Below, in pieces: positions 1-64,000 of a stretch of DNA of 64,000 nt (within the stretch, counting starts at the first letter, position 1; each line of letters begins with the position of its first letter). Location of the stretch: NCBI GenBank assembly GCA_000091205.1, contig AP006494.2. One strand, 5' to 3'. The stretch is from Cyanidioschyzon merolae (Eukaryota). The translations under genes and the position numbers were made by a program. The notes beneath the pieces were generated by a model, which was not told where the DNA came from, did not search any database, and saw only the letters and a list, made by a program, of their open reading frames with translations.

Positions 1-1
1 T

Positions 2-3000
2 GACTCGCAATATATTCAGAAACGCGAGGAACGCCGACGGGATGCGCCGAGTTCTGTAGCCGGTGGTCTGCGCAAAGGACTCGTCTCTTTCGGCTATGAA
101 ATGCGAACCGCGGTAACCGGGCTGGTACGCGAGCCGTACCGTGGCGCACAGGCGGGCTCGGTTTCGCGAGGCATTCGCCGCGCTCTCGTGCAGGCAGTAA
201 TCCGCCCTGCGAATGGTTTCCTGGACCTCATCATGCATCCAGCAGCGAGCCTTGGTGCTCGTCCACATTACCAGCGTCTGCCGGCCGGGAGACGGGTCCG
301 GCCGCCGCGCTGCTTTGGACCTGGCCTTCGACTTGTGCCCTACTGCTTCGAGGATGCACAAGGCAACGATCTATTGTGGCGTCTGTTGGTGCGCAAAGCG
401 ACCTCATCGGCGAGCGACCCGTACCCGAACCTCGAGTTCTACGTGGGTATGGTCCGCGTAAGCGCGTCAGCGATCTACGAAGCAGCACCTCCGCAGAGCT
501 CGACTGCAGCAGCCACTCGCGCCTTTGCACTGGAGCGGCTCCCATTGGGGCCGCGTTACGGTGTGGTGCTCGTATCCACCGAGTCCATTTACGGTCTCGT
601 GGTTCATTCCGAGCGTCCGAGCAAATTTCAGTCCATCTGGCAGGTTCCCTGGTCGGAAGTGGTGCAGGTTGTCGAGAGCCTGCCCGCGAGTCCCGCCGTG
701 GTCAAGGTACTTCATTCAGCAGCACCATCATACCATCGTTTTTGGCAGCGCATTCGCAATCGTTATGCGATGGAGCGGGTTCAGCGGCTCAGCGAAGAGC
801 TCGAAAAACGCCAGGAACGCGTCAAAGCTACAAAAGCTGCCGCGACGCCAGCCACTCCACGGACAGCGGCTCTGGCGCGCAGTCAGCGCAGTGCAGCGGT
901 GCAGCAACTGCGCATCGAGTGCGCGTCCATTGCTCAGCGGGATGAATTGCTTCAGATGTTGCGGCAAGTGTTCTGTACGGTTGCCCGTGGCCGACTGTTG
1001 ACGAGTCAGGCGTCAATGGCGCCACCGTCGCCCGGTTGCACGTTCCGTCTGGACGCTGCCGGAAAGCGCGAAACCGAATCGCGTCCTTCTACGGACGCTC
1101 TATCGATAGCAACCGTAGCTGATCAGCATGAACGGAGCACGCTCTACTCCAGCGGATCGGCAAAGCCTCGTGCCGCGAATACGAATGTATCCAATTTTAA
1201 GAGCGGGCTGCCGCCGGTGGCCAGTACATCGGCACCGCCACTGGTGCGCTCAGGCCGGGTAGAGTCAGAGCCAGATGCACCGGAACCGGGCTCGATTTCT
1301 GCCGGCATTGCCGACGTTATGAGCTCGGAAAACGCCCACGGACTGTCCGCGAGCAGTGGCAGGTCGGATGGTGAGAGCCTCAGTCCAGTGGTGCGCGTGT
1401 CAGCGTGCGCTACTGCTTCCGTTGCGGGGCCAGAGCGGGGCGTTGCAGCCGAATGCTCCGCACAGCCGCCAATTGAGACACCAACCTGGTACGCGCTGGA
1501 CAGCTCCCAGCCGCCGCTTCCATTAGCGGAATCGACTGGCGGGACGGGGGTCGCTTCTGGTGTTGTTGGAGTCCCCGTCGCGAACACAATGGGATGCGTG
1601 ATTGAGAACCGGTCCGACACAACCTTTGTTCTGGTTTGGCAGTATCTTGATGGAGGATTCTTCCTGCAGGAAGCGCCGCCAACGATCTATGCGCAATCAC
1701 GAGCGAAATTTGTGATCTACCGCGCGGCACAACCGCCCAAAAGACGGTCACCGTTGCGGCGGCAGCGGCAACGTCAGCTGGAGCAACATCTGCCAGCAAC
1801 GTCGTTCGAGTCCGCTGCCATTGCCACTGGAGCGTTCGCAGCGCCCGGTGCAGTGCGCGGTTCCAGCGACGTAGCGCCGGACATGCCTCGAAGCTCAGAT
1901 ACGGCGCTCGTTCCTGAGCAGCATTTGCGTGCTCGTCAGGTGCAGCGGCAGCGGCGTCGCGACCAGCTGGGCCTGCGAAAGCTCTCTGGCATTATCCTGT
2001 ACGCATTGGCAGATCCCGATGACCAGCAAGCGATCTACGATGAGCGTCGCTGGATAACGCTCGAGTTTGGCGTTTCGCGTCGTGCGGTGCCGCGCGCGCA
2101 TGTGCGCTGTCCACCGCCCATGGTCTCGACGCTGCTATTCCAGCGAGCGGCGAGTGCGCTGCAAATGCTGTGCGTGCTTGAGGCAATGGAGACGCCAACG
2201 AAAACGGATCGCTCGACAGCGTCATTGCCGACGTCAGGGGCGCTGAGCTCATCAGCTGCTGACGCCGCAGGACGTGCTTCAACGAGCTCGGAACGGAGTC
2301 TCCGTTGGCGAAAACGCAGCCCTGCGGCTCGGAGAGAGAGGCTGCAAAATGCCCGAATAGTTGCATCGGAGGCGGCGGTTCAGAGCCATCACGACGCTGC
2401 TTCAGTCTTGTCGTCGACTTCGTCTGATTCCGACGACATTGATGTGGAGAGGAGTGTCCTCGAGAGCTATGAACCCAGCACGATTATGGGGCCGCCCGAG
2501 TCGCACAGCATGGCCACTCGAGTGGCCGCGTCTGACGACCCGGTGTTGCCCGCGCCTGCAAGTCGCGAGCCCGAGGCGTCAAGGCCGCGTTCGCGCAGCC
2601 ACTCGCGCCCCGGAGAGCGCCTCCGATCATGGCTGAGACGGCGCGGCGCTGCTGGAGCCTCAGCCACTGTCCCTAGCCGGTTGGATAAGCTCGCAAATAC
2701 CCAATCGGCTCGTGAGGGGACTGCGACCGCCGGCCTTTCGCTGACGGCGTCACAGGCGTTGACCACAGCAGCATCCCCGGACTGCACGGCACTGAATTAC
2801 GAAAAGGGTGTCGGCGAGCGTGAGCCAGACCTCCAGCGACAGTGTGACCGCGCACTACAAGCGACAGCAGCTGTAGAAGAAACAGAAGCAGATGAAGCAA
2901 ACGCGCGGGCTCCGGAGGGTTGCACCATCCGCGTTGCTGCCGAGGTTCACAGTGACTCTGAGGACGGCTATTTAGACGCACCACTGGCACTCGAAGATGC

Positions 3001-3013
3001 CGACCCCATGTAA
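2..3013 (+). CDS. C-terminal part of a large VPS13/chorein-like protein (gene continues upstream of window); long Ser/Ala/Arg-rich low-complexity tail
   Basis: Reading frame is open from position 2 with no stop before the first ATG at 101. The N-terminal segment 'GLRKGLVSFGYEMRTAVTGLVREPYRGAQAGSVSRGIRRALVQAVIRPANGFLDL' matches the repeated G-x-x-KG-x-VG-x-V-x-KP-x-x-G-x-x-DL pattern of VPS13 C-terminal regions. The remainder is low complexity. Confidence 0.35.
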   Translation, partial: DSQYIQKREERRRDAPSSVAGGLRKGLVSFGYEMRTAVTGLVREPYRGAQAGSVSRGIRRALVQAVIRPANGFLDLIMHPAASLGARPHYQRLPAGRRVRPPRCFGPGLRLVPYCFEDAQGNDLLWRLLVRKATSSASDPYPNLEFYVGMVRVSASAIYEAAPPQSSTAAATRAFALERLPLGPRYGVVLVSTESIYGLVVHSERPSKFQSIWQVPWSEVVQVVESLPASPAVVKVLHSAAPSYHRFWQRIRNRYAMERVQRLSEELEKRQERVKATKAAATPATPRTAALARSQRSAAVQQLRIECASIAQRDELLQMLRQVFCTVARGRLLTSQASMAPPSPGCTFRLDAAGKRETESRPSTDALSIATVADQHERSTLYSSGSAKPRAANTNVSNFKSGLPPVASTSAPPLVRSGRVESEPDAPEPGSISAGIADVMSSENAHGLSASSGRSDGESLSPVVRVSACATASVAGPERGVAAECSAQPPIETPTWYALDSSQPPLPLAESTGGTGVASGVVGVPVANTMGCVIENRSDTTFVLVWQYLDGGFFLQEAPPTIYAQSRAKFVIYRAAQPPKRRSPLRRQRQRQLEQHLPATSFESAAIATGAFAAPGAVRGSSDVAPDMPRSSDTALVPEQHLRARQVQRQRRRDQLGLRKLSGIILYALADPDDQQAIYDERRWITLEFGVSRRAVPRAHVRCPPPMVSTLLFQRAASALQMLCVLEAMETPTKTDRSTASLPTSGALSSSAADAAGRASTSSERSLRWRKRSPAARRERLQNARIVASEAAVQSHHDAASVLSSTSSDSDDIDVERSVLESYEPSTIMGPPESHSMATRVAASDDPVLPAPASREPEASRPRSRSHSRPGERLRSWLRRRGAAGASATVPSRLDKLANTQSAREGTATAGLSLTASQALTTAASPDCTALNYEKGVGEREPDLQRQCDRALQATAAVEETEADEANARAPEGCTIRVAAEVHSDSEDGYLDAPLALEDADPM

Positions 3014-3142
3014 GGAATCCTGTATATGTTCGATAAACGCATCACTGGTGTGAATTTTTTTCATTGGCGATTGCGAATGACATGAAAAACAGGAAAGCTG
3101 TTTACCAAGTAACAAGCTCGGACGCTGATATTATTGCGTAGA

Positions 3143-3350
3143 GACACGCATGCAATGATGCTGTGCTGTCCCGAATGCATGCAGCTACACGCATGCAATG
3201 ATGCTGTGCTGTCCCGAATGCATGCAGCTACACGCATGTGATGATGCTGTGCTGTCCCGAATGCATGCAGCAACACGCATGTGATGATGCTGTGCTGTCC
3301 CGAATGCATGCAGCAACACGCATGCAATGATGCTGTGCTGTCTCTCGATC
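3143..3350. repeat. 43-bp minisatellite, about 4.7 tandem copies (unit acacgcatgcaatgatgctgtgctgtcccgaatgcatgcagct), rich in GCATGC palindromes
   Basis: Direct tandem repetition is visible in the sequence, with minor variants (caatga/tgatga, cagcta/cagcaa) between units. It lies in the intergenic space between two convergent genes. Confidence 0.9.
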
Positions 3351-3823
3351 CATTGTTGCCTTAAACTGAACGTGCACGTGCAGACGAAATGACGCTGAAG
3401 TGGCGGGGCTCGGCACGGGATGTTCGCTACCGCTGCCGTTGCCACTGTTGCTGGGCTTGGAGCCTCTCCCCGGAGGCATGCCGAATAGCATCGCTGACAT
3501 GAACAGCGCCGTCCTTCGATTTCGGGTCGTGCATCGTGATGTCGATGGGTCCCACTTCATTGTTCTCGATGCCACACTCGATCACATGGCGGACGCCCAC
3601 CGCACCAAAAGCCGGTATAAAATCATCTTCTGGAATCATCAGCTCATGAATTGAGTGCGGCAGACAAGAGCATCGATCCGCAGCGTCGAAGACATCGAAC
3701 GGCTATGCAGACCCAATCGTCGACGGCCTCGTTGCCCGCCTTGTAGTCGCCAGCGCATGCTTTCCGCGAATCATGCAGCAACGATGCTCGGCAACCATCA
3801 TGACAACAGCAGAGCAAGCAAGC

Positions 3824-4900
3824 TCACACAAAATCGCCTCCAGAGTCCACTCGAGCGCAATTCGCATGCATACCGAAACTTTTGTGAATACGCACCATAT
3901 CCGCTGCGCGGTTCAATTTGTGAAACGAGATCATAGAGTCGCGCTGTTGTGGTGGAGCTGTCTCCGGCGGGCCGTACCAAAAACCCGCCACATTCAGTAT
4001 TTCCGCGTCAGGGCAAGCCCGCACACACGCAGCCAAGTCCTTGTCCTCACCATTATACAGACGACATGACTGGAATCGGGATACGAGCGTGGCTACGAGC
4101 GCCCGGCTGAGCACGTAACCAGCACCGCCCATGGCATACTCAAGGATGCTCGGTGCAGCGCGGCGATCTTGCGAGGCATTCGCCGCTTCAGCGTGGACAG
4201 GATCGAGCGCTCCCCAGAACGTTCGTACACTTCCCAAATAGAGCGGCCGCGCTGGATCCAAGTGCTGAAGCAGTGGAAAGATCCGATGAGGCCGCAAGTA
4301 CGCATCATCGTCGATTTTCAAGAAGAACTGTATAGTCGACGGCAGTTCCTTCCAGGCATAGCCGAGCACCTGTCGCGTGCGATTCGACTCGGGTCGAAAG
4401 ACACCCTCACGTGGTCGACCCCGTTCGAATCCAAGCCGAAGACAGCTGGGTTTCGGCACCGAAAACCATTGGTAGTCCACACTGGCTGGGAGCGGCGTCG
4501 CCCATGCTGGCCACGGTGCGTCGCTAGCGATGAGAACGTTCGCTCCAAAGCGAAGCGCGTCCGCCGCCCACGTGCGAAGTTGACTTTCAACGAGCGCGAC
4601 GTGGCGCTTAGGATCATCGCAATAGTGACGATTGTCTGAAGTACAGGTCACGATGCAGATTGCCAAGTTTGCAAAAGCGTAAGGCTCCAGTAAGACCGAC
4701 GGCCTGTGATGACAAAGCGCGTCCCAGTGCTCGGCTTTGGGCCAGGGCCAAAGTAACCTACCGCACAGACCAGCACATGCGACAGCCAGAAGCAGCAGCA
4801 GACCACGAAAGCGTCGCGTACGTGAGCTATGCTTGCCTAGACGCGGCTTTTGAGGCATCCGAGCGCCACGCTGAGGCGAAGCGGTGCAGACGCGAAGCAC
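3824..4900 (-). CDS. Fringe-like / GT31-family beta-1,3-glycosyltransferase (DUF604-type), type II membrane protein
   Basis: 358-aa ORF with an N-terminal signal anchor (LLLLLAVACAGL). Motifs 'KIDDDAYL', 'GGAGYVLSRAL' and 'EDKDLAACV' are characteristic of Fringe/galactosyltransferase-31-like enzymes. Confidence 0.7.
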   Translation of the reverse strand: MLRVCTASPQRGARMPQKPRLGKHSSRTRRFRGLLLLLAVACAGLCGRLLWPWPKAEHWDALCHHRPSVLLEPYAFANLAICIVTCTSDNRHYCDDPKRHVALVESQLRTWAADALRFGANVLIASDAPWPAWATPLPASVDYQWFSVPKPSCLRLGFERGRPREGVFRPESNRTRQVLGYAWKELPSTIQFFLKIDDDAYLRPHRIFPLLQHLDPARPLYLGSVRTFWGALDPVHAEAANASQDRRAAPSILEYAMGGAGYVLSRALVATLVSRFQSCRLYNGEDKDLAACVRACPDAEILNVAGFWYGPPETAPPQQRDSMISFHKLNRAADMVRIHKSFGMHANCARVDSGGDFV

Positions 4901-5559
4901 GACCCTGCCCCTAGGCGCACCGTGGAGCGGATCGCGGGGCGCCGCCGCTACGATGCGCCAGTTTCGCGTGCACCTGTTCTGCGCTCCTCATTAAGAGGTT
5001 TCGAAACATCCAGCGGATTGTCTGTGTTTCCAGGTCCACGAGAAGCCACCTGTGATAGACAACGCTGCCCGGTAGACGAGCAAACGACGGCATCCGTGAG
5101 GATGATAGCGCAACGTATCTACTCCGTCTGGATACTGCAACCTTACTCGGCTGAAGAATTCACTCGCGGTGCCATGCAACTATCGTCGCCTGGAGCAGAG
5201 CAGCTATCTGAAAAATCGTCCTCGCTTTCAGATCCTGATACCCAGCATCGACTGACCAGTGCTACTCGTTTAGCAGCATCGAATATCAATGAGTTGACCT
5301 CGGGGGTGTCGAGCTCACGGCGGGTATCCATCGCAGCGCCAGGCATGCCACCGCATGCCCCATCTGCTGGCAGGACATCTTTCCGCTGTTTTGAGACAGT
5401 TCCCCAGTGTTTTCAGGCCCAGACGGAAAAACTGGTGCGTAACAGAGACGCCTGTGGTGGCTATTATCGTCGCTTTTGCTCTTGGTGCGGTGATCAAAGA
5501 CCTGCTTTTGCACCATCGAGCGCAAGCAGTCTTCGAGAATCCCAGAGTATGGCGCGCGG

Positions 5560-5775
5560 GGCACATGTATTGCTTTGTTTTGGTGCTCCCGAACCATCAG
5601 AGTATCGTGGTATGAGTGACTTGAGTGTCGAACGCAGTGCTCCTTGCACTGTTCAGTAAAGCATATATATCCTACAGGCAGTTCGTCTTCGATCTAGATG
5701 GTATATTGCATCGTGATGGCGATCTCCTGCTATACACTGCAAAGAAGCATTCAATTCCACAAAGCAGAGAGTGAA
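5560..5775. repeat. About 200-bp dispersed repeat module, copy 1 of 3 (other copies at about 35535-35770 and 43076-43300)
   Basis: About 70% similarity over about 200 bp to the 3-prime ends of segmental duplication A, e.g. '...gtggtatgagtgacttgagtgtcgaacgcagtgctccttgcactgttcagtaaag...' versus '...gtggtatgactgatctgaacgatgaatgcagtcctccttgcactgttcagtaaag...'. Confidence 0.6.
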
Positions 5776-6204
5776 ACGAAATGGAGTTGAAAGGCTTCAA
5801 TCTGAGGCTGTTGCGAGAACGATTTCGTCCAGAAGCCCGCAGATGTGCGGTCGCGAGCGCGTCTGATCATCGTGTGATTTTCGCGGGCTCGGTTCACGAG
5901 GGCTTCGCAGCGTCCAACCCATACGTAATCGGTTTCGCTTGTCATCTTATTTTATACTTGCATTCAGAAAGGTACGAAACCATGTTTGTAGCACTCTCTG
6001 CGAGTATTTTTTCTGCTCGAACAAGAGAAAATTGTCGTTCGTTTGCTACGCATCAATATCGCTACCGTCTTCGCCGTTTCTCTACCAGCCATTCGTCACT
6101 TGGAGTCGTCTGTGCGCGACTGGCGACTGACTGGGAGCGTGCGTTGCCACCGCGTCGTCTTGTTGGCGACTGGGAGCTTAAGCGGGAGCTGGGGCGCCCA
6201 GATA

Positions 6205-6935
6205 TGGACTTACGTGTACTGGTCGGTCTGCGTCAAGAGTCGCGAAACGAATCGATTTTCGGTGTGCTCATTGGCGTCGTTACTCTCGCTGCATTTGCCC
6301 CGGCTCTGGCACAAGCCAGTTCCGTGCAGGGCGCCCAACAGCTCCAGAACGTCGCCGCTGTGGTTTCTCTAGGCGGTATGGGTGCCTGGGCATTCGACAC
6401 GCTCGCGCTCCAAGGGCGAGTTGCCGCCTGGCTGCAGAAGCGCTGGCTCACTGACCCAAAACGAATCGCCGTGCACGAGGCTGGACACGTGCTATTGTCA
6501 CACGTTCTCGGATACGAGTTAGAAAACTATTCACTGGGGCAAGACCGCACGAATCTGCTGGCTGGAAAGACGGGTGTTGTACTTACCGAAGGCCTACGAG
6601 CGCCGACGTCAGGCCCGGTGTCAGCGAGTGAGTCGTTTGCGCTTCTGTCAGTAGCAGGCATTGCTGCTGAGGCAATTTTCTTCGGGGATGCCGAGGGTGG
6701 CATGGAAGATCTGGCCACCTTGTCTCGATATTTTCGTCGTACAGAGCCCTTTTTGAACGCAGATACGCAAGCGTCTGTGCGATGGGCCATGTTGGCCGCA
6801 CTTCGTATCTGTAACATGCATCGCGCGGAGTTAGAGCAGATCGCCGAGGCGCTACTCCTGGGCAAATCAGTGAAGGAATGTGCAGAAATAATTTTTAGGG
6901 AATGCCCGAAGCCACTCGCGGAGCTTGCGCAGTAG
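6205..6935 (+). CDS. Stand-alone M41 (FtsH-type) zinc metallopeptidase domain protein without AAA module; N-terminal transmembrane helix
   Basis: HEXXH zinc motif in the context 'KRIAVHEAGHVLLSHVLGYE', resembling the FtsH C-terminal protease domain. A hydrophobic segment 'IFGVLIGVVTLAAFAPALA' is present. The ORF track starts at 5781, but an AT-rich promoter-like stretch at 5940-6060 suggests the true start is the ATG at 6205. Confidence 0.5.
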
Positions 6936-8344
6936 TGCCGCAAGTAGCAGCAACAAAATCCTGCAGTAAATCCCTGTCGAATTTCTCGTTGACGATGATA
7001 GCATTCGTATCAAACCCGCGCTCCAAGGCTGGAACGCGCGCTTGCAGATCCCTCTCCGGAATACGACAGTGCAAAACAGTGAAACTGAATATTTTGACGG
7101 ATGCAGTTGAAGCGACATCTTTCACAATCCCCAAGTCCTTGTCCGGATGCTGCTGGGTGTTCGAGCTTAACGGCACGCGCTGAATGCCACCTGAAACCTC
7201 AGTGGAATCGAGCTCCGAGGAATACCGGCATTTTACTCAAGTTTATATACGAGGCCCTATATAGAGCGCATCATCGCAGAGTTCTCTCTATGTCGCGCGG
7301 TCCCCTGGGCGGCAAAACCAGATACAGCTGAGTGCATTGCTGGGTACCTTCGCCGTGGAAAGCGCTTGCATCACGCATGAACCTGCGAGCCGTAACACCA
7401 GGCCCCCAATGACAAGCGCCGCTCCGCAGTCGCACTTGTTGGCATAGAAGCGCATCAGTGGATACTAAACTGTATTCTCGCACCGCCAAAAGAACACGGC
7501 TAGGAGGAAAACTGGGGAAGATTTTTCACAAATGCGTTTGCATGACCGCGAGGCTGATTTGAACGACACGACTGGCGCTCGGAGGCGTGCTCGAAGCACA
7601 GCGCACCTACGCAGTCGCTATCGCAACGTCTTGAAGGCGAGATCCGTACAGTGGGCCAGACATCAGCAGCAAAACGCACTGGTTGTTCAGCTGCGACAAC
7701 AGCGATGTAGCCGCTCCGTGTGCACAGTATTCCGGTGCCAATAGAACCCAGTCGTGTTGTGCATAAGCACTTTGCAATCAAAGTCCTGCTGTTCACGGAA
7801 ATCACCGACCAAAAGCGCTGCCAGCGGAGCGATATCGCATTCGCAGCGGAACTTACGCCACAAAGTCACTTGATTCGCCTCGCTTTTTGATGCTCGCGTG
7901 AAAGCCGATGACAGAGGCGTCCCGAGGCACATTCCATCAACTATTTGAACCGAGTCACGCCTCTGAGCAAAACCGCATACCTCCAACAGCATCACAGTGC
8001 ACGATGATGCATGATCCTCACGATGAGGTTTTCAAGAGCCCGCCAGGAATGCTCTCGGAAAAACGAACGCACACCACATCGCAGCAGCGATACGCAGCGA
8101 GTAACCGATCCAGCCTATGATTCACAGGTCTCAGTCGAGGGTCGCTATCACCTTGGGCGATTCATGTACGCGGCGTTTCCACCGAAACAGCCCCTGACTG
8201 AAGAGGCTCTCAGCAGCCCATATGTTTCAAAACAGCAAGTGCCTGTGTAGCTGAAAACCGCATTGACGAGTACATCCGTGGCATCGCCGCCCACGCGTCG
8301 AAGAAAAAGAGCTGGGGATCGATACACGTGAAACCTCACAGCAG

Positions 8345-9424
8345 TCACATCACGATGCGAGGTTCCAAAATATGTTCCGTAACGGATTTGTGAGGAAGGA
8401 TAACACCTCCGTTCACACAAACCTCATCCTTCACAGCGACGTCTTCCCCCAGGACACTCGTGTTCTCTATCCTGACCCAGGAACCAATCGTTGATCCCCA
8501 ACCAATAATAGAATTCGCTATCCAGGTGTGTGACTTGACCCGCGAACCCGGTAAGAGAGTGCTCGACTTGATGCGAACGCCCTCCTCGATGATGCAGCCA
8601 GCGCCGATCACTACATCCGGTCCGATACGACAATCCTTTCCTATTTGCGCTGTGGTATCTACCAGCACATTTCCGATGAACATGGGGCCCGCGGCAAGCT
8701 CCGGTGAGCCTCGCAAACGAAGTGACTGCAGATGCAACGACATGCCTCGGAGATAGTCTTTCGGCTGACCGATATCGGCCCAGTAGCCGGATAGCTCGTG
8801 CGCGTACAGAGCGCCATCCGCTGCCAAAGCCGGAAATACCTCCCGTTCAATGCTCATTGGCCGCAGCTCTATATATTCGAGAACAGATGGCGATAGGAGG
8901 TAAACGCCGGCATTTGCCATATTGCCGACCCATTCCGTCGGTTTTTCCCGAAACGCTTTAACCTGCATCGTTTCTGCGTCGTACAGTACGATGCCGAACT
9001 TACTGGGCTCGTCTACTTTGGTCAACAAAATAGTGGCTTTTCCACCGTGTCTTTGATGTGCAGCAATCATCGCGGCAAGCGGGTAGTCACACGTTACGTC
9101 AGAGTTGAACACAAAGAACGGCTCGCTATCGCCGAGCAGCGGTTGTGCGAGCTTGAGTGGACCAGCGGTGCCCATAGGCTCCGTTTCCCGCGATACAGTT
9201 ATTTTTATGCCAAGCTTCTTTTGTTCTCTTTGTAGAAAATCGTCCATCACGTGTGGCTGGTAGCTCACTGCGAGTATAACTTCCGTTACGGAGACCTTGG
9301 CAAGTGCCTCAATTTGGTGCATCACCATCGCTTTATTACAGAACTCTACGAGCGGCTTGGGATGCGAAAGCGTTAGCGGGCGCAGCCTTGTGCCATAACC
9401 CCCTACCAGTATGAGTGCTTTCAT
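8345..9424 (-). CDS. Mannose-1-phosphate guanylyltransferase (GDP-mannose pyrophosphorylase)
   Basis: 359-aa ORF. The N-terminal nucleotidyltransferase signature 'MKALILVGGYGTRLRPLTLSHPKPLVEF' and a C-terminal left-handed beta-helix hexapeptide region match the GMPP/PSA1/VTC1 family over its full length. Confidence 0.9.
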   Translation of the reverse strand: MKALILVGGYGTRLRPLTLSHPKPLVEFCNKAMVMHQIEALAKVSVTEVILAVSYQPHVMDDFLQREQKKLGIKITVSRETEPMGTAGPLKLAQPLLGDSEPFFVFNSDVTCDYPLAAMIAAHQRHGGKATILLTKVDEPSKFGIVLYDAETMQVKAFREKPTEWVGNMANAGVYLLSPSVLEYIELRPMSIEREVFPALAADGALYAHELSGYWADIGQPKDYLRGMSLHLQSLRLRGSPELAAGPMFIGNVLVDTTAQIGKDCRIGPDVVIGAGCIIEEGVRIKSSTLLPGSRVKSHTWIANSIIGWGSTIGSWVRIENTSVLGEDVAVKDEVCVNGGVILPHKSVTEHILEPRIVM

Positions 9425-10960
9425 ATGGGTCGCCAGAAACTTTGAAAAACTTCCTGTCTGGCGTGGCTGGCTTCCAAAGCCTCAAAGGCGATTTCGCAGG
9501 CGAGTCGAATGCGCACTGCGCTGCAGGGGGTCTGCGTGGATGAGGGGCTCTAGTGGCAACCCCGGAAGGTTTCCAAATCGAACCTCGTTGTCCGACGGTA
9601 AGAGTGATCAAGAACTCAAGGCATACGTAAATATCTGTGGAATAGTGGTGGTCAGCTTCGTGAATAACGACACCGCCCAGGCATCCTAGGAAAGCTGGGT
9701 AGCTTCATCCATTCGATCCTGTCATATAAAAAGCTACTGCGAAAGTCGCTTCTGCGTTACAGCGTCAGATGAGCAGCCGATTTTCTAGCTGAGCATGCAC
9801 CACATTATGCGTCGTGCATGCCGCCTCGAAGCAGCAGCTGCAGCAGCGGCAAGCTTGACGTCTACAGTCGGCTCGCGAACCGACAGGGGTGCCATGAGGC
9901 CAGGCAAACGCCGCTTCCTTGGTCTCTTCGGGGGTTTGCATCGATCACGTCGCTAGCGATACTTAGCAGCTGTATGCCGACAGGAAAACTCATTCGCGTG
10001 CATGACGACATAGCTGATACGATGATCGCTTGGCATCCAAGTTCTTCGACACATTTGCGCACAGGGAAATGGAGCTCAGCCCGAATATCTCTCCAGACCC
10101 GTCGCACTCGACGCTGTCGCATCAGCAGCTGTTCATTTGTACTGCTATGCGACGCCACTGTTTTGGCGACATGCCTCGCGCGAAAATGGTTCGTACCTCA
10201 AAAGCTCGACGGATCGCGAAACGTTCACTGGAACAGCCCAGATGTCTGTTTATGTCGCAAAATATTGAAGACCCTGTTTCCGTTAGAAACCATGGCATAT
10301 TCCTCACCATTAGTAGACACGAATCATGCTCTGCACTTCCATGCCAATCATCGCCGATATGCACCCAAACAAGTCTTCACGGTCAGCGACTTGCTCGATT
10401 TCTTTGGCTGGTATCGGGTCCAGCCACAACTGTCCCAGACATCCGCAATATGCGCCCCAACACGCCTTCGCGATCAGCAGTGTCTTCGTTCCAGAGGAAT
10501 AGCATCGAGTGCAGCGCATCCGTCCACGAATACAGTAGCCTCTAGGCGGCAGGTGACATGCTTGATATGACACCGCAGTGACGTCATCGGGACTCTTGTT
10601 GACAACTGCAAGCATATTAGACACCAGAACAACGAACAGACACAGGCTGCACGAACTGAACGCGATCTCTGGTCCAATGTCCCGCACGCTCCGTCCTGTG
10701 CTAACTGCGGGCGACAGGCCCGAGCAGCTGGAGCACTCTCCCTCTGTAGTCGTGCGTCTACTACGCAGCGAGATGCCCTGTGCCCCAGCTTCGCTACAGC
10801 TGCTCAGTTCCGCAAGTGCAACATTCTACGTTCTCTACTTCTTGTTCACGCAAAAGAGTGGGGTACTCTGCGTCCTGGCTTAGCCCGAGTCGCTCAGTTG
10901 CTCGAGCGCTTCGTTCCACAGCGGCTGCAGGCCTACCCGCATTGCCTGCCGGAACACAGA

Positions 10961-10961
10961 C

Positions 10962-10992
<31 letters not shown>

Positions 10993-10999
10993 TCTTGGG
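10961..10999. repeat. (GAC)n microsatellite, about 12 units
   Basis: cgacgacgacgacgacgacgacgacgacgacgacga is seen directly in the sequence. Confidence 0.9.
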
Positions 11000-11402
11000 T
11001 TTAAGTGCATATTCCCCCAAAGCAATGCGAAACGTATGGTCATGGCCAGGCGGCCGTAAATGACACGATACCGTTCGAGTTGCTGGCTGAGTGAACCCTC
11101 CATTTCCTCGAAGAATCCTAGAATTAAGTTGTCAGAAATGGGAGCTTCCCGTCAACTCGCAGCTTCTATACTCTAGTTACAAGCAGCGTTCACACATTCG
11201 TCAAGAAAGGGGCGTGTCAACTACACCGTGTACTCGACGGTAAAGTACTTCAAGCAAGCGTAGGCTGCGCTCCGCCTGCCCGCCGGGCGGTCAGAACGCA
11301 GCAGCAATCTCCCGGCCGTGCTTTCGCGCCTTTACGAAAGCATTCTCGTGGAAACGCCCTCCGATATCCGTAACAGACAACGGAACCGACTGCTCACTGG
11401 CA

Positions 11403-13196
11403 ATGACGACGTTCTGGCGCTGCGGAACGTTCAGAAGACCTGTGAATGCGTTGTGGAACGTATCCGTGCGTGCAAAGTCGCCCCGCCAGCGTCAGCTGTT
11501 CCCAGTAGACGAACTGCAGGGCGCGCTCCGAGGACGCAGCGTCGCACCACGGGCACTCGAACCCGCTTACCTAGCCGCTCTGAGGGTATTCAGAAGTATG
11601 GGCCCGCTCCCAGTGTCGATCTTATTGCCTTCATCCGTGGCTACCACTCCAAAGTCAGTACTCGACAAAGATAGGATTCTTTCCCGATACTGTTCGTGTC
11701 CTGCTGGAGAGCGAGATAGAGGAGTTTCCATAGACCCCAGATGGACACCTTTCGTGCTCACAGATATCGGTGAAGGGATCGTCGAAGTCGAGATTCTACG
11801 TTGGCACGTCCAAGAGGGCGACTACGTGCGACCATTCGACGCCCTTGTCGACGTTCAGTCCGATAAAGCGACCGTTGAAATTACCAGCAGATTCCAAGGC
11901 GTCGTGCGTCATATTCCTCATCGAGTAGGTGAACTGGCCAAAGTTGGGGAAGCGTTGTGCTTCATCGAAGTTTCGGACGATGCACCGTCGGCAGAGACGC
12001 TCACACAGGCGCCCGACAAGCTGGCCAACACTGGCGTTGAAAGTGTGACTACTGCTGGCACCAATGCTGGCGCGTCTGCGGAGCCTGCTGTCCGTACACC
12101 TGGCGAGCTGAATCACGATGAGGTCTCTAGCTCACAAACACCATATCGAAAGCGAGTTCGGACCACACCGGCGCTACGAGGCCTCGCACGCGAGCGCGGC
12201 ATTGACCTCGCGAAGGTTACCCCGTCAGGCCCCGGGCGACGAATCCTACCAAGTGACATAGAGTTGTTTCTCGGGGCTCAGCAGGAACGAGGCGCTCCGG
12301 CGCTCTCCGAACAAAATACTCCGGCAGCGCTAGGCCTCTCGAATGCAACCACGAAACCTGAGGTTGGCGGTACAGCGGTCGGTTCTGGGTCAGCGGGGTG
12401 GCGAAAGGCCCTCATGCAGCGGGATCGACCTACCCTGGGTGAACATGTTACTGCAGTGCCTATTCGCGGACTGCGTAGAGCAATGGCAAAGTCCTTGGCC
12501 GCTGCGGCTGTCGTTCCGCATCTCGTGTACGGCGAGGAGGCCACGGTGGATCGACTCATTGATCTACGACGAGAGTTAACATCATTCGGAGAGCATCGAC
12601 TTGGAGGCAAACTCACGTACATGCCATTCTTTATCAAGGCAACGTCGGTGGCCCTGGAGGGCTTCCCCATCCTCAACGCAACCTTGGATAATGTTCAAGA
12701 CCCAAAGAACATCCTCTACCAACGTGACCATAATATCAGTATTGCGATTGATACGCCCGATGGTCTGATTGTTCCGAATATCAAGAAAGTGCAGCAGTTG
12801 AGTGTCTTTGATATCGCTCAAGAGCTGCGCCGTCTGCAGGAACTCGCCCACGCAGGCAAACTCAACCAAGACGACCTCTCGGGGGGCACATTCGCCCTCA
12901 GCAACATCGGAAGTATCGGTGGTATACATGCCAGTCCCGTCATTATGGTTCCCCAGGTGGCCATCAGCGCCCTTGGACGGATTCGACGGGTTCCTCGTTT
13001 TGCGAGCGACCAGCCAACGGCAATGAATGAGCGCTACACCCCTGGGTCTTTGGTGGTCTACCCGGCTCATGTAATGACCATCGTCGTTGCGGCTGATCAC
13101 CGTATCATCGACGGTGCGACTGTGGCCAATTTTTGCGCTCGCTGGAAGCTGGCAATCGAGTCGCCCACAGCTTTACTTCTCGGAAACGGCCCATAA
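11403..13196 (+). CDS. 2-oxoacid dehydrogenase complex E2 subunit (lipoamide acyltransferase), most like the branched-chain alpha-keto acid dehydrogenase E2; mitochondrial-type
   Basis: Lipoyl domain 'DIGEGIVEVEILRWHVQEGDYVRPFDALVDVQSDKATVEITS'. E3-binding domain 'TTPALRGLARERGIDLAKVTPSGPGRRILPSDIELF'. Catalytic domain with 'DHRIIDGATVANF'. The N-terminal approximately 120 aa look like a presequence, and the exact start is uncertain. Confidence 0.8.
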   Translation: MTTFWRCGTFRRPVNALWNVSVRAKSPRQRQLFPVDELQGALRGRSVAPRALEPAYLAALRVFRSMGPLPVSILLPSSVATTPKSVLDKDRILSRYCSCPAGERDRGVSIDPRWTPFVLTDIGEGIVEVEILRWHVQEGDYVRPFDALVDVQSDKATVEITSRFQGVVRHIPHRVGELAKVGEALCFIEVSDDAPSAETLTQAPDKLANTGVESVTTAGTNAGASAEPAVRTPGELNHDEVSSSQTPYRKRVRTTPALRGLARERGIDLAKVTPSGPGRRILPSDIELFLGAQQERGAPALSEQNTPAALGLSNATTKPEVGGTAVGSGSAGWRKALMQRDRPTLGEHVTAVPIRGLRRAMAKSLAAAAVVPHLVYGEEATVDRLIDLRRELTSFGEHRLGGKLTYMPFFIKATSVALEGFPILNATLDNVQDPKNILYQRDHNISIAIDTPDGLIVPNIKKVQQLSVFDIAQELRRLQELAHAGKLNQDDLSGGTFALSNIGSIGGIHASPVIMVPQVAISALGRIRRVPRFASDQPTAMNERYTPGSLVVYPAHVMTIVVAADHRIIDGATVANFCARWKLAIESPTALLLGNGP

Positions 13197-13322
13197 TCGT
13201 ATTCGGAGATATGCGGGCTCAGCAGCCGCGACGGGGTCCAGCTGCCGTCCCAGGCCGCGCACACGGAAGCGCTGCGACACGAAAGCGGTAAACCGAAGAA
13301 AGCCACAAATCCTCGGGCTACT

Positions 13323-13733
13323 TCATGAAAACGAATACGGAGCGTCTCCTTGACCGTTAGAGTCCGTTATCGCCTTCGATGGTGGACCTGCCTGAGCAGC
13401 GGTATCCGTAGAGGCCTGTGGGGAGCGTGCTGGTTCCACGGGCTCCTCAAAGCTGCTAGTTTCGGCTAGTACGCGTTCCACTACAGCTGGTTGCGAATGA
13501 GCTCCTGTGATCGCTGCAAGCTCTCCCTCTAACCGGATGATATCTCTGCGAACACGATCAATCTCTTGTTGGTACCAGGCGTGACTCCACTTGAACTTGA
13601 GAATACCACCACCAAGAATGGTTAGCCAGAAAAGGGCCAGGCCGCGGCGACTCTGGAAAGCCTCTACAAGTCGTAGCGACCATCTTCGACCCCACTGCAT
13701 ATGCTCGCAGCGCTGCTGCAACTTGCTCGCCAC
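13323..13733 (-). CDS. Hypothetical small single-pass membrane protein with coiled-coil segment
   Basis: 136-aa ORF with a transmembrane-like 'LALFWLTILGGGIL' followed by 'EIDRVRRDIIRLEGELAAI'. No family recognised. Confidence 0.25.
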   Translation of the reverse strand: MASKLQQRCEHMQWGRRWSLRLVEAFQSRRGLALFWLTILGGGILKFKWSHAWYQQEIDRVRRDIIRLEGELAAITGAHSQPAVVERVLAETSSFEEPVEPARSPQASTDTAAQAGPPSKAITDSNGQGDAPYSFS

Positions 13734-15808
13734 AGCAATACCAGAAACAAACTTGCAACCCCGTTACTGTACGCGGAGAAACTGTGACCAAGTCGTTGAG
13801 GCGTGCGGGCCTTGTCTAGAACCGGTACCTACTTAGTGCACATGTGTCCGCGTAATTGCTGAACGAGTCCCGTTCCACCCAGAACACAGGGTACTCCAGA
13901 CGCTCGGGATTCGGGATGCATACTTATGTATCGAGATCGACTGCACCAGGATACCAGCTTTCATGTGTTCGATTGTCGGACTCCTTCCAGTGGAAAAACA
14001 ACTGAAATGCACATTCCTCCTGTACTGGCTATCTCGTAAAGCCATTCTCCTTCGGACGTGAATGCAACCTTCACAAGTGCAGACGGATTACACGTGGAGG
14101 AGTACATCGTGGAATTTCTGCGATAGCTCATCCTTTATATTTCTGTTCATTTTTCTCGCAGATATCCAACGAAAGGAATGCATCCCACAATGACAGGAAA
14201 AGTTGCGGGCAGACCTCATGCTGTCACAGGTAGCTGGCGAAGAACGACTGTAATAGTCCAAGACAGTCATTCTGCGGACAGCAAGTGAATGACACAGTCT
14301 TCTGGGGGATCATGTCTCGAACATCATGCATACAGAACAGATCTTCTCAAATTATATCTACATGACGGTCTCTTCGTCAATCACTTCAACTCCATACAAT
14401 AGCTAAAAATTACGGCCAAAGAAGGTACCTGATATGAGGTTTTCGCGCTACTAATACGAGCGCTGAGAACGGGACACATCTGGGTAAAAAAGGAACGATG
14501 CTATGGGAGAGCGTCGCGCTTTGAACAACATACTTTCGATTTAGCACTGGAACACGAACGCTCTTTACAGGAAACCCGAGTCTTCGTCTCACTCGGTACA
14601 GCTTTTTATGGAGAAATTGGCAGATCTGTCTGCGGGTGCGCAATCAGAGGCAAACCGCTGTTCGTAGAGAATCGGCAAGGGTACATCCTCACAACACCCG
14701 TCCTAGCGATAATCTAACCGACTGAGCGCCCACAGACAATCAAGCGGAGGGGATCCTTGAACACACCATGCTTCGTAGAAGCCCTGCGCGTGGCTTCTCT
14801 TCTCACATTCTTCGGTCATGCTTGTGGACGATGTCGTTTTCCATCACTCAAAACCGGTCGAAGAGAATGCTGTTGAGATTGGTGCAGAGCTGCAGCTCAT
14901 GCCTGCGTATTCTACCGAGTTGGACCGTGTCAATGCGTCCGCTCTGCTGTCGAACGGCATTCCTACGCTAACGAATCCTTAGACGGATCGTTGGTAGCCA
15001 TGTCGCTGTTCTGAAACAGCTATTCTCTGACTTTACCAGCGCTCGACAGCTCCGCTGGTTTAATGCTCGTGCGTTGGAGCGAGTGGAAAAGCGTACCTTC
15101 GCCCGTGGCCGTTCTCGCAACGGAGACGGTGACGAAAAGCATTTGGAAAATAGTAGAAGCATTCATAGATAAGGCGGGTATCCGTCCAGCGTTCACGCAG
15201 GGCGCATGAATCCCGACGAAGATGTACGGATACGGAGTAGGGCAACAACATCAATGCCGTTCCTCTTGGTGAAGCTGAAGGCGAAGGGGCTGGTCATCGC
15301 GAGCAAGTTCGAATCATTTGAACAAGTTCGCGAAGAGCAATGACGGAGCGCGTCCAAGACTTGTGTTCTCCAGTAAGGGTACGGGACGCATTTTTCGCGG
15401 ACGATGAAAACCGAAGGATTATCGATATATGTGCACTTCATAAAGCCTATGGCTTACTCGTGCAGAGAGACTTATTTTCATCCGATCAAGCTAGTTGGAG
15501 AAAAAACAGTCCGAGGTTATCGAGGGCCCTGGGTTCATGGCTTCACGGAGTTCGCTGTACCTCCAAATCTAGAAGAGAGAAGAATAGGGAGCTGTCGCTG
15601 AAAAATCCCCGAAAGGCTGGAGCTGATTCCACTAGGCAAAATACCAAACTTTATTAGGTACGTCCGAGTTAGCGGACCCTCTTGATTCCACTCTGACACA
15701 GGCGTAAGCATTGACTATAGCTAAGCTTCTTGGCACGGCGCCGTGAGGTAGCCCCCAGCGGTCTCGCAGACCTGGACGAGGAGTGCGACGATTCAGCGTC
15801 CGCCTTAT

Positions 15809-17308
15809 TTAGGTTTCACTTATATATTCCGATAGGTTCATATCAAACTTGCGGGCAACGTGTTCCGCGAGTTCGCGGCTCACGTAGCATCGGAGTCGCT
15901 GGCGCTCCGCTGAACGTGCCTGCGTTACGGAAGAAAAGAAACCCTGACCAATAAGACCCGCGAGTACAGCACCGGTCGGCGGTGTTGTACTCCATCGAAT
16001 AAGGCTGTCGGATTCTCTGAGCTCGGCATCCATGCTGCGTTCTGATATGGCCTCCAGGAGGCGTTGCAGACGCTCTAATGAGAATGACCTGGTCTTGCGG
16101 CCGGTTTCCTCATGGACGCGTGGGCCGCGCCGCCTTTTACGCCCCGCAACGCCACCTGCTGCTTTTTCAAACAGTTTTCGATCATGACTTGGCGGGATAT
16201 GAGCAGCAAGGTATCCGGCGAGCACTAAAGCATTCGAGAGGCGGGACTCTGTAGCAAGCATTTCCCGCCAAGTACGCTGTCCATGAAGAGCGTTCATCTT
16301 CTCGATACATTCTTTCGATTGCTTTGTCGAACGTGCATAGACTCCTGCGACCGCTTGTCGAAAATATGGTAAGCAAGCCGAGTACGCACCTGCGAGCGAA
16401 GCGGCGTGTCCGGGACGTGGGCGCCAGGCTTTTGCGTATTTTGGATACAAGACATCGCTCCAGTAGGACAACTCATTCAAATCGTTTGTGAGGTCGTGAC
16501 AAACATCCAGTAGTGTATCCACGAAAGCATCTGCACACAAATCTCGACCAGAGCTCTCGGGTGTCTGCGGCCGTTCCGCTTCACGAGGCTGGACGGCATT
16601 TGCAAAGGCACAATGTTGCAGCAAGATATCCCGCAATGCCGCTCGATCATAGGGCGGGAAGTAAAGCGTCCAATCTGGTGCATAGGAAGACTCAACAGGA
16701 TCGAATAGACGTGAGGGTGGAAGGCGAGACTCTACGAGCACGCTCCAGCGTAACAATGCGCCAGTGGTTGTGGCACCACGGCACCGATCCGCGAAAAATG
16801 ACAAGCGTCTGAGTGATGCCAGAATGCGGGAAAAGTCGTCCAAACCACGAAGCCACTCTATACCTTCCAGGTGCAAAACGAGGAAAACATCTCGCTCTTC
16901 GAGCCGCTCCAGCAGTTCTAATAAAGTATGCATGAAAAGTGGCAGGTTCCACCTCGCTGGTGGCTCCGGAACAGACAGCTCCCGGGCACCTGCGATCGCG
17001 TAAACCTCACGAGCAACTGCAGCCATGAACTGCTCGCCGCTCACAAGTGTTCGGCAGTCTACGTGAAGCCAGCCTACGGACGGCTCAGAACGCTCTAGCA
17101 TCGCACGCACAGCGGCCAAAGTCTTGGTCTTCCCGGTGCACGCCCTACCGTGCAGGTGGATCCAGGTACACGTGGGGAAGAGCTGGACCGTGGGGCACTC
17201 CGGCCCCTCATGGTTCGCAATAACCAGCCCCAGGGCAGCACAGATGTTTTGAAACTGCTCAGCACGGTGCTTTGGAACCTGCTCCCAGCAGTCCCATTCC
17301 ATCAGCAC
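15809..17308 (-). CDS. ORC5: Origin recognition complex subunit 5 (ORC5)-like AAA+ protein
   Basis: P-loop 'GRACTGKTKTLAAV'. Colinear similarity to ORC5: 'TLYFPPYDRAALRDILL' versus human 'VLYFPDYSIGNLQKIL'; 'LVLAGYLAAHIPPSHDRKLF' versus '[21 protein letters not shown]'; 'FSLERLQRLLEAI' versus 'FPLDRLLAILYSI'. Confidence 0.7.
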   Translation of the reverse strand: MLMEWDCWEQVPKHRAEQFQNICAALGLVIANHEGPECPTVQLFPTCTWIHLHGRACTGKTKTLAAVRAMLERSEPSVGWLHVDCRTLVSGEQFMAAVAREVYAIAGARELSVPEPPARWNLPLFMHTLLELLERLEERDVFLVLHLEGIEWLRGLDDFSRILASLRRLSFFADRCRGATTTGALLRWSVLVESRLPPSRLFDPVESSYAPDWTLYFPPYDRAALRDILLQHCAFANAVQPREAERPQTPESSGRDLCADAFVDTLLDVCHDLTNDLNELSYWSDVLYPKYAKAWRPRPGHAASLAGAYSACLPYFRQAVAGVYARSTKQSKECIEKMNALHGQRTWREMLATESRLSNALVLAGYLAAHIPPSHDRKLFEKAAGGVAGRKRRRGPRVHEETGRKTRSFSLERLQRLLEAISERSMDAELRESDSLIRWSTTPPTGAVLAGLIGQGFFSSVTQARSAERQRLRCYVSRELAEHVARKFDMNLSEYISET

Positions 17309-18428
17309 CTGGTAAAGATTTCAAATTGTCTACCAGTCCCGGAAACAGCCTTGAATCGCTCGGTCAACCGTGAAACGCTTACGTTGCCGATCGCCAGCAA
17401 CGCAACGTTCTCAAGTGCCTGCGATTAGAAACCGGATATGCCGGTGTACGAGCGTTGAGCAACCAGGCAGCCGTGTTAGAGCAGGTTTGTAATGTGTAAT
17501 ATAGTATAGGACAAAGGCGTCAACACGCAGACCTTTCCGGGCGCGCGGGAGCCCAACACGTGTTCGGCCCAGCGTCCTTCGTGCCCCGAGCAGACACTTA
17601 TATATTTGCACTCGACGATCGATACGCCTTAACAGAACCTTCGAGTCGTGTAGAAGCTCCACAGGTATCCCGTAGAGAGCCCTGGGTGCACCTTGTAAAA
17701 AGCGACAGCACGCAGTCAACCCAGCACAGCAGAAAAGTTTGCCGCTCATTTCCCGCCAGCATCGACGCGCAACATCGCCGCACTTTCGATACGAGAGCGC
17801 TTCGCTGAAGGCGTTCAGGCAAGTCACGAAACACCTGCAGAAGCGCTCCTTTTATTTCACTGCTGCAACCGAATCCGGAGCAAGATTGCGAGAAAGTTGA
17901 TTTGGACTGCGCTAACCGTCGCGAGCAGCTGTTGTAGGTTCGTACTGTACCAGAATTCTGAAGCTCTCGTCGCCTACGCAACTGCGGGCTGAAGAACACC
18001 GCGAGAAAGTTGCATCACCGTCGGACTTCACGTGAAACATAGGGGACACGTACCACTGCATCTTTGAGTTGTTTGCCTAGGTTTTAAGTTAGGTTCAAAG
18101 GGATTTCGGGGCTCGATTCTGCACAGTGAGTACTTGCTGGGATTTCACCTGCGTCTAGAGTGCAGGCGTGCTGCATCCGAAACTCAACCGTAGTTACTTG
18201 CGCGCGTCGCTCCTTTTAGAATTGAGGTAACGCACCGCATATTTCGTTGAACGCGAAAATTTGGTGTCTCTGTGGATACCCGGCGGCGGGAAGCTACCTG
18301 CGCAAGAGCGCATATACTAGCCCGGAACGCGGTGCGGCTTGCTGCCCTTCGATCGTCGCGGTATTCGCGGGTTGATTGCGCTCCTGGGCACTCGACAGGA
18401 ACCCGTACATCACTAGAACGGCCTTCGT

Positions 18429-18737
18429 TTGGAGTACTTCGTGGCCTTCGTGAAAAACCTTTTATTCTCAGAGGATTTCATGCGCAGTCTACCTGATACG
18501 AAGCTGCTCGTAACGTTGCGTAGGTCGCTGCGAGGCGTCCCAGAGCGACAACGTCGTATTTTGGAGGCGCTCGGTCTTCGACGAATCAACCAGACGGTAT
18601 TGCATGAGGACGGCCCCGTTACATGGGGAGCGGTTCGCAAACTCATCCATTTGGTGGAACTCGAACGCGTCGCCGCTGCGGAGGCAGCTCAACGCCGTCG
18701 TCAGAAAAATGGCGTTCCGCCGTCGCCTCATCTCTAG
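18429..18737 (+). CDS. Organellar ribosomal protein bL30
   Basis: 'LLVTLRRSLRGVPERQRRILEALGLRRINQTVLHEDGPVTWGAVRKLIHLVELERV' aligns with bacterial L30 '[55 protein letters not shown]'. Confidence 0.65.
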   Translation: MEYFVAFVKNLLFSEDFMRSLPDTKLLVTLRRSLRGVPERQRRILEALGLRRINQTVLHEDGPVTWGAVRKLIHLVELERVAAAEAAQRRRQKNGVPPSPHL

Positions 18738-18894
18738 AACACACGGCTCGGTTGTGGTGTTTAATTTTCGAGCAGGAAGCAGCTTGGCATGCCGAAACGC
18801 TCTTTACGTGCTCACTATGATTTACGTCGGATACGCGTTGTTCCATATCGACGTTAGTCGCGCGCGAGATTCAGCGTCGTACCAGTTGGGGACC

Positions 18895-21800
18895 TCACAA
18901 AACGCCAAACATTTTCTTCAGTTTCAAGACGAGCTGCCAGTCATCTTTCGTAAGCTCGTCTCTGTAGAGCTCTTTCAGCAAATCAATCGCTTTCCGTGTG
19001 ATTCGGCTATATAGTTTGAAGGTGTGATCGAATTGTCGGCCGTACATCACATGGCTTGTTTGGCGACTGCTTACTTTGATGGCCACCAGATCTCCCCGGC
19101 GAGCTTGCGTAACGGATTTCTTGTTGGATTCGATGCTCAGCACCCGTCCAATGTCAACCATGCGACTCGTTTCCTCGTGCACAGCAACGAGACTCGAGCC
19201 ACAGCGAAGGATGCCCTCGTCGATGCGCACACCCAGAATCAGTGGATCCCGTTTGTTGAATATGCTGTCTGGCAGGATCGTTGCACAAACGGGAAAGACA
19301 ATATCCACCTCTGCATCTCGTTTCTTCCGCTCTTTCACTTGCTCCATATACTTTCGGAAGTGATCGAACAAGTGATAGATGATGTCCGCGGTGAAAATCT
19401 GGACTCCGAGGTTCTCCGCCTCCTCGCGCGCTTCCCGTTCCACTTTCACATCAAAAGCTAAAATAACGGCATACTCAGGTCTGTGTTCCAGCATGGTTGA
19501 GGCTCGAACTACATCACGTTTGTGGACTGGACCGATATTCACACCGCTGACAGGAATCTTTGCATCCTTGCGGAGAAACTCCAGTAGTGCCTCTAGCGAA
19601 CCGAGCGTGCTCGCCTGCACATACACGCCCACGCCCGAGGTGTCCACGGCAGCAAGGGTTGTGCTCAAATCAGCCATTACTTCTTCTTTGAGATACTCAA
19701 TTTCATCAGGGTTCCGAGCCACAAACATCTGCGTCCCAGCGACGGCTTTCTCGAGGCCCTCGGCACTGATCTTGACGCCCTGTGCTGCCTCAATGCGCTT
19801 ATGGTGGATATATTGCCCCTTGACTCGCAATTCCTTCATTGGATGCGGCGTCAGTAAAGCTCGAATGGTTGTGACGATGGGTCCATCCAGCCCGCACACC
19901 ACAATCGTGTCGGCCTCGTGGAGAGCGCCCCCAGTGAGCACCACATCGATTGTCGTTCCGAGGCCGTCAATGACTTTCACCTCCAGAACCGTGCAGTACA
20001 CAAAGTCTATGAACTTGAGACGCTCTACAAGCAGCCGCTGTGGAAGCTGAACAAGCAGCATCAGCAAATCGGGAATGCCCTCGCCGCTGATTGCCGAAGT
20101 GGGCACCAGGGATAAATTCCGCCGATAGTCAGTGTTCTCCCAGTATAGCTCCGCATTAAAGCCGATTTCCGCGAAGGCGGTCTTCGTTTCCCTTACCCGG
20201 CGCTCAAACTCAGCAGCAGTCGACGGATTCTCTTCCAAAGCCTGCCGAATGGGGGCCATCGGGCAAGGCTTCCAACCGTATAAGCGATCCACCTTGTTCA
20301 ATGCCACGATAAAAGGAGTCTTCCGCATCTTCAAGAGCTCAATCGATTCAAGCGTCTGCTGTTCGAGCCCATGCATGATGTCCACAACGAGGATGGCGAT
20401 ATCGCACAACGACGAGCCCCGAGAGCGCAAATTCGTGAACGACTCATGCCCGGGGGTGTCGATGATCAGCAACGACGGAATTCGGTACGTCAGCTCGGGG
20501 TTCACTTTCGCTGCTTCCTGACGAACCGCTTCAATAGGGAAATAGGTAGCACCAATTTGCTGCGTAATGCCGCCAGCCTCACCCTCTTGAACATGGGTGT
20601 GCCTTATTTTGTCCAGTAACTTGGTTTTCCCAGTATCCACGTGTCCCAGGATGCAAATAATTGGTGAGCGCAGTCGATCAGCGGACGCAGCTGTCCGTGC
20701 AGCAGCCTCATCAGCAAGGCGTTGACGCACAGCGAGCTGTCGGCGCTCTTCTGCGCTAAGGGCAGGGCCTGAGGGCTGCACCCGAGCTGGCTCACTGAAG
20801 CGCACCTTGCCCGAAATGGCTTCTTTCTGCTCAGCGTCGTCGTCGACACCGCTTTCTGAAGCAAGCGATAGCACGTGCTCGTCTTCTCCAGAACCCGAAT
20901 CACTGAATGCATCCGTCAAGTGCGCTTCGAAGCTATCAGGCACAGCCGCCACTCGGGCATCGCTGGCAGCTGCGACTGTTTTAGTCGAGTCGGAGGCCGT
21001 TGCAGCAACCTGCGCTGCCGCCTTGACACCTGTAGAGGTCGTCTGCTCCGAGTCCGTGCCAGTCGGGTCCTTGGGCCTGGGTTTCTTCTTGCGGTCGTCA
21101 TAGACTCTTTTTGATCGTTTGGTCGCTTCTTGCGGGAGCGTCGCTGCAGCGATTGCACCGCTTGCCATGCTCAGTTGAATGAATGCTTCTACGCGTTGCT
21201 TTCGTTGACGTTCACTCTTCGACAAGAGCTTACCCTCGCGACGGAGCTGCTCGCGACGGGCTCGTTCGGCCTCCTTCTTCTGACGTCGTTCCTCTTCTCG
21301 TTGTCGCGCCTCTTCCTCTTCCCGTTGCTGACGCTCGCGCTCGCGGGCCAGGCGGTCCTCCTCTTCTTGACGGCGCCGTTCCTCTTCCTCTGCTCGTCGC
21401 TGCTGCTCTGCCAAGATACGACGAACGATCGCCTTACTCGCATTGGAAGGAGCACTGGATGGCAGCTCACTGGATTCGGCTACTGCCTCAGCTTTTTTTG
21501 AAGCTTCCTTCTGCTTCTTCTTCAGCCGCTTCTTTTGTGCAGCCGTCAGTTGCTGACTCTGTGCCTCTCCGACATGATTCCGGTCCTCTATCTGCGCTTC
21601 CGCAATACGCTCCTCAGCTGCTGATTGATCCGACAAAGACTGAGTTTGATCTACAACTGTGCCAGCTTGCGACGTATGCCGATTTTTCGGATCCGAGACG
21701 GGAGACGCCCCGGGTGATTCTTGCGCAGCAGGTCTCTCTTGCACCCGAGGTGCATCGCCACCTGCAGATACCACCTGCTCCCCGTGCTGGGCTTCATCAG

Positions 21801-22692
21801 CCTGGCGACTGGCAAGGTCTGACGCATCGTGCCTTTCTGCAGCTTCTGCTGCAAGCAGCTCTTCGAACGATGCGTCTTGATCGTCGATTTCCTTCTGAGT
21901 AGCTTTTTTGGCCTTCCGTTTCTGTTTCTTGCTCGATTTCGTCTTTGTGGATTCCTCCTCAACTGCTTCGAGCTCCGCGAGAATGGCCTCAATTTCGGCA
22001 TCTTCCTCGTGCGACACCCCCGTATTCCCTTTCTTAGCGGAGGAGGAACGTTTGGTTGTCGTGTTGCGGAGAGCATCTGTGGGTGTCCAGGTACTGGGCA
22101 CCGCACCGGCCCGCGCATAATTCTTCTCTTTCGAAGTTGTCCCTGAAATCTCTGTTCCCGAACTAGTGCCGATCGCGTTACGAAAATCTTGCGGAACCGC
22201 AAGTGCCCCCGAGGCAGGGCTTCGTGAACCGTTCAACGAGGTATTATCACCGGTCCTACCACTTCGCCTGTGACTCGACCGGGTCGAATCGCTGCTCTGG
22301 GCGTCATCAGCGTCGGAGTTACCCTCGTCCGAGAGGCCAAGTGCTGAGAAAGCTGCAAATATGGAATTTCCTGGAGCGCTTTCGCCTATCCCAAGGTCTT
22401 CGTCGACGTCGGCGGGTCTCGGAAGCTCCCGCGAGACCCCGCGTCGACCGCGTTCCGGACGGTGAACTGTCTCCGTCTTAAGGTCTGACAAGCTTTCCTT
22501 ATTTCGTTTCCCCCTAGAGGCGTCAAGAGAAAGAGTAGTGACTCCCTCGTTCCCTAAAGATTGTCGGTGATCAGTTACGTTAAAAGTGGAGTCCTCTCCG
22601 TCTAGTGCTGGTAAAGCGGGCGCTCCAGACTTCTTCTTCTTCGCCTTTTTACCGCCCTTGACGGCCACAGGCATCTCTATATCCGGTTCCAT
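18895..22692 (-). CDS. EIF5B: Eukaryotic translation initiation factor 5B (eIF5B / IF2 homologue), single exon
   Basis: 1265-aa ORF. Lys/Glu/Arg-rich N-terminal half, then a GTPase domain 'SPIICILGHVDTGKTKLLDKIRHTHVQEGEAGGITQQIGATYFP', 'DTPGHESF', 'NKVDRL' and the full eIF5B domain II-IV architecture. Confidence 0.95.
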   Translation of the reverse strand: MEPDIEMPVAVKGGKKAKKKKSGAPALPALDGEDSTFNVTDHRQSLGNEGVTTLSLDASRGKRNKESLSDLKTETVHRPERGRRGVSRELPRPADVDEDLGIGESAPGNSIFAAFSALGLSDEGNSDADDAQSSDSTRSSHRRSGRTGDNTSLNGSRSPASGALAVPQDFRNAIGTSSGTEISGTTSKEKNYARAGAVPSTWTPTDALRNTTTKRSSSAKKGNTGVSHEEDAEIEAILAELEAVEEESTKTKSSKKQKRKAKKATQKEIDDQDASFEELLAAEAAERHDASDLASRQADEAQHGEQVVSAGGDAPRVQERPAAQESPGASPVSDPKNRHTSQAGTVVDQTQSLSDQSAAEERIAEAQIEDRNHVGEAQSQQLTAAQKKRLKKKQKEASKKAEAVAESSELPSSAPSNASKAIVRRILAEQQRRAEEEERRRQEEEDRLARERERQQREEEEARQREEERRQKKEAERARREQLRREGKLLSKSERQRKQRVEAFIQLSMASGAIAAATLPQEATKRSKRVYDDRKKKPRPKDPTGTDSEQTTSTGVKAAAQVAATASDSTKTVAAASDARVAAVPDSFEAHLTDAFSDSGSGEDEHVLSLASESGVDDDAEQKEAISGKVRFSEPARVQPSGPALSAEERRQLAVRQRLADEAAARTAASADRLRSPIICILGHVDTGKTKLLDKIRHTHVQEGEAGGITQQIGATYFPIEAVRQEAAKVNPELTYRIPSLLIIDTPGHESFTNLRSRGSSLCDIAILVVDIMHGLEQQTLESIELLKMRKTPFIVALNKVDRLYGWKPCPMAPIRQALEENPSTAAEFERRVRETKTAFAEIGFNAELYWENTDYRRNLSLVPTSAISGEGIPDLLMLLVQLPQRLLVERLKFIDFVYCTVLEVKVIDGLGTTIDVVLTGGALHEADTIVVCGLDGPIVTTIRALLTPHPMKELRVKGQYIHHKRIEAAQGVKISAEGLEKAVAGTQMFVARNPDEIEYLKEEVMADLSTTLAAVDTSGVGVYVQASTLGSLEALLEFLRKDAKIPVSGVNIGPVHKRDVVRASTMLEHRPEYAVILAFDVKVEREAREEAENLGVQIFTADIIYHLFDHFRKYMEQVKERKKRDAEVDIVFPVCATILPDSIFNKRDPLILGVRIDEGILRCGSSLVAVHEETSRMVDIGRVLSIESNKKSVTQARRGDLVAIKVSSRQTSHVMYGRQFDHTFKLYSRITRKAIDLLKELYRDELTKDDWQLVLKLKKMFGVL

Positions 22693-22751
22693 GACAGTAT
22701 CTACGTGCGCTTTACGTACACTGCACCGCCGCGGACACCATCAACGCCGTT

Positions 22752-25192
22752 CTAGGTCGAGCGACGCCAACCGTGCACAGTAGTGGCGAGAAAGCCGTCC
22801 CAGACGGGGCGTCGCCAACCGACGTGCAGACGCCCCCCAGTATTTTTGGACCGGCCACCTACGGCTGCTTCCAACTTCTTCTCATATAGTTCCACTTTGA
22901 GAGGTTGTCCAATAAAGTTCGCTCTTGGCAAGTACGGAGGTCTGTTCTCCAGCATCGCACATCTCCTTATATTGATAGCGGCGTTTAAGTCACGGTTCAC
23001 AACTCCATCCGTTTCTTGCCATCATTAGTTGTGCTAATCAATGCGAGTAGTCCACGAACTTTCGCCCTCCTTTCCATTTGCTCCTCCGTCAGCGGTCCGT
23101 ACTTTTTTATATCCTCAGGGCTCCTCTGGCACTTTTCCATCTCCACTCCCTGAAGTGTACGACCCAGCTCATGGTGTGTATAGGACGTTCGGAACTCATC
23201 TACAGGTATCGTAACGAAACGCCGTGCACACTCTTTGTACGTTCTTGTCGTTGGAGCTGGCGTTGTTCCTTTTTGGGTCTTCCAGCGCCCTGCTCCATAA
23301 GCCACTACGAGCCTCTGATTTTCATCCTCCTTGAGGGCACTCAACTGATTGAAAAAATTCGCGAACGCGCGCTGCCTCCCACCGTGTAGATTCATTCGCA
23401 GACGAGCCCACCGGGGCTTTGTATACTCCTCCCACAGAGCATCCCAATGCGCAACACGAACTTCCATGAATTTCCGAAAAACTTCAAAGTCCGCTCCGCG
23501 GCTCGTCACCTCGCTCATAGCTTCCAGGTGATCCTTCATTCCTGAATTCCAAGTCTCGATTTTCTTCCTCGCATTCATTATACCAGATTCTCGATAGCAT
23601 CTCGCTCTCGAGAACCTCAAAAGACGCATGTCTTTCTGACGTACGTTACCATCAGTACCATCTTCCGCAAGCTTGGGTATTGCGATGGTGATGATATTCG
23701 TGTTCCCAGGGTCCGCGCCAACGACAAAGTCGTCATCGTGCACTTTCTGCATCGCAGGATCCGCCTCCTTCTTTTCTTCGTGCTTCACCGCGCCAACGAC
23801 AAGGTCGTCATCCTCCACCTCCTGAATCGCAGGTTCGGCCTCATTCTCATCTTCATGGTTCGCCGCGCCAACGACAAGGTCGTTATCCTCCACCTCCTGC
23901 GTCGCAGGACCCGCCTCCTTCTCATCTTCATCCTTCGTCACGTCAACGACAAAGTCGTTATCCTCCACCTCCTGCGTCGCAAGATCCGCCTCCTTCTCAT
24001 CTTCATGGTTCGCCGAGGGCGGAACTGGCCGATCTTTCTTCAACCGCCGATAGTGTACACACAAGGCTACTCCATCGATTTCGATCATCCCAGTGAACAA
24101 CTTTTGCTTGTTCACTCTCAGACGTTTGAAATTGGAGACGTTCTTCAAGTACGTCTCCCGGTTTTCGCCGGTGAAGTTCTCCCTGCTGACACTGAACTCC
24201 GGACTGATGTCCCTCATGATGCCGTAGAGGACGCCGGAGTCGATAGTCACAAAACGTGACTTGATGTTGCACATTGGAACCACGTCGAAGCGCTTCCCCA
24301 TTAGGAAAGCCTTCCGTCTCTCCCACTCTTCATTTTTTTTCTCACTCACCTTCGTTTCTGCCTTGCGTTCGAGCTCTCGGTCCAGAAACACGAAATATCG
24401 CAGGATGAGGCGATAGTATCTTTCCTTATCTTTTTCAACGCTGATATCTTGTCTGTTGGATACGCCAGCCCCAGTACCGCACGATGCTCTTTTATAGCCG
24501 CACGGATCGCAGAAGCTGCATCCGTGTTCTCGTTTGGCGCCTTCTTGTCGACAAATTCGACCTCATCTTCATGCTTGCGATCGCTCGTGATGCCGTTGAT
24601 CATCGCCCATTTTCCATTGCGAGAGATGTCCGGAGACAACGCAAACACGGCGCGTACCATGAAACGTTCGAAGTTCTCTGTCAAATGGTTCTTCAGGTTC
24701 GTGGGGTACTTCATCGCCCCGTACGTGTAAATATCCCGGTCACCCTTGTATCGAGTACCATTGAAGCTGTAAAGGGGATATTTTTCGTGGAGGGCGCGCA
24801 CCCGCTCATTTTCCCTCCGCACTTCCCCTGTGCCGAGCATCAGCTGACGAATAAAGGTTTGTCGAAAAACTTGTCTGGAATCTCGACCGTTTCCATGTTC
24901 GCGACGTCTTCGTACATCTCCCTTGCTAAATGCATCAGTCCTGACGACGCCTTTATAATATTCTTGGAGTATGACGCAACACGTTTTTCGATAGCGTCTC
25001 GCAACTTTTCCCTGTACGGATCCTTGATATGTCCAAGAAGAAAGGTTTTCACCACCACCTCGTCGCACAGTTGTCTCTCGTGCCGCCTTCGACGTAGGAG
25101 CTCCGCCTTTCGGTCCTTCTTCTCTTCCTTTTCTTCTGGACTCGGCACTATTTTTTTCTGGCAGCCGGCGAACCTGGGCCTCCAGGATCGTG
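22752..25192 (-). mobile_element. Near full-length Fanzor1/TnpB-like (OMEGA, RuvC-type RNA-guided nuclease family) transposon gene, about 810 aa conceptual product, interrupted by about four single-base frame slips; ORF pieces 25148-24840, 25068-24346, 24391-22997, 23000-22752
   Basis: RuvC-I-like '[17 protein letters not shown]'. RuvC-II region 'RLVVAYGAGRW', with the canonical Glu absent at this position, as reported for Fanzor1. The zinc-finger position reads 'DEFRTSYTHHELG', i.e. His-rich and lacking CxxC. RuvC-III 'VNRDLNAAINIRR', followed by 'RPPYLPRANFIGQPLKVEL'. Frame switches occur at an A7 run (about 25160), a T5 run (about 24860), an A8 run (24333-24340) and a GG site (about 22998). 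Each is consistent with a single-base indel. Confidence 0.6.
23719..24020 (-). repeat. 4 x 75-bp in-frame tandem repeat inside the Fanzor-like ORF, encoding a 25-aa unit (…[23 protein letters not shown]…) that duplicates the segment immediately preceding the RuvC-I motif
   Basis: The DNA units gacaa(g/a)gtcgt(c/t)atcctccacctcctg(a/c)(a/g)tcgca(g/a)g…ctcatcttcat… are directly visible. Translated units are '[25 protein letters not shown]', '[25 protein letters not shown]', '[25 protein letters not shown]' and '[11 protein letters not shown]'. Confidence 0.85.
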
Positions 25193-26559
25193 CAATTGCT
25201 TTTTCATAGCGTTCCTTTTTTCGTTTTTTTATTTTTGTATTTCTTGAACGCTCTTTAAACCCTTCTGTTATATACTGCGAAAAAACATTTGACTAGACTT
25301 GTTAAAAGTTTGAAACAAAAACGAACTGAAAACTATATTTTTGTTCGACTCCAACGCGAATACAACTTTTACAGCTGAACAACACACCAGAGATCAGGAT
25401 CGCGTTTCCCTTCAGCGGCGGCACGCGCGTCGTGTCGTATGCCTGCCTGATCTCCCAGGAACGCTCACTTAGCGCACTGCGTGCACCGCGCGAGACGCCT
25501 CACCGATCGATGAAGGACACGTGTCCGACACCCCGCCTTGGCACGTGCGTGTTCGCATCGCGCTGGAGCGAAAATCAGGTGTCGTAGCTCGGAAACTCAC
25601 GTAGAGTAATCTCTTGCTATAGGCTCTGTCGCTGGTGCGCGTCGCGGTGCCGCCCTTGACATACAAGGTAATATTGGGGCCTGGCACGATACCTCGCGAT
25701 GATTCCAGCTGGCACGCTCCGCCATGATCGATCATCTGGAGCACGGCGAGGCGCCCGGGCGAACGCAGGCGCAACCCAGCAAGAGGAAGACGTCATGGTA
25801 GAGCATTGTTGAATCTAACGAAGAATCCCCGAGTGTCGGATGGTTACCAAGTGCTCAGGACCGCGAGTGTGATTCCTAATGGTGTAGGATTTTGGAATCT
25901 AACCTCTGATCCCCAATGATGTGATGGTTATCGGCATCCGGGAAGCAAGCCTACATGGCGCACCGAATCCTCCCAGTCCTCTTTACCGTTATCCAAGCAT
26001 TGATTCGGGGATAGCGGTCCGTCCACACGATCCTCCGTTCCAGCGACAGCATGGCGTCGCAGTGTCGCTGCGGATTCCCAGGCCGAACGTTGGCGAACGC
26101 AGCGGCTGGTCCGAGACTGCGATTCGCCTCTTGTAGTGAACACTCTCGAACTGGGCCAACCGAGCCCTACGAACGGATACGTTGATTCGCCAGCGCACGA
26201 CGGCGTCAAGGCGCTCGCACGCTCCATGACACGCGCTTTGTCCATGGACTGTATGTACGGACAAAATTGTACCCGCAGGTTCAGCACCGCGCAGTCCGAC
26301 TGTCGATTCCAGTAGGGATGCTGCACCAGGTTCTCCGTCTGCGAGCAGTGATTCGCATGCGAACAATAGACACACTGCTCTGGTCGAAGGTTGGGCGCAG
26401 TAGCAGGCGAATGGCGTGCGGCTGTGTATCGATTCCGCGCGGAGCGCTGCTGCAGGAACATTTGCCGGGTTCAGCGCGCTGGTCAGTACTCTATGCAAAG
26501 TTTTAGATGCTGTGCCTGCAGGAAGCAACTTGGCACTTTGTAGCCGACCGCAACGTTCA

Positions 26560-27585
26560 AGCTATTTTTCATCCTTGCAGAGCAGCAGAAACTGAGGCTT
26601 GATCGCAGCGATCAAGCCCCAGTTTCGCCATGTTCGGTTGGTAGGAATGCATCGCTTGCGCGGACGGAAGCTGAGATCTGCGATCCTTTTCCCATCGCCT
26701 TCTTCTTTGCATGGTACCCTCGGTGTGTCCTGCGCAGCAGTGACACTCGGTGGAGGTCAAGTGCCCAAATGTATCCGCAATACTTTCTCTACCAACGGCC
26801 GTTCTCTGGCACATGAGCGCATGTTTCACTGCACGGTACGTGCCCTGGACGGGTAGAGAAGGTTTCCCTACATGCTTTACTCCGTTTCCGCGCTCGGTGC
26901 TGTACCCCAGGATCACAAGCTCTATCTGCGAGATACCCTCGGCGAGTCTTCCGTCAGCTGCGCACGCAAGCGCACGCTGTTCCATTCCATGGAGGATTGT
27001 CGGAACGCGATGTTGTTCATGATGAAACAATGAACGGGACGAAAATTCGGGATGGAAATCAAGTCGAGAAACTCCGATCCGACAGCGCTGCCTTCACGCA
27101 AAGCGCTGACGCATTCTCCGCCAGAAGCGATCGCCCCGATGACGCAAGCGCGAGTCCAGGGCGCTTTTTCGTGCAAAGAGAAGTGACAGAAGCCGCTGCG
27201 AGCAGATCCCGCGACTGGTATCCTACTGCTATAGAATGCAGTTTCGTGGGTATTCAGAAAGACTGGAGAATTTGTTTTTCGACAGCATCGATTATTCGAC
27301 CCGCCAAGTTCCATCAACTTTCGGGATAGGCTTGAACAGCGGTCGTCAATGCAAGACTGTACGATTTGATCCGCGGTAATCCGGAGCGACGCGCGAGCAG
27401 CTGCACCCGCGAGTTGCCGTCGACCAGGAAGACCGTAAAAAACTTGAAGAATGCGTGATTTGAACATGCTACACGTACGAAGGAAAGCCTCATAGAGACC
27501 CTTATTGATGAATCCATTAATTTTGTCGCTCATTTTACGAACCATTCTTTGCGAGCTTCCGCGAATCACCACGATTCGCATGACG
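26560..27585 (-). pseudogene. 5-prime-truncated Fanzor/TnpB-like fragment (C-terminal RuvC half), subfamily 2
   Basis: ORF pieces 26922-27581 and 26569-27030 are in different frames. 'ELVILGYSTERGNG' corresponds to RuvC-II; 'GTYRAVKHAL…LTSTECHCCAGH' is the TnpB 'TSxxCxxCG' zinc-finger motif; 'LDRCDQASVSAAL' is the RuvC-III position. The upstream part 'FLDLISIPNFRPVHCFIMNNIAFRQSSMEWNSV' is homologous to the copies at 33.3 kb and 46.8 kb. Confidence 0.5.
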
Positions 27586-27985
27586 TAACCGATTCCAGTG
27601 ATCGAGGGTCATCTGTGCCATTCTGGAAAACAAATGCAACCACGAATCCTAGAACGACGTATGCATCCCTAACCTCTCATTGCCACGCTTTGAATGCCAA
27701 GGCTGTACAACTAAAACAAGAGCTGAAAAATACAAAATCGGAAACAGAACGAACAGTTCAATGATCTCCTCGAATCTGAGACACATGGAGGAGCTGGATT
27801 TTGGCTTCATTCCATGGCAGTGGCGCCAAACGTGGCTACGCTCCGCCACGCCCCGACCCGCTAAGGCGTACGTCGGCCTCGCGGGAATCCCTTCTATCCT
27901 TGGCTTTTCGAATATCGACTCGGCAGATCCCTGCGGTGCCTTTGCAGCGTCCTGATCAACGAGACGCTCTCCAGAGTAGCGGTTT

Positions 27986-30900
27986 GTGTATACGTATTCG
28001 TGGGTTGCTTCATGCTCGGGGGCCCACCTGATGCTGGGGCGCAAAACGTCAACCCCGACTGACGCTGCCGTAGCGCTTCCAGTTTGGCTGAAGCGAGGTC
28101 GCTGCGTCGAGGTACGCACCGCAGAAGGACTCTGGGAGAGCGGCACCGTCCAATCCATTCGAGAACGTGACGGTGAGACCTGGATTAAGCTGCGGCTTTT
28201 TGGGAAAGAAGCAAGTTATCCGCTTCGTAACGTTCACTTGCGCTGTGGTTCCCAGGAGTTTCCCACACCTATCGAGGACGAACGGAAAAAGACTGAAACC
28301 CTAGGGTGCAAAAACGGCACGGTTTCGGTAACCAATGCTCACGCTCCAGAGTGTACGGGCTCGGTGTCGAGTTCGCCACAGAAACCGACACGTCCTTGTT
28401 TTGCAGCTGAACTTTTGTCCCAGAGGCGCTCTCCTGGCCCTAACGCTGAAAGCATCCCCGTGCTGGCACCGAATACCCAAAGCCTCGACGAGGTGCTGCT
28501 GCAGCGCTCGGACTGGCAAGAAGCTGCAAAAAAACTAGTGGAGTTGTTCGCGCTCAATGACTTCACGCTCTATGCCTCACTGCTGAAGATCGACTTGACA
28601 ACAGATGCGGTCTGCTTTCAAGTATCACCGTGTCTCGACCGCGTTGACGTGCTGGAACTCATTGTCCACGAGTGTCGGGCGCAGCGCTCACAGCGCCTCA
28701 ACGCGATATCATTGCCGTCCGCTGGGGTAACTGTGCAACAGCCCGCATTGCCAGAAGCTGTATTCGCAGAGCTGCTCTCGACAGTCACTTTTCTCTGTGA
28801 TGGCGAGCACCCAGAGACAAAGCACTTGCTTGCCTGCCTGCAGAGGCGCGGAGAACTGCTTGCGACGCTGCAGGCATACATCTGCGAGCGCTTGCATGAC
28901 TTGGTTGGTGCTGACCGAAAAGCCGCACGCGCACCGCAAGAGGAACGGATGACGAGCCCAGAGAAATCGTCGAGGCTGGTAACCGATGCATCCAGTGGCG
29001 CTGCGGAGCATCTGAAAGTACCGCAGACCCTGGGCGATCCCTCTTTCATCGCTTTGAATTTGTTCATTACTGCATCAAATCTTCTCGATACTGCAATCCG
29101 TGACCTGGCGAAGGAGCAACGAGCGCTTCCACCTGCGACCTCTGGGCAAGAGCGGAACGCGTCCCTGGCTCGTGGCGTTCTGGAGGCGCTCCTCCCGTCG
29201 CCTGCGTTCATGCAAAAGCATCTCGTGACCGTACTCGATTGGGTTGACCTGCTCCAGCAGGAGTCCTCCACGAGTCCGAAAAGCGTCATGGGAGAGCGAC
29301 TCGCGGAGGAACTCGACGAGCATCTGCGGCTATTGCTGGGTGGCTGGATGCTCATGACCGACTCCGACCTGGCGGCGCTTTCGGTTGTGGTCTCGGATCT
29401 GCGGATTGCGCAACACTTCTTCCGTCTCTACTCAGTGGAGAGATTACTTGACTCGCTGAGCCGCAGCGATCAAGAACGACTCCGAGGTGAGACAGATGAG
29501 GTCGATCCGGCGCTCTGGGCGATGGTGCGCATCTGGCCTGATCTTGTAGCTGCCCAGGAGCTGTGTTGGTTGCCAAACAGCGGGTACACGCTGCTTCTGC
29601 ACTGCCAGAAGATCTGCAAGGAGGCCTGGGGCACCAGTTCGGCCCGGCAGCTGGAGCGCTACGGCGCAAGCACCCTCAGGCATCAACTTTTGGAGACCTT
29701 CACCCGTCTGTGTTGTGCGGATTCCAAGCTCGTGCTTCGAGCGCTCAGCGAAGCGAGTGCAGTATCGACCTGGGCAGACCTGCTGAGGCGTCTCTGGGAA
29801 CTGCTGACAGAGGGCCTGCGCGAAGACGACATCGAGGATTCGTCCAGCGACGAGACTCTCACCGAAGACGCCCTTGCACAACAGACGATGCGCGTTGTTC
29901 GAGATGCCTTCTTCCCAGCGGTGATGCGCTTTCTGGCCAGCTGCCACATAGCCTGTTTGCGCGAATCGTCCGAGCTGTTTCTGCAACGAGTCTGCAATGC
30001 CTTGGGCTTCTCCAGTCGCCGCGGACTCGATCGACTACTGGCGGTTCTCCGGCGACTGCCGCTTGTCGCTGGACGCCTGACCAATACCGACGATCGCGCT
30101 GCCTACATGGTGCTCCTCCACGGATTGGAGAATCGGCGACGGGAGGCGTCGGTTGCAGCGGGCTTGCACCCTCTCCACACCAGTGTAGAAGCAGTGGACG
30201 TGTCGCAGGAAAGGCCGTCGACAGCACCTGACGCCGCTGAGCCTTCCACTTGTCTCCGACTGCCAGACTGGGACTGGTCCCGTTTGTCCGCTGGAGACTT
30301 TGGCGAGCGTAGCTGGTATACGCTGCTCTCCTACCGACTGGCCATTCTCGAGGACAGGAAGCAGCGGATGCTGGATACGGATAACGGGAAACCGTCACCG
30401 TTTATCCATTTAACGGCGAACGAGTATCTGGTTCCACCGTCGGTTGCACCAGCACATGCCGATGTGTGTCAGTGCATTGGAGCATGTGTACCCGGTGTCT
30501 GCCTGAACAGCACTGTGTGCGTGGAATGCAATCCGGCGACATGCCCAGTTGCTCGGTCGCGGAGCAGTACGGATCCGCAATGTGGCAACATGCGATTCCA
30601 GCGACAAGCCTATGCTCCTGTGGAGCTCTTCTTCAGTCCAAACGGCCGAGGTTGTGGTATCCGCAGCCGAGCGCCGCTCAAGAAAGTGACTTTATCGTGG
30701 AGTACATGGGTGAAGTGATTGGCCCGACGGAACTTGCTCGCCGGAAGCGCGATCACGCCCTCGAACGACATGTCTATTTCATGACGCTTGACCAGAGCAC
30801 GTTTCTCGATGCAAGTCGCAAAGGAACCTGGGGTCGGTTTCTGAACCACTCGTGCGAGCCGAACTGCCACACGCAGAAATGGCTCGTGCTTGGCAAAGTT

Positions 30901-32073
30901 CGCGTCGGTATCTTTGCCAGTCGTGATATCGCGGCTGGCGAGGAGCTCACCTTCGACTACCGAATGGAGAGACGCGCTGCTGCTGCTGCCGCCCCCGAGG
31001 AGACGTCGCTGCTGCAGCGGGTATCACCGCGTCGCGACCTGGATCTTAATGAGAGCGACGCTTCTGTTCCGATTCGGTGCCTCTGTCAAGCAGCCTCGTG
31101 CAGCGGTTGGATCAGCGGGGGACCCTACGCCAGCGCGCTCGACGAACAACAGGCGATGGATGCGGTTGAGCATCGCCGTGCTGCCTCGTTGCAACGCATT
31201 ACCGAGCAGATTGCGGGGATCAGAAAAGCCCTAGGGCCTCGGCAGGCAGCACAGACGGCCAAGTGGGTTACCGCGAGTGCTGCAGACAGAATTCACACAC
31301 TGGCGGTGGCAACGCTCAGTCGAGCACAGGAGACTGCCAAGTGCTTCGACACGTTTGCAGCGAAACGGAGGAACTGGACACGTTGGGACGCCGAACTGCT
31401 CTGGGAGGTTTCCGTGCCCTGGCAGAGTCAACAGCAGGGCGACATTGACGACAAATACGCTGAAGCGTATCGTACTCATCGCAAGGAGCCCGAGAACTGT
31501 CCACATTTTGCGGAGCTCTATGCAAGGGCCCAAAAGTTCTGGGAAGCTCGAGACTCGGCAAGTGTATCCGCAGCGTCGCCCGCGAACCACTGGGTCGTGA
31601 TCGCGCTTCAACAGAGTATTCGCGCTTTGTTGAACACTGCTATTGGCCAGCCAGGTTCGTACCATCGCATATGGAGGATCGTGAACGCGGGTTTCACGCT
31701 CTTAGATCAGCAGAGGCGTGTACACGTCGTGAACGGACCCGCGAGCATTGCACACGTTCCCGATGATCGCTTCCTGGAACTCTATTGCGAGTCGGAGCAG
31801 ACACTGCGTGTGGAGCGTGGTGAGAGAGGTCAGCTCCAGGTGTATGGTCCAGTAGCCACGTTGCAGGAGTATCTCGCGAAAAATGTCCCAGAAATACAAG
31901 CGCAAAGGTTTTTATGGCATCCAGGCGGTCGGAGCTGTTTCCGGATTTCCGCTGGAATGCAATCTCAAGCTTCTGGTGCGGTCTGGTATCATAACATTGA
32001 ACCAGTCGATGTGGATTGGTCACTTGCTCAGTATCTGGAGGAATGCGAGCGAATGGCTGCCGCTCAGGTTTAG
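27986..32073 (+). CDS. SET-domain histone-lysine N-methyltransferase (AWS-SET-postSET; SET2/ASH1-like), about 1440 aa, apparently one gene split into two ORFs (27986-30718 and 30466-32073) by a 1-bp frame slip near 30686
   Basis: AWS Cys-rich segment 'CQCIGACVPGVCLNSTVCVECNPATCP…CGNMRFQ…GRGCGIRSRAPLKK'. SET core 'DFIVEYMGEVIG…RFLNHSCEPNCHTQKWLVLGKVRVGIFASRDIAAGEELTFDY'. Post-SET 'IRCLCQAASCSGW'. The two ORFs join as '…RAPLKK|(G)DFIVEYMGEV…' if one G is restored in 'aagaaagtgac'. Confidence 0.85.
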
Positions 32074-32999
32074 GAGAGCGCGATCTGGCTTGCTAGGAAA
32101 TGATACGTACCGGCACTGGACGCTAGTACGCGAAGCTACCCAGGCAATACTTAGGGAAAGCGTGCTCCCCTGGCAAGCGATACTTGTTCGGAAACGAGCC
32201 GTCCAGTGCGCTAGATGCCGAGACCTTTACTTTGCTGCAACGCACGCTGGCTAGGTTCCAGATGATAGCGATGCCGCCGAGCGTTGTGGTATCGCGTTAG
32301 CATTATTTTGGCGCTATGCAGTTACAATCTGGGCATCGTCTGCTTCGGACTGACCACAACGCCAAAGCGCTTGTCGAGCAGCGTTGAACGGCTGTGGCTG
32401 GCAGTAACCCGCGAGAATCCGCGAGCGAAGCAGCGGCCGCTGCTATTGCGGTACCAGGAAACTCGCCAGCGGCGGCGGGTGCTCCTTGGAAGCTGCACTA
32501 GTCCTGCTCCCCGTCAGCGGGTCCAGAAGCAAGCCTTCCAAGCGAGAGATGATCACTGGACTCTGGTGCAGCTGGACCGGCTAGTCGATTGAAGAGGCGC
32601 CCACCTGCAGATCGTAACCGAGGCCTGGAGCAATGATCCCGTTTGAGGGATGCTTGGTAGAATCCAGTGCACCCGCTACAGGCAGTTAGACGGCTGAAGT
32701 ACGGCACCAGAGCGGGTCGACGGGACTGTGGAACTCTTGCACCAGAGCAGCCATTGCGCAAACCGGCAGGACTTGCTTCGTTCTACTCTCAGGTCAGACT
32801 GAAACGGAACAAGTGCACGAACGCGGGCGTGCACTCTAAATTATGGGTCTCCTCCATTATTGTCGACGCTTGTCTCTAGAGGATTCTTCTGCGACTGCCT
32901 CTTTTTCCTCCCTCATAGCTGATGATTTACATACACAGGTTTCTCCTTTGACTCCTATTATGGAATATGCGGTTGAAGCATTTTGACAACAGTGCTTCA

Positions 33000-34001
33000 G
33001 TACTGATTACGCTGCTTCCGGCTGTTTCTTTCGTCTGTCATGCACAAGCGAAATTGCCGTCTCCGCTTCGCTTGCCATTTTCGCCTTCATTGGATGCAGC
33101 CAATGTGCGCCCTTAACAACGTTAATATGTGATGATGCTCATATGTTCCCAAATGTCCACCATATCTTGTATTCAAAGCCCTGCTCTGTAGCGAATGAAT
33201 GCTTGCCTCACAGCTCGGTACTTGCCCTTAACGGGCACAGAAGGTACCCCTCGATGTATCCTACAGTTACTTCGCCCGGTGCCGCACCATAAGATCATGG
33301 ACTTTGTCGTCACAATGATTTCGGTTAGTACTCTGTCCGTTAGCATCGAAAGTGGACGCTGTTCAATTCGATAGAATATTCGTATAATATGAAATTGTCC
33401 ATGATGAGAAAAGCACAAGAAGGAGAATATAGACTCGAGATCAAGCCGAGCAATTTCCATGGGTCTACGCTCCCTTCCTGCAGAGTGGTGACGTGCTTTC
33501 TTCCAGAAGCGATCGTTTTAGGGACGAAAGTCAGCGTCCAAGACACTTTGCCACCCAAATAGAAGTCAAAAGAGCCTGTGCGAGCGATTCCTGTTGCATG
33601 TACCAGCTCCTGTCGCATGCCGAGTCGTCTACGGCTACAAGGAGAATCGGATTTGTCATTCGTGCGGCATCGATTATTTGACGTGAGCAGTTCAGTGAAG
33701 TTTCGGCAGGAGGTTTTGAACAAGTATGAAAGACTCGTCGTGCATTTTCTTCCTTCGCCAAGCCAGAGGCGCGAATTACTGCGCCCACAAGTTGCCTTGA
33801 AACAGAAAGATCGAGTACATGGACAATGCGTGATTTTAGCGTGCTAAACGTAAAAAGAAAAGGAGAGTGGACGCTCGCGCAAATGAAATGGATAATGATG
33901 GCGGTTATTTTACTTACACCTGCTCGACGGTACAGCGAACCATATTCATTCCGATGATGATCCGATTTCAGCAGCCAAGAGTCGAAGAATTTATTCCGCA
34001 C
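33000..34001 (-). pseudogene. 5-prime-truncated Fanzor/TnpB-like fragment, subfamily 2
   Basis: ORF pieces 33531-34001, 33340-33723 and 33173-33460, plus a downstream frame reading 'GTYEHHHILTLLRAHIGC'. 'VKGKYRAVRQAF' and 'TYEHHH' parallel 'TRTYKECARRF…TSYTHHELG' of the 22.7-25.2 kb copy. 'LLGLISSLYSPSCAFLIMDNFILYEYSIELNSVHF' is homologous to 46.8 kb 'SLDLFSSLYLPSVACFVMEEIAFRDAYFEWSNALF'. Confidence 0.5.
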
Positions 34002-34380
34002 AGACGACCGAGAATCCTCAACCTACACATGAATTTGTAATCCCTTATTGCCGTTCTCTGAACGGCGACGCTGTACACCTAAAAAGGTACCGGCAAAAAC
34101 TCGAAAGATCCGAGCAGTCCGAGCAGTTGAGGAATCCATTCTAATCGGGCCTGAGAGCGGAGTGCTATGTGGAAAGGCTTTTCCAGCGTGCGCGACATTG
34201 CATTCTAGGAGATTCACAGATGATGGTGCATCAATATCCTCTGAGACTCTTTAGAGTGGTGTTTAGCATTCCGCGCGGGGACGTATACGCGATATAGCCA
34301 GCAGAGAGGCGCCAACTGCTCGCTCCGGACTCAGTGGAACCAAACCGTTTCACGAGCATGATGGGCGAATTGATATCCAC

Positions 34381-35770
34381 CCGCAGACGCCTCCTAGCCC
34401 TTTCGACCCGCCCACTGATATCGGCTCCAGCTCTTTCCTGGACGATTCGGGTCAAACAAGCTGCTCCACGAAGTTGGATCGCTTCAGCACCTCGCCTCTC
34501 GCCTTCAGCACAACATATCGTCTGGTATAGACAGCAGCGCTATACTTTCGGTTCACAAATTCCATGCCTTTATTTCCTCTGGATGGACTCACGTATGCAA
34601 GGAGTCCTCGCTCTCGTGCCCTCAGTGCCATTCGTCGTTCTGTCAGCTCTCGGTACTTTTCTGTCGCCGAAGCGCTCCGCCGCCTTATTTCCAGCTCGAC
34701 TGTCTGAAATGGACGTCCCAGCTCATTCCTGACCTTTTCAAAATGAGCACACCTCTTCGTGTCCCTCGGTGACAACCCTCCCAGAGGAACACGTACTTGC
34801 GGGCGAAAGACGACATGCGCCCCGATGTGTCACTGTGTGCTGAACGCTGCACCGATTCGCCCAGTGGAGCGATCGTTACGTTTCGCGATAGAAATCACTC
34901 CTTGGATGAGGTTGAACCACGGGCGCTACGGATGAATGGGAAGCAGGCCTAGACCTACAGAATCGGCAACGGCTCGAACGCAAACGGAATGGTGAAATAC
35001 CACATCGTCCACTCTGAGAACGTTGCAAGACGTGAAGGAATAGCCTTCGATGGTTTGACAAGGTGGTTGGTGCTGTTGTATGCAACCTCTCTACGAGCGA
35101 AAGCGAGGCAGCCTGTTGAGTCCGCGGCAGCAAGATTAGATGATGATGATGACGTCGCTCTCCTCGAGCTCGATCAAACATACTGCAGGACCCCGCCGCG
35201 AATATCCATGTCGGCTCCGACGGTTTCGTCTCAAGGAGGTCACATCGACTGAAAGAACAAACCGCGGTGTCCCTGTACTTTTTTTTACCGATCGCAGCGT
35301 TCCAGGAACTTTATCGTTGCGATTTCAGTGGAACATGTCCGTGACTAGACCAGCACTCTGTTTTGGCGATTGTTTCCCGGTCTTTTCAGAATCACACGAA
35401 CCAGCTGTTGAGAAACGGAGACGCCCCTGGTGTCTACTGTCTTCGCTTTTGCTCTCCGTACGCTGATCAACGGGTCGATTTTCTACCTGTGACCGCTAAT
35501 TGCCTTTGAGAAAATCGGTGATTGGCGCGGAGCACACGTACTTGTTTCTTTCAGTGTGCCGCAACCGTCTGAGCACTGTGGTATGACTGATCTGAACGAT
35601 GAATGCAGTCCTCCTTGCACTGTTCAGTAAAGAACATATCCGAGAGGAAATCCGTCCACGATCCATGCAGTACAATGCATCGTGATTTCGATGTCCTGCT
35701 ATACAGTCCTAACAAGCATTCGATTCCACGCAGCGGGGGGTTGGAACAGAACTGAGTTGAGAAGTAGAAA
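34381..35770. repeat. Segmental duplication A, copy 1 (about 1.39 kb; near-identical copy at 41928-43300); carries small conserved ORFs and the 200-bp dispersed module at its 3-prime end
   Basis: The ORF-track proteins are identical between copies (e.g. 'MSPRDTKRCAHFEKVRNELGRPFQTVELEIRRR…' at 34452-34775 and 41995-42318). The DNA aligns end to end, with only a few differences (an extra T-run at 35277-35286 and a few substitutions). Confidence 0.9.
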
Positions 35771-36681
35771 CAGTCCGCCACTGCGCAGACAGAGGCTTCT
35801 GTCAATTCGCAATAGTACTACTATAAGTTGTATTCGCGATGGCAGCGAATTCTTCTTCCGACACGCGCGGAACACGAACTGCGGCTTGTCGTCGAGCATT
35901 AGATGGGTAACCGGGCTTCTGCCCTGTCGCTTAGAAACACTTGTTAAGATTTCTAGGAATATCGCGGACGCGCTCGTCATGTACGACCCGAGAGGCCTCG
36001 CAAAGCCACGCGACAGAGCGAGATTTGCCGCTCGCCACGATGCCTCGTTCCATTATTCGCACCAGAGATAGCTTTACGTTCGATGTTTTGCCCGGTTTAG
36101 AAGACTTTGACAAGGTCGGAGACAAACGTGTGGCAGAACTGAATACTCGTGACGAGCGAAGGCTTTGCCACTGTAAAAGATACCCCTTGTTTGGTATGCG
36201 TGTCCTTTAACCATCGCTTTCCAACAATATCGACGCACGATTGGCCCTTGCCCCGGAGACTGAAGCTCATTGGCGATCAGCTGGCGGGGGATACGCTTGG
36301 GAATTCGCTCGAGAGTGGAAAATGTTGAATAGAAACTGCGCGATTCGGAATCATGATCTCGAGATCTTCAATGACTGCCATCAGCGATCTATCTCTTTGC
36401 TTTGAAGAAAGCCCTGTAAAAAGATAGGGCGGCAGAGATGAGGTACTTGTAGACAATGAATCCCCGATTCATCACGTATTGGCTGCGACATAAATTGACA
36501 CAGGTCATTCAGTCTGTTGATCTACAAGCCCGTCAAAGGAGGATGCCGACATGTGAAAGCGTTTTCGTAAATTCTAATGGGCCAAGGCAAATTTTGCGCA
36601 AAGGCATGAGCGCATCTCATGAATGAGCATATAAGCTAGTGCATTCGCACATAGAGCTATTGAATACCTGCAGCGTCGCAT

Positions 36682-37476
36682 TTAGACCGCCATGCTGCGT
36701 CTCAGGGAAGCAAGTTCATCCTCGTTTGCTTGAGGTGCATGAGACCGTCCGGAAGCTGCTTCCCCAGCTACTGTGGAACGCGGTAGCGGATCACGTGGTA
36801 CAGGTGGCGCGCGTGTTGCCAGTTCCATTTCAGGAGACCACTTCGATTCACCAAGCCAAGGCGCATTCCTAGAGGATTCCTCCACAGGTTCTTCATGATC
36901 CTGGAGATACACGGGAACGGAACCTTTTTCTGTACGCATCATTTGGTCCTGTGCCATTTCCGACTCGAGGGAGTCAAGCTCAGCTAAAAGCTCCACATCG
37001 TCAAATTCGGCGTCAACGTGGTAGGAACGTCCGAGAACCTCTTGCACCTCGTCTGTATCCTGAAGCACGTCTGCAAGCTCATATGCAGCGTCCTCAAGAC
37101 GGTCCACGTTCGTATGTTTGAGCTGCTTTGCAAGCTGCTTCCGCGAGACTCGCATTTGCTGCTCAGACTCTCGCGCCATACGGAGGTTTTCGTTCGCAAA
37201 CTGTACCTGATCCATTGTTAGCGTTTGGTTTGTGTAGACCCCCATTTGGTTTTCGAGCATTTTCCGATGTTTCAAGCAGAGCAGGGCGCGTGCTTCGGCC
37301 GTGCGGTAGGCAGCGCTTCCCTTTGGTGCCGTCCGCATCTGCTGCCGACAACGAAAGAGCTCCTTCTCTATCGTCTCCAGCTTGCCTCGAACCAGCTCGC
37401 TGCGGCTATTCAGACGACTCTGGTATTCCTCTTGTGTTATAGGAGGTGCCTTCTTTTTCCAGAACATATCGAACAA
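36682..37476 (-). CDS. CHMP5: ESCRT-III subunit CHMP5 / Vps60 (Snf7 family)
   Basis: 264 aa. 'EVQEVLGRSYHVDAEFDDVELLAELDSLESEMAQD' versus human CHMP5 '[34 protein letters not shown]'. The N-terminal basic coiled coil matches across its full length. Confidence 0.85.
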   Translation of the reverse strand: MFDMFWKKKAPPITQEEYQSRLNSRSELVRGKLETIEKELFRCRQQMRTAPKGSAAYRTAEARALLCLKHRKMLENQMGVYTNQTLTMDQVQFANENLRMARESEQQMRVSRKQLAKQLKHTNVDRLEDAAYELADVLQDTDEVQEVLGRSYHVDAEFDDVELLAELDSLESEMAQDQMMRTEKGSVPVYLQDHEEPVEESSRNAPWLGESKWSPEMELATRAPPVPRDPLPRSTVAGEAASGRSHAPQANEDELASLRRSMAV

Positions 37477-37722
37477 TGTTTGTTACCGCCGAGAGTATAA
37501 GCGACAAGTGCTACTGCTGTCGAGCTGAAGGCAGAAGTGCGCGCACGCGTGCGTGTCTCGGCTATGCGGCCAAAACAGACAGCACCTGAGATCTGTAACG
37601 TGCCGTGCGCAATCCGCATAAATCACTCGTGAGGCAGTTTCCTGTTCACTATCACGGGTGTGATCCATTTTTTCGGTACAGTTGGAGTGCATCTTGCTTC
37701 ACGATACCATGCAGCAGTGACA

Positions 37723-37762
37723 GTGATGATGATGATCATGATGATGATGATGATGATGATGA
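37723..37762. repeat. (GATGAT)n / (ATG)n microsatellite
   Basis: gtgatgatgatgatcatgatgatgatgatgatgatgaa is seen directly. Confidence 0.9.
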
Positions 37763-37879
37763 ATTCCCATGAACCTCCGGTGATGATTCTCGGTAAAAAT
37801 GCTCGACGTCTTCCTAGCAATGCAAGCTGTGTTCATGTATATCCTTTCACCTGAATTGTGTGCCAGCTCTAAGCTCATG

Positions 37880-38400
37880 TCATTAAATGCTTGCTCGCAC
37901 TTTTTAGCAGATGCGTTCGATATACGTTCATTTCTACGAAAAGAAACTGTAACGGAAAGATAAGAATACGGATCTCAGGGATTTCAATTGGTCGCTATTG
38001 CCGATTGCCTGAGAAAACAAAAAAATCCTGTCCTTGCCGACCATCGAGCGACGGGGAGCATTTTACGACGACTACGGAGAAGAAAAGGGGGCATATGCCA
38101 GATGAGATGTTCGTCCCACGGGATGATGACGAGCCTGTCGTTGCACAGAGGCTGCGAGCTCGGAGAATCCCTGCATTGATGAGCACCATCAGCGTCAATA
38201 CAGGCAACAAGCTCATGAACGGAAACCTCAATGCCCCCATCAGTATCAAAAGATATGCGGTGCCGAAGACGAGACCATCGGAGCTGACTCGCGCAAACTT
38301 TGTAAGGCAGCATCCCAGGCTCGAAGTGTGCAGGGGGAGGCTGAAACCGACGATAGGGAACCGGTCGCAAAAAGGCTGGGAGGCGTATGCGAGCGGTCGT
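37880..38400 (+). mobile_element. 3-prime-terminal remnant of Fanzor/TnpB-like element (about 110 aa C-terminal RuvC-III region plus about 200 bp upstream), subfamily 1; paralogous to 45480-46000
   Basis: 'RRIPALMSTISVNTGNKLMNGNLNAPISIKRYAVPKTRPSELTRANFVRQHPRLEV' parallels 'RGLLALISTTNDGKKRMELVNRDLNAAINIRRCAMLENRPPYLPRANFIGQPLKVEL' of the 22.7 kb copy. About 93% DNA identity to 45688-45998, with weaker similarity upstream. Confidence 0.55.
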
Positions 38401-38451
38401 ATAAATGTTTACCCTTCCTTGTCGACGAACGTTTTCGTTTTGAGATCATAC

Positions 38452-40121
38452 TCATATTGACTATTTCGACACCAGTATCACTCATGAATCGCTCAGCAAA
38501 ATCATACGCGTTTTCTACAGATATGGCGCATCAACCGTCCGGGAGTGCTGAACAGCACCACGCCTGTCCCGCCTCTGGATGAGAATCATTCAATCACGCC
38601 ACGCATGACAGCCGATTCTTCCCAAGTCTGATTCGCCAGCGCTCGGGGACAACGCTCACACGGTATGCTGAACGATTTTCACATAGTTTCGCGCGACCCA
38701 AGCCTGCTGGACGCTTCGGCAGCTCGGCACATCTCCGGATGCTGATAAAGGCGTTGATGTCTCAGAGCAGCAAAAAAGGATCGCACGCATCGCTCCCGGC
38801 AGAAGAATCAATCCGTCACAGTCCGATCGCCTCGCACTGCGGCGTCTGCCATAGTCTGGTAAACTCGGCTTGCCCCGTTTCGGGCACCCAGCTCACTTCT
38901 ATGCTCGTCTTTACTCCCTGTTCCAGCGTGCACCAGTGCTCGTGGTGCGCGTGCGTCATCCTAAACGCGTCGATGGATACCGCACAGAACCGAGACATGC
39001 ACTCACACTGCGCTCTCGTCCACAGGGCACGAGTGCGGCCTCTGCACACAACAGCACATCCAGCGCTATAGGAAGCACCGAAGTGACGCGCATGATCGGT
39101 CGCTTCCATTTCGAGCGCACTGCACGAGCAGCTGAATACACGCTGCGTGCCGCCGTACAAAAGCGTCGTGGACGACGCGAGCGCGGTCCCAGGTACGCCC
39201 GCCACCGGTCTCCCGCATGTGGGACTCGGGCCTGCACTGGCTCTCCGAATGAAGCCTACAAAGCGTGACCCCCGCCTTGATACGGTGCGGGGCGCATCGA
39301 GACGCGCGCTGGCGCCTTCGTGACGCTGGCTCGTAGGCCCTCTGGCACACGTATTGCCCAGCCGCACATAGCACCGAGCACTGGAATCGCTGCGCAGCTT
39401 GATATGCGTTCTGTGCAGGTCTTTGGATACGTCCCGTCGATGTGGAAGCACCGCGACGGCCACGAGTGCCTTCGGTGTGAGACCCATGCGCATGCCAAAG
39501 GCTCTCTCTCCAACCACGATGAACGCTTCGCCGCGAGTCTCGCTGCTCGATTCAGGGCTCAGACTGGCAATATGCACGTAGACTGGTATTCCGTCGGTCT
39601 CCATGGTACCAGGAACCTGCTTTCCGTTTCCTCACTGTGAGCAGGCAACCCTGAACATGCTTCGTTCGTGCTCTTAGCAGCGTTGTCCACAGAGACCAGC
39701 GGTCGCTCTCTGCGCAGACTATGCAGTACACTGCAAGATTGTCGACCGCGACGCAGAGGAACTCTCGGCGACGCATATGGTGGCTGTCCCAGGTGGTCGC
39801 TAGAGGAGGCTGGGGCGCTCGCATTCGGAGAGCAAGGGCGCTTTTCTCTCGCGGAACCTGTTCATGCTGAGGCTGTAGCACAAGGTGCGAGGAGGGCACG
39901 TACCACGTTTCAACCAACCCGTGGGTACGATGTCCGTCGGTATCAGGCTGCCAGCAATACGATGAGCTTTGAGGATCGGGATCGACTTGTGCGCTCTCAG
40001 TGACGTTTCCTCGGAACTCGCGACCACCTCGATCGCTTTCGGCACCAGAAGCTCCTCATTGACCTTCTTCGATATGCGAAGCATTCTCTCCATGTGTCCC
40101 GACTTTTCTCAACCAGGAACC
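38452..40121. repeat. Segmental duplication B, copy 1 (about 1.67 kb; near-identical copy at 50086-51759); contains conserved minus-strand ORFs (40093-39800 and 39604-38816) of unknown function
   Basis: The ORF-track proteins are identical between the copies ('METDGIPVYVHIASLSPESSSETRGEAFIVVGERAFGMRMGLTPKALVAVAVL…' and 'MERMLRISKKVNEELLVPKAIEVVASSEETSLRAHKSIPILKAHRIAG…'). Only single-residue differences are seen (e.g. RLGNTCARGPTSQR versus RRGNTCARGPTSQH). Confidence 0.9.
38816..40093 (-). CDS. Hypothetical protein encoded within duplication B (possibly two exons: 40093-39800 and 39604-38816); second copy at 50448-51725
   Basis: The ORFs are conserved intact in both copies of the duplication. 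No confident family assignment; a faint resemblance to Iojap/RsfS-like or other small alpha/beta folds is not supportable. Confidence 0.25.
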
Positions 40122-40816
40122 TGAGGGTTTATCGCGCCGGCTGCGCGTTGCTTCTATTGCATATTTGCTCGATGGACACGCTGCTGGTGTCTTTTTGCGG
40201 CAATACCAAGGTGAAACAGTCATATAATTCAGCGCGGGATCCAACACAAAATTCTTCTACTTTTTACGCCGGTCTGATCGCACCGTGTGCTACAGGCAAG
40301 AGCGGAACGCTCTAACAGACGAAAGCTTATGGATGATTCCGGGTCCTCTACATACATACGCCTGCTTTATGTCGCGCAAAACCAGTGCCCAACCATTGAA
40401 TGGGCTACAAACTCACGCAAGTCGCTGCTGTGAGCGCTTCCGTGTTAGAGTTTCACCATTGAATTCCGAGGCTTCTCTCTATCGCATACAATGTCACGAA
40501 GAACAGATCGTTTAATTTGCCTTTGCCAAACCTGCTCGTGTTCTTCCATACCAAGTCATTCTGCGGGATCGACATCAGGGCCATGCCTCCAAAGCAGCAG
40601 TTCTTTGACGATCTGGCAGAGCACAGTCCCAAAAGCCACCTTCGCGGGGACTGCATGCGCAACTATAGCATCCACTGGGCGCCAAGCGTTGCACCATTCG
40701 CAGAACACGCCAACAAAACCCCGCGCGAGCTGTCCAGTACCCGGCGTGACTGATCTGATGACAATCTCCTGCTTGCTTCCCGTGAAACGAAGGGATCCGC
40801 ACTGTCGGCCGCTCAT

Positions 40817-41695
40817 CTACTGTGCCTTACCTTCGATGACGCGATCAATCAGACCATACTCGACGGCCTCCTGCGCTGACATGAAATTGTCTCTGCTCAT
40901 ATCCCGGATCAGTTTTTCGTACGGTTGTCCAGTCATCTTCGAGTATTCGTACGTAAGTGCATCTCGAATGCGCAAAATCTGCTCTGCCTCAACTTTGAGG
41001 TCTGACGCCTGCCCTTGCGCTCCGCCGAGCGGTTGGTGAATCATGACCCGAGAGTGCGGCAGGGCAAAACGCTTGCCCTTCTCCCCGGCAGCAAGCAGAA
41101 AGCTCGACATAGACGCAGCAAGGCCAACGTTTATTGTCACGACCTCGGACTTGATATGTCGCATCGTGTCGTACACTGCAAGACCCGCTACTACGGAGCC
41201 TCCGGGTGAGTTGATGTAGAGATAGATAGGCTTTGTATTGTCCTCGGAGTCAAGATAGAGCATCACGGCGATAATTTGGTTCGCAAGCTCGTCGTCTAAC
41301 TCGCTCCCTAGAAAAATGATACGTTCTCGGTACATACGGTTGTAAATATCCACCCACTCAGCCTGAGTTCCTCCCGGAACACGAAAAGCGACTTTCGGCA
41401 CTCCGACTGGCATCATGTAGATCCGGGCGCTGGAACTGCGACTTTCCCGAACACGGAAAGTCCGCTTCGCACAACTCCGTTCACCTCCGTGCAAGAAGCT
41501 CCGATTATGCCAGCCTTCATAACCGCTTTGACGACCACCATACTTCCCCACGAACGGCGGGGTCGCGAAACCTAGAGAAGTCATTCCGTGTGCGTGCTTC
41601 CGTGAACAACCCACACGAACAAACGCTGCCAAATGCTTTATCCCCACAGCTCGTGGATCTTTCACACCCTCCTCGCCAGCAGCATGATATGACAT
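40817..41695 (-). CDS. clpP: ATP-dependent Clp protease proteolytic subunit ClpP with long N-terminal (organelle-targeting-like) extension
   Basis: '[102 protein letters not shown]' matches the ClpP core, including the catalytic Ser (GLAASM) and His (MIHQP) contexts. Confidence 0.9.
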
Positions 41696-41927
41696 TCGGG
41701 GAGTGCATCAACGTGCGGCGGCGGCGGTAGCGGCGGCAGCGGCGGTGTCATTACAGAGCGCAGCGCCCATCACTGCGATTGCGTGTGAGCGATGGTGCCC
41801 TAAAGAGATCGCTGTGCACTGTTTCGGTCATCATCCCTGATGCCTCTGTGTCGATGTTTTCTCGTAGATGTCAGCAAAACGATAGACGCTTGACAGCCAT
41901 AGAGGGTATATGTATCTACTCGCATGC

Positions 41928-43300
41928 AGACGCCTCCTAGCCCTTTCGACCCGCCCACTGATATCGGCTCCAGCTCTTTCCTGGACGATTCGGGTCAAAC
42001 AAGCTGCTCCACGAAGTTGGATCGCTTCAGCACCTCGCCTCTCGCCTTCAGCACAACATATCGTCTGGTATAGACAGCAGCGCTATACTTTCGGTTCACA
42101 AATTCCATGCCTTTATTTCCTCTGGATGGACTCACGTATGCAAGGAGTCCTCGCTCTCGTGCCCTCAGTGCCATTCGTCGTTCTGTCAGCTCTCGGTACT
42201 TTTCTGTCGCCGAAGCGCTCCGCCGCCTTATTTCCAGCTCGACTGTCTGAAATGGACGTCCCAGCTCATTCCTGACCTTTTCAAAATGAGCACACCTCTT
42301 CGTGTCCCTCGGTGACAACCCTCCCAGAGGAACACGTACTTGCGGGCGAAAGACGACATGCGCCCCGATGTGTCACTGTGTGCTGAACGCTGCACCGATT
42401 CGCCCAGTGGAGCGATCGTTACGTTTCGCGATAGAAATCACTCCTTGGATGAGGTTGAACCACGGGCGCTACGGATGAATGGGAAGCAGGCCTAGACCTA
42501 CAGAATCGGCAACGGCTCGAACGCAAACGGAATGGTGAAATACCACATCGTCCACTCTGAGAACGTTGCAAGACGTGAAGGAATAGCCTTCGATGGTTTG
42601 ACAAGGTGGTTGGTGCTGTTGTATGCAACCTCTCTACGAGCGAAAGCGAGGCTGCCGGTTGAGTCCGCGGCAGCAAGATTAGATGATGATGATGACGTCG
42701 CTCTCCTCGAGCTCGATCAAACATACTGCAGGACCCCGCCGCGAATATCCATGTCGGCTCCGACGGTTTCGTCTCAAGGAGGTCACATCGACTGAAAGAA
42801 CAAACCGCGGTGTCCCTGTACCTTTTACCGATCGCAGCGTCCCAGGAACTTTATCGTTGCGATTTCAGTGGAACATGTCCGTGACTAGACCAGCACTCTG
42901 TTTTGGCGATTGTTTCCCGGTCTTTTCAGAATCACACGAACCAGCTGTTGAGAAACGGAGACGCCCCTGGTGTCTACTGTCTTCGCTTTTGCTCTCCGTA
43001 CGCTGATCAACGGGTCGATTTTCTACCTGTGACCGCTAATTGCCTTTGAGAAAATCGGTGATTGGCGCGGAGCACACGTACTTGTTTCTTTCAGTGTGCC
43101 GCAACCGTCTGAGCACTGTGGTATGACTGATCTGAACGATGAATGCAGTCCTCCTTGCACTGTTCAGTAAAGAACATATCCGAGAGGAAATCCGTCCACG
43201 ATCCATGCAGTACAATGCATCGTGATTTCGATGTCCTGCTATACAGTCCTAACAAGCATTCGATTCCACGCAGCGGCGGGCTGGAACAGAACTGAGTTGA
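41928..43300. repeat. Segmental duplication A, copy 2
   Basis: See copy 1. Lies between the ClpP and DEAD-box helicase genes. Confidence 0.9.
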
Positions 43301-43647
43301 AAGACTATAACCGCGGATCGGGTCGCGCGGTCTGTACTTCGGCCTGAACTGCAAAGTTCTGGAGGCACGACTAACAATATTGCTGTTCTACATACTTTGA
43401 TCAGCAAGTTCCTCGTTTTACTTGGAAAGGCCATCGATTGGCAACCACAGCGGGCAGGACGACAGCCAAACGAACATTTCAACAAACGATATAGTACAGA
43501 ACTCCGTCCAGCTCTGGCTCACGTTACCTGGTCAACGAACACTACGGCCGTAACCAGGAAAGGTACGGTCTGAACTTGTGAAGCAAGCGACGCAGTGTTC
43601 GGCGGGCGCTTTGAGCTTATTGGGAGCTTGGGCACAGCACCTGCATT

Positions 43648-45432
43648 GTGTACCAGAGCCGTGATAACTCTGGACTGCCAACCGTGCGCCGCAGCCTAGA
43701 TACGCGCTCCCAGAGAAGTAGGTGCCAAATCATGACTTGGGCTTTTCTCGGTTTCCTGGCACCCCTGCCGGCTTGGAGGTGCGATCATCATAAGACGATA
43801 GGTGCTGGCAGCTGCAATTCGTTGCATACGGGGGGCGCTCACTGTTCCAGGCTGCGCCGTGCGGCCCTTGTGCGGGTACCAGGTCTCATAAATCCTGCTC
43901 CGTCTCTGTGGTATGCTAAGCGGCGCAGCTGCCGGCGCAGTGAGAGGTCAGCGCCTCTGAATCTGACATCCTCATTCGCCTCCCTGGGTGTTTTCCCGGA
44001 ACTCGTTACAGCACTCGATGCGGTGGGCATCCAGACCCCAACTGCCATTCAGACCCGCGCCGTTCCTGCGATTCTCGGAGGAGCCAGCGTTATCATCGGA
44101 TCTGCGACAGGTTCAGGCAAGACCCTTGCCTACTTGCTCCCAATAGTACAAAGACTCAAAAGCGAAGAACAGCAGGTCGTCTCGGAAATGCAGACAGAGG
44201 AAGCGGCTGAAATGATGCGGCGTGGGCGGCATCCCCTGCGCAGACCAGGTGCACCGCGAGCGTTAGTCATTACGCCGACTCGAGAGCTTGCAGAGCAAGT
44301 GCTTGGAGTCTGCAAGCACCTATCGCACTATATCAAAATTCGTGCGGCTTCGGGTCTGGGCGTCCGTCGCATAGTTCGCGCGCAGTTGGAAGAGCAGCCT
44401 GTCGACATCCTGATCACGACAAGTGGACGTCTACTGCAGCTCCTGGACGAGCAACTCATTCGACTGCGATCTGTGCAAACTGTCGTTCTCGACGAAGTAG
44501 ATACACTGCTGCTGGATGAGGGAGGATTCCACGACGATATTCGACAAATCATGGGAAAAGCCCGCAATACGCAGCAGTTCATCGCCGTCGGAGCGACGCA
44601 CCCCACTGCAGCGCAGAAGCTCTACAGAGAGTTCTGTCCAGGTGCAAAACCCATCACTGTGGATCTCCACCAGACACCATCGAACCTGCGTCAGAGGTTT
44701 ATTCGTGTGAGCGGTGCGAACGGCAAGACCGATGAAATCCTCGCGCTTCTCAAGGAGGAGACTCATAAGAAAACCCGTTTGCTCTCCGGAGGACGAGTTA
44801 TGGTGTTCTGCAATACGGTCGACAGTTGTAGATTTCTGGACTATTTTCTGCAGGAGCACGGCTTCACTACAGCGAATTACCATGGTGACATCCCGAAAGA
44901 CAGGCGCGAAGAAGAATTTCAAGCTTTTGTACGAGGCGAACGGCAGATTCTCGTTTGCACTGACATTGCGGCACGGGGACTCGACTACGACCACAAGATA
45001 GATCAAGTGATACTCTTCGATTTTCCGCGCACTGCCATAGACTACTTGCATCGGGCCGGGCGCACCGCTCGGGGTCCCTCGGGAACCGGCACCGTTACCT
45101 CTCTCGTAACAAAAAAAGATTTGCCACTAGCGAGCTTCATTGAGGACGCAACTCGCATCGTAGGTGTAGACCTCGTGCAGTACTGCGAGACCAAAATGCG
45201 TGAAGCCGTGAAACGAGACGAAAAACCCACGAACGTGAACGCGTCCAACGCGCCCCGCTCCGGTACTCGCCCTGGATCACGTACACGTCCTGGACCTGGT
45301 GCACGTCCTGGACCTGGTGCACGTCCTGGGCCTGGTGCACGTCCTGGACCTGGTGCACGTTCTGGACCTGGTGCACGTCCTGGACCTGGTGCACGTCCTG
45401 GGCCTGGTGCACGTTCTGGGCCGCCAAAGTGA
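43648..45432 (+). CDS. DEAD-box ATP-dependent RNA helicase (organellar-type N-terminal extension) with C-terminal (PGPGAR)n low-complexity tail
   Basis: Q motif '[14 protein letters not shown]'. Motif I '[15 protein letters not shown]'. Motif Ia 'PTRELAEQ'. Motif II 'VLDEVD'. Motif III 'GAT'. Motif VI 'HRAGRTARG'. The tail, encoded 45271-45424, is an 18-bp tandem repeat cctggacctggtgcacgt. The true start codon is uncertain (the ORF track starts at 43648). Confidence 0.85.
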
Positions 45433-45479
45433 ACTCGTGGACCGCTAACTGCCGTTTACCTCTACTAGACTCGACCCCC

Positions 45480-46000
45480 AGGTGCGTGTCATCAAATGCA
45501 TTTTCGCCATTTACAGCAGATGTGTTCGAAGTGCGTTCATTTTGTAGAAAGAAAAGGCCATGAGATAGGTATGGACGTTGTAGTCGGGAATCCTGGAGGA
45601 CCGTCATCGCCCGGTTCGACATAAATGCGAAAATATCCCCTTTTCGCCAACCATCAAGCGAAGAAGCGCAAATGAAGAAGCTGAAGAGGGGCAATATGCC
45701 AGAAAAGATGTTTGTCCCACGGGACGATGACGAGCCTGTCGTTGCACAGAGGCTGCGAGCTCGGAGAATCCCTGCATTGATGAGCACCACCAGCGTCAAT
45801 ACAGGCAACAAGCTCATGAACGGAAACCTCAACGCCCCCATCAAAATCAGAAGATACGCGGTGCTGAAGACGAGACCAGCGGAGCTGACTCGCGCAAACT
45901 TTGCAGGGCAGCATCCCAGGCTCGAAGTGTGCAAGGGGAGGCTGAAACCGACGGTAGGGGGCCGGTCGCAAAAAGGCTGGGAGGCGGCGTCTGCGGATAG
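45480..46000 (+). mobile_element. 3-prime-terminal remnant of Fanzor/TnpB-like element, subfamily 1 (paralogue of 37880-38400)
   Basis: 'MPEKMFVPRDDDEPVVAQRLRARRIPALMSTTSVNTGNKLMNGNLNAPIKIRRYAVLKTRPAELTRANFAGQHPRLEV'. Lies immediately downstream of the helicase gene. Confidence 0.55.
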
Positions 46001-46217
46001 ATATTAATTTGCACTCCATGGTCGTGCAGCTCTTTTGCATCACTGACTTGTGGTGTGTCTTAGGGTACAGTGATTCCCGCTTCTTCATGGGCACCACCGG
46101 CGTCAACAGTCGATGTTTGCTGCGCGAGCGTCAGGCACGATGCGTGGTTAGAATAAAATGGAACTCTGAACAGAGCGCTCTGTTCCGTCGTTGACCTTTT
46201 TTCCTAAACGTTTTTAG

Positions 46218-47370
46218 TTGCGCAGCCTCGGCATTCAAAGTGCAGCAATAGGAAATCGGGGATTCATACGTAGCTTTAAGATGCTCCGACGTCTCGGTGG
46301 AACGGCTTTTTCTCCTCTGTTAAACTGTCATTTCTTCGGTCGTTGGAATCAAGATGATCCACGACGCCTGTTAAGAAGGGTCCGCAAATTGCCCGATATC
46401 ATTATCGACTTCATTCCAAAAAGCTTCCGGTGCTCTCCTTTCCGCACGTATACTATGCTCAAATCCGGAAATCTTCTATTTATCTATGTTTCTGTTTCAG
46501 GGCAGGTCATATGCGTGGCAATTTGCGCCGCTAGATAGACGACGAAAGAGTCAAAGTCGCTTCTCGATGAGTATTTTGACAAGCTTATGCCGAAGGTTTT
46601 CTGAACGTCTCACGACAAATAAACGATCTCAGCCGGATGAGGACTCGTCCTCTTTATGTGGACATAGAACAAACTGCATTCCGTAACAACGTGATATCTT
46701 TCACGAGATATGTTCCTGGGGGCTCTCGTATTTTCTCTCTGCATCAGAAAGGGTCAAGGACTCGGATTTGCATCCTCGCGGCAACCGCTTTTCGTGGAAA
46801 TTCCGTCACCTGTTTGTACGGAGGGAGCGTAGACGAATCGAAATCTCTCGACTTGTTCTCCAGCTTATATCTGCCTTCCGTTGCGTGTTTCGTAATGGAG
46901 GAAATCGCGTTCCGAGACGCTTATTTCGAATGGAGCAATGCACTATTCCGTGCGTAGCGGACAGAGGACTCGTCGAGGGGATCACCTTCAAGAAGCCCGT
47001 TATCATTGGGTACGACATCGGGCGCGGAAACCGAGAAGGTCCTGGCAAGTAGCGCTTCATAGCTGCCATTGGCATACACCGAGCATTGAAGTGGGCCTTC
47101 TGGCATGAAAGGGCAACGCTCAAAACAGGAGAAGCGATGGATGTCCGGGAATGCCTGACCAGAGTCATATCCTGCCGTTGGAAAGGGCACGTCAAGGCAG
47201 CGCACAAAGATGATGGAAATATGAGGTGTAGGGTAAATCACATCTGCCGTCTGCGCATGAAATACGTCGACAACAGCTGGAAGCAGCTAACTCGGGACTG
47301 CAACGCAGCCATCAACATCATTCGGCTGTCGATAACCCAGCTGGAGGGAAACGAGAGACCGACGTATTGA
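46218..47370 (+). pseudogene. 5-prime-truncated Fanzor/TnpB-like fragment, subfamily 2, frameshifted
   Basis: 'KKPVIIGYDIGRGN' at the RuvC-II position. 'CRVNHICRLRMKYVDNSWKQLTRDCNAAINIIRL' at RuvC-III. The upstream ORFs are homologous to the 27 kb and 33 kb fragments. Confidence 0.55.
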
Positions 47371-47695
47371 ACGCCGGATATAACAAAGAGGAAATGAAGC
47401 AGTCTCTGATAAAAGCTGAAAAGGCTGATGTTGGTGACAGTGGGTATGGACTCAAACTTGAGATTGCACGCACGAGTTAGGAAAGTGGACCCGTTCCATT
47501 TTATTCTGGCAAGGATGTAGACAGCTTCGCGCATTATACTTCCAGCGAGATACTGACAAGGCAATGCGGACTACAGGCGACCAGAGCCGCAACCACGCGC
47601 GTCGCGAATACCGCGGGGACTCACTGGCATATAACAAATAGGACAAGGACGCATTTACACATGAGAGAGTGTGCTTCGTTCTGTGCTTGCCGCTT

Positions 47696-49699
47696 TTAAG
47701 CCTTGAAACGACGGCGAGCAAGCGGTCGAATGGGATCCATACCGCGCGTCTGATCAAAGCGTCGTAGCTCGAGGGCACGTTTCGCGTAGGTGTCGGCACG
47801 TTCCTGATTACAGCGACGTCGTTCGAATGCAGCCCATGAATTCCAGATGGCTGGATCCTTGGGAGAAGCGTTCACCGCTCGCGCGTAGTAGTGTTGAGCG
47901 AGGTCGTCGTTACCGAGATCGGCCTCAAACCGCGCGTATGAAGCCCAAAGCCACCCAGCTGAGCGGTCAACTTTGAGGCCACGCTCAAAAAGATTGCGCG
48001 CACTTGTAACGTCACCGCATTTCCATTCCATCAAGGCCCAGCTGTGATACAGAGAAGCAGTGTCTATTGGGTATCGACTCTCACTGTTGGCTGCACTGCA
48101 GCGTTCGATCCCCCTCGAGTAGATGTTGCGAGCAGCGTCTATGCGCATGTCGGCCTGCTCTACCAAACCCAGATACTGGTAGGCGTAGGGGTATCCATCG
48201 TCCACCTCGATAGCCCGGGACAGCAGATTCCGTGCAGTCTTCAGATTTCCCAGACGAAGTTCGAGTTTTGCATATTCGCAATGAAGACGAACATCGCTCG
48301 GGAAGCGTGCCACTGCCTCTGCGTAAACGCGTCTCGCGCTGCGTAAGTTCTTGCACTTTTCTTCGAGGCGTGCATAGGCCTGCCACAGCGCAACGGGGCC
48401 ACCGACGCCGTCAAGCTGGATGTTACTGGGCTGCGGTCGAGCTCGTGCCTCAGCGAGGCCCTTGATGTAGGCTTGTCTCGCCGCACTAATATTACCGAGG
48501 TATTCCTCCATTTGTGCGAGCGAGAGATACGCCTGCATAAACGAGGGATCTGCCGAGATTGCCTTGAGGAACGAAGCCCTTGCCTTGGCCGGATTTCCCT
48601 GCTTAAACTCGAGAACACCTACTGCGTGTAGCAGATGTACATTCTCGTGCTCATTTTCCAGGGCTTTGTCTAAGAGGTTGCGCGCGAACTTGCTCCGTCC
48701 ATATTTGTCTTCAAGGACAGCGAGCGATCTCAGGAGGCGAGTGGAGCTCGGGTCGAGGCGAAGTCCCCGAACGAGCAATTCGTATGCCCGTTGGACGTTG
48801 CCCAGTTCATCCTCCATCATCGCCCAGGAGTTGTATGCAGAGAGAAATTTCGGTTCAACCTCCAGGGTCTGTGCGAAAAGCTTTCGAGCGCGTTCCCAGT
48901 TCCGTAACAACTTTTCGAGGTCTGCTAGGGCCTGGATCAGAAAAGGGTTACCAGGATTGGACTGAATACCTCTGCGAAGCGTATTTCGAGCCTGATCAAA
49001 GTGACGCTGACGCTCCCAGCCACGTGCGAGAAGCATCCAAACCTTCCCTTCTGACGGGCACAGAACAAGCGCTTGTTCATAGCGTGCTACAGCGACCTGC
49101 CAGTGACCAGATCGTTCCGCTGCCAGAGCCTCGCTGACGAGCCGACTCGATTCCAGCTTCCTCGCGACGGTTATACTTTCCCTTGATGGCGCAACAGGCT
49201 GCAGCGTTAACTCCGCTCGCACGAGTGGCTGAGAGCTGGCCGCGGGTCCCGCTTCACCGCTAGCGTCCAAGTCGGGGTGCGCCGCGTCGTTCACCGCTGT
49301 GACGGGACCAGCGGCAAGCAACAGGGAACTGCGCCGGCAGAAACGCCCCAAAATAGGGAAACTAATCTTTCGCCGACACGTTCGAGGAACACAGGAAGCA
49401 GGTGTGAAACCGTTTTCCCCGCCCAGCCCCAGTGCCTTCGACTGCCAGTGTGGACAGCTCCCCTGCCCCGCATCTCGACGTACTAGAGCGTTTATAAAGC
49501 CAAGAGACGAGCTGCTTCGAGAAAAATTCGCATTATCTAGACTACTTGACCGCCCCAAGAATTGGTGCTCGGCAAGAGACATAACGCGTCGCTTCCTCTG
49601 CCTGAAGAGCGAGTTTCGTACCCTGACCTCCAACGACAATAGACGCTTACAGTCAATCCGCTTGGACGCGATTCTACGTTTGTCCACCATATTGTCCAT
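47696..49699 (-). CDS. HAT (half-a-TPR) repeat protein resembling chloroplast RNA-stability/processing factors HCF107 / Mbb1
   Basis: More than ten tandem HAT/TPR-like repeats are present, e.g. 'WMLLARGWERQRHFDQARNTLRRGIQSNPGNPFLIQALADLE', 'LLHAVGVLEFKQGNPAKARASFLKAISADPSFMQAYLSLAQME' and 'WNSWAAFERRRCNQERADTYAKRALE'. The N-terminal approximately 170 aa are non-repeat and presequence-like. The start codon is uncertain. Confidence 0.7.
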   Translation of the reverse strand: MDNMVDKRRIASKRIDCKRLLSLEVRVRNSLFRQRKRRVMSLAEHQFLGRSSSLDNANFSRSSSSLGFINALVRRDAGQGSCPHWQSKALGLGGENGFTPASCVPRTCRRKISFPILGRFCRRSSLLLAAGPVTAVNDAAHPDLDASGEAGPAASSQPLVRAELTLQPVAPSRESITVARKLESSRLVSEALAAERSGHWQVAVARYEQALVLCPSEGKVWMLLARGWERQRHFDQARNTLRRGIQSNPGNPFLIQALADLEKLLRNWERARKLFAQTLEVEPKFLSAYNSWAMMEDELGNVQRAYELLVRGLRLDPSSTRLLRSLAVLEDKYGRSKFARNLLDKALENEHENVHLLHAVGVLEFKQGNPAKARASFLKAISADPSFMQAYLSLAQMEEYLGNISAARQAYIKGLAEARARPQPSNIQLDGVGGPVALWQAYARLEEKCKNLRSARRVYAEAVARFPSDVRLHCEYAKLELRLGNLKTARNLLSRAIEVDDGYPYAYQYLGLVEQADMRIDAARNIYSRGIERCSAANSESRYPIDTASLYHSWALMEWKCGDVTSARNLFERGLKVDRSAGWLWASYARFEADLGNDDLAQHYYARAVNASPKDPAIWNSWAAFERRRCNQERADTYAKRALELRRFDQTRGMDPIRPLARRRFKA

Positions 49700-50085
49700 T
49701 TCATGCCTATTTATCCATCATTTTTCTGGTGATCGGCTAGCGCGCGCCCCCTATGGCATAGCGATCAGAGCAGGTCGCCGCCACTGCCGCCTCCAGCGTG
49801 ATGCAGGCAGCCGCATCACAGCTGCGACTGGAGCATCACCTAAGAATATCAGCAGTGCTGCATTCCCAACTGCGTACACGGAAACGAAGCGACGGTCACC
49901 AATAGTATGCTTGTACACACGATTCGAAGAGGACCACTGCTACAGTCCAATCCAGAGATTGTTCGAGAAGCTGAGAAACAGGCTTTTAAGAAACGTCATA
50001 GGATATTGTGCACCGCTGACGCCCTTAGTGCCCCATTGTAGGTGAGAGCGCCGGTCATGAGCCAGAAAGGATCGTATGCTCTCTA

Positions 50086-51759
50086 ATATTGACTATTTCG
50101 ACACCAGTATCACTCATGAATCGCTCAGCAAAATCATACGCGTTTTCTACAGATATGGCGCATCAACCGTCCGGGAGTGCTGAACAGCACCACGCCTGTC
50201 CCGCCTCTGGATGAGAATCATTCAATCACGCCACGCATGACAGCCGATTCTTCCCAAGTCTGATTCGCCAGCGCTCGGGGACAACGCTCACACGGTATGC
50301 TGAACGATTTTCACATAGTTTCGCGCGACCCAAGCCTGCTGGACGCTTCGGCAGCTCGGCACATCTCCGGATGCTGATAAAGGCGTTGATGTCTCAGAGC
50401 AGCAAAAAAGGATCGCACGCATCGCTCCCGGCAGAAGAATCAATCCGTCACAGTCCGATCGCCTCGCACTGCGGCGTCTGCCATAGTCTGGTAAACTCGG
50501 CTTGCCCCGTTTCGGGCACCCAGCTCACTTCTATGCTCGTCTTTACTCCCTGTTCCAGCGTGCACCAGTGCTCGTGGTGCGCGTGCGTCATCCTAAACGC
50601 GTCGATGGATACCGCACAGAACCGAGACATGCACTCACACTGCGCTCTCGTCCACAGGGCACGAGTGCGGCCTCTGCACACAACAGCACATCCAGCGCTA
50701 TAGGAAGCACCGAAGTGACGCGCATGATCGGTCGCTTCCATTTCGAGCGCACTGCACGAGCAGCTGAATACACGCTGCGTGCCGCCGTACAAAAGCGTCG
50801 TGGACGACGCGAGCGCGGTCCCAGGTACGCCCGCCACCGGTCTCCCGCATGTGGGACTCGGGCCTGCACTGGCTCTCCGAATGAAGCCTACAAAGCGTGA
50901 CCCCCGCCTTGATACGGTGCGGGGCGCATCGAGACGCGCGCTGGCGCCTTCGTGATGCTGGCTCGTAGGCCCTCTGGCACACGTATTGCCCCGCCGCACA
51001 TAGCACCGAGCACTGGAATCGCTGCGCAGCTTGATATGCGTTCTGTGCAGGTCTTTGGATACGTCCCGTCGATGTGGAAGCACCGCGACGGCCACGAGTG
51101 CCTTCGGTGTGAGACCCATGCGCATGCCAAAGGCTCTCTCTCCAACCACGATGAACGCTTCGCCGCGAGTCTCGCTGCTCGATTCAGGGCTCAGACTGGC
51201 AATATGCACGTAGACTGGTATTCCGTCGGTCTCCATGGTACCAGGAACCTGCTTTCCGTTTCCTCACTGTGAGCAGGCAACCCTGAACATGCTTCGTTCG
51301 TGCTCTTAGCAGCGTTGTCCACAGAGACCAGCGGTCGCTCTCTGCGCAGACTATGCAGTACACTGCAAGATTGTCGACCGCGACGCAGAGGAACTCTCGG
51401 CGACGCATATGGTGGCTGTCCCAGGTGGTCGCTAGAGGAGGCTGGGGCGCTCGCATTCGGAGAGCAAGGGCGCTTTTCTCTCGCGGAACCTGTTCATGCT
51501 GAGGCTGTAGCACAAGGTGCGAGGAGGGCACGTACCACGTTTCGACCAACCCGTGGGTACGATGTCCGTCGGTATCAGGCTGCCAGCAATACGATGAGCT
51601 TTGAGGATCGGGATCGACTTGTGCGCTCTCAGTGACGTTTCCTCGGAACTCGCGACCACCTCGATCGCTTTCGGCACCAGAAGCTCCTCATTGACCTTCT
51701 TCGATATGCGAAGCATTCTCTCCATGTGTCCCGACTTTTCTCAACCAGGAACCTGAGGG
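50086..51759. repeat. Segmental duplication B, copy 2
   Basis: See copy 1. The minus-strand ORFs 50448-51236 and 51432-51725 are identical in sequence to those of copy 1, apart from two or three residues. Confidence 0.9.
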
Positions 51760-53525
51760 TCCAACGTCCACGGAGCGCTCCATTTTGACCTTGTCCCGCG
51801 CACGGTTTCGGTTTTCGAGGTTGGTCTGATATTTCTGGGCACGTGCGCTGTAGGTTTTTTTCGATCGCCGACGAGGCATGGCGACGCATGAACATCGACC
51901 GGACAACATGTATGAACAAATCGCGGGTTTGACAGTCAGGCCGTGTTGCATCTTCAGCCACACGCGCCAGTTGCGATGTCGCATGAGAGTTTGACTGAAA
52001 AGCTCTAGTGGAATGTGGATTTCCAGCAGCAGTGCTTCTGGAGCTCCCCAAAAGACACTTGATTTGCGAATTTTGTTCACGCGGGGGAGGCCAGGTAAGC
52101 CTTCTTCGAATGCGAAGCATTTCGAGCCCCGATGGCGCCCTGAATTTTATACTTTGGAAGATTCTCGCAGTTGAAGTTTTATCGTGGGGAGACGCAGAGC
52201 ACGATTTCAGATTTATGTTTCTCCCCCGAACGCTTCCCCTTCACGCTGCTCGTTCTCCTCTGTTCAAGCGGATCTTCCTCTTCTTGCAAGTCGGTATCGT
52301 TTCCCATATTTGACCCTGGGGATACCATGCATAAGGTCGCTATGATCTTCAGCCGTTCCTGTCTTCGGGATTCAGACGCACCTGATGGACGGTGGCACAG
52401 TGGCGCGTCTCTTCTATACATGTATCTGCTATTCCTTACGTACCTTTCCGTCACTGTCTCGGTTGCAGGCGCACCAGCGCAGCGATGCACGCCTCCCTAC
52501 TCCATCCCGCGCACAAACAGTGGAGAACCATGGCAGATCAGCGCTGGCGAAGTTAGGGCATGTCTTAGCGAAGAGCGGTGCCATGAATGTCAACCGCTGG
52601 TCCATTGCTCCATGAGCGAAAACGCGGCGTATAACAGCAGCGAACAGAAATTTTTCTGGATTGAGCGCGGGACCACAGACTGATATGAAGCGGTACTCAA
52701 CTCGAAGCTCAGTCGCGTGCTCTTTTGACGCCTTAGAGCAACGAAAAGCGACGGTGTCTAAAACGAGTATATGCTGCTGGACCATTCTGTCTGTTTGCAT
52801 ACCTGTAGGCAACGAGACGCCTGGATCGCAACCAGGGCTGATGTTTTCTTGATGATCACTAGCGTCTTCTTCACGAACACCGGATTTCCCGCCTTCGAGT
52901 TCCCAAATTCGGGTCTTCCATTTCTCCCGAATGAAGTTTCATCGAGTGAGACGATCGCAGTTCGTTCCTGTGGTCCAAGTTCGCGTTTCTTTACGAAACA
53001 CACAGTGCGTTATTGAACACGCGAAGATCTCCCACAGATACATGCTGTTTTCTTTGTCCAGCTGTTTCTTTCCATCAACATTCTTATCAATGGTACCGAA
53101 AATGTCCAACCTGTGGTTGCAGTGGCAGCATTTCCTAGCATACCTATGGAGTGGCGCAAATTTTCTAAGCGACATCCACGTAGGTAGAGCCTGCGAATAT
53201 CTGGTTTGGCTGCACGACGTTAATAACAAATACTTGAAGACGAGCTGTTCATCAATATTTTAACCGTAGAATGACGATCGTATAGTAGCAAGGCCGTATT
53301 TTGAAAGCTAGACGTGACAAGCCTCCCTCTTTCCATGGCCTTTTTCCAGTGCGCAGGCTACAAACTTCGTCGCGCCGCTTGCACCCGGGCGCAACTAGCG
53401 AGCGGCAGGAACGCGCTCTACACATATTCCCAATCTCGTGGAGCACTGGTGTTCGTTCGTCTGAAAAACCTGCAGTTTCTGTGTACGCACGTGCGCCATT
53501 GTGCCCACTCGCTCGATAGACATAA

Positions 53526-54110
53526 GTGGTCTTTTCCTGTCTTCATCCTCAGCCAGAAATTAGGTTCTTGTTTCACTACCGTCGAAAGCTTCTTTTAAGC
53601 AAAACAGGTAACGCGCGGATGCCACTAGATAACGCGGCGCCGACCGTTCATCAAGTGGATCGCTCCACACGGAAATGGCCACCTGCACCAGGGACTCCCT
53701 TTACAGCACAAGTTTTTGAAGCGATTCGTGACATTCGAGACCCAGAGCACCCAAACACGCTCGAGGAGCTCGCTGTAGTGACTCCCGAGTCCGTTTCGGA
53801 GAGCTCTCGGCGACGGTTTCTTCTGGTATCGTTTACACCAACGGTCCCGCACTGCAGTCTAGCTGCCCTTATTGGTCTTTGCATACGCCAGCGGCTTGTT
53901 GACCTCGGACTTTCGCCGACCTGCGTCTCTGCACTGCCCGAAGTGGGAAAATCGCCGTATGCCCTGCGACTAAAAGTGCTCGTAACGCCCGATACCCATG
54001 TGCATTGGCAAGAAATCACAAAACAGTTGAATGATAAGGAGAGAGTGCTTGCCGCACTCGAAAATGCGCAGCTTAGCTCTATGGTCAGGGGTTGTATGCC
54101 GCTCCCATGA
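53526..54110 (+). CDS. MIP18/FAM96/CIA2 family (DUF59) cytosolic Fe-S assembly protein
   Basis: 'AQVFEAIRDIRDPEHPNTLEELAVV…VSFTPTVPHCSLAALIGLCIRQRL…LVTPDTHVHWQEITKQLNDKERVLAALENAQL' aligns closely with human FAM96B '[24 protein letters not shown]…[24 protein letters not shown]…[32 protein letters not shown]'. The likely start is near 53616 (MPLDNAAP…). Confidence 0.85.
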   Translation: MVFSCLHPQPEIRFLFHYRRKLLLSKTGNARMPLDNAAPTVHQVDRSTRKWPPAPGTPFTAQVFEAIRDIRDPEHPNTLEELAVVTPESVSESSRRRFLLVSFTPTVPHCSLAALIGLCIRQRLVDLGLSPTCVSALPEVGKSPYALRLKVLVTPDTHVHWQEITKQLNDKERVLAALENAQLSSMVRGCMPLP

Positions 54111-54268
54111 ACCGCATTGTCGAAGCCTTTTCCAGGATCCAACGGCCTACTATCGCCGATGCCCGCAAGGGTACAGCAAAGCCGCTCTGCCTCCGTGCGA
54201 ATTCTGCCTCAGTGCTTTCGACGCTGCAGCAGAAGCTGACGATAGGCTCGGATCCCGCAGGATCGTTT

Positions 54269-54296
54269 GAACGAACGAACGAACGAACGAACGAAC
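54269..54296. repeat. (GAAC)7 microsatellite
   Basis: gaacgaacgaacgaacgaacgaacgaac is seen directly. Confidence 0.9.
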
Positions 54297-55699
54297 ATTT
54301 TCAGAGGGAAGTCCGGGTTGTGGCCAGAGGACTTGAGGGAGTTTGGAATATAGTGCCGGTCGTTTCCCTGGTTGCTGTCACCGTCGTGGACTCAGAGATC
54401 CTTGATTAGATACAGCGATCCTGCACCTGTAAAGACTCCAGAGGTCTATGCTTGGGCGCGGAGCGCTCTCGAGTGCAGCCATGGTAGGCAGGCATGCGCT
54501 TGCGCGTTTCTGCGTTGCTCCATTGAAGCGGTACAGATTCCGTTTATGTGTAAGGCAATAGAGATCCACATCTGCAGGCAGCTATAAAGAGTATATGTGG
54601 AATGGTGTCTCTGGGAATAGCAATGGAAACGATTCAGATCCCCGCGCAACGCATACCAAGTTTGCCGACTTGAGCTCTGTTCAAATGTAAAGCATACGCT
54701 GGCATGCGTGCATCATATACAGACTCATCTGCATACGATACACCATGTCTTTCGGTACTCTAGTACAGCAGTTTCGCGAGATCCAAACCTCGGCGTAGGA
54801 ATCAGGTACTTTTCGCAACGCAGTGGATCCAGTGACATATCCAGCGATTCAAGAGCTTATTGGAGGCCGCGCTTTGCGTTCATACCATATGAGGCAGTTT
54901 GCGGTATTTGGTCCCAATCAGGGTATACAACGTGTGACTTGTTTATCATTGCCAGTCCTCGCTGGTGCTGCATCCCCCAAGCGCGATTCTCCGCGATATT
55001 GGCAGGAATGTGAGATTCTTTTCCGTCGAACAATCGCAGCTAGTGCTCGAGTGGATCTCAAAGCGCTATCGGGTGCATTCGGGTTCAGTGCCGTTGCTCG
55101 ACTTGCTAAGAAAAGAAGACGTTGCTTGCTCGAGCTCCATGTAAAAGCACTCTTCTAAGAATTTTCCTTCATTCGAGAAGAAGCGCGTGATATCGCTTGT
55201 CCATACCGTTTCCCTAGGTGCTCGTCCCGAGACGATCATCCTAAATCGAACTCGAAACTCTGTCGCGTACTGTGGCACTCGATCGAAACGAAAAAACAGG
55301 CTCATACGGTCAGAGCGTGGTGGCCGGGACGTCTTGCAACCCCGGAACGACCAGCGTTCAATCCGGAACAGGACGACGAGCCACGCAAATACTGTACATC
55401 CGGTCACCAGCGTCAGAAACAGAATCGATTTACCTTGTTCTGCAAGAAAAGTTTTGTTCGGCGTGATCAAGCCAAGAGCGGTGCCAAGGAGCGCACCACA
55501 GCTTGCAACGGCCACGAGCCACTCTGCAGCTGTGCAAGGCGTAAAACGGTGTTGCGCAACCAGATAGCAGATGATTTCGCGTTCCACGTGTCGACAGAGA
55601 CTGATAAGATCGTCAGGGAAACCAGGAACAGGAGCCATCGACCGGAGGAATCAAATGAGGCGTAACGTAACGCTGCACCAAGAACGGTGCGCGTAGACA

Positions 55700-56170
55700 C
55701 ACAGTGTTTAGTAGAACGATGAACATGCTACGACCACGCAGGGTAAATTGATGTTCAGACGCAGACGCCTCCCCATCTTTTACGACCGGCCACTGGTATC
55801 AGCTTCTGCTTCTCCTTGCGCAATTCGAGCCTAAGAGGTTTCCCCATAAAGTTCGCTCTTTCCAGCTCCGCGGGTCTCATATTCAGTACTGTACATCGTC
55901 TGACAATGACGGCGGCGTTGAGGTTTCGGTTCAGGAACTTTATGTGTTTCTTACATCTATTAGAGCTCTTCATTGCAAGGAGTTCTCGAACTCGTGCCCT
56001 CTGTGCCAGCAAAGTCTCGTCATCATCCTGGCCGGGAAACACCTTTTTTCTCGCCTATCTCCCATCTTCGTCTCCTTCTTCGTCGTAACATACGCTTCTT
56101 CGCTCTATGGTCGGCGAGAGGAGGATACTATTCGTTTGTTTTCCGGCAGCCGGCGATGATGATCCTCTAG
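55700..56170 (-). mobile_element. 3-prime-terminal remnant of Fanzor/TnpB-like element, subfamily 1
   Basis: ORF 55755-56042: 'LLAQRARVRELLAMKSSNRCKKHIKFLNRNLNAAVIVRRCTVLNMRPAELERANFMGKPLRLEL' parallels the C-terminus of the 22.7 kb copy. Confidence 0.55.
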
Positions 56171-56577
56171 GATCCCCGGCTTTCATGTCCAAACCTTTCC
56201 TTTAGATTTTTTATTCTTTAAAAAGAGACATACATCGAACACGTCAGCCATGAACCCCGAAAAGCACCTGACGATATTCACTTGGGAGTGGGACATAGTT
56301 ATCAAAAATATATAGTTTCAGGCGATTCTGTCCGGTTTCTCTGAAAATCGAAGCGCTCTCGAGATTGCGCACGCGGGGCCAATGCTTCGCCGCGCCTGCA
56401 GTGCATGCTCCTGCTGAACGGTCGCTGCAGGGGTCACGAATGCGCCAGCGCAGCCTAATTGGGACACCAAGCCCTAGAGCTCGTTACGTGCATATACAGT
56501 TCTGTCCATAAATGAACAGGAGCTCGCTCGCCGAGCAATAGTCACGCCAAGCGTGACGCGGCGGATACTGTTCTCGA

Positions 56578-57342
56578 ATGCCGGTTAGTGCGCATGATAG
56601 ATTTTGTCGCTGGCGGTGTTTGAACCGTCAACGCATTCAGCGAGGCAGCAGTGCGGCTCTGAACCTTGCACTTTTCATTTACACGGCAACAAACATGCGA
56701 GCTGGCACTGTGACTTTCGTGGCCTCCCTTGGTAGCCTGCGGAATTTCGGGACTTTCGCGGTGGCGGGACCGAAGCAAGCTGCACCGCGGCGGAACTCGA
56801 GCGAGGCCCGTGTGTGGTTGCGACGCTCGCCCTCAGAACGTCGAGTACCCAAGTTTCTCGTACGAGCATCTTCGCAGGAGGATAAAGATACAGGTAAAGC
56901 GGGGGACCGTGGCTCTTTTGGCTCCAACGAGGAGGCAGCGTCTGGTGTCGGGAAACCGCAAGGAAGAAACAACTTGCAGCCGTCACTGGACCTGGGCTTC
57001 AGTTCGGAGTACTTGACCTTCTTGGATAGCGTTGAGCTTCCGGAATCGTTTCCGAGTTATTCACACTGGTTAAACCTGCCGAAGGGGAGACCGGAATGCG
57101 AGCAATGCCGCGGAGCAGGCGAAATTTTATGCCCGGTGTGTGAGGGCAAGGGTTACTACGCTCTTGAGATTCTCGGCACCGTAAGTGCTGGACAGTGCGG
57201 CATGTGCCGCGGTACGAAGAAATGTCCGTGTCCGACATGTAAGGAGCATATCTATCTCGCGATGAGCGACCACGGGGCATTTTCGCGCAAAGGCAGTGAG
57301 ACAAGCACTGACGAACAGGTCAGCCGTTTCGGTGTCTCCTGA
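56578..57342 (+). CDS. DnaJ-type zinc-finger (CxxCxGxG repeats) protein, BSD2/plastid-chaperone-like, with N-terminal targeting-like region
   Basis: 'CEQCRGAGEILCPVCEGKGYYALEILGTVSAGQCGMCRGTKKCPCPTC' has four CxxC(xG) units, as in the DnaJ zinc-finger domain. The upstream part 'MRAGTVTFVASLGSLRNFGTFAVAGPKQAAPRR' is transit-peptide-like. The start codon is uncertain (possibly 56696). Confidence 0.6.
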   Translation: MPVSAHDRFCRWRCLNRQRIQRGSSAALNLALFIYTATNMRAGTVTFVASLGSLRNFGTFAVAGPKQAAPRRNSSEARVWLRRSPSERRVPKFLVRASSQEDKDTGKAGDRGSFGSNEEAASGVGKPQGRNNLQPSLDLGFSSEYLTFLDSVELPESFPSYSHWLNLPKGRPECEQCRGAGEILCPVCEGKGYYALEILGTVSAGQCGMCRGTKKCPCPTCKEHIYLAMSDHGAFSRKGSETSTDEQVSRFGVS

Positions 57343-57564
57343 TATTCGCAACTAGCCACAACGGGAACCAATGCTGCTTTACGATGCTAAGGAACGTGGG
57401 TGACGAGATGAACAGCAGTTTAGTCCCTATACAATGGAAGTCGAGCCTGCTCAGCGCTACTGAATGGCACAGTATCTTTAGACGGAGACAGCTCGGAGTT
57501 CAGGAGGCTCACTTACTCAGCTGCCACCTGGTGCCCCCCCCCCGTGATGGTTGCTCGAATGCTT

Positions 57565-58407
57565 TTACAAGTCCTGTGGATCGTCGTCGTCTTCAATCTG
57601 GTCTGTGTTGGACTTGATGCCATCCAAACCGACTTTCAATGCAAATATGCCTGTAGTAGCTGCCAGCAAGGATACTAGAACGATTACGAAAATCGGAATA
57701 CTGACCATCAACAAAAGAGCAATCCAAACAAATGCCGCAGTTATCGCGCCTGCACACGAAACGAGTACAGTAAGGGCTGCACAAAGGACAGCGTACAGAA
57801 TGCTAATAGTTATCGTTAGCAAGTATACCAGCAAGGTACACACGAGGACAGTCGTCACCCATGCGCTGTATTCGTTAACCAACGAACCCGAGCGGAGCTC
57901 TTCCGCAATGAACTTTGACCAGCGACCGAGAGCTTTGGAGGCATGCACACGAACTCTATTCATGTTCGGGAAGCGTGTGCGATATAGCCCCACTCTTGTA
58001 GTCTCTGCACTGGACAGTTTTGGTTGCGACGAACTTGAATGCAAATAAAGAGGGGTTTCAACGTTTTCATGTCCTGCCATTTTTACGCATAAAACCGGCG
58101 ACTGCTCAACTGTTCGCCTTATCAGCGCGGGCTTTTCGTCGACCTCGCTAGTCGGGGCTTCCACGGAAACCCAACTGTCCACGGGCGCCTCCCCGTCCAG
58201 GTTGCCTGAACTAGTTTCAGTTCCAGCGAACGCTTTCGTGCAACGAGGTGCTTCCTGCCTGTCTGCGTTCGGGCTTTTTTGGTTTTCAGCAGTCGCGATG
58301 CTGTTCGAGTGTCCTCCTGTCTGTGGCTCGGTGCGGGGCCGTTCTGTTCTGGACTCTGGCAGTTCGCACTGTCCCCCCGGTTCCGCAAGGTGCGCGGATA
58401 CGTCCAT
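57565..58407 (-). CDS. Hypothetical membrane protein with two C-terminal transmembrane helices and acidic tail
   Basis: 280-aa ORF. The C-terminal region 'VTTVLVCTLLVYLLTITISILYAVLCAALTVLVSCAGAITAAFVWIALLLMVSIPIFVIVLVSLLAATTGIF' is strongly hydrophobic. No family recognised. Confidence 0.3.
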   Translation of the reverse strand: MDVSAHLAEPGGQCELPESRTERPRTEPQTGGHSNSIATAENQKSPNADRQEAPRCTKAFAGTETSSGNLDGEAPVDSWVSVEAPTSEVDEKPALIRRTVEQSPVLCVKMAGHENVETPLYLHSSSSQPKLSSAETTRVGLYRTRFPNMNRVRVHASKALGRWSKFIAEELRSGSLVNEYSAWVTTVLVCTLLVYLLTITISILYAVLCAALTVLVSCAGAITAAFVWIALLLMVSIPIFVIVLVSLLAATTGIFALKVGLDGIKSNTDQIEDDDDPQDL

Positions 58408-59225
58408 CGAAGTAAGTAGCGCTTCGAATGCGGAGCCTCCAGTTCACGACACTGTTACACAACAGCAAACGAAAAACCGAAGCAGAGTCTGCGTCTCCAG
58501 AGAGCTACACAACCCATTTGGAAACGTTTGCAAATGAACGCGGAAGACGATGGTTGTTCGCGTGCGCGCAGCAACGCGGATTCTTCTGCTTGAGAGAACG
58601 TTCGTGCTGATCAGGGATATGCAACTACACGAGAATTATCGTCAACCGGGAAAGCGTCTATGATTCTTCATCCTGGACCAAGTTCCAGCTGCTACAAACC
58701 GTAATCCCCTTTCGATGTAGTGAGTCGTTCGTGAGTTCATCGAAGGCCGGGGGCCTGCCGTGAGCGCCCGGAATAGCTGCTCGGAGATATCCGCCTGGGC
58801 CGTTGTCCGAGCGCGCGATATATCGCTGGTCCCCGAAATAAGAATCTTTCTAGCCTGCACAGTGTTTCCAAATGTACATTGTTTGGAATCAATTACTAGG
58901 CCAGAAAACACCACATCAGGGGCTAAGATTCGTCGAAAAGTCACATATACACCGGGTGCGATCGCAACTCACATGACTGCACGTTCGCAACAAGAGCGAA
59001 GGAATATTATGTAGCCACATAAGTTAACCCTGCGAGTTGCAAATCGCAGTTGAAAACATAAGAAAAAGAGCCCAACGCGGCTAAGGATCATGACCAAGAA
59101 AGGTTTTCTGTCTTCCACTTCATTTCCTCGACTTTATGCTTGAGTGTCGACTCCGCAGGCATCGCGACCTGTCCGTGTAAGGGCGTGACTAGATGATACA
59201 TTCGTCCTGGCGTCTACCGAAACCT

Positions 59226-62200
59226 TCATCGAAGCACCGCGACCGTCACTCCAGATCCCCCATCTGAAGGGCTCGCTTCCTGGAAACTGTCCACATGCGG
59301 ATGGCCACGCAGGTACTCTCGCACAACGCTCTTCAGCCGTCCAGAACCGTGTCCATGAATGATCCAGAGCGATCCCATCTGCACACTGCGATCTATCGCA
59401 GAATCCAGAGCAGATTCTACTTCGTGTGCCCGCATACCCCTGAGGTCCACGGTGTTTCGGTCAGTGCGCACCAGCACTGGCGAGGAGAGCCCGCTGGCCG
59501 GCTTCTCAGCTTCGACACGACGCCGTGGCGATCGTTCCGTGGCCATTGTGGTCGATGCTTCAGTCGGGCGCTGAACAGACACGACTTCCTGGACAGCAAT
59601 TGTTGCTGTCAGGTTCCCCAGTGCAACACGTATACGTCCATCGGGAAGTTTCTGGGTCACCCGCAAGGGAGATGATCCGAGCTTCGGTACCATGACATAA
59701 TCATTCGTGTCCACCGTTTCCGGGTTGATTTCCCGATCATCGTCTCGTTCCAATCCCGCTAGGGCCATTGTTGCTTCCGCGACTTTTGCTTCCAGGGTAT
59801 TTGCAAGGGTGTTACCTTCCGACGATGCCATTTCATTGCGTCGAAGGCGCTGCAGTGCTTCCCGAAGCTCCTGACGCACTTGTTCTAATTCCGCTTCTAA
59901 TGCCCGCTTAACTTCTTCGATTGCCTCCTTGCGATGTCGCTCTAGTCCTGCAAGTCGCTTCTCGTGCTCCTGTCGCATTCGCTCCATTTCCCGTGCTTCT
60001 TGGCGTGCTCGTTCCAGGTTCTGAAGCTGCTCCACGCGAATCTTTTCAACCTGCTCCATGAGGCGGCTCATATTCTGCGGAGAGCTCGATCCGCTCCCAG
60101 GACTCAGTGGCAAAGAGTCCGGGCTCGAGCCTACACCGACCGATCGTTCGAGTAGGTTTTCCGCTTCTTGCAAAATGTCGTGATCGAGCCCGAGTCTGCG
60201 GGCAACCAGCAGCGCATACGACCTCCCCGCTACACCCCAGAGAAGTCGGTACGTAGGTTCCAACCGGTCCGTGTCAAATTCAACGGAGACGTTTTCGTAT
60301 CTAGAGGGTTCCATAAAAAAGAGAGTCTTCAGTTCACTATGATGCGTTGTCACAAAGACGAAGCGAACGTTTTTCTTCTCGACCAGGTAGCGAACAAGGG
60401 CGATGCCAAGCGCAGCTCCCTCAGCCGGATCCGTTCCAGCACCAAGCTCATCCAGAAGCACCAGCGAGTCCGCAGTCGCACACTGAAGAATCTCACCTAT
60501 TCGTCTTATATGGCCGCTGAATGTTGACAAATTTTGCTCTAACGACTGTTCATCTCCAATGTCTGCAAGTACTCTGTCAAAGTACGGCACAGTGACATCT
60601 TCATCGAGTAGCGTGGTCGGCGACATATTCGGATCAGCGTGTCGCCGAGGAATCGGAATGCCGCTCTTTGCCATGAGCACTATGAGACCGAGGGTCTTCG
60701 CCGCTAGGGTTTTTCCTCCGGCATTCGCTCCAGTCAGGATGGCGGCGGAAGCAATTCCCCGTAAATGAAAGTCAATCGGTACCACGCTCTCCATCGATTT
60801 GAGCGAGCGCCACAAAAGTAGCGGATGGCATGCACCGCGAATGTCCACTGGCATCTCACTATCTGCAGCGAAGCGCACCAACGAAGCGCCGATATGCCGT
60901 GCGTAACGGGCTCGGGCCACCGAGAAATCAATGTCAATCAGGGCCTCAAATGTGCTACTGAGCCGGACGCTCGCAGCATGCAGTCGCTTACTCAGCTGAT
61001 TCCAAATGTCGCGTTCGATTGCGGATTCCCTGCGACTGAGGCGACGTAATTCGCTATTCAACTCCACAATCGCATGCGGCTCAACGAAAACAGTGCTCCC
61101 AGTGTTACTGTAATCGTGCACGATTCCTGGTATTCTCCGCTTGTGGGTCGCCTTCACTGCAAGCACCTGGCGATCGTAGCGCGTCGTTGGCGTCCGATCC
61201 TGTAGAGCATCTCCTTTGCTCTGAATGATTCGCTGTAGTTCGTCTTTTATTCGCTCTTTAATTCGCTGCAACTGCGTTCGAACTACTCGAAGTTCATCGG
61301 ATGCAGTTTCGCGCGGACGACCAGTTTCGTCGAGTGTCGCAAATATCTCTGATGCTGCCGCACTGACGGGCTGAACCCGATCTAGAATACTTTGCAATTC
61401 TGCTGAGCACTTCTGCACAGCAAGAGGTTCTGTGTGCATCTGATTCGTACAGCTAGTGCTGTCAAATGCTGGTGAAGACATGTATGCGTCCGGGGAGGCC
61501 GAACTCGAATCCATGAGGCATTCCGCGGAAGCCTTTTTCAAGTTCGCCGCTACCTGCACGAAATTGGCAATGCGAAGCAGCTCTTCTCCTTCGAGATTAC
61601 CTTTTTTGTGGAGCCTTTGAATAAGTCCCTCGACATCCGGGAGCCGTTTCAGAACCTCAAACGGCGAGGTTGGCGTCCGCCTCTCAATAGTCACAACTTC
61701 AGCTGTTAGTTGCATAAGTCTTTCGCTTTGCTGTTTCGTTAATGATAGAAGATGAATCATTAGCCCTCTACTCAGGAGACGTTGCCTGCCCGTTTGCGTA
61801 AGCGCTAAACTCGACAAGCACTCAAGCACTCGGCCAAACTCCAAAAGTTCGGCTGTACTCTCCATAACTAGGGAAACCTGCTCGACCTGCTCCATCCCGA
61901 GAGAAGCAGTATTTGACTCTCGTGAAACCACCGTCTGGCCCAGGTTTTCTCCAGTTACACCCATAGCAGCGCCAGCTGTTGTTGCTGCTGCCGGAACGCT
62001 ATCTACGTCCGCCAAGAAGGCAGCATTCGGCCGCGCGTGCACTCGCTCTTGAGAAACACCGTGCTCTCCAGAGTCAACTGAACTGCACCGGACATGAAGC
62101 TTGCTGAAGCTGTAGATCGAGCCGGCCACATAACCGCGTATACGGGCACTAGCGCAGAACCTTGTTTTCAGAAGCGTAAACGAAGCACGGAGCTTCGCAC

Positions 62201-62315
62201 GTCTGTTCTCGACTGCATCCAGCGCCTGGCAGCTTTGGCAGTAAGAGACCCCAGTGCTGGACGTTTGGTTCCAATTCCGAGCGCTGATTACACTAGAGCT
62301 CTCAACTATGTACAT
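59226..62315 (-). CDS. mutS2: MutS2-type DNA mismatch-repair-family ATPase with C-terminal Smr (small MutS-related) nuclease domain, organellar type
   Basis: MutS ATPase Walker A 'TGANAGGKTLAAKTLGLIVLMAKSGIPIP'. Walker B 'LVLLDELGAGTDPAEGAALGIALVRYL'. 'TTHHSELK'. A long coiled-coil region. C-terminal Smr 'VDLRGMRAHEVESALDSAIDRSVQMGSLWIIHGHGSGRLKSVVREYLRGHPHV'. Confidence 0.85.
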   Translation of the reverse strand: MYIVESSSVISARNWNQTSSTGVSYCQSCQALDAVENRRAKLRASFTLLKTRFCASARIRGYVAGSIYSFSKLHVRCSSVDSGEHGVSQERVHARPNAAFLADVDSVPAAATTAGAAMGVTGENLGQTVVSRESNTASLGMEQVEQVSLVMESTAELLEFGRVLECLSSLALTQTGRQRLLSRGLMIHLLSLTKQQSERLMQLTAEVVTIERRTPTSPFEVLKRLPDVEGLIQRLHKKGNLEGEELLRIANFVQVAANLKKASAECLMDSSSASPDAYMSSPAFDSTSCTNQMHTEPLAVQKCSAELQSILDRVQPVSAAASEIFATLDETGRPRETASDELRVVRTQLQRIKERIKDELQRIIQSKGDALQDRTPTTRYDRQVLAVKATHKRRIPGIVHDYSNTGSTVFVEPHAIVELNSELRRLSRRESAIERDIWNQLSKRLHAASVRLSSTFEALIDIDFSVARARYARHIGASLVRFAADSEMPVDIRGACHPLLLWRSLKSMESVVPIDFHLRGIASAAILTGANAGGKTLAAKTLGLIVLMAKSGIPIPRRHADPNMSPTTLLDEDVTVPYFDRVLADIGDEQSLEQNLSTFSGHIRRIGEILQCATADSLVLLDELGAGTDPAEGAALGIALVRYLVEKKNVRFVFVTTHHSELKTLFFMEPSRYENVSVEFDTDRLEPTYRLLWGVAGRSYALLVARRLGLDHDILQEAENLLERSVGVGSSPDSLPLSPGSGSSSPQNMSRLMEQVEKIRVEQLQNLERARQEAREMERMRQEHEKRLAGLERHRKEAIEEVKRALEAELEQVRQELREALQRLRRNEMASSEGNTLANTLEAKVAEATMALAGLERDDDREINPETVDTNDYVMVPKLGSSPLRVTQKLPDGRIRVALGNLTATIAVQEVVSVQRPTEASTTMATERSPRRRVEAEKPASGLSSPVLVRTDRNTVDLRGMRAHEVESALDSAIDRSVQMGSLWIIHGHGSGRLKSVVREYLRGHPHVDSFQEASPSDGGSGVTVAVLR

Positions 62316-62617
62316 GACTCGAAAAAATCAGAAACAAAATCTCAGTAGACGAGGATTCACCATATCACGCTGCAGAAGTGCTGCTCCACAGAAGTAATTC
62401 AATCGCAGCGCGTTGAGAAGATTGATCAGTCCCGCCGAGGCGCTAGCGACGCCATCGAAAAACACACTTTTCAGACACTGTTGACGAATTCTGTTATGTC
62501 TGTTTGTACCAGAAAAGCTCTGAAATAACAGCAACGAAGAGCGGTCGCTACAAAATACCGCGGAACTCCACAAGACGCACTGCACCTCCAGGTTGAGCTT
62601 ACAACGCCTCGTTTGCG

Positions 62618-63046
62618 ATGGGCTCTCGAACGCCTGCCACAGGCACAGCGTTGTTCGACTCCGTACTACGCTTGGCTCGTGAGAAGAGTTTGGCAAAATG
62701 GCCGGACACGGAAATCCGTAAAGCGGTTTCCTGGGCGCTGCTTGCAGCGAATGAGGCAGGGCGGACTGGCAGTGAGCACGGGTACCCTGAGTTGGACGCA
62801 CTGTTGCGCGCCTGGTTAGAGGAGAACCCTTCTTGGCAATCAGAGTTCTTGGAAAGGTTGCATACAGTGCTTTGTGACCCGAACGTTTCCCACGCTTGCG
62901 CCCAACCGCCACGTTCGAGGCAAACGAGTAACTCGTTCGAGGAATATGCATCAAACCTTTGTGTGACGTTGCTCGCAACCAGACTGAGCAAAAACGTTCT
63001 CAACAATCAGGTTTCACTTGTGCTAGACCCGTCTCACATCAAGTGA
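62618..63046 (+). CDS. Hypothetical protein
   Basis: 142-aa ORF with non-repetitive composition and no recognisable family. It overlaps the antisense ORF 62328-62978, so only one of the two can be real. Confidence 0.2.
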   Translation: MGSRTPATGTALFDSVLRLAREKSLAKWPDTEIRKAVSWALLAANEAGRTGSEHGYPELDALLRAWLEENPSWQSEFLERLHTVLCDPNVSHACAQPPRSRQTSNSFEEYASNLCVTLLATRLSKNVLNNQVSLVLDPSHIK

Positions 63047-64000
63047 TTCGGATGTGCGCTTTCCGATGTTTTGCGGTGCTCAGAAGCTTTTCTTAGTCGA
63101 ACAATTTAGTGAGTTTTCCACGATGCGAGAGAAGAATTTTGCAGTCACGTTCGTAGGGCTTTACGAAACTGGGACAGCCAGGGGCGATAGGTGAGCGATC
63201 CAGTGCAAGAGCAATGTCAGAGGGGGCGACTTTTTCGAAGCACGCGTTTTGCGCAGAAATCTTGGAAATGAGGTCGAATAGTCGAGCGCGCTCTCTGTGG
63301 AAGCATTACGAGCTCAAGACGGGCCAGGCCTCCACCCGTGCTTCACATGGACGTCATCGCCTGGCCAGGAGCTTTCTTTCGTATGTTCAGTGGCAGGCAT
63401 ATCGAAAGACAGTGCAGCAGCAGCAACTGGTCTCGTTTCCGCTCCCGCTACTTTCGAGACCTCGCTCATGGTCGTTAAGCTAAGCTCCAAATAAAACCAA
63501 AGATGTCATAAATGGTAGCGCACCTGCTTTAAATTATTCTGTATTTCACAGGTCATGAAAAACGCCTTGCCTTTATCACGGAGAGTCGGTTCTCTGCTCG
63601 CAATGCGATGGCCTATCCCGGTTGTGTACCCTGGGCAGCACGATAGAACCGCTGATTATGCGGGTCCATTTCTCGGGGGGCAAAGTCGGATGTTCCAGGT
63701 TACTGTTCATGCGTTCCGCATCATGAGAAGATAGATACAGGGTTAATGAGTCTTGTCCATATAGTCTTTCAACTCAATTTGGTTTCATCGCTGTTGCGGT
63801 GTATAGCAGGGGATCGAAAATCTCTATTCGACGCACTCTCTAGATCGTAGACGAATTGCCTTAAGGATATATGCTTCACTGCAGTGTGCATGGATGGCTG
63901 CGTACCTCCTTCAGGGCAGTCACATCGCAGTGCTCAGATGCCTGAGGAATACTGAAAGGAAGAAGTGTATGGGCTCCGCGCCAAAAATCGATATTCTTAA

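Follow-up and report, generated by a model that had tools for sequence, protein, structure and literature searches.

A decayed copy of the Fanzor1 transposon CMe-1A upstream of eIF5B in Cyanidioschyzon merolae

A broken minus-strand gene on chromosome 12

The window, that is, the whole stretch of 64,000 nucleotides analysed here, lies on chromosome 12 of Cyanidioschyzon merolae 10D. Its ORFs exactly match the C. merolae 10D proteins BAM80750-80766, and none of the annotated 10D proteins found comes from the locus described below. This locus encodes a TnpB homologue of the Fanzor1 type, which has a DPG motif and a rearranged glutamate and whose finger is degenerate. The reading frame on the minus strand starts with an ATG at 25207 and ends with a stop codon at 22754-22752; it is divided into five pieces by four breaks, and the repaired protein is 819 aa long. 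The initial annotation had described a minus-strand gene in pieces, which was correct, but its extent (25192-22752, approximately 810 aa) has to be replaced by these values. The features of the locus are as follows, from 5' to 3' of the element.

About 22736..25478, minus strand: CMe-1A copy, a Fanzor1-only element, delimited by blastn to the consensus and homology to other copies
25208..25330, minus strand: AT-rich 5' leader or promoter region, element-internal and conserved between copies
25151..25207, minus strand: ORF piece 1 (MKKQLHDPGGPGSPAARKK), whose TAG end results from the A7 frameshift
24861..25150, minus strand: ORF piece 2 (IVPSPEEKEE...IPDKFFD), the basic N-terminal region and the start of the REC/WED part
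24431..24855, minus strand: ORF piece 3 (FIRQLMLGTGEV...KISALKK)
23003..24430, minus strand: ORF piece 4 (DKERYY...DGKKRME), bearing RuvC-I, the RuvC-II Gly and the alternative Glu
23713..24015, minus strand: 75-bp tandem repeat, 4.0 copies, acidic 25-aa units that end in the first RuvC-I strand
23176-23003, minus strand: degenerate TNB/finger remnant within ORF piece 4
22752..23000, minus strand: ORF piece 5 (VNRDLNAAINIRR..., RuvC-III), stop TAG at 22754-22752
22745..22766, minus strand: 3'-terminal hairpin (CGTCGCTCGA-CCT-AGAACGGCG), 8/10 pairs, partly degraded; candidate element-end or omega-RNA stem
22690..22692, minus strand: ATG of the host eIF5B gene (BAM80756.1)

The AT-rich stretch at 25200-25330 had been regarded as an element terminus or promoter. 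It aligns to about 790-905 of the CMe-1A consensus, directly 5' of the ATG in the consensus, and copies remain homologous to one another beyond it, at least to 25452. Thus, it is internal to the element and is not its terminus, while a leader or promoter region remains a suitable description. The window ORF extends 16 codons beyond that of the consensus, because the consensus stop codon TAG is TGG in the window copy.

Identity with CMe-1A and position upstream of host genes

Sequence comparison revealed that the element belongs to CMe-1A. In blastn, consensus positions 671-2193 correspond to window positions 25452-23941 with 82% DNA identity, and 2117-3145 correspond to 23792-22765 with 90% DNA identity. 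Over 732 positions, the repaired protein shares 79% identity with the CMe-1 protein as published. CMe-1A was described by Bao & Jurka in 2013 (Mobile DNA 4:12; PMC3627910) as a Fanzor1 family without TIRs whose copies, about 150 in number, each show about 80% identity to the consensus; the Repbase consensus is 3169 bp long and encodes a protein of 734 aa, and according to these authors some copies in 10D keep an uninterrupted ORF of about that length. Therefore, the assignment to the Fanzor1/TnpB family in the initial annotation is borne out by the match to a published Fanzor1 consensus, but its reading of the locus as a notable nuclease family is not: CMe-1A had already been catalogued in the C. 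merolae genome in 2013, and the locus is neither a new nor an active RNA-guided nuclease gene.

Like the consensus, the window copy lies in the C. merolae genome, has a single-exon Fanzor1 ORF as its sole gene, lacks TIRs and carries the finger region TSYTHHELGC…EKCQRS. It differs in lacking the 5' 635-bp TE-N2_CMe module, in its four frameshifts and in the loss of the stop codon of the consensus; moreover, it has 4.0 units of the acidic 75-bp repeat whereas the consensus has one. Consensus 1-635, which is the TE-N2_CMe module, had no match anywhere in the window, and homology starts at about 646-671. Another copy, L003, does have the module. Homology to the copies L002-L006 spans from 25451/25516 to 22735-22762, and the 5' boundary of the window element is uncertain, lying at 25478 or as far out as 25516. 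Fifteen inverted repeats were found, none of which is a terminal inverted pair. A metagenome scan yielded 195 relatives. Among the best 80 Yellowstone loci, the longest ATG-to-stop ORFs are 722-747 aa and lack the N-terminus. We conclude with high confidence that the window element is one old, decayed copy of the known CMe-1A, which now drifts neutrally.

It was also observed that CMe-1A copies strongly tend to lie immediately 5' of host genes and in the same orientation as these. At 37 non-redundant related loci, the first ORF of at least 200 aa beyond the 3' end shared the strand of the element in 29 cases and had the opposite one in 5, and its ATG was usually within 300 bp; these counts come from simple-script calls on metagenome contigs, with near-duplicate loci removed by eye.

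The 3' end of the window element is 43 nt from the eIF5B ATG, with both on the same strand, and the insertion near eIF5B is common to Yellowstone strains, in which it occupies the orthologous locus. Together with the 29 to 5 strand ratio, this would fit the idea that the DNA rather than the protein has been co-opted, such that the 3' part of the element serves as the eIF5B promoter or 5' UTR and copies lie directionally upstream of host genes. However, the bias might reflect a preference for certain insertion sites, or selection, in a compact genome, against insertions elsewhere, and we consider such co-option unlikely, although it is compatible with a decayed CMe-1A copy as the best explanation.

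Catalytic motifs and loss of the reading frame

The RuvC motifs are present as had been described, including a RuvC-II without its canonical Glu. In Fanzor1 proteins, the RuvC-I aspartate is located in a DPG motif (PMC10711439), and an inert residue takes the place of the canonical RuvC-II Glu, while an alternative Glu is provided elsewhere (PMC10530073, PMC10711439). In the window, RuvC-I is VVGADPGNT (Asp codon at 23713-23711); both its D and its G reach at least 90% conservation in alignment A3, and 168 of 175 relatives have a DPG-like motif. RuvC-II is RLVVAYGAGRW, with Gly (23296-23294) at the position of the canonical TnpB Glu. The alternative Glu is found in VDEFRTS (codon 23197-23195), six residues before the first finger-ligand position (VD-E-FRTSYT-H); it is at least 90% conserved and corresponds to E593 of P0023, an intact relative. 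RuvC-III, in VNRDLNAAINIRR, contains RDLNAAINI (Asp codon at 22991-22989), and its R, D, N, A and N hardly vary in the same alignment. The catalytic D/E/D are thus all still present in the window copy.

Profile and structure checks, which had been proposed along with the family assignment, gave different answers. Neither the separate ORF pieces nor the repaired protein had a significant match in Pfam or NCBIfam, where just the last 11 residues of PF07282 were hit (E 0.3-0.47), and PDB sequence searches with the repaired protein and with a close-relative profile retrieved no TnpB or Fanzor. The structure was predicted for P0023, which is 46% identical, rather than for the window copy; P0023 has a confident predicted fold, and its best matches are solved Fanzor1 structures. 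The relationship to TnpB and Fanzor is apparent only via structure and via Pfam matches in distant relatives. PF26935 (DUF8286), a domain of unknown function, has precomputed matches on many close and distant relatives. SpuFz1 (8GKH), PpFz1 (9CF1) and GtFz1 (9CER) share the bilobed REC/WED/RuvC/TNB fold seen in P0023, the DPG motif, the alternative glutamate just before TNB, the RD-NAA helix and a length of 600-750 aa. In contrast, sequence identity to them is only 12-17%, the TNB region here is without the CxxC…CxxC zinc site, and the window copy is a pseudogene. Compared with prokaryotic TnpB (IS200/IS605, IS607) and Cas12f, the protein has Gly for the canonical RuvC-II Glu, a much larger REC part, a eukaryotic host and no TnpA partner.

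Measured against related copies and the published consensus, each of the four frame breaks amounts to a net loss of 1 nt.

25152..25158, minus strand: frameshift 1, an A7 run, specific to strain 10D; the orthologue L007 is in frame, with A8
24859..24860, minus strand: frameshift 2, a lost G in GACAA[G]ACC, likewise specific to 10D
24431..24436, minus strand: frameshift 3, A5 for the family consensus A6 (TTGAAAAAAGATAAGG), common to L007
23001..23002, minus strand: frameshift 4, a lost T/C in GAGTT[C/T]GTGAAC, common to L007 and L008

The interruptions had been read as single-base slips, which is correct, and an A7 run does lie at break 1. The T5 run does not account for break 2, which is a lost G, nor does the A8 run at 24340 account for break 3, which lies at about 24431-24436. 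At the site of frameshift 1, more distant copies carry 7 more bases. The ORF contains no in-frame stops besides those caused by the shifts.

L007 and L008 represent the same locus in separate Yellowstone metagenome projects and are 98.85% and 99.5% identical to the window, respectively; L008 has 0 gaps against the window over 4.7 kb. Private frameshifts number two in L007 and two in 10D. The pN/pS is 0.92 for the Fanzor1 ORF versus 0.24 for the neighbouring eIF5B, and conserved residues carry private substitutions (Y to C in ARYY, Y to H in LYGG, W to L and H to R). Because shifts recur in independent assemblies, each lineage has private ones and pN/pS is 0.92, the window Fanzor1 gene is dead.

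This result overturns the suggestion that the gene is nearly intact and carries assembly indels. That an intact gene in the organism was broken by four assembly or sequencing indels might seem to follow from four net 1-nt deletions each lying by a short run, and from L007 being in frame at 25152-25158 and 24859; frameshifts 1 and 2 alone, sited by short homopolymers, could in principle be sequencing errors. However, the shifts at about 24436 and at 23001 are identical in L007, and the latter in L008 too, although these assemblies differ from the window by 0.5-1.2%; L007 has two further private shifts, and the ORF evolves neutrally. In addition, the 10D genome is reportedly Sanger-finished and gap-free (Nozaki et al. 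2007), and would lack long-read homopolymer errors. The indel explanation is largely refuted, and we regard it as extremely improbable.

The finger-less clade, its history and the 3' hairpin

The finger region of the window copy is TSYTHHELGR...EKCQRS, with His at C1, Leu at C2 and no CxxC pair, and the published CMe-1 consensus agrees with it in all three respects. PF07282 matches the window protein with E 0.3. In the motif of Bao & Jurka (PMC3627910), [TS][TS]-x-x is followed by a C4 zinc finger (OrfB_Zn_ribbon) and then by RD. CxxC plus CxnC is kept in only 12 of 175 distant relatives. The initial annotation had correctly noticed a His-rich, Cys-poor sequence at TSYTHHELG…KCQRS, but this marks neither a peculiar copy nor a new family, since the 2013 consensus and most of the clade are alike. 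Within the CMe-1 family the lack of a finger is the ancestral condition, and it is common in a very large clade. The literature consulted contains no discussion of zinc-finger loss in Fanzor1, which is not proof of its absence. There is no His/Cys tetrad, because the second finger-ligand position is Leu here and Asp or Thr in relatives. Hence, despite the His at the first ligand position and the retention of the element at the orthologous position in Yellowstone relatives, a domesticated derivative kept by the host, possibly with a new metal-binding site, is hardly credible for a multi-copy transposon (195 metagenome relatives; about 150 copies in 10D, PMC3627910) whose ORF is neutral and broken differently in each lineage.

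The Fanzor1 clade around CMe-1 comprises 7045 clusters at 50% identity (E<=1e-3), most of them full-length proteins of 600-650 aa. Since the catalytic triad persists in the finger-less clade, the zinc site of TNB is evidently not needed for whatever keeps these ORFs intact. The CMe-1 clade retains the DPG/alternative-Glu/Asp set and has progressively lost the TNB zinc ligands; it is possible, though still doubtful, that intact members are zinc-independent active nucleases and that the directional placement of CMe-1A hints at targeted insertion or promoter donation. If so, searches that require CxxC…CxxC would miss finger-less RNA-guided nucleases. These readings do not concern the dead copy in the window, a locus that itself matters little, being a decayed copy of a family known since 2013. 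The clade, in turn, may be useful to Fanzor researchers, as it is very large, mostly unannotated and retains the catalytic triad.

For the decayed CMe-1A copy, the following history may be proposed. CMe-1A is a C. merolae transposon of roughly 3 kb, without TIRs, whose sole gene encodes a Fanzor1 protein. Homology suggests an omega-RNA-guided RuvC nuclease as the ancestral protein, bearing the Fanzor signature (DPG RuvC-I, RuvC-II Gly, alternative Glu in DEFRTS and RD-NAA RuvC-III); the four zinc-binding cysteines of its TNB domain were already gone, as they are in most of the clade. The insertion, 43 nt before the start codon of eIF5B, predates the divergence of 10D and the Yellowstone strains; frameshifts and substitutions of conserved residues followed, and the copy now drifts neutrally.

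Cheap leads on how TIR-less, Fanzor-only elements move or persist come from the conserved hairpin at the 3' terminus and from the placement of copies close to promoters on the same strand. The initial annotation had proposed to look for an omega RNA around the 3' end of the ORF, and the hairpin might represent one. Rfam gave no match in the whole window, and RNAalifold of 46 element 3' ends gave no consensus structure. When each end was folded separately, the hairpin was found in 39 of the 46 copies, in two sequence variants; it is seen only in this way because the two variants pair in different registers.

CMe-1A membership and genomic placement

The minus-strand element at about 22736-25478 belongs to CMe-1A, the one Fanzor1 family named in C. 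merolae (Bao & Jurka 2013, PMC3627910). CMe-1A numbers about 150 copies, which individually share about 80% identity with a consensus of 3169 bp; it lacks TIRs, its TSDs are undetermined, a single exon encodes a 734-aa protein (CMe-1), and the 5' 635 bp are common to TE-N2_CMe (PMC3627910). The consensus, taken from Additional file 2 of the same paper (PMC3627910), aligned with the window copy in two segments:

Consensus 671-2193: window 25452-23941, 82% identity
Consensus 2117-3145: window 23792-22765, 90% identity

The repaired protein, in which the five ORF pieces are joined across the frame breaks, is 79% identical to the CMe-1 consensus protein over 732 positions. The TE-N2 module of the consensus is absent from the window copy, and a search for terminal inverted repeats in this copy found none. 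The family is already known, and the window copy is an ordinary decayed member. The AT-rich stretch at 25200-25330, initially annotated as a terminus or promoter, has counterparts in other copies and at consensus positions about 790-905, directly 5' of the consensus ATG. It is internal, forming the 5' leader or promoter region of the element, and is not a terminus. About 40 bp are common to the window copy (25478-25516) and the related locus L006 (337-380), upstream of the start of homology to the consensus and to loci L002 and L003, which suggests an alternative 5' module in CMe-1A copies without TE-N2_CMe.

Eight ORFs of the window match strain 10D proteins in BAM80750-BAM80766 exactly, among them CYME_CML163C and eIF5B (BAM80756.1, window 18895-22692), which places the window on chromosome 12 of C. 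merolae 10D. Homology shared with other copies stops at about 22736, 43 nt 5' of the eIF5B ATG. Directional placement closely 5' of host genes was also observed for CMe-1A copies (3' flanks of the metagenomic loci L002-L086; window 22692-22736). Among 37 non-redundant loci, the next ORF of at least 200 aa past the element 3' end shared the element's strand in 29 and had the opposite orientation in 5, and its ATG was typically <300 bp from that end.

Fanzor1 assignment and finger region

The minus-strand frame runs from an ATG at 25207 to a TAG at 22754-22752 in five pieces with four frame changes, and the joined product is 819 aa. All motifs quoted in the initial annotation were found in this frame: the RuvC-I-like motif, RLVVAYGAGRW, the finger-region stretch VDEFRTSYTHHELGR…EKCQRS and the RuvC-III motif VNRDLNAAINIRR. 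They agree with the published Fanzor signature, in which RuvC-I carries DPG, the canonical RuvC-II Glu is replaced by an inert residue, and an alternative Glu stands 6 residues ahead of the first finger ligand (PMC10530073, PMC10711439). The consensus stop GTCTAG reads GTCTGG in the window copy (22755-22805); the last ORF piece is therefore 16 codons longer and terminates within the terminal hairpin loop. The frame also contains a tandem repeat:

23713-24015: 75-bp tandem repeat, 4 units, 85% matches

It codes for acidic 25-aa units that terminate within the first strand of RuvC-I. There is 1 unit in the published consensus and 1 to about 6 in related copies, as against 4 here.

Pfam and NCBIfam searches gave no significant match for the ORF pieces or the repaired protein, the sole match being to the final 11 residues of PF07282 (E 0.3-0.47), and PDB sequence searches gave none. 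PF07282 did match 12 of 46 aligned relatives (best E 4.8e-6). Homology searches first yielded 23 close relatives and subsequently about 40 proteins of full length (590-700 aa) with 33-56% identity to P0023, an intact relative 46% identical to the window copy; in a profile search, 7045 cluster representatives passed E<=1e-3 and 966 passed E<=1e-30. P0023 was modelled with AF2 (pLDDT 87.8, pTM 0.85), and the model matched PpFz1, SpuFz1 and GtFz1 best in Foldseek (E 7e-18 to 4e-14; TM 0.54-0.70 over about 690-800 columns), and Cas12 families ranked after these Fanzor1 structures. The catalytic residues D, E and D hardly vary across the relatives' alignment. The CMe-1A match, the motifs and the Fanzor1 fold of this close relative thus bear out the proposed Fanzor1/TnpB-like identity, with the catalytic triad kept in the family. 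By analogy with SpuFz1 and GtFz1, whose biochemistry is established (PMC10432273, PMC11423790), the ancestral CMe-1 protein would have bound RNA from the element 3' end and cleaved DNA that matches the flank.

Finger ligand positions were assigned by counting 6 residues from the alternative Glu. The window copy has His at C1 and Leu at C2. In 175 more distant relatives the residues were:

C1: H 35%, Y 18%, C 17%
C2: D 49%, T 33%, C 7%
C3: C 66%

The finger region lacks any Cys in 32 of the 175, and only 12, mostly more distant, lower-scoring members, retain both CxxC and CxnC. The published CMe-1 consensus finger is the same as that of the window copy except for ELGC, with Cys where the window copy has Arg. 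This residue spread and the shared consensus indicate that finger loss is graded and clade-wide. The zinc site is absent; model confidence in this region of P0023 is fair. The His-rich, Cys-poor finger is thus degenerate, as had been suggested, but not specific to this copy, and it does not constitute a His-based replacement metal site.

Decay of the reading frame

The initial annotation raised the possibility that the frame breaks are assembly indels in an intact gene. A metagenome-contig scan revealed two contigs, L007 and L008, each from a different Yellowstone project, in which the orthologous locus is present together with eIF5B; Ga0078972 is a Yellowstone metagenome (PMC8986864). L007 is 98.85% identical to window 27838-19500, and L008 is 99.5% identical to 24199-19500 with 0 gaps.

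Frameshifts in strain 10D and the Yellowstone contigs
25152-25158 (A7 vs A8): 10D shifted; L007 in frame; L008 not covered
24859 (lost G): 10D shifted; L007 in frame; L008 not covered
24778: 10D in frame; L007 shifted; L008 not covered
About 24436 (A5; consensus A6): 10D shifted; L007 shifted; L008 not covered
24342: 10D in frame; L007 shifted; L008 not covered
23001 (lost T/C): 10D shifted; L007 shifted; L008 shifted

Because the breaks at about 24436 and 23001 recur in Yellowstone contigs, these two are real and ancestral, and the shifts private to 10D and L007 indicate that each lineage went on decaying independently. In the comparison of the window with L007, pN/pS of the Fanzor ORF is 0.92 (9.8 synonymous, 32.2 non-synonymous differences) and that of eIF5B 0.24; the element has diverged by 1.6% and eIF5B by 0.44%. 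The window copy also carries private changes at residues conserved in the family (ARYY to ARCY, LYGG to LHGG, W to L, H to R). The 10D genome is Sanger-finished and gap-free, which argues against homopolymer artefacts. The window copy is a pseudogene. Divergence between 10D and L007 peaks at 24500-25000, with 26 mismatches/500 bp (1-10 in other 500-bp bins).

The element 3' end and other remnants

RNAalifold found no consensus structure in 46 aligned element 3' ends. Folded one by one, 39 of the 46 form a terminal hairpin with dG <= -6 kcal/mol (median z -2.8 vs shuffles), in two variants with different pairing registers:

Variant 1: CGUCGUUCGA-CUU-UCGAACGGCG
Variant 2: ACGUUUUUC-UUUU-GAAAGGCGU

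The window copy retains 8 of 10 pairs; a short upstream stem, CGCCA…UGGCG, is more poorly retained. The hairpin could belong to an omega RNA, as its guide-proximal part, or act as a signal for transposition, and we regard it as a lead. Past the consensus end (…GGCG), most copies carry a GT-rich motif, about TTYGNTG (columns 94-103 of the 3'-end alignment; window 22736-22744), before similarity between their flanks is lost; the motif either places the true 3' end 7-9 nt beyond the published one or reflects a target-site preference.

Other Fanzor-like remnants were observed in the window:

38451-40128 and 50083-51760: 1.68-kb pair, 99.8% identical
34383-35764 and 41926-43303: repeat pair, 99.3% identical
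38085-38385 and 45684-45986: repeat pair, 93.4% identical
55761-56263, minus strand: further decayed CMe-1A remnant, internal deletion

Each member of the first pair holds a degenerate Fanzor-like frame with about 28% identity to the CMe-1 family. The frame is interrupted by stops, and its catalytic residues are gone (GERAFG for GADPG, IDAFRMT for VDEFRTS, *DINAF for RDFNAA). The next two pairs contain Fanzor-like fragments from the C-terminal part, with 40-47% identity to CMe-1 proteins; one of them, at 41932-42312, is about 240 nt 5' of the ClpP gene (40817-41695) and shares its strand. The 55761-56263 remnant matches consensus 2840-3084 and 841-966 at 69-74% identity.

Follow-up and report, generated by a model that had tools for sequence, protein, structure and literature searches.

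The 64,000-nucleotide stretch analysed here (the window) is, by exact protein matches, nuclear DNA of Cyanidioschyzon merolae 10D and very probably a transposon-rich piece of chromosome holding dead insertions of two lineages, A and B, of Fanzor1-bearing DNA transposons (Table 1). Frameshifts or stops interrupt the open reading frames (ORFs) and translations of every Fanzor copy, no intact Fanzor gene is present in the window, and nothing in it can now encode an active nuclease. Most of 80 related metagenome loci are pseudogenes too, with ORFs of about 770 codons in only two (L004 and L023, from natural populations). Many decayed Fanzor1 copies of C. merolae were published in 2013, so the core finding is largely ordinary, already known and changes nothing. 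Possibly new are the mariner-Fanzor chimera of lineage B and a hairpin at the 3' terminus of the CMe-1 family, to which lineage A belongs. The re-analysis offers transposon biologists detail of modest value: apparent 3' remnants are shown to be two-ended deletion derivatives, and a second, mariner-associated Fanzor lineage is identified that the C. merolae entry in the 2013 table does not have.

Table 1. Transposon-derived features of the window, with the evidence for each
Feature	Position	Strand	Evidence
Full-length dead CMe-1-type Fanzor1 element	22736..25705	-	2,970 bp; ORFs, HMM positions 4-668
~0.6-kb internal-deletion derivative	37840..38443	+	nhmmer 5'- and 3'-module profiles; protein HMM 604-668
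~0.6-kb internal-deletion derivative	45449..46053	+	Structure as 37840..38443; protein HMM 586-667
~0.6-kb internal-deletion derivative	55701..56318	-	Structure as 37840..38443; protein HMM 602-671
1.4-kb internal-deletion derivative	34327..35767	-	Protein HMM 576-670 at 34443-34730
Second 1.4-kb derivative copy	41866..43309	-	99.3% identical to 34383-35760 over 41926-43300
Heavily decayed, nearly full-length Fanzor1 copy (SIDAFRMTHAHHEHWC...)	50083..52400 (5' limit approximate)	-	ORF translations
5'-truncated Fanzor duplicate	38451..40128	-	99.8% identical to 50083-51760; HMM 194-671 at 38654-40012
Solo 5' module (as on the 1.4-kb derivatives)	5386..5797	-	~71% identical to 35358-35760 and 42898-43306
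Partial 5' module, cut by the window end	63800-64000		Self-BLASTN/profile match
Small decayed fragments	15302..15702	+	Mid-Fanzor 15302-15576; chimera 3' terminal region 15556-15702
Full-length 1.38-kb chimera (HTH + DDE_3 fragment + Fanzor C-terminus)	46146..47522	+	72.5% identical to consensus
Full-length 1.38-kb chimera	32782..34146	-	72.3% identical to consensus
3'-truncated chimera	26599..27766	-	Consensus positions 26-1176

An earlier reading of the letters alone (the sequence-only reading) had listed seven Fanzor/TnpB-like loci in two subfamilies. All seven are real repeats, mutually alignable by self-BLASTN and tblastx; the peptide motifs quoted for them are present, and they are Fanzor/TnpB-like as described, the family profile matching solved Fanzor1 chains (E = 1.4e-22 to 7.8e-12). 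The list was nevertheless an undercount, which missed 34327-35767, 41866-43309, 38451-40128 and 50083-~52400 (all on the minus strand) and small pieces at 15.3-15.7 kb, 5386-5797 and 63800-64000.

Lineage A, the former subfamily 1, is the CMe-1 Fanzor1 family of Bao and Jurka (2013), whose CMe-1A has about 150 copies, ~80% identical to a ~3-kb consensus and without terminal inverted repeats (TIRs) (Mob DNA 4:12, PMC3627910). A protein HMM run against the six-frame translation found 22893-25106(-), 38125-38322(+), 45666-45920(+) and 55818-56033(-) with E = 1e-6 to 1e-148; 2,970 cluster representatives match the family-A profile, and related copies are 74-88% identical at the protein level. Neither the window ORFs nor an 11-sequence profile had a significant sequence match in Pfam or PDB. 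Homology to solved Fanzor1 structures emerged only with a profile of 81 relatives (PpFz1, E = 1.4e-22; SpuFz1, 1.7e-15; GtFz1, 7.8e-12). The RuvC triad (D422, E593, D662) is invariant in the alignment of these 81 diverse relatives and has the split arrangement, with D in DPG, a C-terminally shifted E before the TS motif and D in RD..NAA. An AlphaFold2 model of one relative (P0045), built on a shallow alignment, had a pLDDT of 38. CxxC is absent from 77 of the 81 relatives, which makes the lack of a zinc finger a trait of the clade as a whole, and against the Pfam TNB zinc finger (PF07282) family A scored far below threshold, with no C4 finger found. Since published work credits only "many" Fanzors with the finger, its loss is compatible with membership of Fanzor1.

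The long copy at 22.7 kb has at least three frameshifts and an in-frame tandem repeat (4 × 75 bp, 23713-24015), with its catalytic motifs GADPGN, VDEFRTS and NRDLNAAINI still recognisable, the last one after a frameshift. Its 5' boundary (25705) is common to L046, L051, L068 and L070; its 3' end, fixed by 70 copies and by a terminal hairpin ending ...GATGGTG, lies 43 nt upstream of the eIF5B start codon (22692). The decayed copy at 50 kb matches protein HMM positions 35-671 at 50286-52154 (E = 2.7e-32), and its duplicate begins at the apparent 3' end of that element, lying tail to tail with the 37.9-kb short element, 3' ends 8 bp apart. At 15.3 kb the mid-Fanzor match is weak (protein HMM E = 0.21; tblastx to 51064-51318), and the neighbouring match to the 3' terminal region of lineage B has an nhmmer E of 7e-11.

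The former subfamily 2, our lineage B, is a separate 1.38-kb TIR-bounded element in which a Tc1/mariner-type DDE transposase fragment is joined to a canonical CxxC Fanzor C-terminus. The division into two groups was thus real, but they are not subfamilies of one family; likewise, the ~1 kb that the second group was said to share is shared, but most of it (LDLISS...FIMN included) is DDE_3 transposase and only the last ~140 codons are Fanzor-like. Lineage B has at least 16 long copies, and the translation of their consensus matches DDE_3 (PF13358; E = 5.4e-9, 36.5 bits against a cut-off of 28.6) and, with an N-terminal helix-turn-helix (HTH), HTH_Tnp_Tc3_2 (E = 4.5e-4), the transposase being truncated in the region of the third acidic residue. 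Its KCHRCEG...RLCKKY segment matches TNB (PF07282, Cas12f1-like) at 28.3 bits (cut-off, 26.3), and hhalign places this consensus of 16 copies with the Fanzor1 profile at 97.3% probability (E = 1.7e-11); the single decayed ORF at 26.6 kb gave no significant hhalign match to the family profile. An imperfect ~40-bp TIR, CTCTACAC..GTxAG..AAATGGAACA, bounds the 1,379-bp consensus on both sides. In the decayed copies the termini, where a TA target-site duplication would be looked for, could not be placed to the base. Read in frame, the 26.6-kb copy has ESIADTFGHLTSTECHCCAGH where the consensus has ESMVDIWEHLTTAKCHRCEG. The Cys-to-His transition of the zinc finger proposed earlier is not supported: it compared two lineages, the Cys-type string being that of lineage B, plus one out-of-frame string ("TYEHHHIL" at 33.1 kb, a frame artefact).

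Lineage B is probably itself a product of internal deletion: its protein begins with the first two thirds of a Tc1/mariner/IS630-type DDE transposase and ends with the final ~140 residues of a Fanzor1. A search for an intact parent gave only two short ORFs. With unusual frequency, the 3' end of a family-A copy is closely followed by the 5' end of a like-oriented lineage-B copy, an adjacency for which simple clustering may be insufficient and which counts against the explanation we prefer. A composite element of family A plus lineage B was rejected, the gaps between adjacent copies being unrelated. Also discarded were 52765-53357(-) and 14184-14773(+) as DDE remnants beside decayed Fanzor, which neither Pfam nor BLASTP against the lineage-B transposase supported.

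Lineage A is a ~3-kb element without TIRs that encodes only a zinc-finger-less Fanzor1, with a sharply defined 3' end predicted to fold into a 17-19-bp terminal hairpin and with 5' ends that vary among copies. The predicted hairpin is clearly better than shuffles (z < -2) in 22 of 42 copies and occurs in at least two stem sequence versions; its covariation is modest, the number of pairs with a double change being reached by 1 of 500 shuffles and the covariation score by 57 of 500. Further hairpins recur in the last ~110 nt of the main family, and at least four classes of unrelated 5' extensions sit on one common core. A hairpin-dependent one-ended or rolling-circle route (Helitron2/IS91-like), compatible with the explanation we prefer, would keep 3' ends fixed, leave 5' ends variable or cut short and exchange 3' tails, and 3' over-abundance and one-ended transposition have a precedent in Fanzor1 Helitron2 elements (PMC3627910); for CMe-1 we hold it to be unlikely. 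The sharp common 3' end with its hairpin fits, but the hairpin occupies the extreme end of the element instead of lying 10-30 nt within it, and the arms of a palindrome can change together through templated repair with no need of selection. The unrelated 5' extensions fit too, as do identical bodies with different tails and the 99.8%-identical 5'-truncated copy that begins at an apparent element 3' end, but plain segmental duplications could explain near-identical partial copies. [quoted passage not shown] For the question of how a Fanzor element without a transposase moves, the sharp right end with its predicted hairpin and the heterogeneous left ends of the still-unclassified CMe-1 offer a concrete clue.

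The three ~0.6-kb copies had been described as 3'-end-only remnants, but each also has a 190-270-bp homologue of the element's 5' region. Such units consist of ~0.2-0.27 kb of 5' region, the last ~85 codons and the tail (in the 37.9-kb copy, 5' module at 37840-38119, Fanzor codons and tail at 38101-38443). In about 50 full-length elements the 5'-module profile finds a match, always at the same position upstream relative to the ORF. It also matches the 5' part of all six short units (three in the window, three on unrelated metagenome contigs), which have the same 5' boundary, internal junction and 3' region. Because boundaries and junction are common, the short units propagated after the deletion, which bears out the proposal that they descend from one already-shortened element; the shared truncation point alleged for the 37.9- and 45.5-kb copies did not hold, as the pair aligns over the whole ~600 bp, with 92-97% identity only in 38082-38385/45683-45986 and 47-69% on either side. 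In the 1.4-kb copy at 34.3 kb, the final ~95 Fanzor codons and the tail follow ~1 kb of 5' region. This 5' part has its homologue at positions 1589-2603 of L071, which immediately precede a full Fanzor ORF, and the 5' terminus of the copy matches the 5'-module profile. Its near-identical counterpart at 41.9 kb differs in the last ~55 nt.

In the explanation we prefer, lineage A would yield internally deleted, non-autonomous derivatives of 0.6 and 1.4 kb that keep the 5' module and the last ~330 bp; these would be mobilised in trans through their ends and then decay neutrally, with patches later homogenised by ectopic gene conversion or duplication. Judged by their substitutions, the short units diverged neutrally: they differ pairwise by ~34%, spread evenly over codon positions (0.35/0.31/0.37 by position, against 0.16/0.14/0.27 in the main family). 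Their 3' module shows no excess conservation over the 5' module (0.68-0.70 versus 0.62-0.71). Right-end cis signals for movement, located there, are probably why every derivative retains the Fanzor 3' end. Sorting the tails by eye into types alpha and beta was abandoned, as pairwise identities of 0.45-0.67 gave it no backing, and so was the idea that 34-41 kb had been duplicated as one segment onto 42-49 kb, for which the offsets are similar (7,543 and 7,601 bp) but the intervening sequences share nothing.

The near-identical tracts of the 34.4/42.0-kb and 37.9/45.5-kb pairs both stop at ...GGGAGGCG(TCTGC), their ends no more than ~5 nt apart. Such a common end is not expected from random gene conversion and counts against the preferred explanation.

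Guide RNAs of Fanzor1 and TnpB are encoded in the ORF-end and right-end region, which the short units keep. In the Fz1 omega-RNA, stem-loops precede the guide (PMC11423790). A dual role for the CMe-1 hairpin and ORF-end module, as the termination or recognition signal of hairpin-dependent (HUH or rolling-circle-like) transposition and as the last omega-RNA stem, would make the 0.6- and 1.4-kb derivatives guide-RNA satellites that use the Fanzor of a master copy, and the tail switch at ...GGGAGGCG(TCTGC) the repair of a nuclease- or hairpin-induced break instead of chance gene conversion; we regard this as a long shot. If the right-end module truly is a working guide-RNA gene, C. merolae, with its tiny, nearly intron-free and genetically tractable genome, would be convenient for testing eukaryotic Fanzor homing.

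The sequence-only reading had suggested omega-RNA-only derivatives, that is, functional non-autonomous elements whose guides load onto Fanzor from intact copies elsewhere and aid retention or homing. We find this highly improbable. That working Fanzor/TnpB systems have a guide-RNA gene overlapping the right end does not establish that the remnants still serve as such genes. The main family has hairpins in the equivalent region, the terminal one kept in two sequence versions, but its last ~45 nt, with that hairpin, are missing from the short units, whose tails showed no consistent or unusually stable fold (z, -3.0 to +0.9); RNAalifold on 54 aligned 3' ends returned almost nothing (-1.2 kcal/mol), and there was no Rfam match in the window. 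Propagation after the deletion agrees with the proposal, but the 3' module is no better kept than the 5' module and substitutions fall evenly across codon positions. The ~770-codon ORFs of a few natural-population copies could supply the protein in its terms, but the window has no intact gene. With neutral divergence and no conserved fold, a role as working omega-RNA-only elements lacks support; nothing relevant on non-autonomous Fanzor derivatives came from a literature search. Scarcely credible is independent random decay, in which separate truncations of full-length insertions were never propagated short: all copies are old and degenerate and dead transposons commonly suffer deletions, but the common ends and junction of six short units, the other common junction of the two 1.4-kb copies, and one junction with both TIRs in at least 16 lineage-B copies speak against it.

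PATEs are bacterial non-autonomous derivatives of IS200/IS605 elements that keep both ends, with conserved subterminal palindromes recognised by TnpA. The short units of C. merolae resemble them in being short derivatives that keep the transposon ends, among them the right end as the site of the TnpB guide RNA, and in having propagated short (six units with 5' module, junction and 3' module); unlike PATEs they show no conserved hairpin, and no constraint of a guide-RNA scaffold appeared in their fold, substitution pattern or 3'-module conservation. With PpFz1, SpuFz1 and GtFz1 (PDB 9cf0, 8gkh and 9cer), lineage A has in common profile homology from REC/WED to RuvC/TNB, the D...E...D triad and the DPG and RD-NAA motifs. 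Whereas PpFz1 retains the CxxC...CxxC zinc ligands, the family-A clade has lost them, and the copies of this clade in the window are all pseudogenes.

Lineage A agrees with CMe-1A in genome, length (~3 kb; the long copy has 2,970 bp), lack of TIRs, Fanzor1 as the only encoded protein and many diverged copies; compared by description, the terminal hairpin, the 0.6- and 1.4-kb deletion derivatives and the variable 5' classes are all absent from the published account. TE-N2_CMe, a 635-bp repeat corresponding to the 5' end of CMe-1A (PMC3627910), is by description another case of a Fanzor element's 5' portion as an independent repeat, as at 5386-5797, at 63800-64000 and in the heads of the derivatives, although the solo module here starts ~370 bp inside the 5' end of the long copy. 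Bao and Jurka proposed the hairpin-dependent Helitron2 route for the Chlamydomonas Fanzor1 elements CRe-1/2/3 (PMC3627910); no Helitron termini, ATIRs or RepHel partner are identified for the C. merolae elements, which are like these non-autonomous Helitron2 elements in their 3' hairpin, excess of 3' ends, internal deletions and extra 5' sequences. For C. merolae those authors gave only one Fanzor1 family, and they described Tc1/mariner elements that carry Fanzor1 elsewhere (PGv-1, PUl-1 and PUl-4; PMC3627910). Unlike these, lineage B is only a fused, internally deleted 1.38-kb remnant, its transposase without the C-terminus and its Fanzor without everything before the RuvC-II strand; like them, it brings a mariner-type transposase and Fanzor1 together inside one TIR-bounded element.

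Fanzor proteins were named by Bao and Jurka in 2013, with one Fanzor1 family given for Cyanidioschyzon merolae (PMC3627910). This family, CMe-1A, was described as ~150 copies, each ~80% identical to a ~3-kb consensus, without terminal inverted repeats; its target-site duplication and class were left unassigned, and TE-N2_CMe was listed as a separate repeat of ~70 copies, equal to the first 635 bp of CMe-1A (PMC3627910). Given this abundance, several Fanzor-like pieces per 64 kb are expected in kind, and the window is richer than average. The family is thus already described for this genome, and the anatomy added here is of specialist interest only. Three long ORFs in the window are identical to strain 10D proteins (eIF5B, BAM80756; MutS2, BAM80766; branched-chain E2 subunit, BAM80752), and the remaining large ORFs represent ordinary eukaryotic genes without introns (e.g., ORC5, a DEAD-box helicase, a TPR/HAT protein, and a SET-domain protein), so the window is nuclear DNA of the red alga.

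Seven loci listed as Fanzor-like in a sequence-only reading are real repeats, joined to each other by self-BLASTN and tblastx. Querying 5.8 billion proteins with the repaired long-copy protein gave 47 relatives, almost all of them of hot-spring metagenome origin; 11 of these went into an HMM, which was searched against the six-frame translation of the window. The HMM matched the long copy and three short copies of family A (the CMe-1 Fanzor1 lineage), plus four places absent from the list, which was therefore right in its entries and incomplete; the three loci called subfamily 2 had no match to this 11-sequence HMM in the same translation. Pfam and PDB searches with family-A single sequences or a shallow profile gave no matches, and AlphaFold2 modeling on the shallow alignment reached only pLDDT 38, too low for use. 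When 1.84 billion cluster representatives were searched exhaustively with a profile, 2,970 family-A relatives emerged (386 below 1e-30). Alignment of 81 diverse full-length members showed the DPG Asp, VDEFRTS Glu, and NRD-NAA Asp to be invariant, and the resulting profile matched three solved Fanzor1 nucleases, from Parasitella parasitica (PDB 9cf0; E = 1.4e-22), Spizellomyces punctatus (PDB 8gkh; E = 1.7e-15), and Guillardia theta (PDB 9cer; E = 7.8e-12). At the level of sequence, these matches establish family A as Fanzor1, as originally assigned.

Fanzor-related features and short tandem duplications in the window, with family-A/lineage-B adjacencies in the window and in related metagenome loci (L numbers)
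Feature	Coordinates	Strand	Remarks
Family A, long copy	22893-25106	-	HMM, chain of frame-shifted pieces, E down to 1.8e-148
Family A, 37.9-kb copy	38125-38322	+	HMM, within last 65-95 profile positions
Family A, 45.5-kb copy	45666-45920	+	HMM, within last 65-95 profile positions
Family A, 55.7-kb copy	55818-56033	-	HMM, within last 65-95 profile positions
Family A, additional copy	34443-34730	-	HMM, newly listed
Family A, additional copy	41986-42273	-	HMM, newly listed
Family A, longer, badly decayed copy	38654-40012	-	HMM, newly listed
Family A, longer, badly decayed copy	50286-52154	-	HMM, newly listed
Lineage B copy	46146-47522	+	72-74% identical to consensus
Lineage B copy	32782-34146	-	72-74% identical to consensus
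Lineage B copy, 3'-truncated	26599-27766	-	72-74% identical to consensus
Family-A/lineage-B adjacency	34146-34327		window
Family-A/lineage-B adjacency	46053-46146		window
Family-A/lineage-B adjacency	8375/8376		L049
Family-A/lineage-B adjacency	~4985/4987		L038
Family-A/lineage-B adjacency	~1048/1075		L065
Short tandem duplication	3144-3342		~86-bp units
Short tandem duplication	45262-45422		~90-108-bp units, 3' end of DEAD-box helicase ORF

The long copy carries at least three frameshifts, one splitting ...KRMEL*/VNRDLNAAINI. Just before RuvC-I, its Fanzor ORF contains an in-frame tandem repeat of four 75-bp units (23713-24015) encoding 25-residue acidic units; the acidic repeat also occurs, in varying number, in related metagenome copies (e.g., protein P0001). 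Element ends were defined with 80 related metagenome loci (L001 to L080), most of which are pseudogenes, ORFs of ~770 codons being kept in L004 and L023 only. The 3' boundary of CMe-1-type elements is sharp, ~60-70 nt beyond the consensus stop codon (70 distinct copies), and lies at 22736 in the long copy, 43 nt before the eIF5B ATG; the 5' boundary, which four loci share with the long copy, is at 25705. These limits give an element of 2,970 bp, in agreement with the published ~3 kb. Comparison of 300 nt upstream across the 80 loci gave at least four classes of unrelated 5' extensions above a common core, with one common 3' end, a pattern akin to the "fuzzy 5' ends" described in other Fanzor1 elements. 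The dead 3-kb element and eIF5B have the same orientation (22692-22736). Because the element ends so close to the ATG of this essential gene, the eIF5B promoter and 5' UTR must lie within or right at the transposon right end; the arrangement is preserved with 98-99% identity in metagenome contigs L061 and L063.

The copies at 37.9, 45.5, and 55.7 kb had been read as 3'-end-only copies of an already-truncated element. They align with L068, L003, and L049 as a unit of ~600 bp whose outer boundaries coincide. A DNA profile made from the first 190-270 bp of this unit matched ~50 full-length elements at a constant place ~1.6 kb upstream of RuvC-I, in the untranslated region preceding the Fanzor ORF (25336-25150 in the long copy). 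The short units are therefore internal-deletion derivatives, in which a 5' module is fused to the final ~85 codons and the tail. The already-shortened origin stands, given six copies with common boundaries; the 3'-end-only description fails, since a 5' module is present. In a second kind of derivative (34327-35767 and 41866-43309), ~1 kb of 5' region is joined to the last ~95 codons, and that 5' region has a homologue in L071, directly ahead of a complete Fanzor ORF. Truncation of the 37.9- and 45.5-kb copies at the same point was not borne out, as they align over their full length. Their identity reaches 92-97% only over 38082-38385/45683-45986, with 47-69% on either side, which indicates that two old copies later underwent exchange.

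The short units had also been proposed to be derivatives supplying only omega-RNA, the Fanzor/TnpB guide RNA. Their divergence by former codon position is nearly even (0.35/0.31/0.37), whereas the main family has a third-position excess (0.16/0.14/0.27), so the short units drifted as noncoding DNA and the full-length lineages diversified under protein constraint. Their 3' module is not more conserved than the 5' module (0.68-0.70 versus 0.62-0.71). Folding of the short-unit tails gave neither a consistent structure nor unusual stability (z from -3.0 to +0.9), RNAalifold predicted essentially no structure for 54 aligned 3' ends, Rfam gave zero matches within the window, and no window copy is able to supply Fanzor protein. 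A present omega-RNA-only function is not supported; guide RNAs could still have been made by the ancestors of these units.

The subfamily 2 loci (26.6, 33.0, and 46.2 kb) constitute lineage B. A DNA profile built from these three copies and searched in the window and loci found at least 16 long copies with common ends; imperfect ~40-bp inverted repeats bound the 1,379-bp element. One frame of the consensus encodes an HTH and DDE_3 transposase N-terminal part (VVIDETAFDS...CFIMDNIAFHKS...YSP), and another encodes a Fanzor C terminus (VILGYGTGHGNG...VDIWEHLTTAKCHRCEG...RLCKKY...RNRDLNAAINILR). Pfam matched DDE_3 (36.5 bits) and the Cas12f1-like zinc-finger domain TNB (28.3 bits), both above curated thresholds, and the C-terminal part aligned to a Fanzor1 profile with 97.3% probability. 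Lineage B is an internally deleted mariner-type element that formerly carried Fanzor, an architecture known in other organisms and absent from the C. merolae entry of the 2013 table (PMC3627910); a search for an intact lineage-B relative found none. LDLISS...FIMN, previously taken for a Fanzor motif, belongs to the lineage-B transposase. A DDE transposase proposed by eye at 14184-14773 (+) and 52765-53357 (-) (IVSLDETSFGRNG...) was supported by neither Pfam nor BLASTP; these are diverged repeats (tblastx, ~30% identity), each followed closely by a decayed Fanzor fragment.

A Cys-to-His zinc-finger transition within one family had been claimed from three motifs. TSYTHHELG is a true family-A sequence; its two His are not conserved among the 81 diverse relatives, 77 of which have no CxxC between the RuvC-II Glu and the RuvC-III Asp, so the finger-less state is an old, clade-wide feature of family A. 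TSTECHCCAGH is a decayed in-frame form of the canonical lineage-B TTAKCHRCEG, and TYEHHHIL at 33.1 kb is in the wrong frame (the consensus frame gives QDMVDIWEHMSIITY*RC*). The comparison mixed two lineages and one frame artefact and therefore documents no transition.

Near-identity breaks off at almost the same position (within ~5 nt) in two unrelated tract pairs, the 1.4-kb derivatives (34383/41926; 99.3%) and the 37.9/45.5-kb copies (38385/45986; 92-97%). The breakpoint, ...GGGAGGCG(TCTGC), is the 5' arm of the first right-end hairpin and precedes the ancestral stop codon by ~20 nt; past it, tails within each pair are only ~50-60% alike. A hotspot of recombination or repair, or 3'-end swapping, may account for it. 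At five or more independent places, a lineage-B 5' end is preceded at 0-180 bp by a family-A 3' end of the same orientation. A composite element was rejected because the intervening sequences are unrelated; an insertion preference is possible. Neighboring blocks at 34.3-40.1 and 41.9-51.8 kb share three repeat pairs in the same order and orientation (-,+,-), two with nearly equal offsets (7,543 and 7,601 bp), and the genes between these pairs have no similarity.

Right ends of 42-46 distinct main-family copies were folded individually. A 9-bp hairpin recurs in the last codons (GAGGCGTCT...AGACGTTTC) and a 17-19-bp hairpin at the extreme 3' end (CACCGTTGGCGTCGTTCGA-CTT-TCGAACGGCGTTGATGGTG); a second version of the latter has the sequence GCGACAACGTTTTTC-TTTT-GAAAGGCGTTGTTG, and a double change from G-C to T-A is also seen. 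For the terminal hairpin, z was < -2 in 22 of 42 copies, and 77% of cells pair in a fixed alignment versus 38-53% with partners slid. Two-sided changes occur in 16 hairpin pairs versus 9.8 expected (reached by 1/500 shuffles), and the covariation score is unexceptional (reached by 57/500). The terminal hairpin is regarded as real and, as a selected structure, only modestly supported; templated repair is another way for palindrome arms to co-change.

The 1,678-bp segment 38451-40128 duplicates the decayed 50-kb Fanzor copy (50083-51760) with 99.8% identity and is truncated at its 5' end. It starts at the apparent 3' end of that element and lies tail to tail with the 37.9-kb short element, 8 bp from its 3' end (38443-38451). 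One-ended, 3'-over-represented behavior was described by Bao and Jurka for Helitron2-borne Fanzor1 elements of Chlamydomonas (PMC3627910). The defining Helitron termini were not found for the C. merolae elements, and no RepHel gene was seen in the window or the metagenome loci. The C. merolae hairpin, heterogeneous 5' ends, 5'-truncated duplicate, and identical bodies with different tails all recall the Chlamydomonas behavior.

Follow-up and report, generated by a model that had tools for sequence, protein, structure and literature searches.

Genes and repeats at the locus

The window analyzed here (the whole stretch of 64,000 nucleotides) comes from chromosome 12 of Cyanidioschyzon merolae 10D and corresponds to the finished 10D sequence. 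The products of four genes (Table 1), Snf7/CHMP5, ClpP, a DEAD-box helicase, and a HAT/TPR protein, are all recognized by Pfam, and the 10D reference proteins are contained exactly within the gene ORFs, in agreement with a preliminary description of this DNA that labeled these genes and took them to be intact and single-copy between the repeats. The BAM accessions run consecutively, indicating that no annotated protein lies within either of the repeat units A and B; exact look-up of the helicase and the B ORFs found no record. A polymorphic tandem array with an 18-bp unit is present in the helicase gene at 45284-45419. Rfam and tRNA scans of the window found nothing, and a megablast of the whole region against a phage database gave no match.

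Table 1. Features of the locus, with window coordinates, strand, and basis of assignment
Feature	Position	Strand	Description and basis
Fz2, frameshifted fragment of a second TnpB/Fanzor-like family	33176..34022	-	directly downstream of the A1 tail
Unit A copy 1 (A1)	34383..35760	-	composite; self-BLAST identity and edges
CHMP5/Snf7 gene (CML153C, BAM80758)	36682..37467	-	single copy, intact; Pfam and reference protein
c38	38025..38441	+	3' remnant of mini CMe-1-type element; CMe-1A consensus/CMe-1 homology
Unit B copy 1 (B1)	38451..40128	-	5'-truncated, dead Fanzor1-like pseudogene; self-BLAST, tblastn, motif alignment
ClpP gene (BAM80759)	40817..41584	-	single copy, intact; Pfam and reference protein
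Unit A copy 2 (A2)	41926..43300	-	in divergent ClpP/helicase spacer; self-BLAST identity and edges
DEAD-box helicase gene	43732..45432	+	single copy; Pfam
c45	45471..46040	+	internally deleted mini CMe-1A derivative plus tail, partner of c38; CMe-1A consensus/CMe-1 homology
Second Fz2-family fragment	46375..47367	+	"TRDCNAAINI" RuvC-III-like motif
HAT/TPR "Mbb1-like" gene (BAM80761)	47696..49582	-	single copy, intact; Pfam and reference protein
Unit B copy 2 (B2)	50083..51760	-	about 500 bp upstream of HAT/Mbb1-like gene; self-BLAST, tblastn
c22	22765..25452	-	near-full-length CMe-1A copy; consensus 671-3145, 82-90% nt
c55	55730..56289	-	mini CMe-1A derivative, structure as c45; self-BLAST, CMe-1A consensus

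Self-BLAST delimits unit A as a repeat of 1378 bp at 99.35% identity (six mismatches and one 3-bp indel) and unit B as a repeat of 1678 bp at 99.76% identity (four mismatches). Both are direct repeats with abrupt edges, which places the earlier report of direct repeats at least 99% identical on firm ground, to within a few bases. The outer flanks of A1 and A2, and likewise those of B1 and B2, show no direct similarity to each other. A third colinear pair, c38/c45, matches over 38082-38385 and 45683-45986 at 93%.

A 65.8-kb contig from a related cyanidiophyte, used as an outgroup, carries the colinear order ORC5-L30-eIF5B-CHMP5-ClpP-helicase-HAT-FeS with short spacers, and searches of it with A, B, and the spacers (tblastx and sensitive blastn) found no A- or B-like sequence. 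Since this order exists there with short spacers between the genes, the repeats are insertions into the spacers, and the description of them as short dispersed units, not one large tandem duplication, is upheld. CHMP5, ClpP, the DEAD helicase, and the HAT/Mbb1-like gene thus keep their ancestral order, separated by spacers full of decayed Fanzor1-type remnants. Had one block with A, c, B, and the genes been duplicated in tandem in an ancestor, with redundant gene copies then lost reciprocally, this would explain why the repeats are colinear and in the same orientation (A-c-B / A-c-B), an order with a chance of roughly 1/120 under independent events. That history is nevertheless very unlikely: the outgroup has the CHMP5-ClpP-helicase-HAT order without any duplication, so a rearranged ancestor would have to restore the gene order by chance, the periods are unequal at 7543, 7601, and 11632 bp (A and c repeat at 7.5 kb, B at 11.6 kb), and the genes are single copy with no gene remnants in the spacers. 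We reject it on the outgroup synteny.

Fanzor1 remnants within the repeats

The Fanzor1 element CMe-1A of C. merolae was described by Bao & Jurka 2013 (PMC3627910) and is the "253-copy, 3.2-kb WSV486-like interspersed element" of Nozaki et al. 2007 (PMC1955436). Both CMe-1A and TE-N2_CMe lack terminal inverted repeats and target-site duplications (PMC3627910), and intact, transcribed copies of CMe-1A have been reported (PMC3627910, PMC1955436). Mapping with the CMe-1A consensus and the CMe-1 protein of Bao & Jurka (PMC3627910) gave matches to c22, c45, c55, c38, and the left part of A, and the protein also matches B. The in-window reference for the family is c22, which by eye keeps the D, E, and RD residues, albeit with a frame break; the functional Fanzor1 catalytic motif is D...[TS][TS]..zinc finger..RD (Bao & Jurka, PMC3627910). 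Pfam found no match in c22, and phmmer of its ORF against PDB sequences gave no Fanzor match. The remaining CMe-1A-like copies (c38, c45, c55, and the left part of A) are 3' or internally deleted derivatives; in c45, consensus positions 811-946 are joined to 2864-3079, and c38, c45, and c55 are 68-73% identical to the consensus at the nucleotide level. Only C-terminal Fanzor1 fragments are left in A, c38, and c45, which are therefore relics and not functional members.

The left ~390 bp of A is a minus-strand remnant of Fanzor1 C-terminal coding sequence, corresponding to CMe-1 residues 600-723 (72% nt and 46% aa identity to CMe-1A/CMe-1, E 3e-18). Unlike CMe-1A, A is composite, joined to sequence of an unrelated repeat family: the ~470 bp on its right come from the terminal part of that second family (c5/c63), also present at 5386-5796 and 63800-64000, and its right edge lies at most about 10 bp from the terminus of that family. 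Pfam found no match for six-frame translations of A. At A1, family homology runs on across the left edge into 33000-34382, and A1 is the native, donor-like copy. The outer left flank of A2 (about 41870-41925) is a diverged element tail whose similarity is to the c45 tail (z 4.8) and the c38 tail (z 3.3), not to that of A1. The left edge of A is thus internal to an older element whose diverged tail continues at both copies and was not copied along with it, and A is not a discrete element, which the preliminary description had considered it might be.

Unit B is a dead, 5'-truncated Fanzor1 relic and not a functional member of the family, an identity that the preliminary description had not anticipated. 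Pfam does not recognize it; the published CMe-1 protein does by tblastn, with residues ~218-698 mapping to 40030-38681 in B1 (E 1e-18) and residues 358-698 to 51296-50313 in B2 (E 2e-17), at 24-27% aa identity for B. The pseudogene occupies a single frame with at least nine in-frame stops, and its catalytic motifs are changed (GADPG to GLTP, VDEFRTS to IDAFRMT, and NRD to L*D), with other residues in place of the RuvC-I D and the RuvC-II E. Like CMe-1A, B encodes the homologous region (residues 218-698), but at the DNA level it does not match the consensus, and a divergence this large marks it as a much older or separate lineage. The "conserved ORF" reported in B is indeed intact in both copies; this 262-aa minus-strand frame is the longest stop-free stretch of the pseudogene, and its substitutions (2 synonymous, 7 nonsynonymous) follow a neutral pattern, so the claim of a conserved gene falls. 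Diverged homologues of B were absent from 5.8e9 protein clusters, word-indexed homology searches with the B ORF, the c38 ORF, and an Fz2 piece returned near-identical matches only, and the B 3' end has no match to other element 3' ends at the DNA level. The left edge of B is near the predicted element 3' end, and B1 begins about 10 bp past the c38 Fanzor 3' remnant, as had been seen, with the two arranged tail-to-tail. Helitron-like termini for B were ruled out by its edge sequences.

Fragments of a second, putatively TnpB/Fanzor-like family (Fz2) are also present. The fragment beside A1 has colinear homology with 45987-47500 and 26400-28000 and is part of an ancient composite that is also present at c45. 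Pfam found no match for the Fz2 fragments themselves, and three of ten distant relatives gave sub-threshold matches to PF07282 (TnpB/Cas12f TNB zinc ribbon; E 4e-4 to 6e-3). Their match to CMe-1 is marginal (E 0.2).

Taken together, A, B, and c38/c45 appear to be low-copy local repeats, each built on the 3' part of a different, long-dead Fanzor1 lineage, three in all. The suspected tie to Fanzor transposon debris is borne out by homology to CMe-1A/CMe-1, all of the units being debris of this kind. The reported lack of terminal inverted repeats in A and B is likewise correct, and no target-site duplications were found; this is weak evidence against transposition, as the parent family lacks both.

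Age of the repeats and exchange between copies in wild strains

Metagenome contigs from wild strains 0.3-0.6% diverged from 10D contain both copies of A and B with identical edges, and all eight unit/flank junctions (8/8) were found among them. The duplications are therefore older than the split between 10D and these strains, which contradicts the earlier reading that they are recent or moved very recently. All wild strains sampled are fixed for both copies, and no empty site was seen for A or B. Among the contigs examined each unit has only two contexts, both within 12 kb, and every contig with a B ORF maps to the B1 or B2 locus.

These contigs also bear on whether the repeats were collapsed or mis-joined in the reference, a possibility raised at the outset. 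The first C. merolae assembly had more than 20 kb mis-assembled at near-identical repeats (PMC1955436), but the finished 10D sequence agrees with the window, there are specific sites at which the copies differ, and every unit/flank junction is reproduced by independent wild assemblies, many of which break at or cross exactly these edges; among them, L041 is colinear with the window across B1, L020-L028 are so across A1, and L011 is so from B2 to A2. An assembly artefact is thus extremely improbable.

The copies of B differ between strains in the same way in both contexts: at sites 923, 1144, and 1237 both 10D copies read A/T/C, whereas all wild copies, whichever the context, read G/C/T. Paralogue-shared differences of this kind identify concerted evolution in B, although wild "alleles" are taken from metagenome contigs, which may mix strains. 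Contig L041 has six c45-type sites in a row (38303-38360) within c38; the sequence to either side, like the tail, is of c38 type. This patch is a short c45-to-c38 conversion tract; at its edges the two sequences are identical for only about 25 bp, less than the k-mer length usual in assembly. An A2-type indel in the A1 context of L022 and L028 points to variant exchange as well, though assembly mosaicism could also produce it. The shared differences in B and the L041 tract indicate that near-identity reflects concerted evolution, not recent movement, and this exchange favors the ectopic recombination or gene conversion option of the preliminary description.

Eight contigs (L001, L014, L017, L019, L025, L029, L031, and L032) traverse A or B in non-reference order, but these may be assembler paths, as their boundary k-mers are all present in the reference arrangement too. 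A novel c38-core/c45-tail junction in a single contig, L012, where the two sequences share only about 25 bp around the switch, is probably real. Together the non-reference wild junctions hint at repeat-mediated rearrangement, though most could be assembler paths.

Origin and maintenance of the repeats

We consider it reasonably likely that host repair made these relic repeats before the strains split and that non-allelic gene conversion has since kept them near-identical. The second copies of A, B, and c38/c45 would each have been made before 10D and the sampled wild strains separated, by ectopic templated repair or recombination, in the case of A between pre-existing paralogous relics. Conversion between copies 7.5-11.6 kb apart would since then have kept A and B nearly identical, and the A, B, and c repeats may occasionally mediate crossover rearrangements. 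The left edge of A and both edges of c38/c45 lie inside older, diverged family homology (in c38 the block has more diverged homology on both sides, followed by a diverged ~55-nt tail), and this is how the edges of conversion tracts look. Direct repeats are known to undergo efficient homologous recombination in C. merolae (PMC13353863), and the 10D finishing paper found 13 former assembly gaps to be 99.4-100% identical to other regions (PMC1955436).

B itself shows no homology beyond its clean edges or between the flanks of its two copies. Conversion between paralogues already in place therefore does not explain how B was first duplicated; that event looks like the insertion of a discrete segment. 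This leaves room for A and/or B to be non-autonomous elements moved in trans by whatever machinery moves CMe-1A/Fanzor1 elements, in local and fairly recent hops. Every unit is a Fanzor1 derivative, CMe-1A and TE-N2_CMe share the lack of terminal repeats and target-site duplications, and some copies of CMe-1A are reportedly intact and transcribed; the position of the B left edge near an element 3' end and that of the A right edge near a family terminus would also fit. We nonetheless regard trans-mobilization as unlikely, given that there are only two fixed contexts per unit and no empty site, that the left edge of A is internal to an element whose tail was not co-copied, that B is 5'-truncated and catalytically dead, and that demonstrated conversion already accounts for the near-identity.

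Two observations count against the repair model: three of the repeat edges fall together at Fanzor 3' ends, where purely random repair would not be predicted to place them, and the colinear, same-orientation order of the units has a chance of roughly 1/120 if the events were independent. Guide RNAs of TnpB and Fanzor are encoded at the element 3' end and target the adjoining flank. RNPs of intact CMe-1A copies might cut beside element 3' ends, with ectopic repair creating and homogenizing the repeats. The A1/A2 and c38/c45 identities both end at the conserved 12-mer GGAGGCGTCTGC near the Fanzor stop codon, the L012 crossover falls at the same block, and the 3' ends of B1 and c38 face each other 10 bp apart. 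Against this, the local relics are dead, no conserved RNA structure was found in six element 3' ends (a weak consensus fold of -9.7 kcal/mol with a positive covariation term, and nothing in Rfam), and the 12-mer is the last well-conserved stretch before a fast-diverging tail, where tract ends are expected anyway. Such guided breaks seem distinctly improbable. The broader proposal that Fanzor1 3' ends are recombination hot spots, where guided or end-specific breaks and ectopic repair yield segregating CHMP5-ClpP-helicase-HAT isomers, is quite unlikely as well; if true, relic segments would be copied nearby and kept identical, and alternative gene orders would exist in hot-spring populations.

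Known systems offer partial parallels. In TnpB/IS605-type transposons, guide-RNA-assisted retention acts as "homing" after excision. The clustering of repeat edges at Fanzor 3' ends, which encode guide RNA in active relatives, is reminiscent of this, but these loci have no intact nuclease, no conserved RNA fold was found, and sequence was copied to ectopic sites rather than restored at the donor site. Segmental duplications and dispersed transposons of yeast and animals are low-copy repeats that evolve in concert through non-allelic gene conversion, with occasional non-allelic homologous recombination (NAHR). Repair followed by conversion at our locus resembles them in that paralogues within a genome are more alike than orthologues between strains, in the short conversion tract with parental flanks, and in identity blocks set within older homology. 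The A, B, and c direct repeats are, like NAHR substrates, candidates for rearrangement, although the crossover products are themselves only candidates. Unlike the yeast and animal cases, the scale is very small, with 1.4-1.7 kb units 7.5-11.6 kb apart in a compact 16.5-Mb haploid genome, and the near-identical A and B pairs also stand apart from typical CMe-1A members, whose identity to the consensus is about 80%.

In conclusion, while these findings do not overturn current understanding, near-identity at the A/B locus is not readable as recent transposition. The very divergent, dead lineage of B and the second, putatively TnpB-like family extend the single Fanzor family catalogued in 2013. 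C. merolae 10D is a reference "minimal" eukaryote and is used for gene targeting by homologous recombination, and even its genome holds kilobase-scale relic repeats evolving in concert. If the wild non-reference junctions are true, the locus would provide a natural system in which to study how repeats rearrange the surroundings of essential genes in an alga that is haploid.

Relict Fanzor1 repeats

Self-comparison of the window bears out the preliminary description of units A and B as near-identical pairs of direct repeats, and adds a third pair, c38/c45 (see table). Identity is lost sharply at each of the four edges of A and B, where a search found neither target-site duplications nor terminal inverted repeats, the latter as had been described.

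On the best-supported reading, A, B and c are low-copy repeats of Fanzor1 relics that pre-date the split of 10D from wild strains and stay near-identical through gene conversion. The published C. merolae Fanzor1 element, CMe-1A, is 3.2 kb long, lacks terminal inverted repeats and target-site duplications, and has about 150 copies in this genome (Bao & Jurka, PMC3627910); the same element, described as WSV486-like, was counted at 253 copies by Nozaki et al. (PMC1955436), who also reported 13 assembly gaps, 99.4-100% identical to other regions. Its derivatives were mapped using the CMe-1A consensus and protein from the supplement of PMC3627910. The Fanzor1 ORF of c22 retains motifs D, E and RD and is broken near its C-terminus, and its acidic linker region is expanded by a tandem array.

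Repeats and related features in the window
Feature	Coordinates	Strand	Description
A1 / A2	34383-35760 / 41926-43300	- / -	Direct pair, 1378 bp, 99.35% identity
A, left ~390 bp			Fanzor1 C-terminus, residues 600-723, 46% aa identity
B1 / B2	38451-40128 / 50083-51760	- / -	Direct pair, 1678 bp, 99.76% identity
c38 / c45	38082-38385 / 45683-45986	+ / +	Shared block, 304 bp, 93% identity
c38		+	CMe-1A-type 3' remnant
c45, c55			Internally deleted mini-derivatives of CMe-1A
c22	22765-25452	-	Near-full-length CMe-1A copy
c22 linker array	23713-24015		75 bp x 4
Fz2	26572-27608	-	Second TnpB/Fanzor-like family
Fz2	33176-34022	-	Second TnpB/Fanzor-like family
Fz2	46375-47367	+	Second TnpB/Fanzor-like family
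A-right family	5386-5796	+	Unclassified repeat
A-right family	63800-64000	rc	Unclassified repeat
A-right family	35290-35760 / 42830-43300		Right ~470 bp of A1 / A2
Weak match to B	15335-15505	+	33% over 57 aa, E 0.003
SET/His_Phos gene	27986-32073		Between eIF-5B and CHMP5
(TGA)13	37724-37762		Microsatellite upstream of CHMP5
Helicase array	45284-45419		18 bp x 7.6, C-terminus

Unit B aligns with residues 218-698 of the CMe-1A protein, CMe-1, in one minus-strand frame (E 1e-18, 24-27% aa identity), with landmark motifs such as 'ETDG..VH', 'IDAFRMTHAHHE..CTL' and 'DINAFISIRRC' still recognisable. Substitutions have removed the RuvC-I aspartate and the RuvC-II glutamate, and the frame is interrupted by at least nine stops. 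On this evidence B is a 5'-truncated relic from a very divergent Fanzor1 lineage. The conserved ORF previously noted in B corresponds to the longest part of the pseudogene that lacks stops; the variants in it (seven nonsynonymous, two synonymous) match the neutral expectation, and no homologue below 97% identity was found in the word-indexed database. The weak match of the B pseudo-protein near the ORC5 gene may be a further Fanzor relic or chance. A more diverged wild strain (contig L019, ~97-98% identity) has ~60 bp deleted inside B, at unit positions 268-329 (window 38718-38779), and also carries a ClpP-B-HAT-side junction.

The right part of A belongs to another repeat family, a terminus of which falls within ~10 bp of A's right edge. 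Its copies are ~71% identical and share the terminus '...GAGTTGAAAG', directed in three of four at the 5' end of the next gene. Fz2 was tentatively assigned to a second TnpB-like family on the motif 'TRDCNAAINI' and sub-threshold PF07282 matches in relatives. It has no DNA match to CMe-1A; a single Fanzor family is given for C. merolae by Bao & Jurka (PMC3627910). In two places Fz2 follows immediately downstream of a mini-CMe tail, at an equal relative position, and so has the appearance of an ancient composite or nested-insertion unit.

Ancestral gene order and age of the copies

Pfam matches (Snf7/CHMP5, ClpP, DEAD helicase, HAT/TPR repeats) confirm that the single-copy genes described between the repeats are real. 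The 10D proteins ClpP (BAM80759), HAT (BAM80761), CHMP5 (BAM80758, CML153C), eIF-5B (BAM80756) and MutS (BAM80766) are found exactly within window ORFs of this 859,119-bp chromosome and, judged from consecutive accession numbers, no annotated 10D protein lies inside A or B. The window is matched colinearly by a 65.8-kb metagenome contig of a related cyanidiophyte, whose genes are 70-80% identical at nt level and run ORC5, L30, eIF-5B, CHMP5, ClpP, helicase, HAT, FeS-assembly; no A- or B-like sequence was detected in its short spacers. The window gene order is therefore ancestral, with the repeats in expanded spacers. This agrees with the earlier rejection of one large tandem duplication; such an event with reciprocal gene loss would be unparsimonious, given the same order without repeats in the outgroup.

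The eIF-5B to CHMP5 interval spans ~14 kb in the window (22700-36680) versus 1.1 kb in the outgroup (L030:12470-13604). It holds CMe-1A, Fz2 relics, A1 and the SET/His_Phos gene, a large lineage-specific insertion with a host gene aboard. Around its C-terminal array the 10D helicase is 6 aa longer than its wild counterparts, and many wild contigs stop within ~150 bp of the microsatellite.

Each unit/flank junction recurs in metagenome contigs that are 0.3-0.6% diverged from 10D. The two copies of A, like those of B, are therefore older than the divergence of 10D from these wild strains, and the very recent movement suggested as one option for the near-identity is not supported.

Exchange between copies

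At B unit positions 923, 1144 and 1237, the two 10D copies agree with each other and differ from all wild copies, whichever the context; among wild A haplotypes, A1-type and A2-type variants occur in mixed combinations. In contig L041, which is colinear with the window, c38 contains a run of six c45-type alleles bordered on each side by c38-type sequence; the identity shared at the borders of this patch extends over just ~25 bp, below usual assembly k-mers. These observations are direct evidence of non-allelic gene conversion, which had been raised as an alternative explanation for the near-identity.

The edges tell a similar story. In every CMe-type 3' end the block GGAGGCGTCTGC is conserved and a diverged tail of ~55 nt comes after it; A1/A2 identity ends precisely at this block. 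In the outer flank of A2 a tail can still be recognised (z 4.8 versus c45, 3.3 versus c38), different from the tail of A1. The A1 tail runs on into an Fz2 fragment, an arrangement colinear with sequence downstream of c45; A1 is therefore in its native composite context. The 93% block of c38/c45 has older, more diverged homology on either side. Identity blocks nested in this way, at the left edge of A and in c38/c45, are the hallmark of old paralogues exchanging conversion tracts.

We denote the window X-A-s1-B-s2-A-s3-B-Y, where s1 is CHMP5 and c38, s2 is ClpP, and s3 is the helicase, c45, Fz2 and HAT. Window-type traversals are X-A-s1 (L020-24, L026-28), s3-B-Y (L013, L015, L016) and s1-B-s2 (L041); non-window traversals are s3-B-s2 (L001, L019, L031, L032), s1-B-Y (L014, L017), s2-A-s1 (L025) and X-A-s3 (L029). 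Taken together, the latter account for the full set of four junctions in an isomer, X-A-s3-B-s2-A-s1-B-Y. They use only boundary sequences present in the reference, so they are possibly alternative assembler paths through perfect repeats, and are only suggestive of the isomer. In contig L012 the c38 core runs into the c45 tail (CHMP5-c-Fz2-HAT), and the copies share just ~25 bp of identity at the switch; this junction is novel sequence and probably a real recombinant.

Two contigs from different assemblers (L031:1-576, L034:1-558) have in common one identical stretch of 570 bp and 46% GC, containing a singleton 'Destabilase'-like 168-aa ORF absent from the 10D proteome. The stretch joins the window at ~41580, the ClpP start codon, replacing the upstream region where A2 sits in 10D. 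L032, L033, L035 and L037 break nearby at different points (41509-41647).

Origin and maintenance of the second copies

B has unrelated flanks at its two copies and was therefore inserted, at some stage, as a discrete segment. The 3' end of B1 lies opposite that of c38 with 10 bp between them, close to the abutment previously described. Host ectopic repair and trans-mobilisation of relics are the two candidates for how the second copies, that of B in particular, arose. That Fanzor-induced breaks at element 3' ends play a part is an attractive but unsupported idea; a conserved RNA fold was looked for at these ends and none was found. Across 34383-51760 the pairs occur twice in like order and orientation (A-c-B / A-c-B), a colinearity with a chance of ~1/120 if events were independent, and unexplained by any model tested.

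The A/B/c locus adds a further example to a known class of feature. Non-allelic gene conversion here fits the efficient homologous recombination of C. merolae (PMC13353863). Such conversion would keep the A, B and c copies near-identical, and the repeats may possibly serve as substrates of occasional crossovers.
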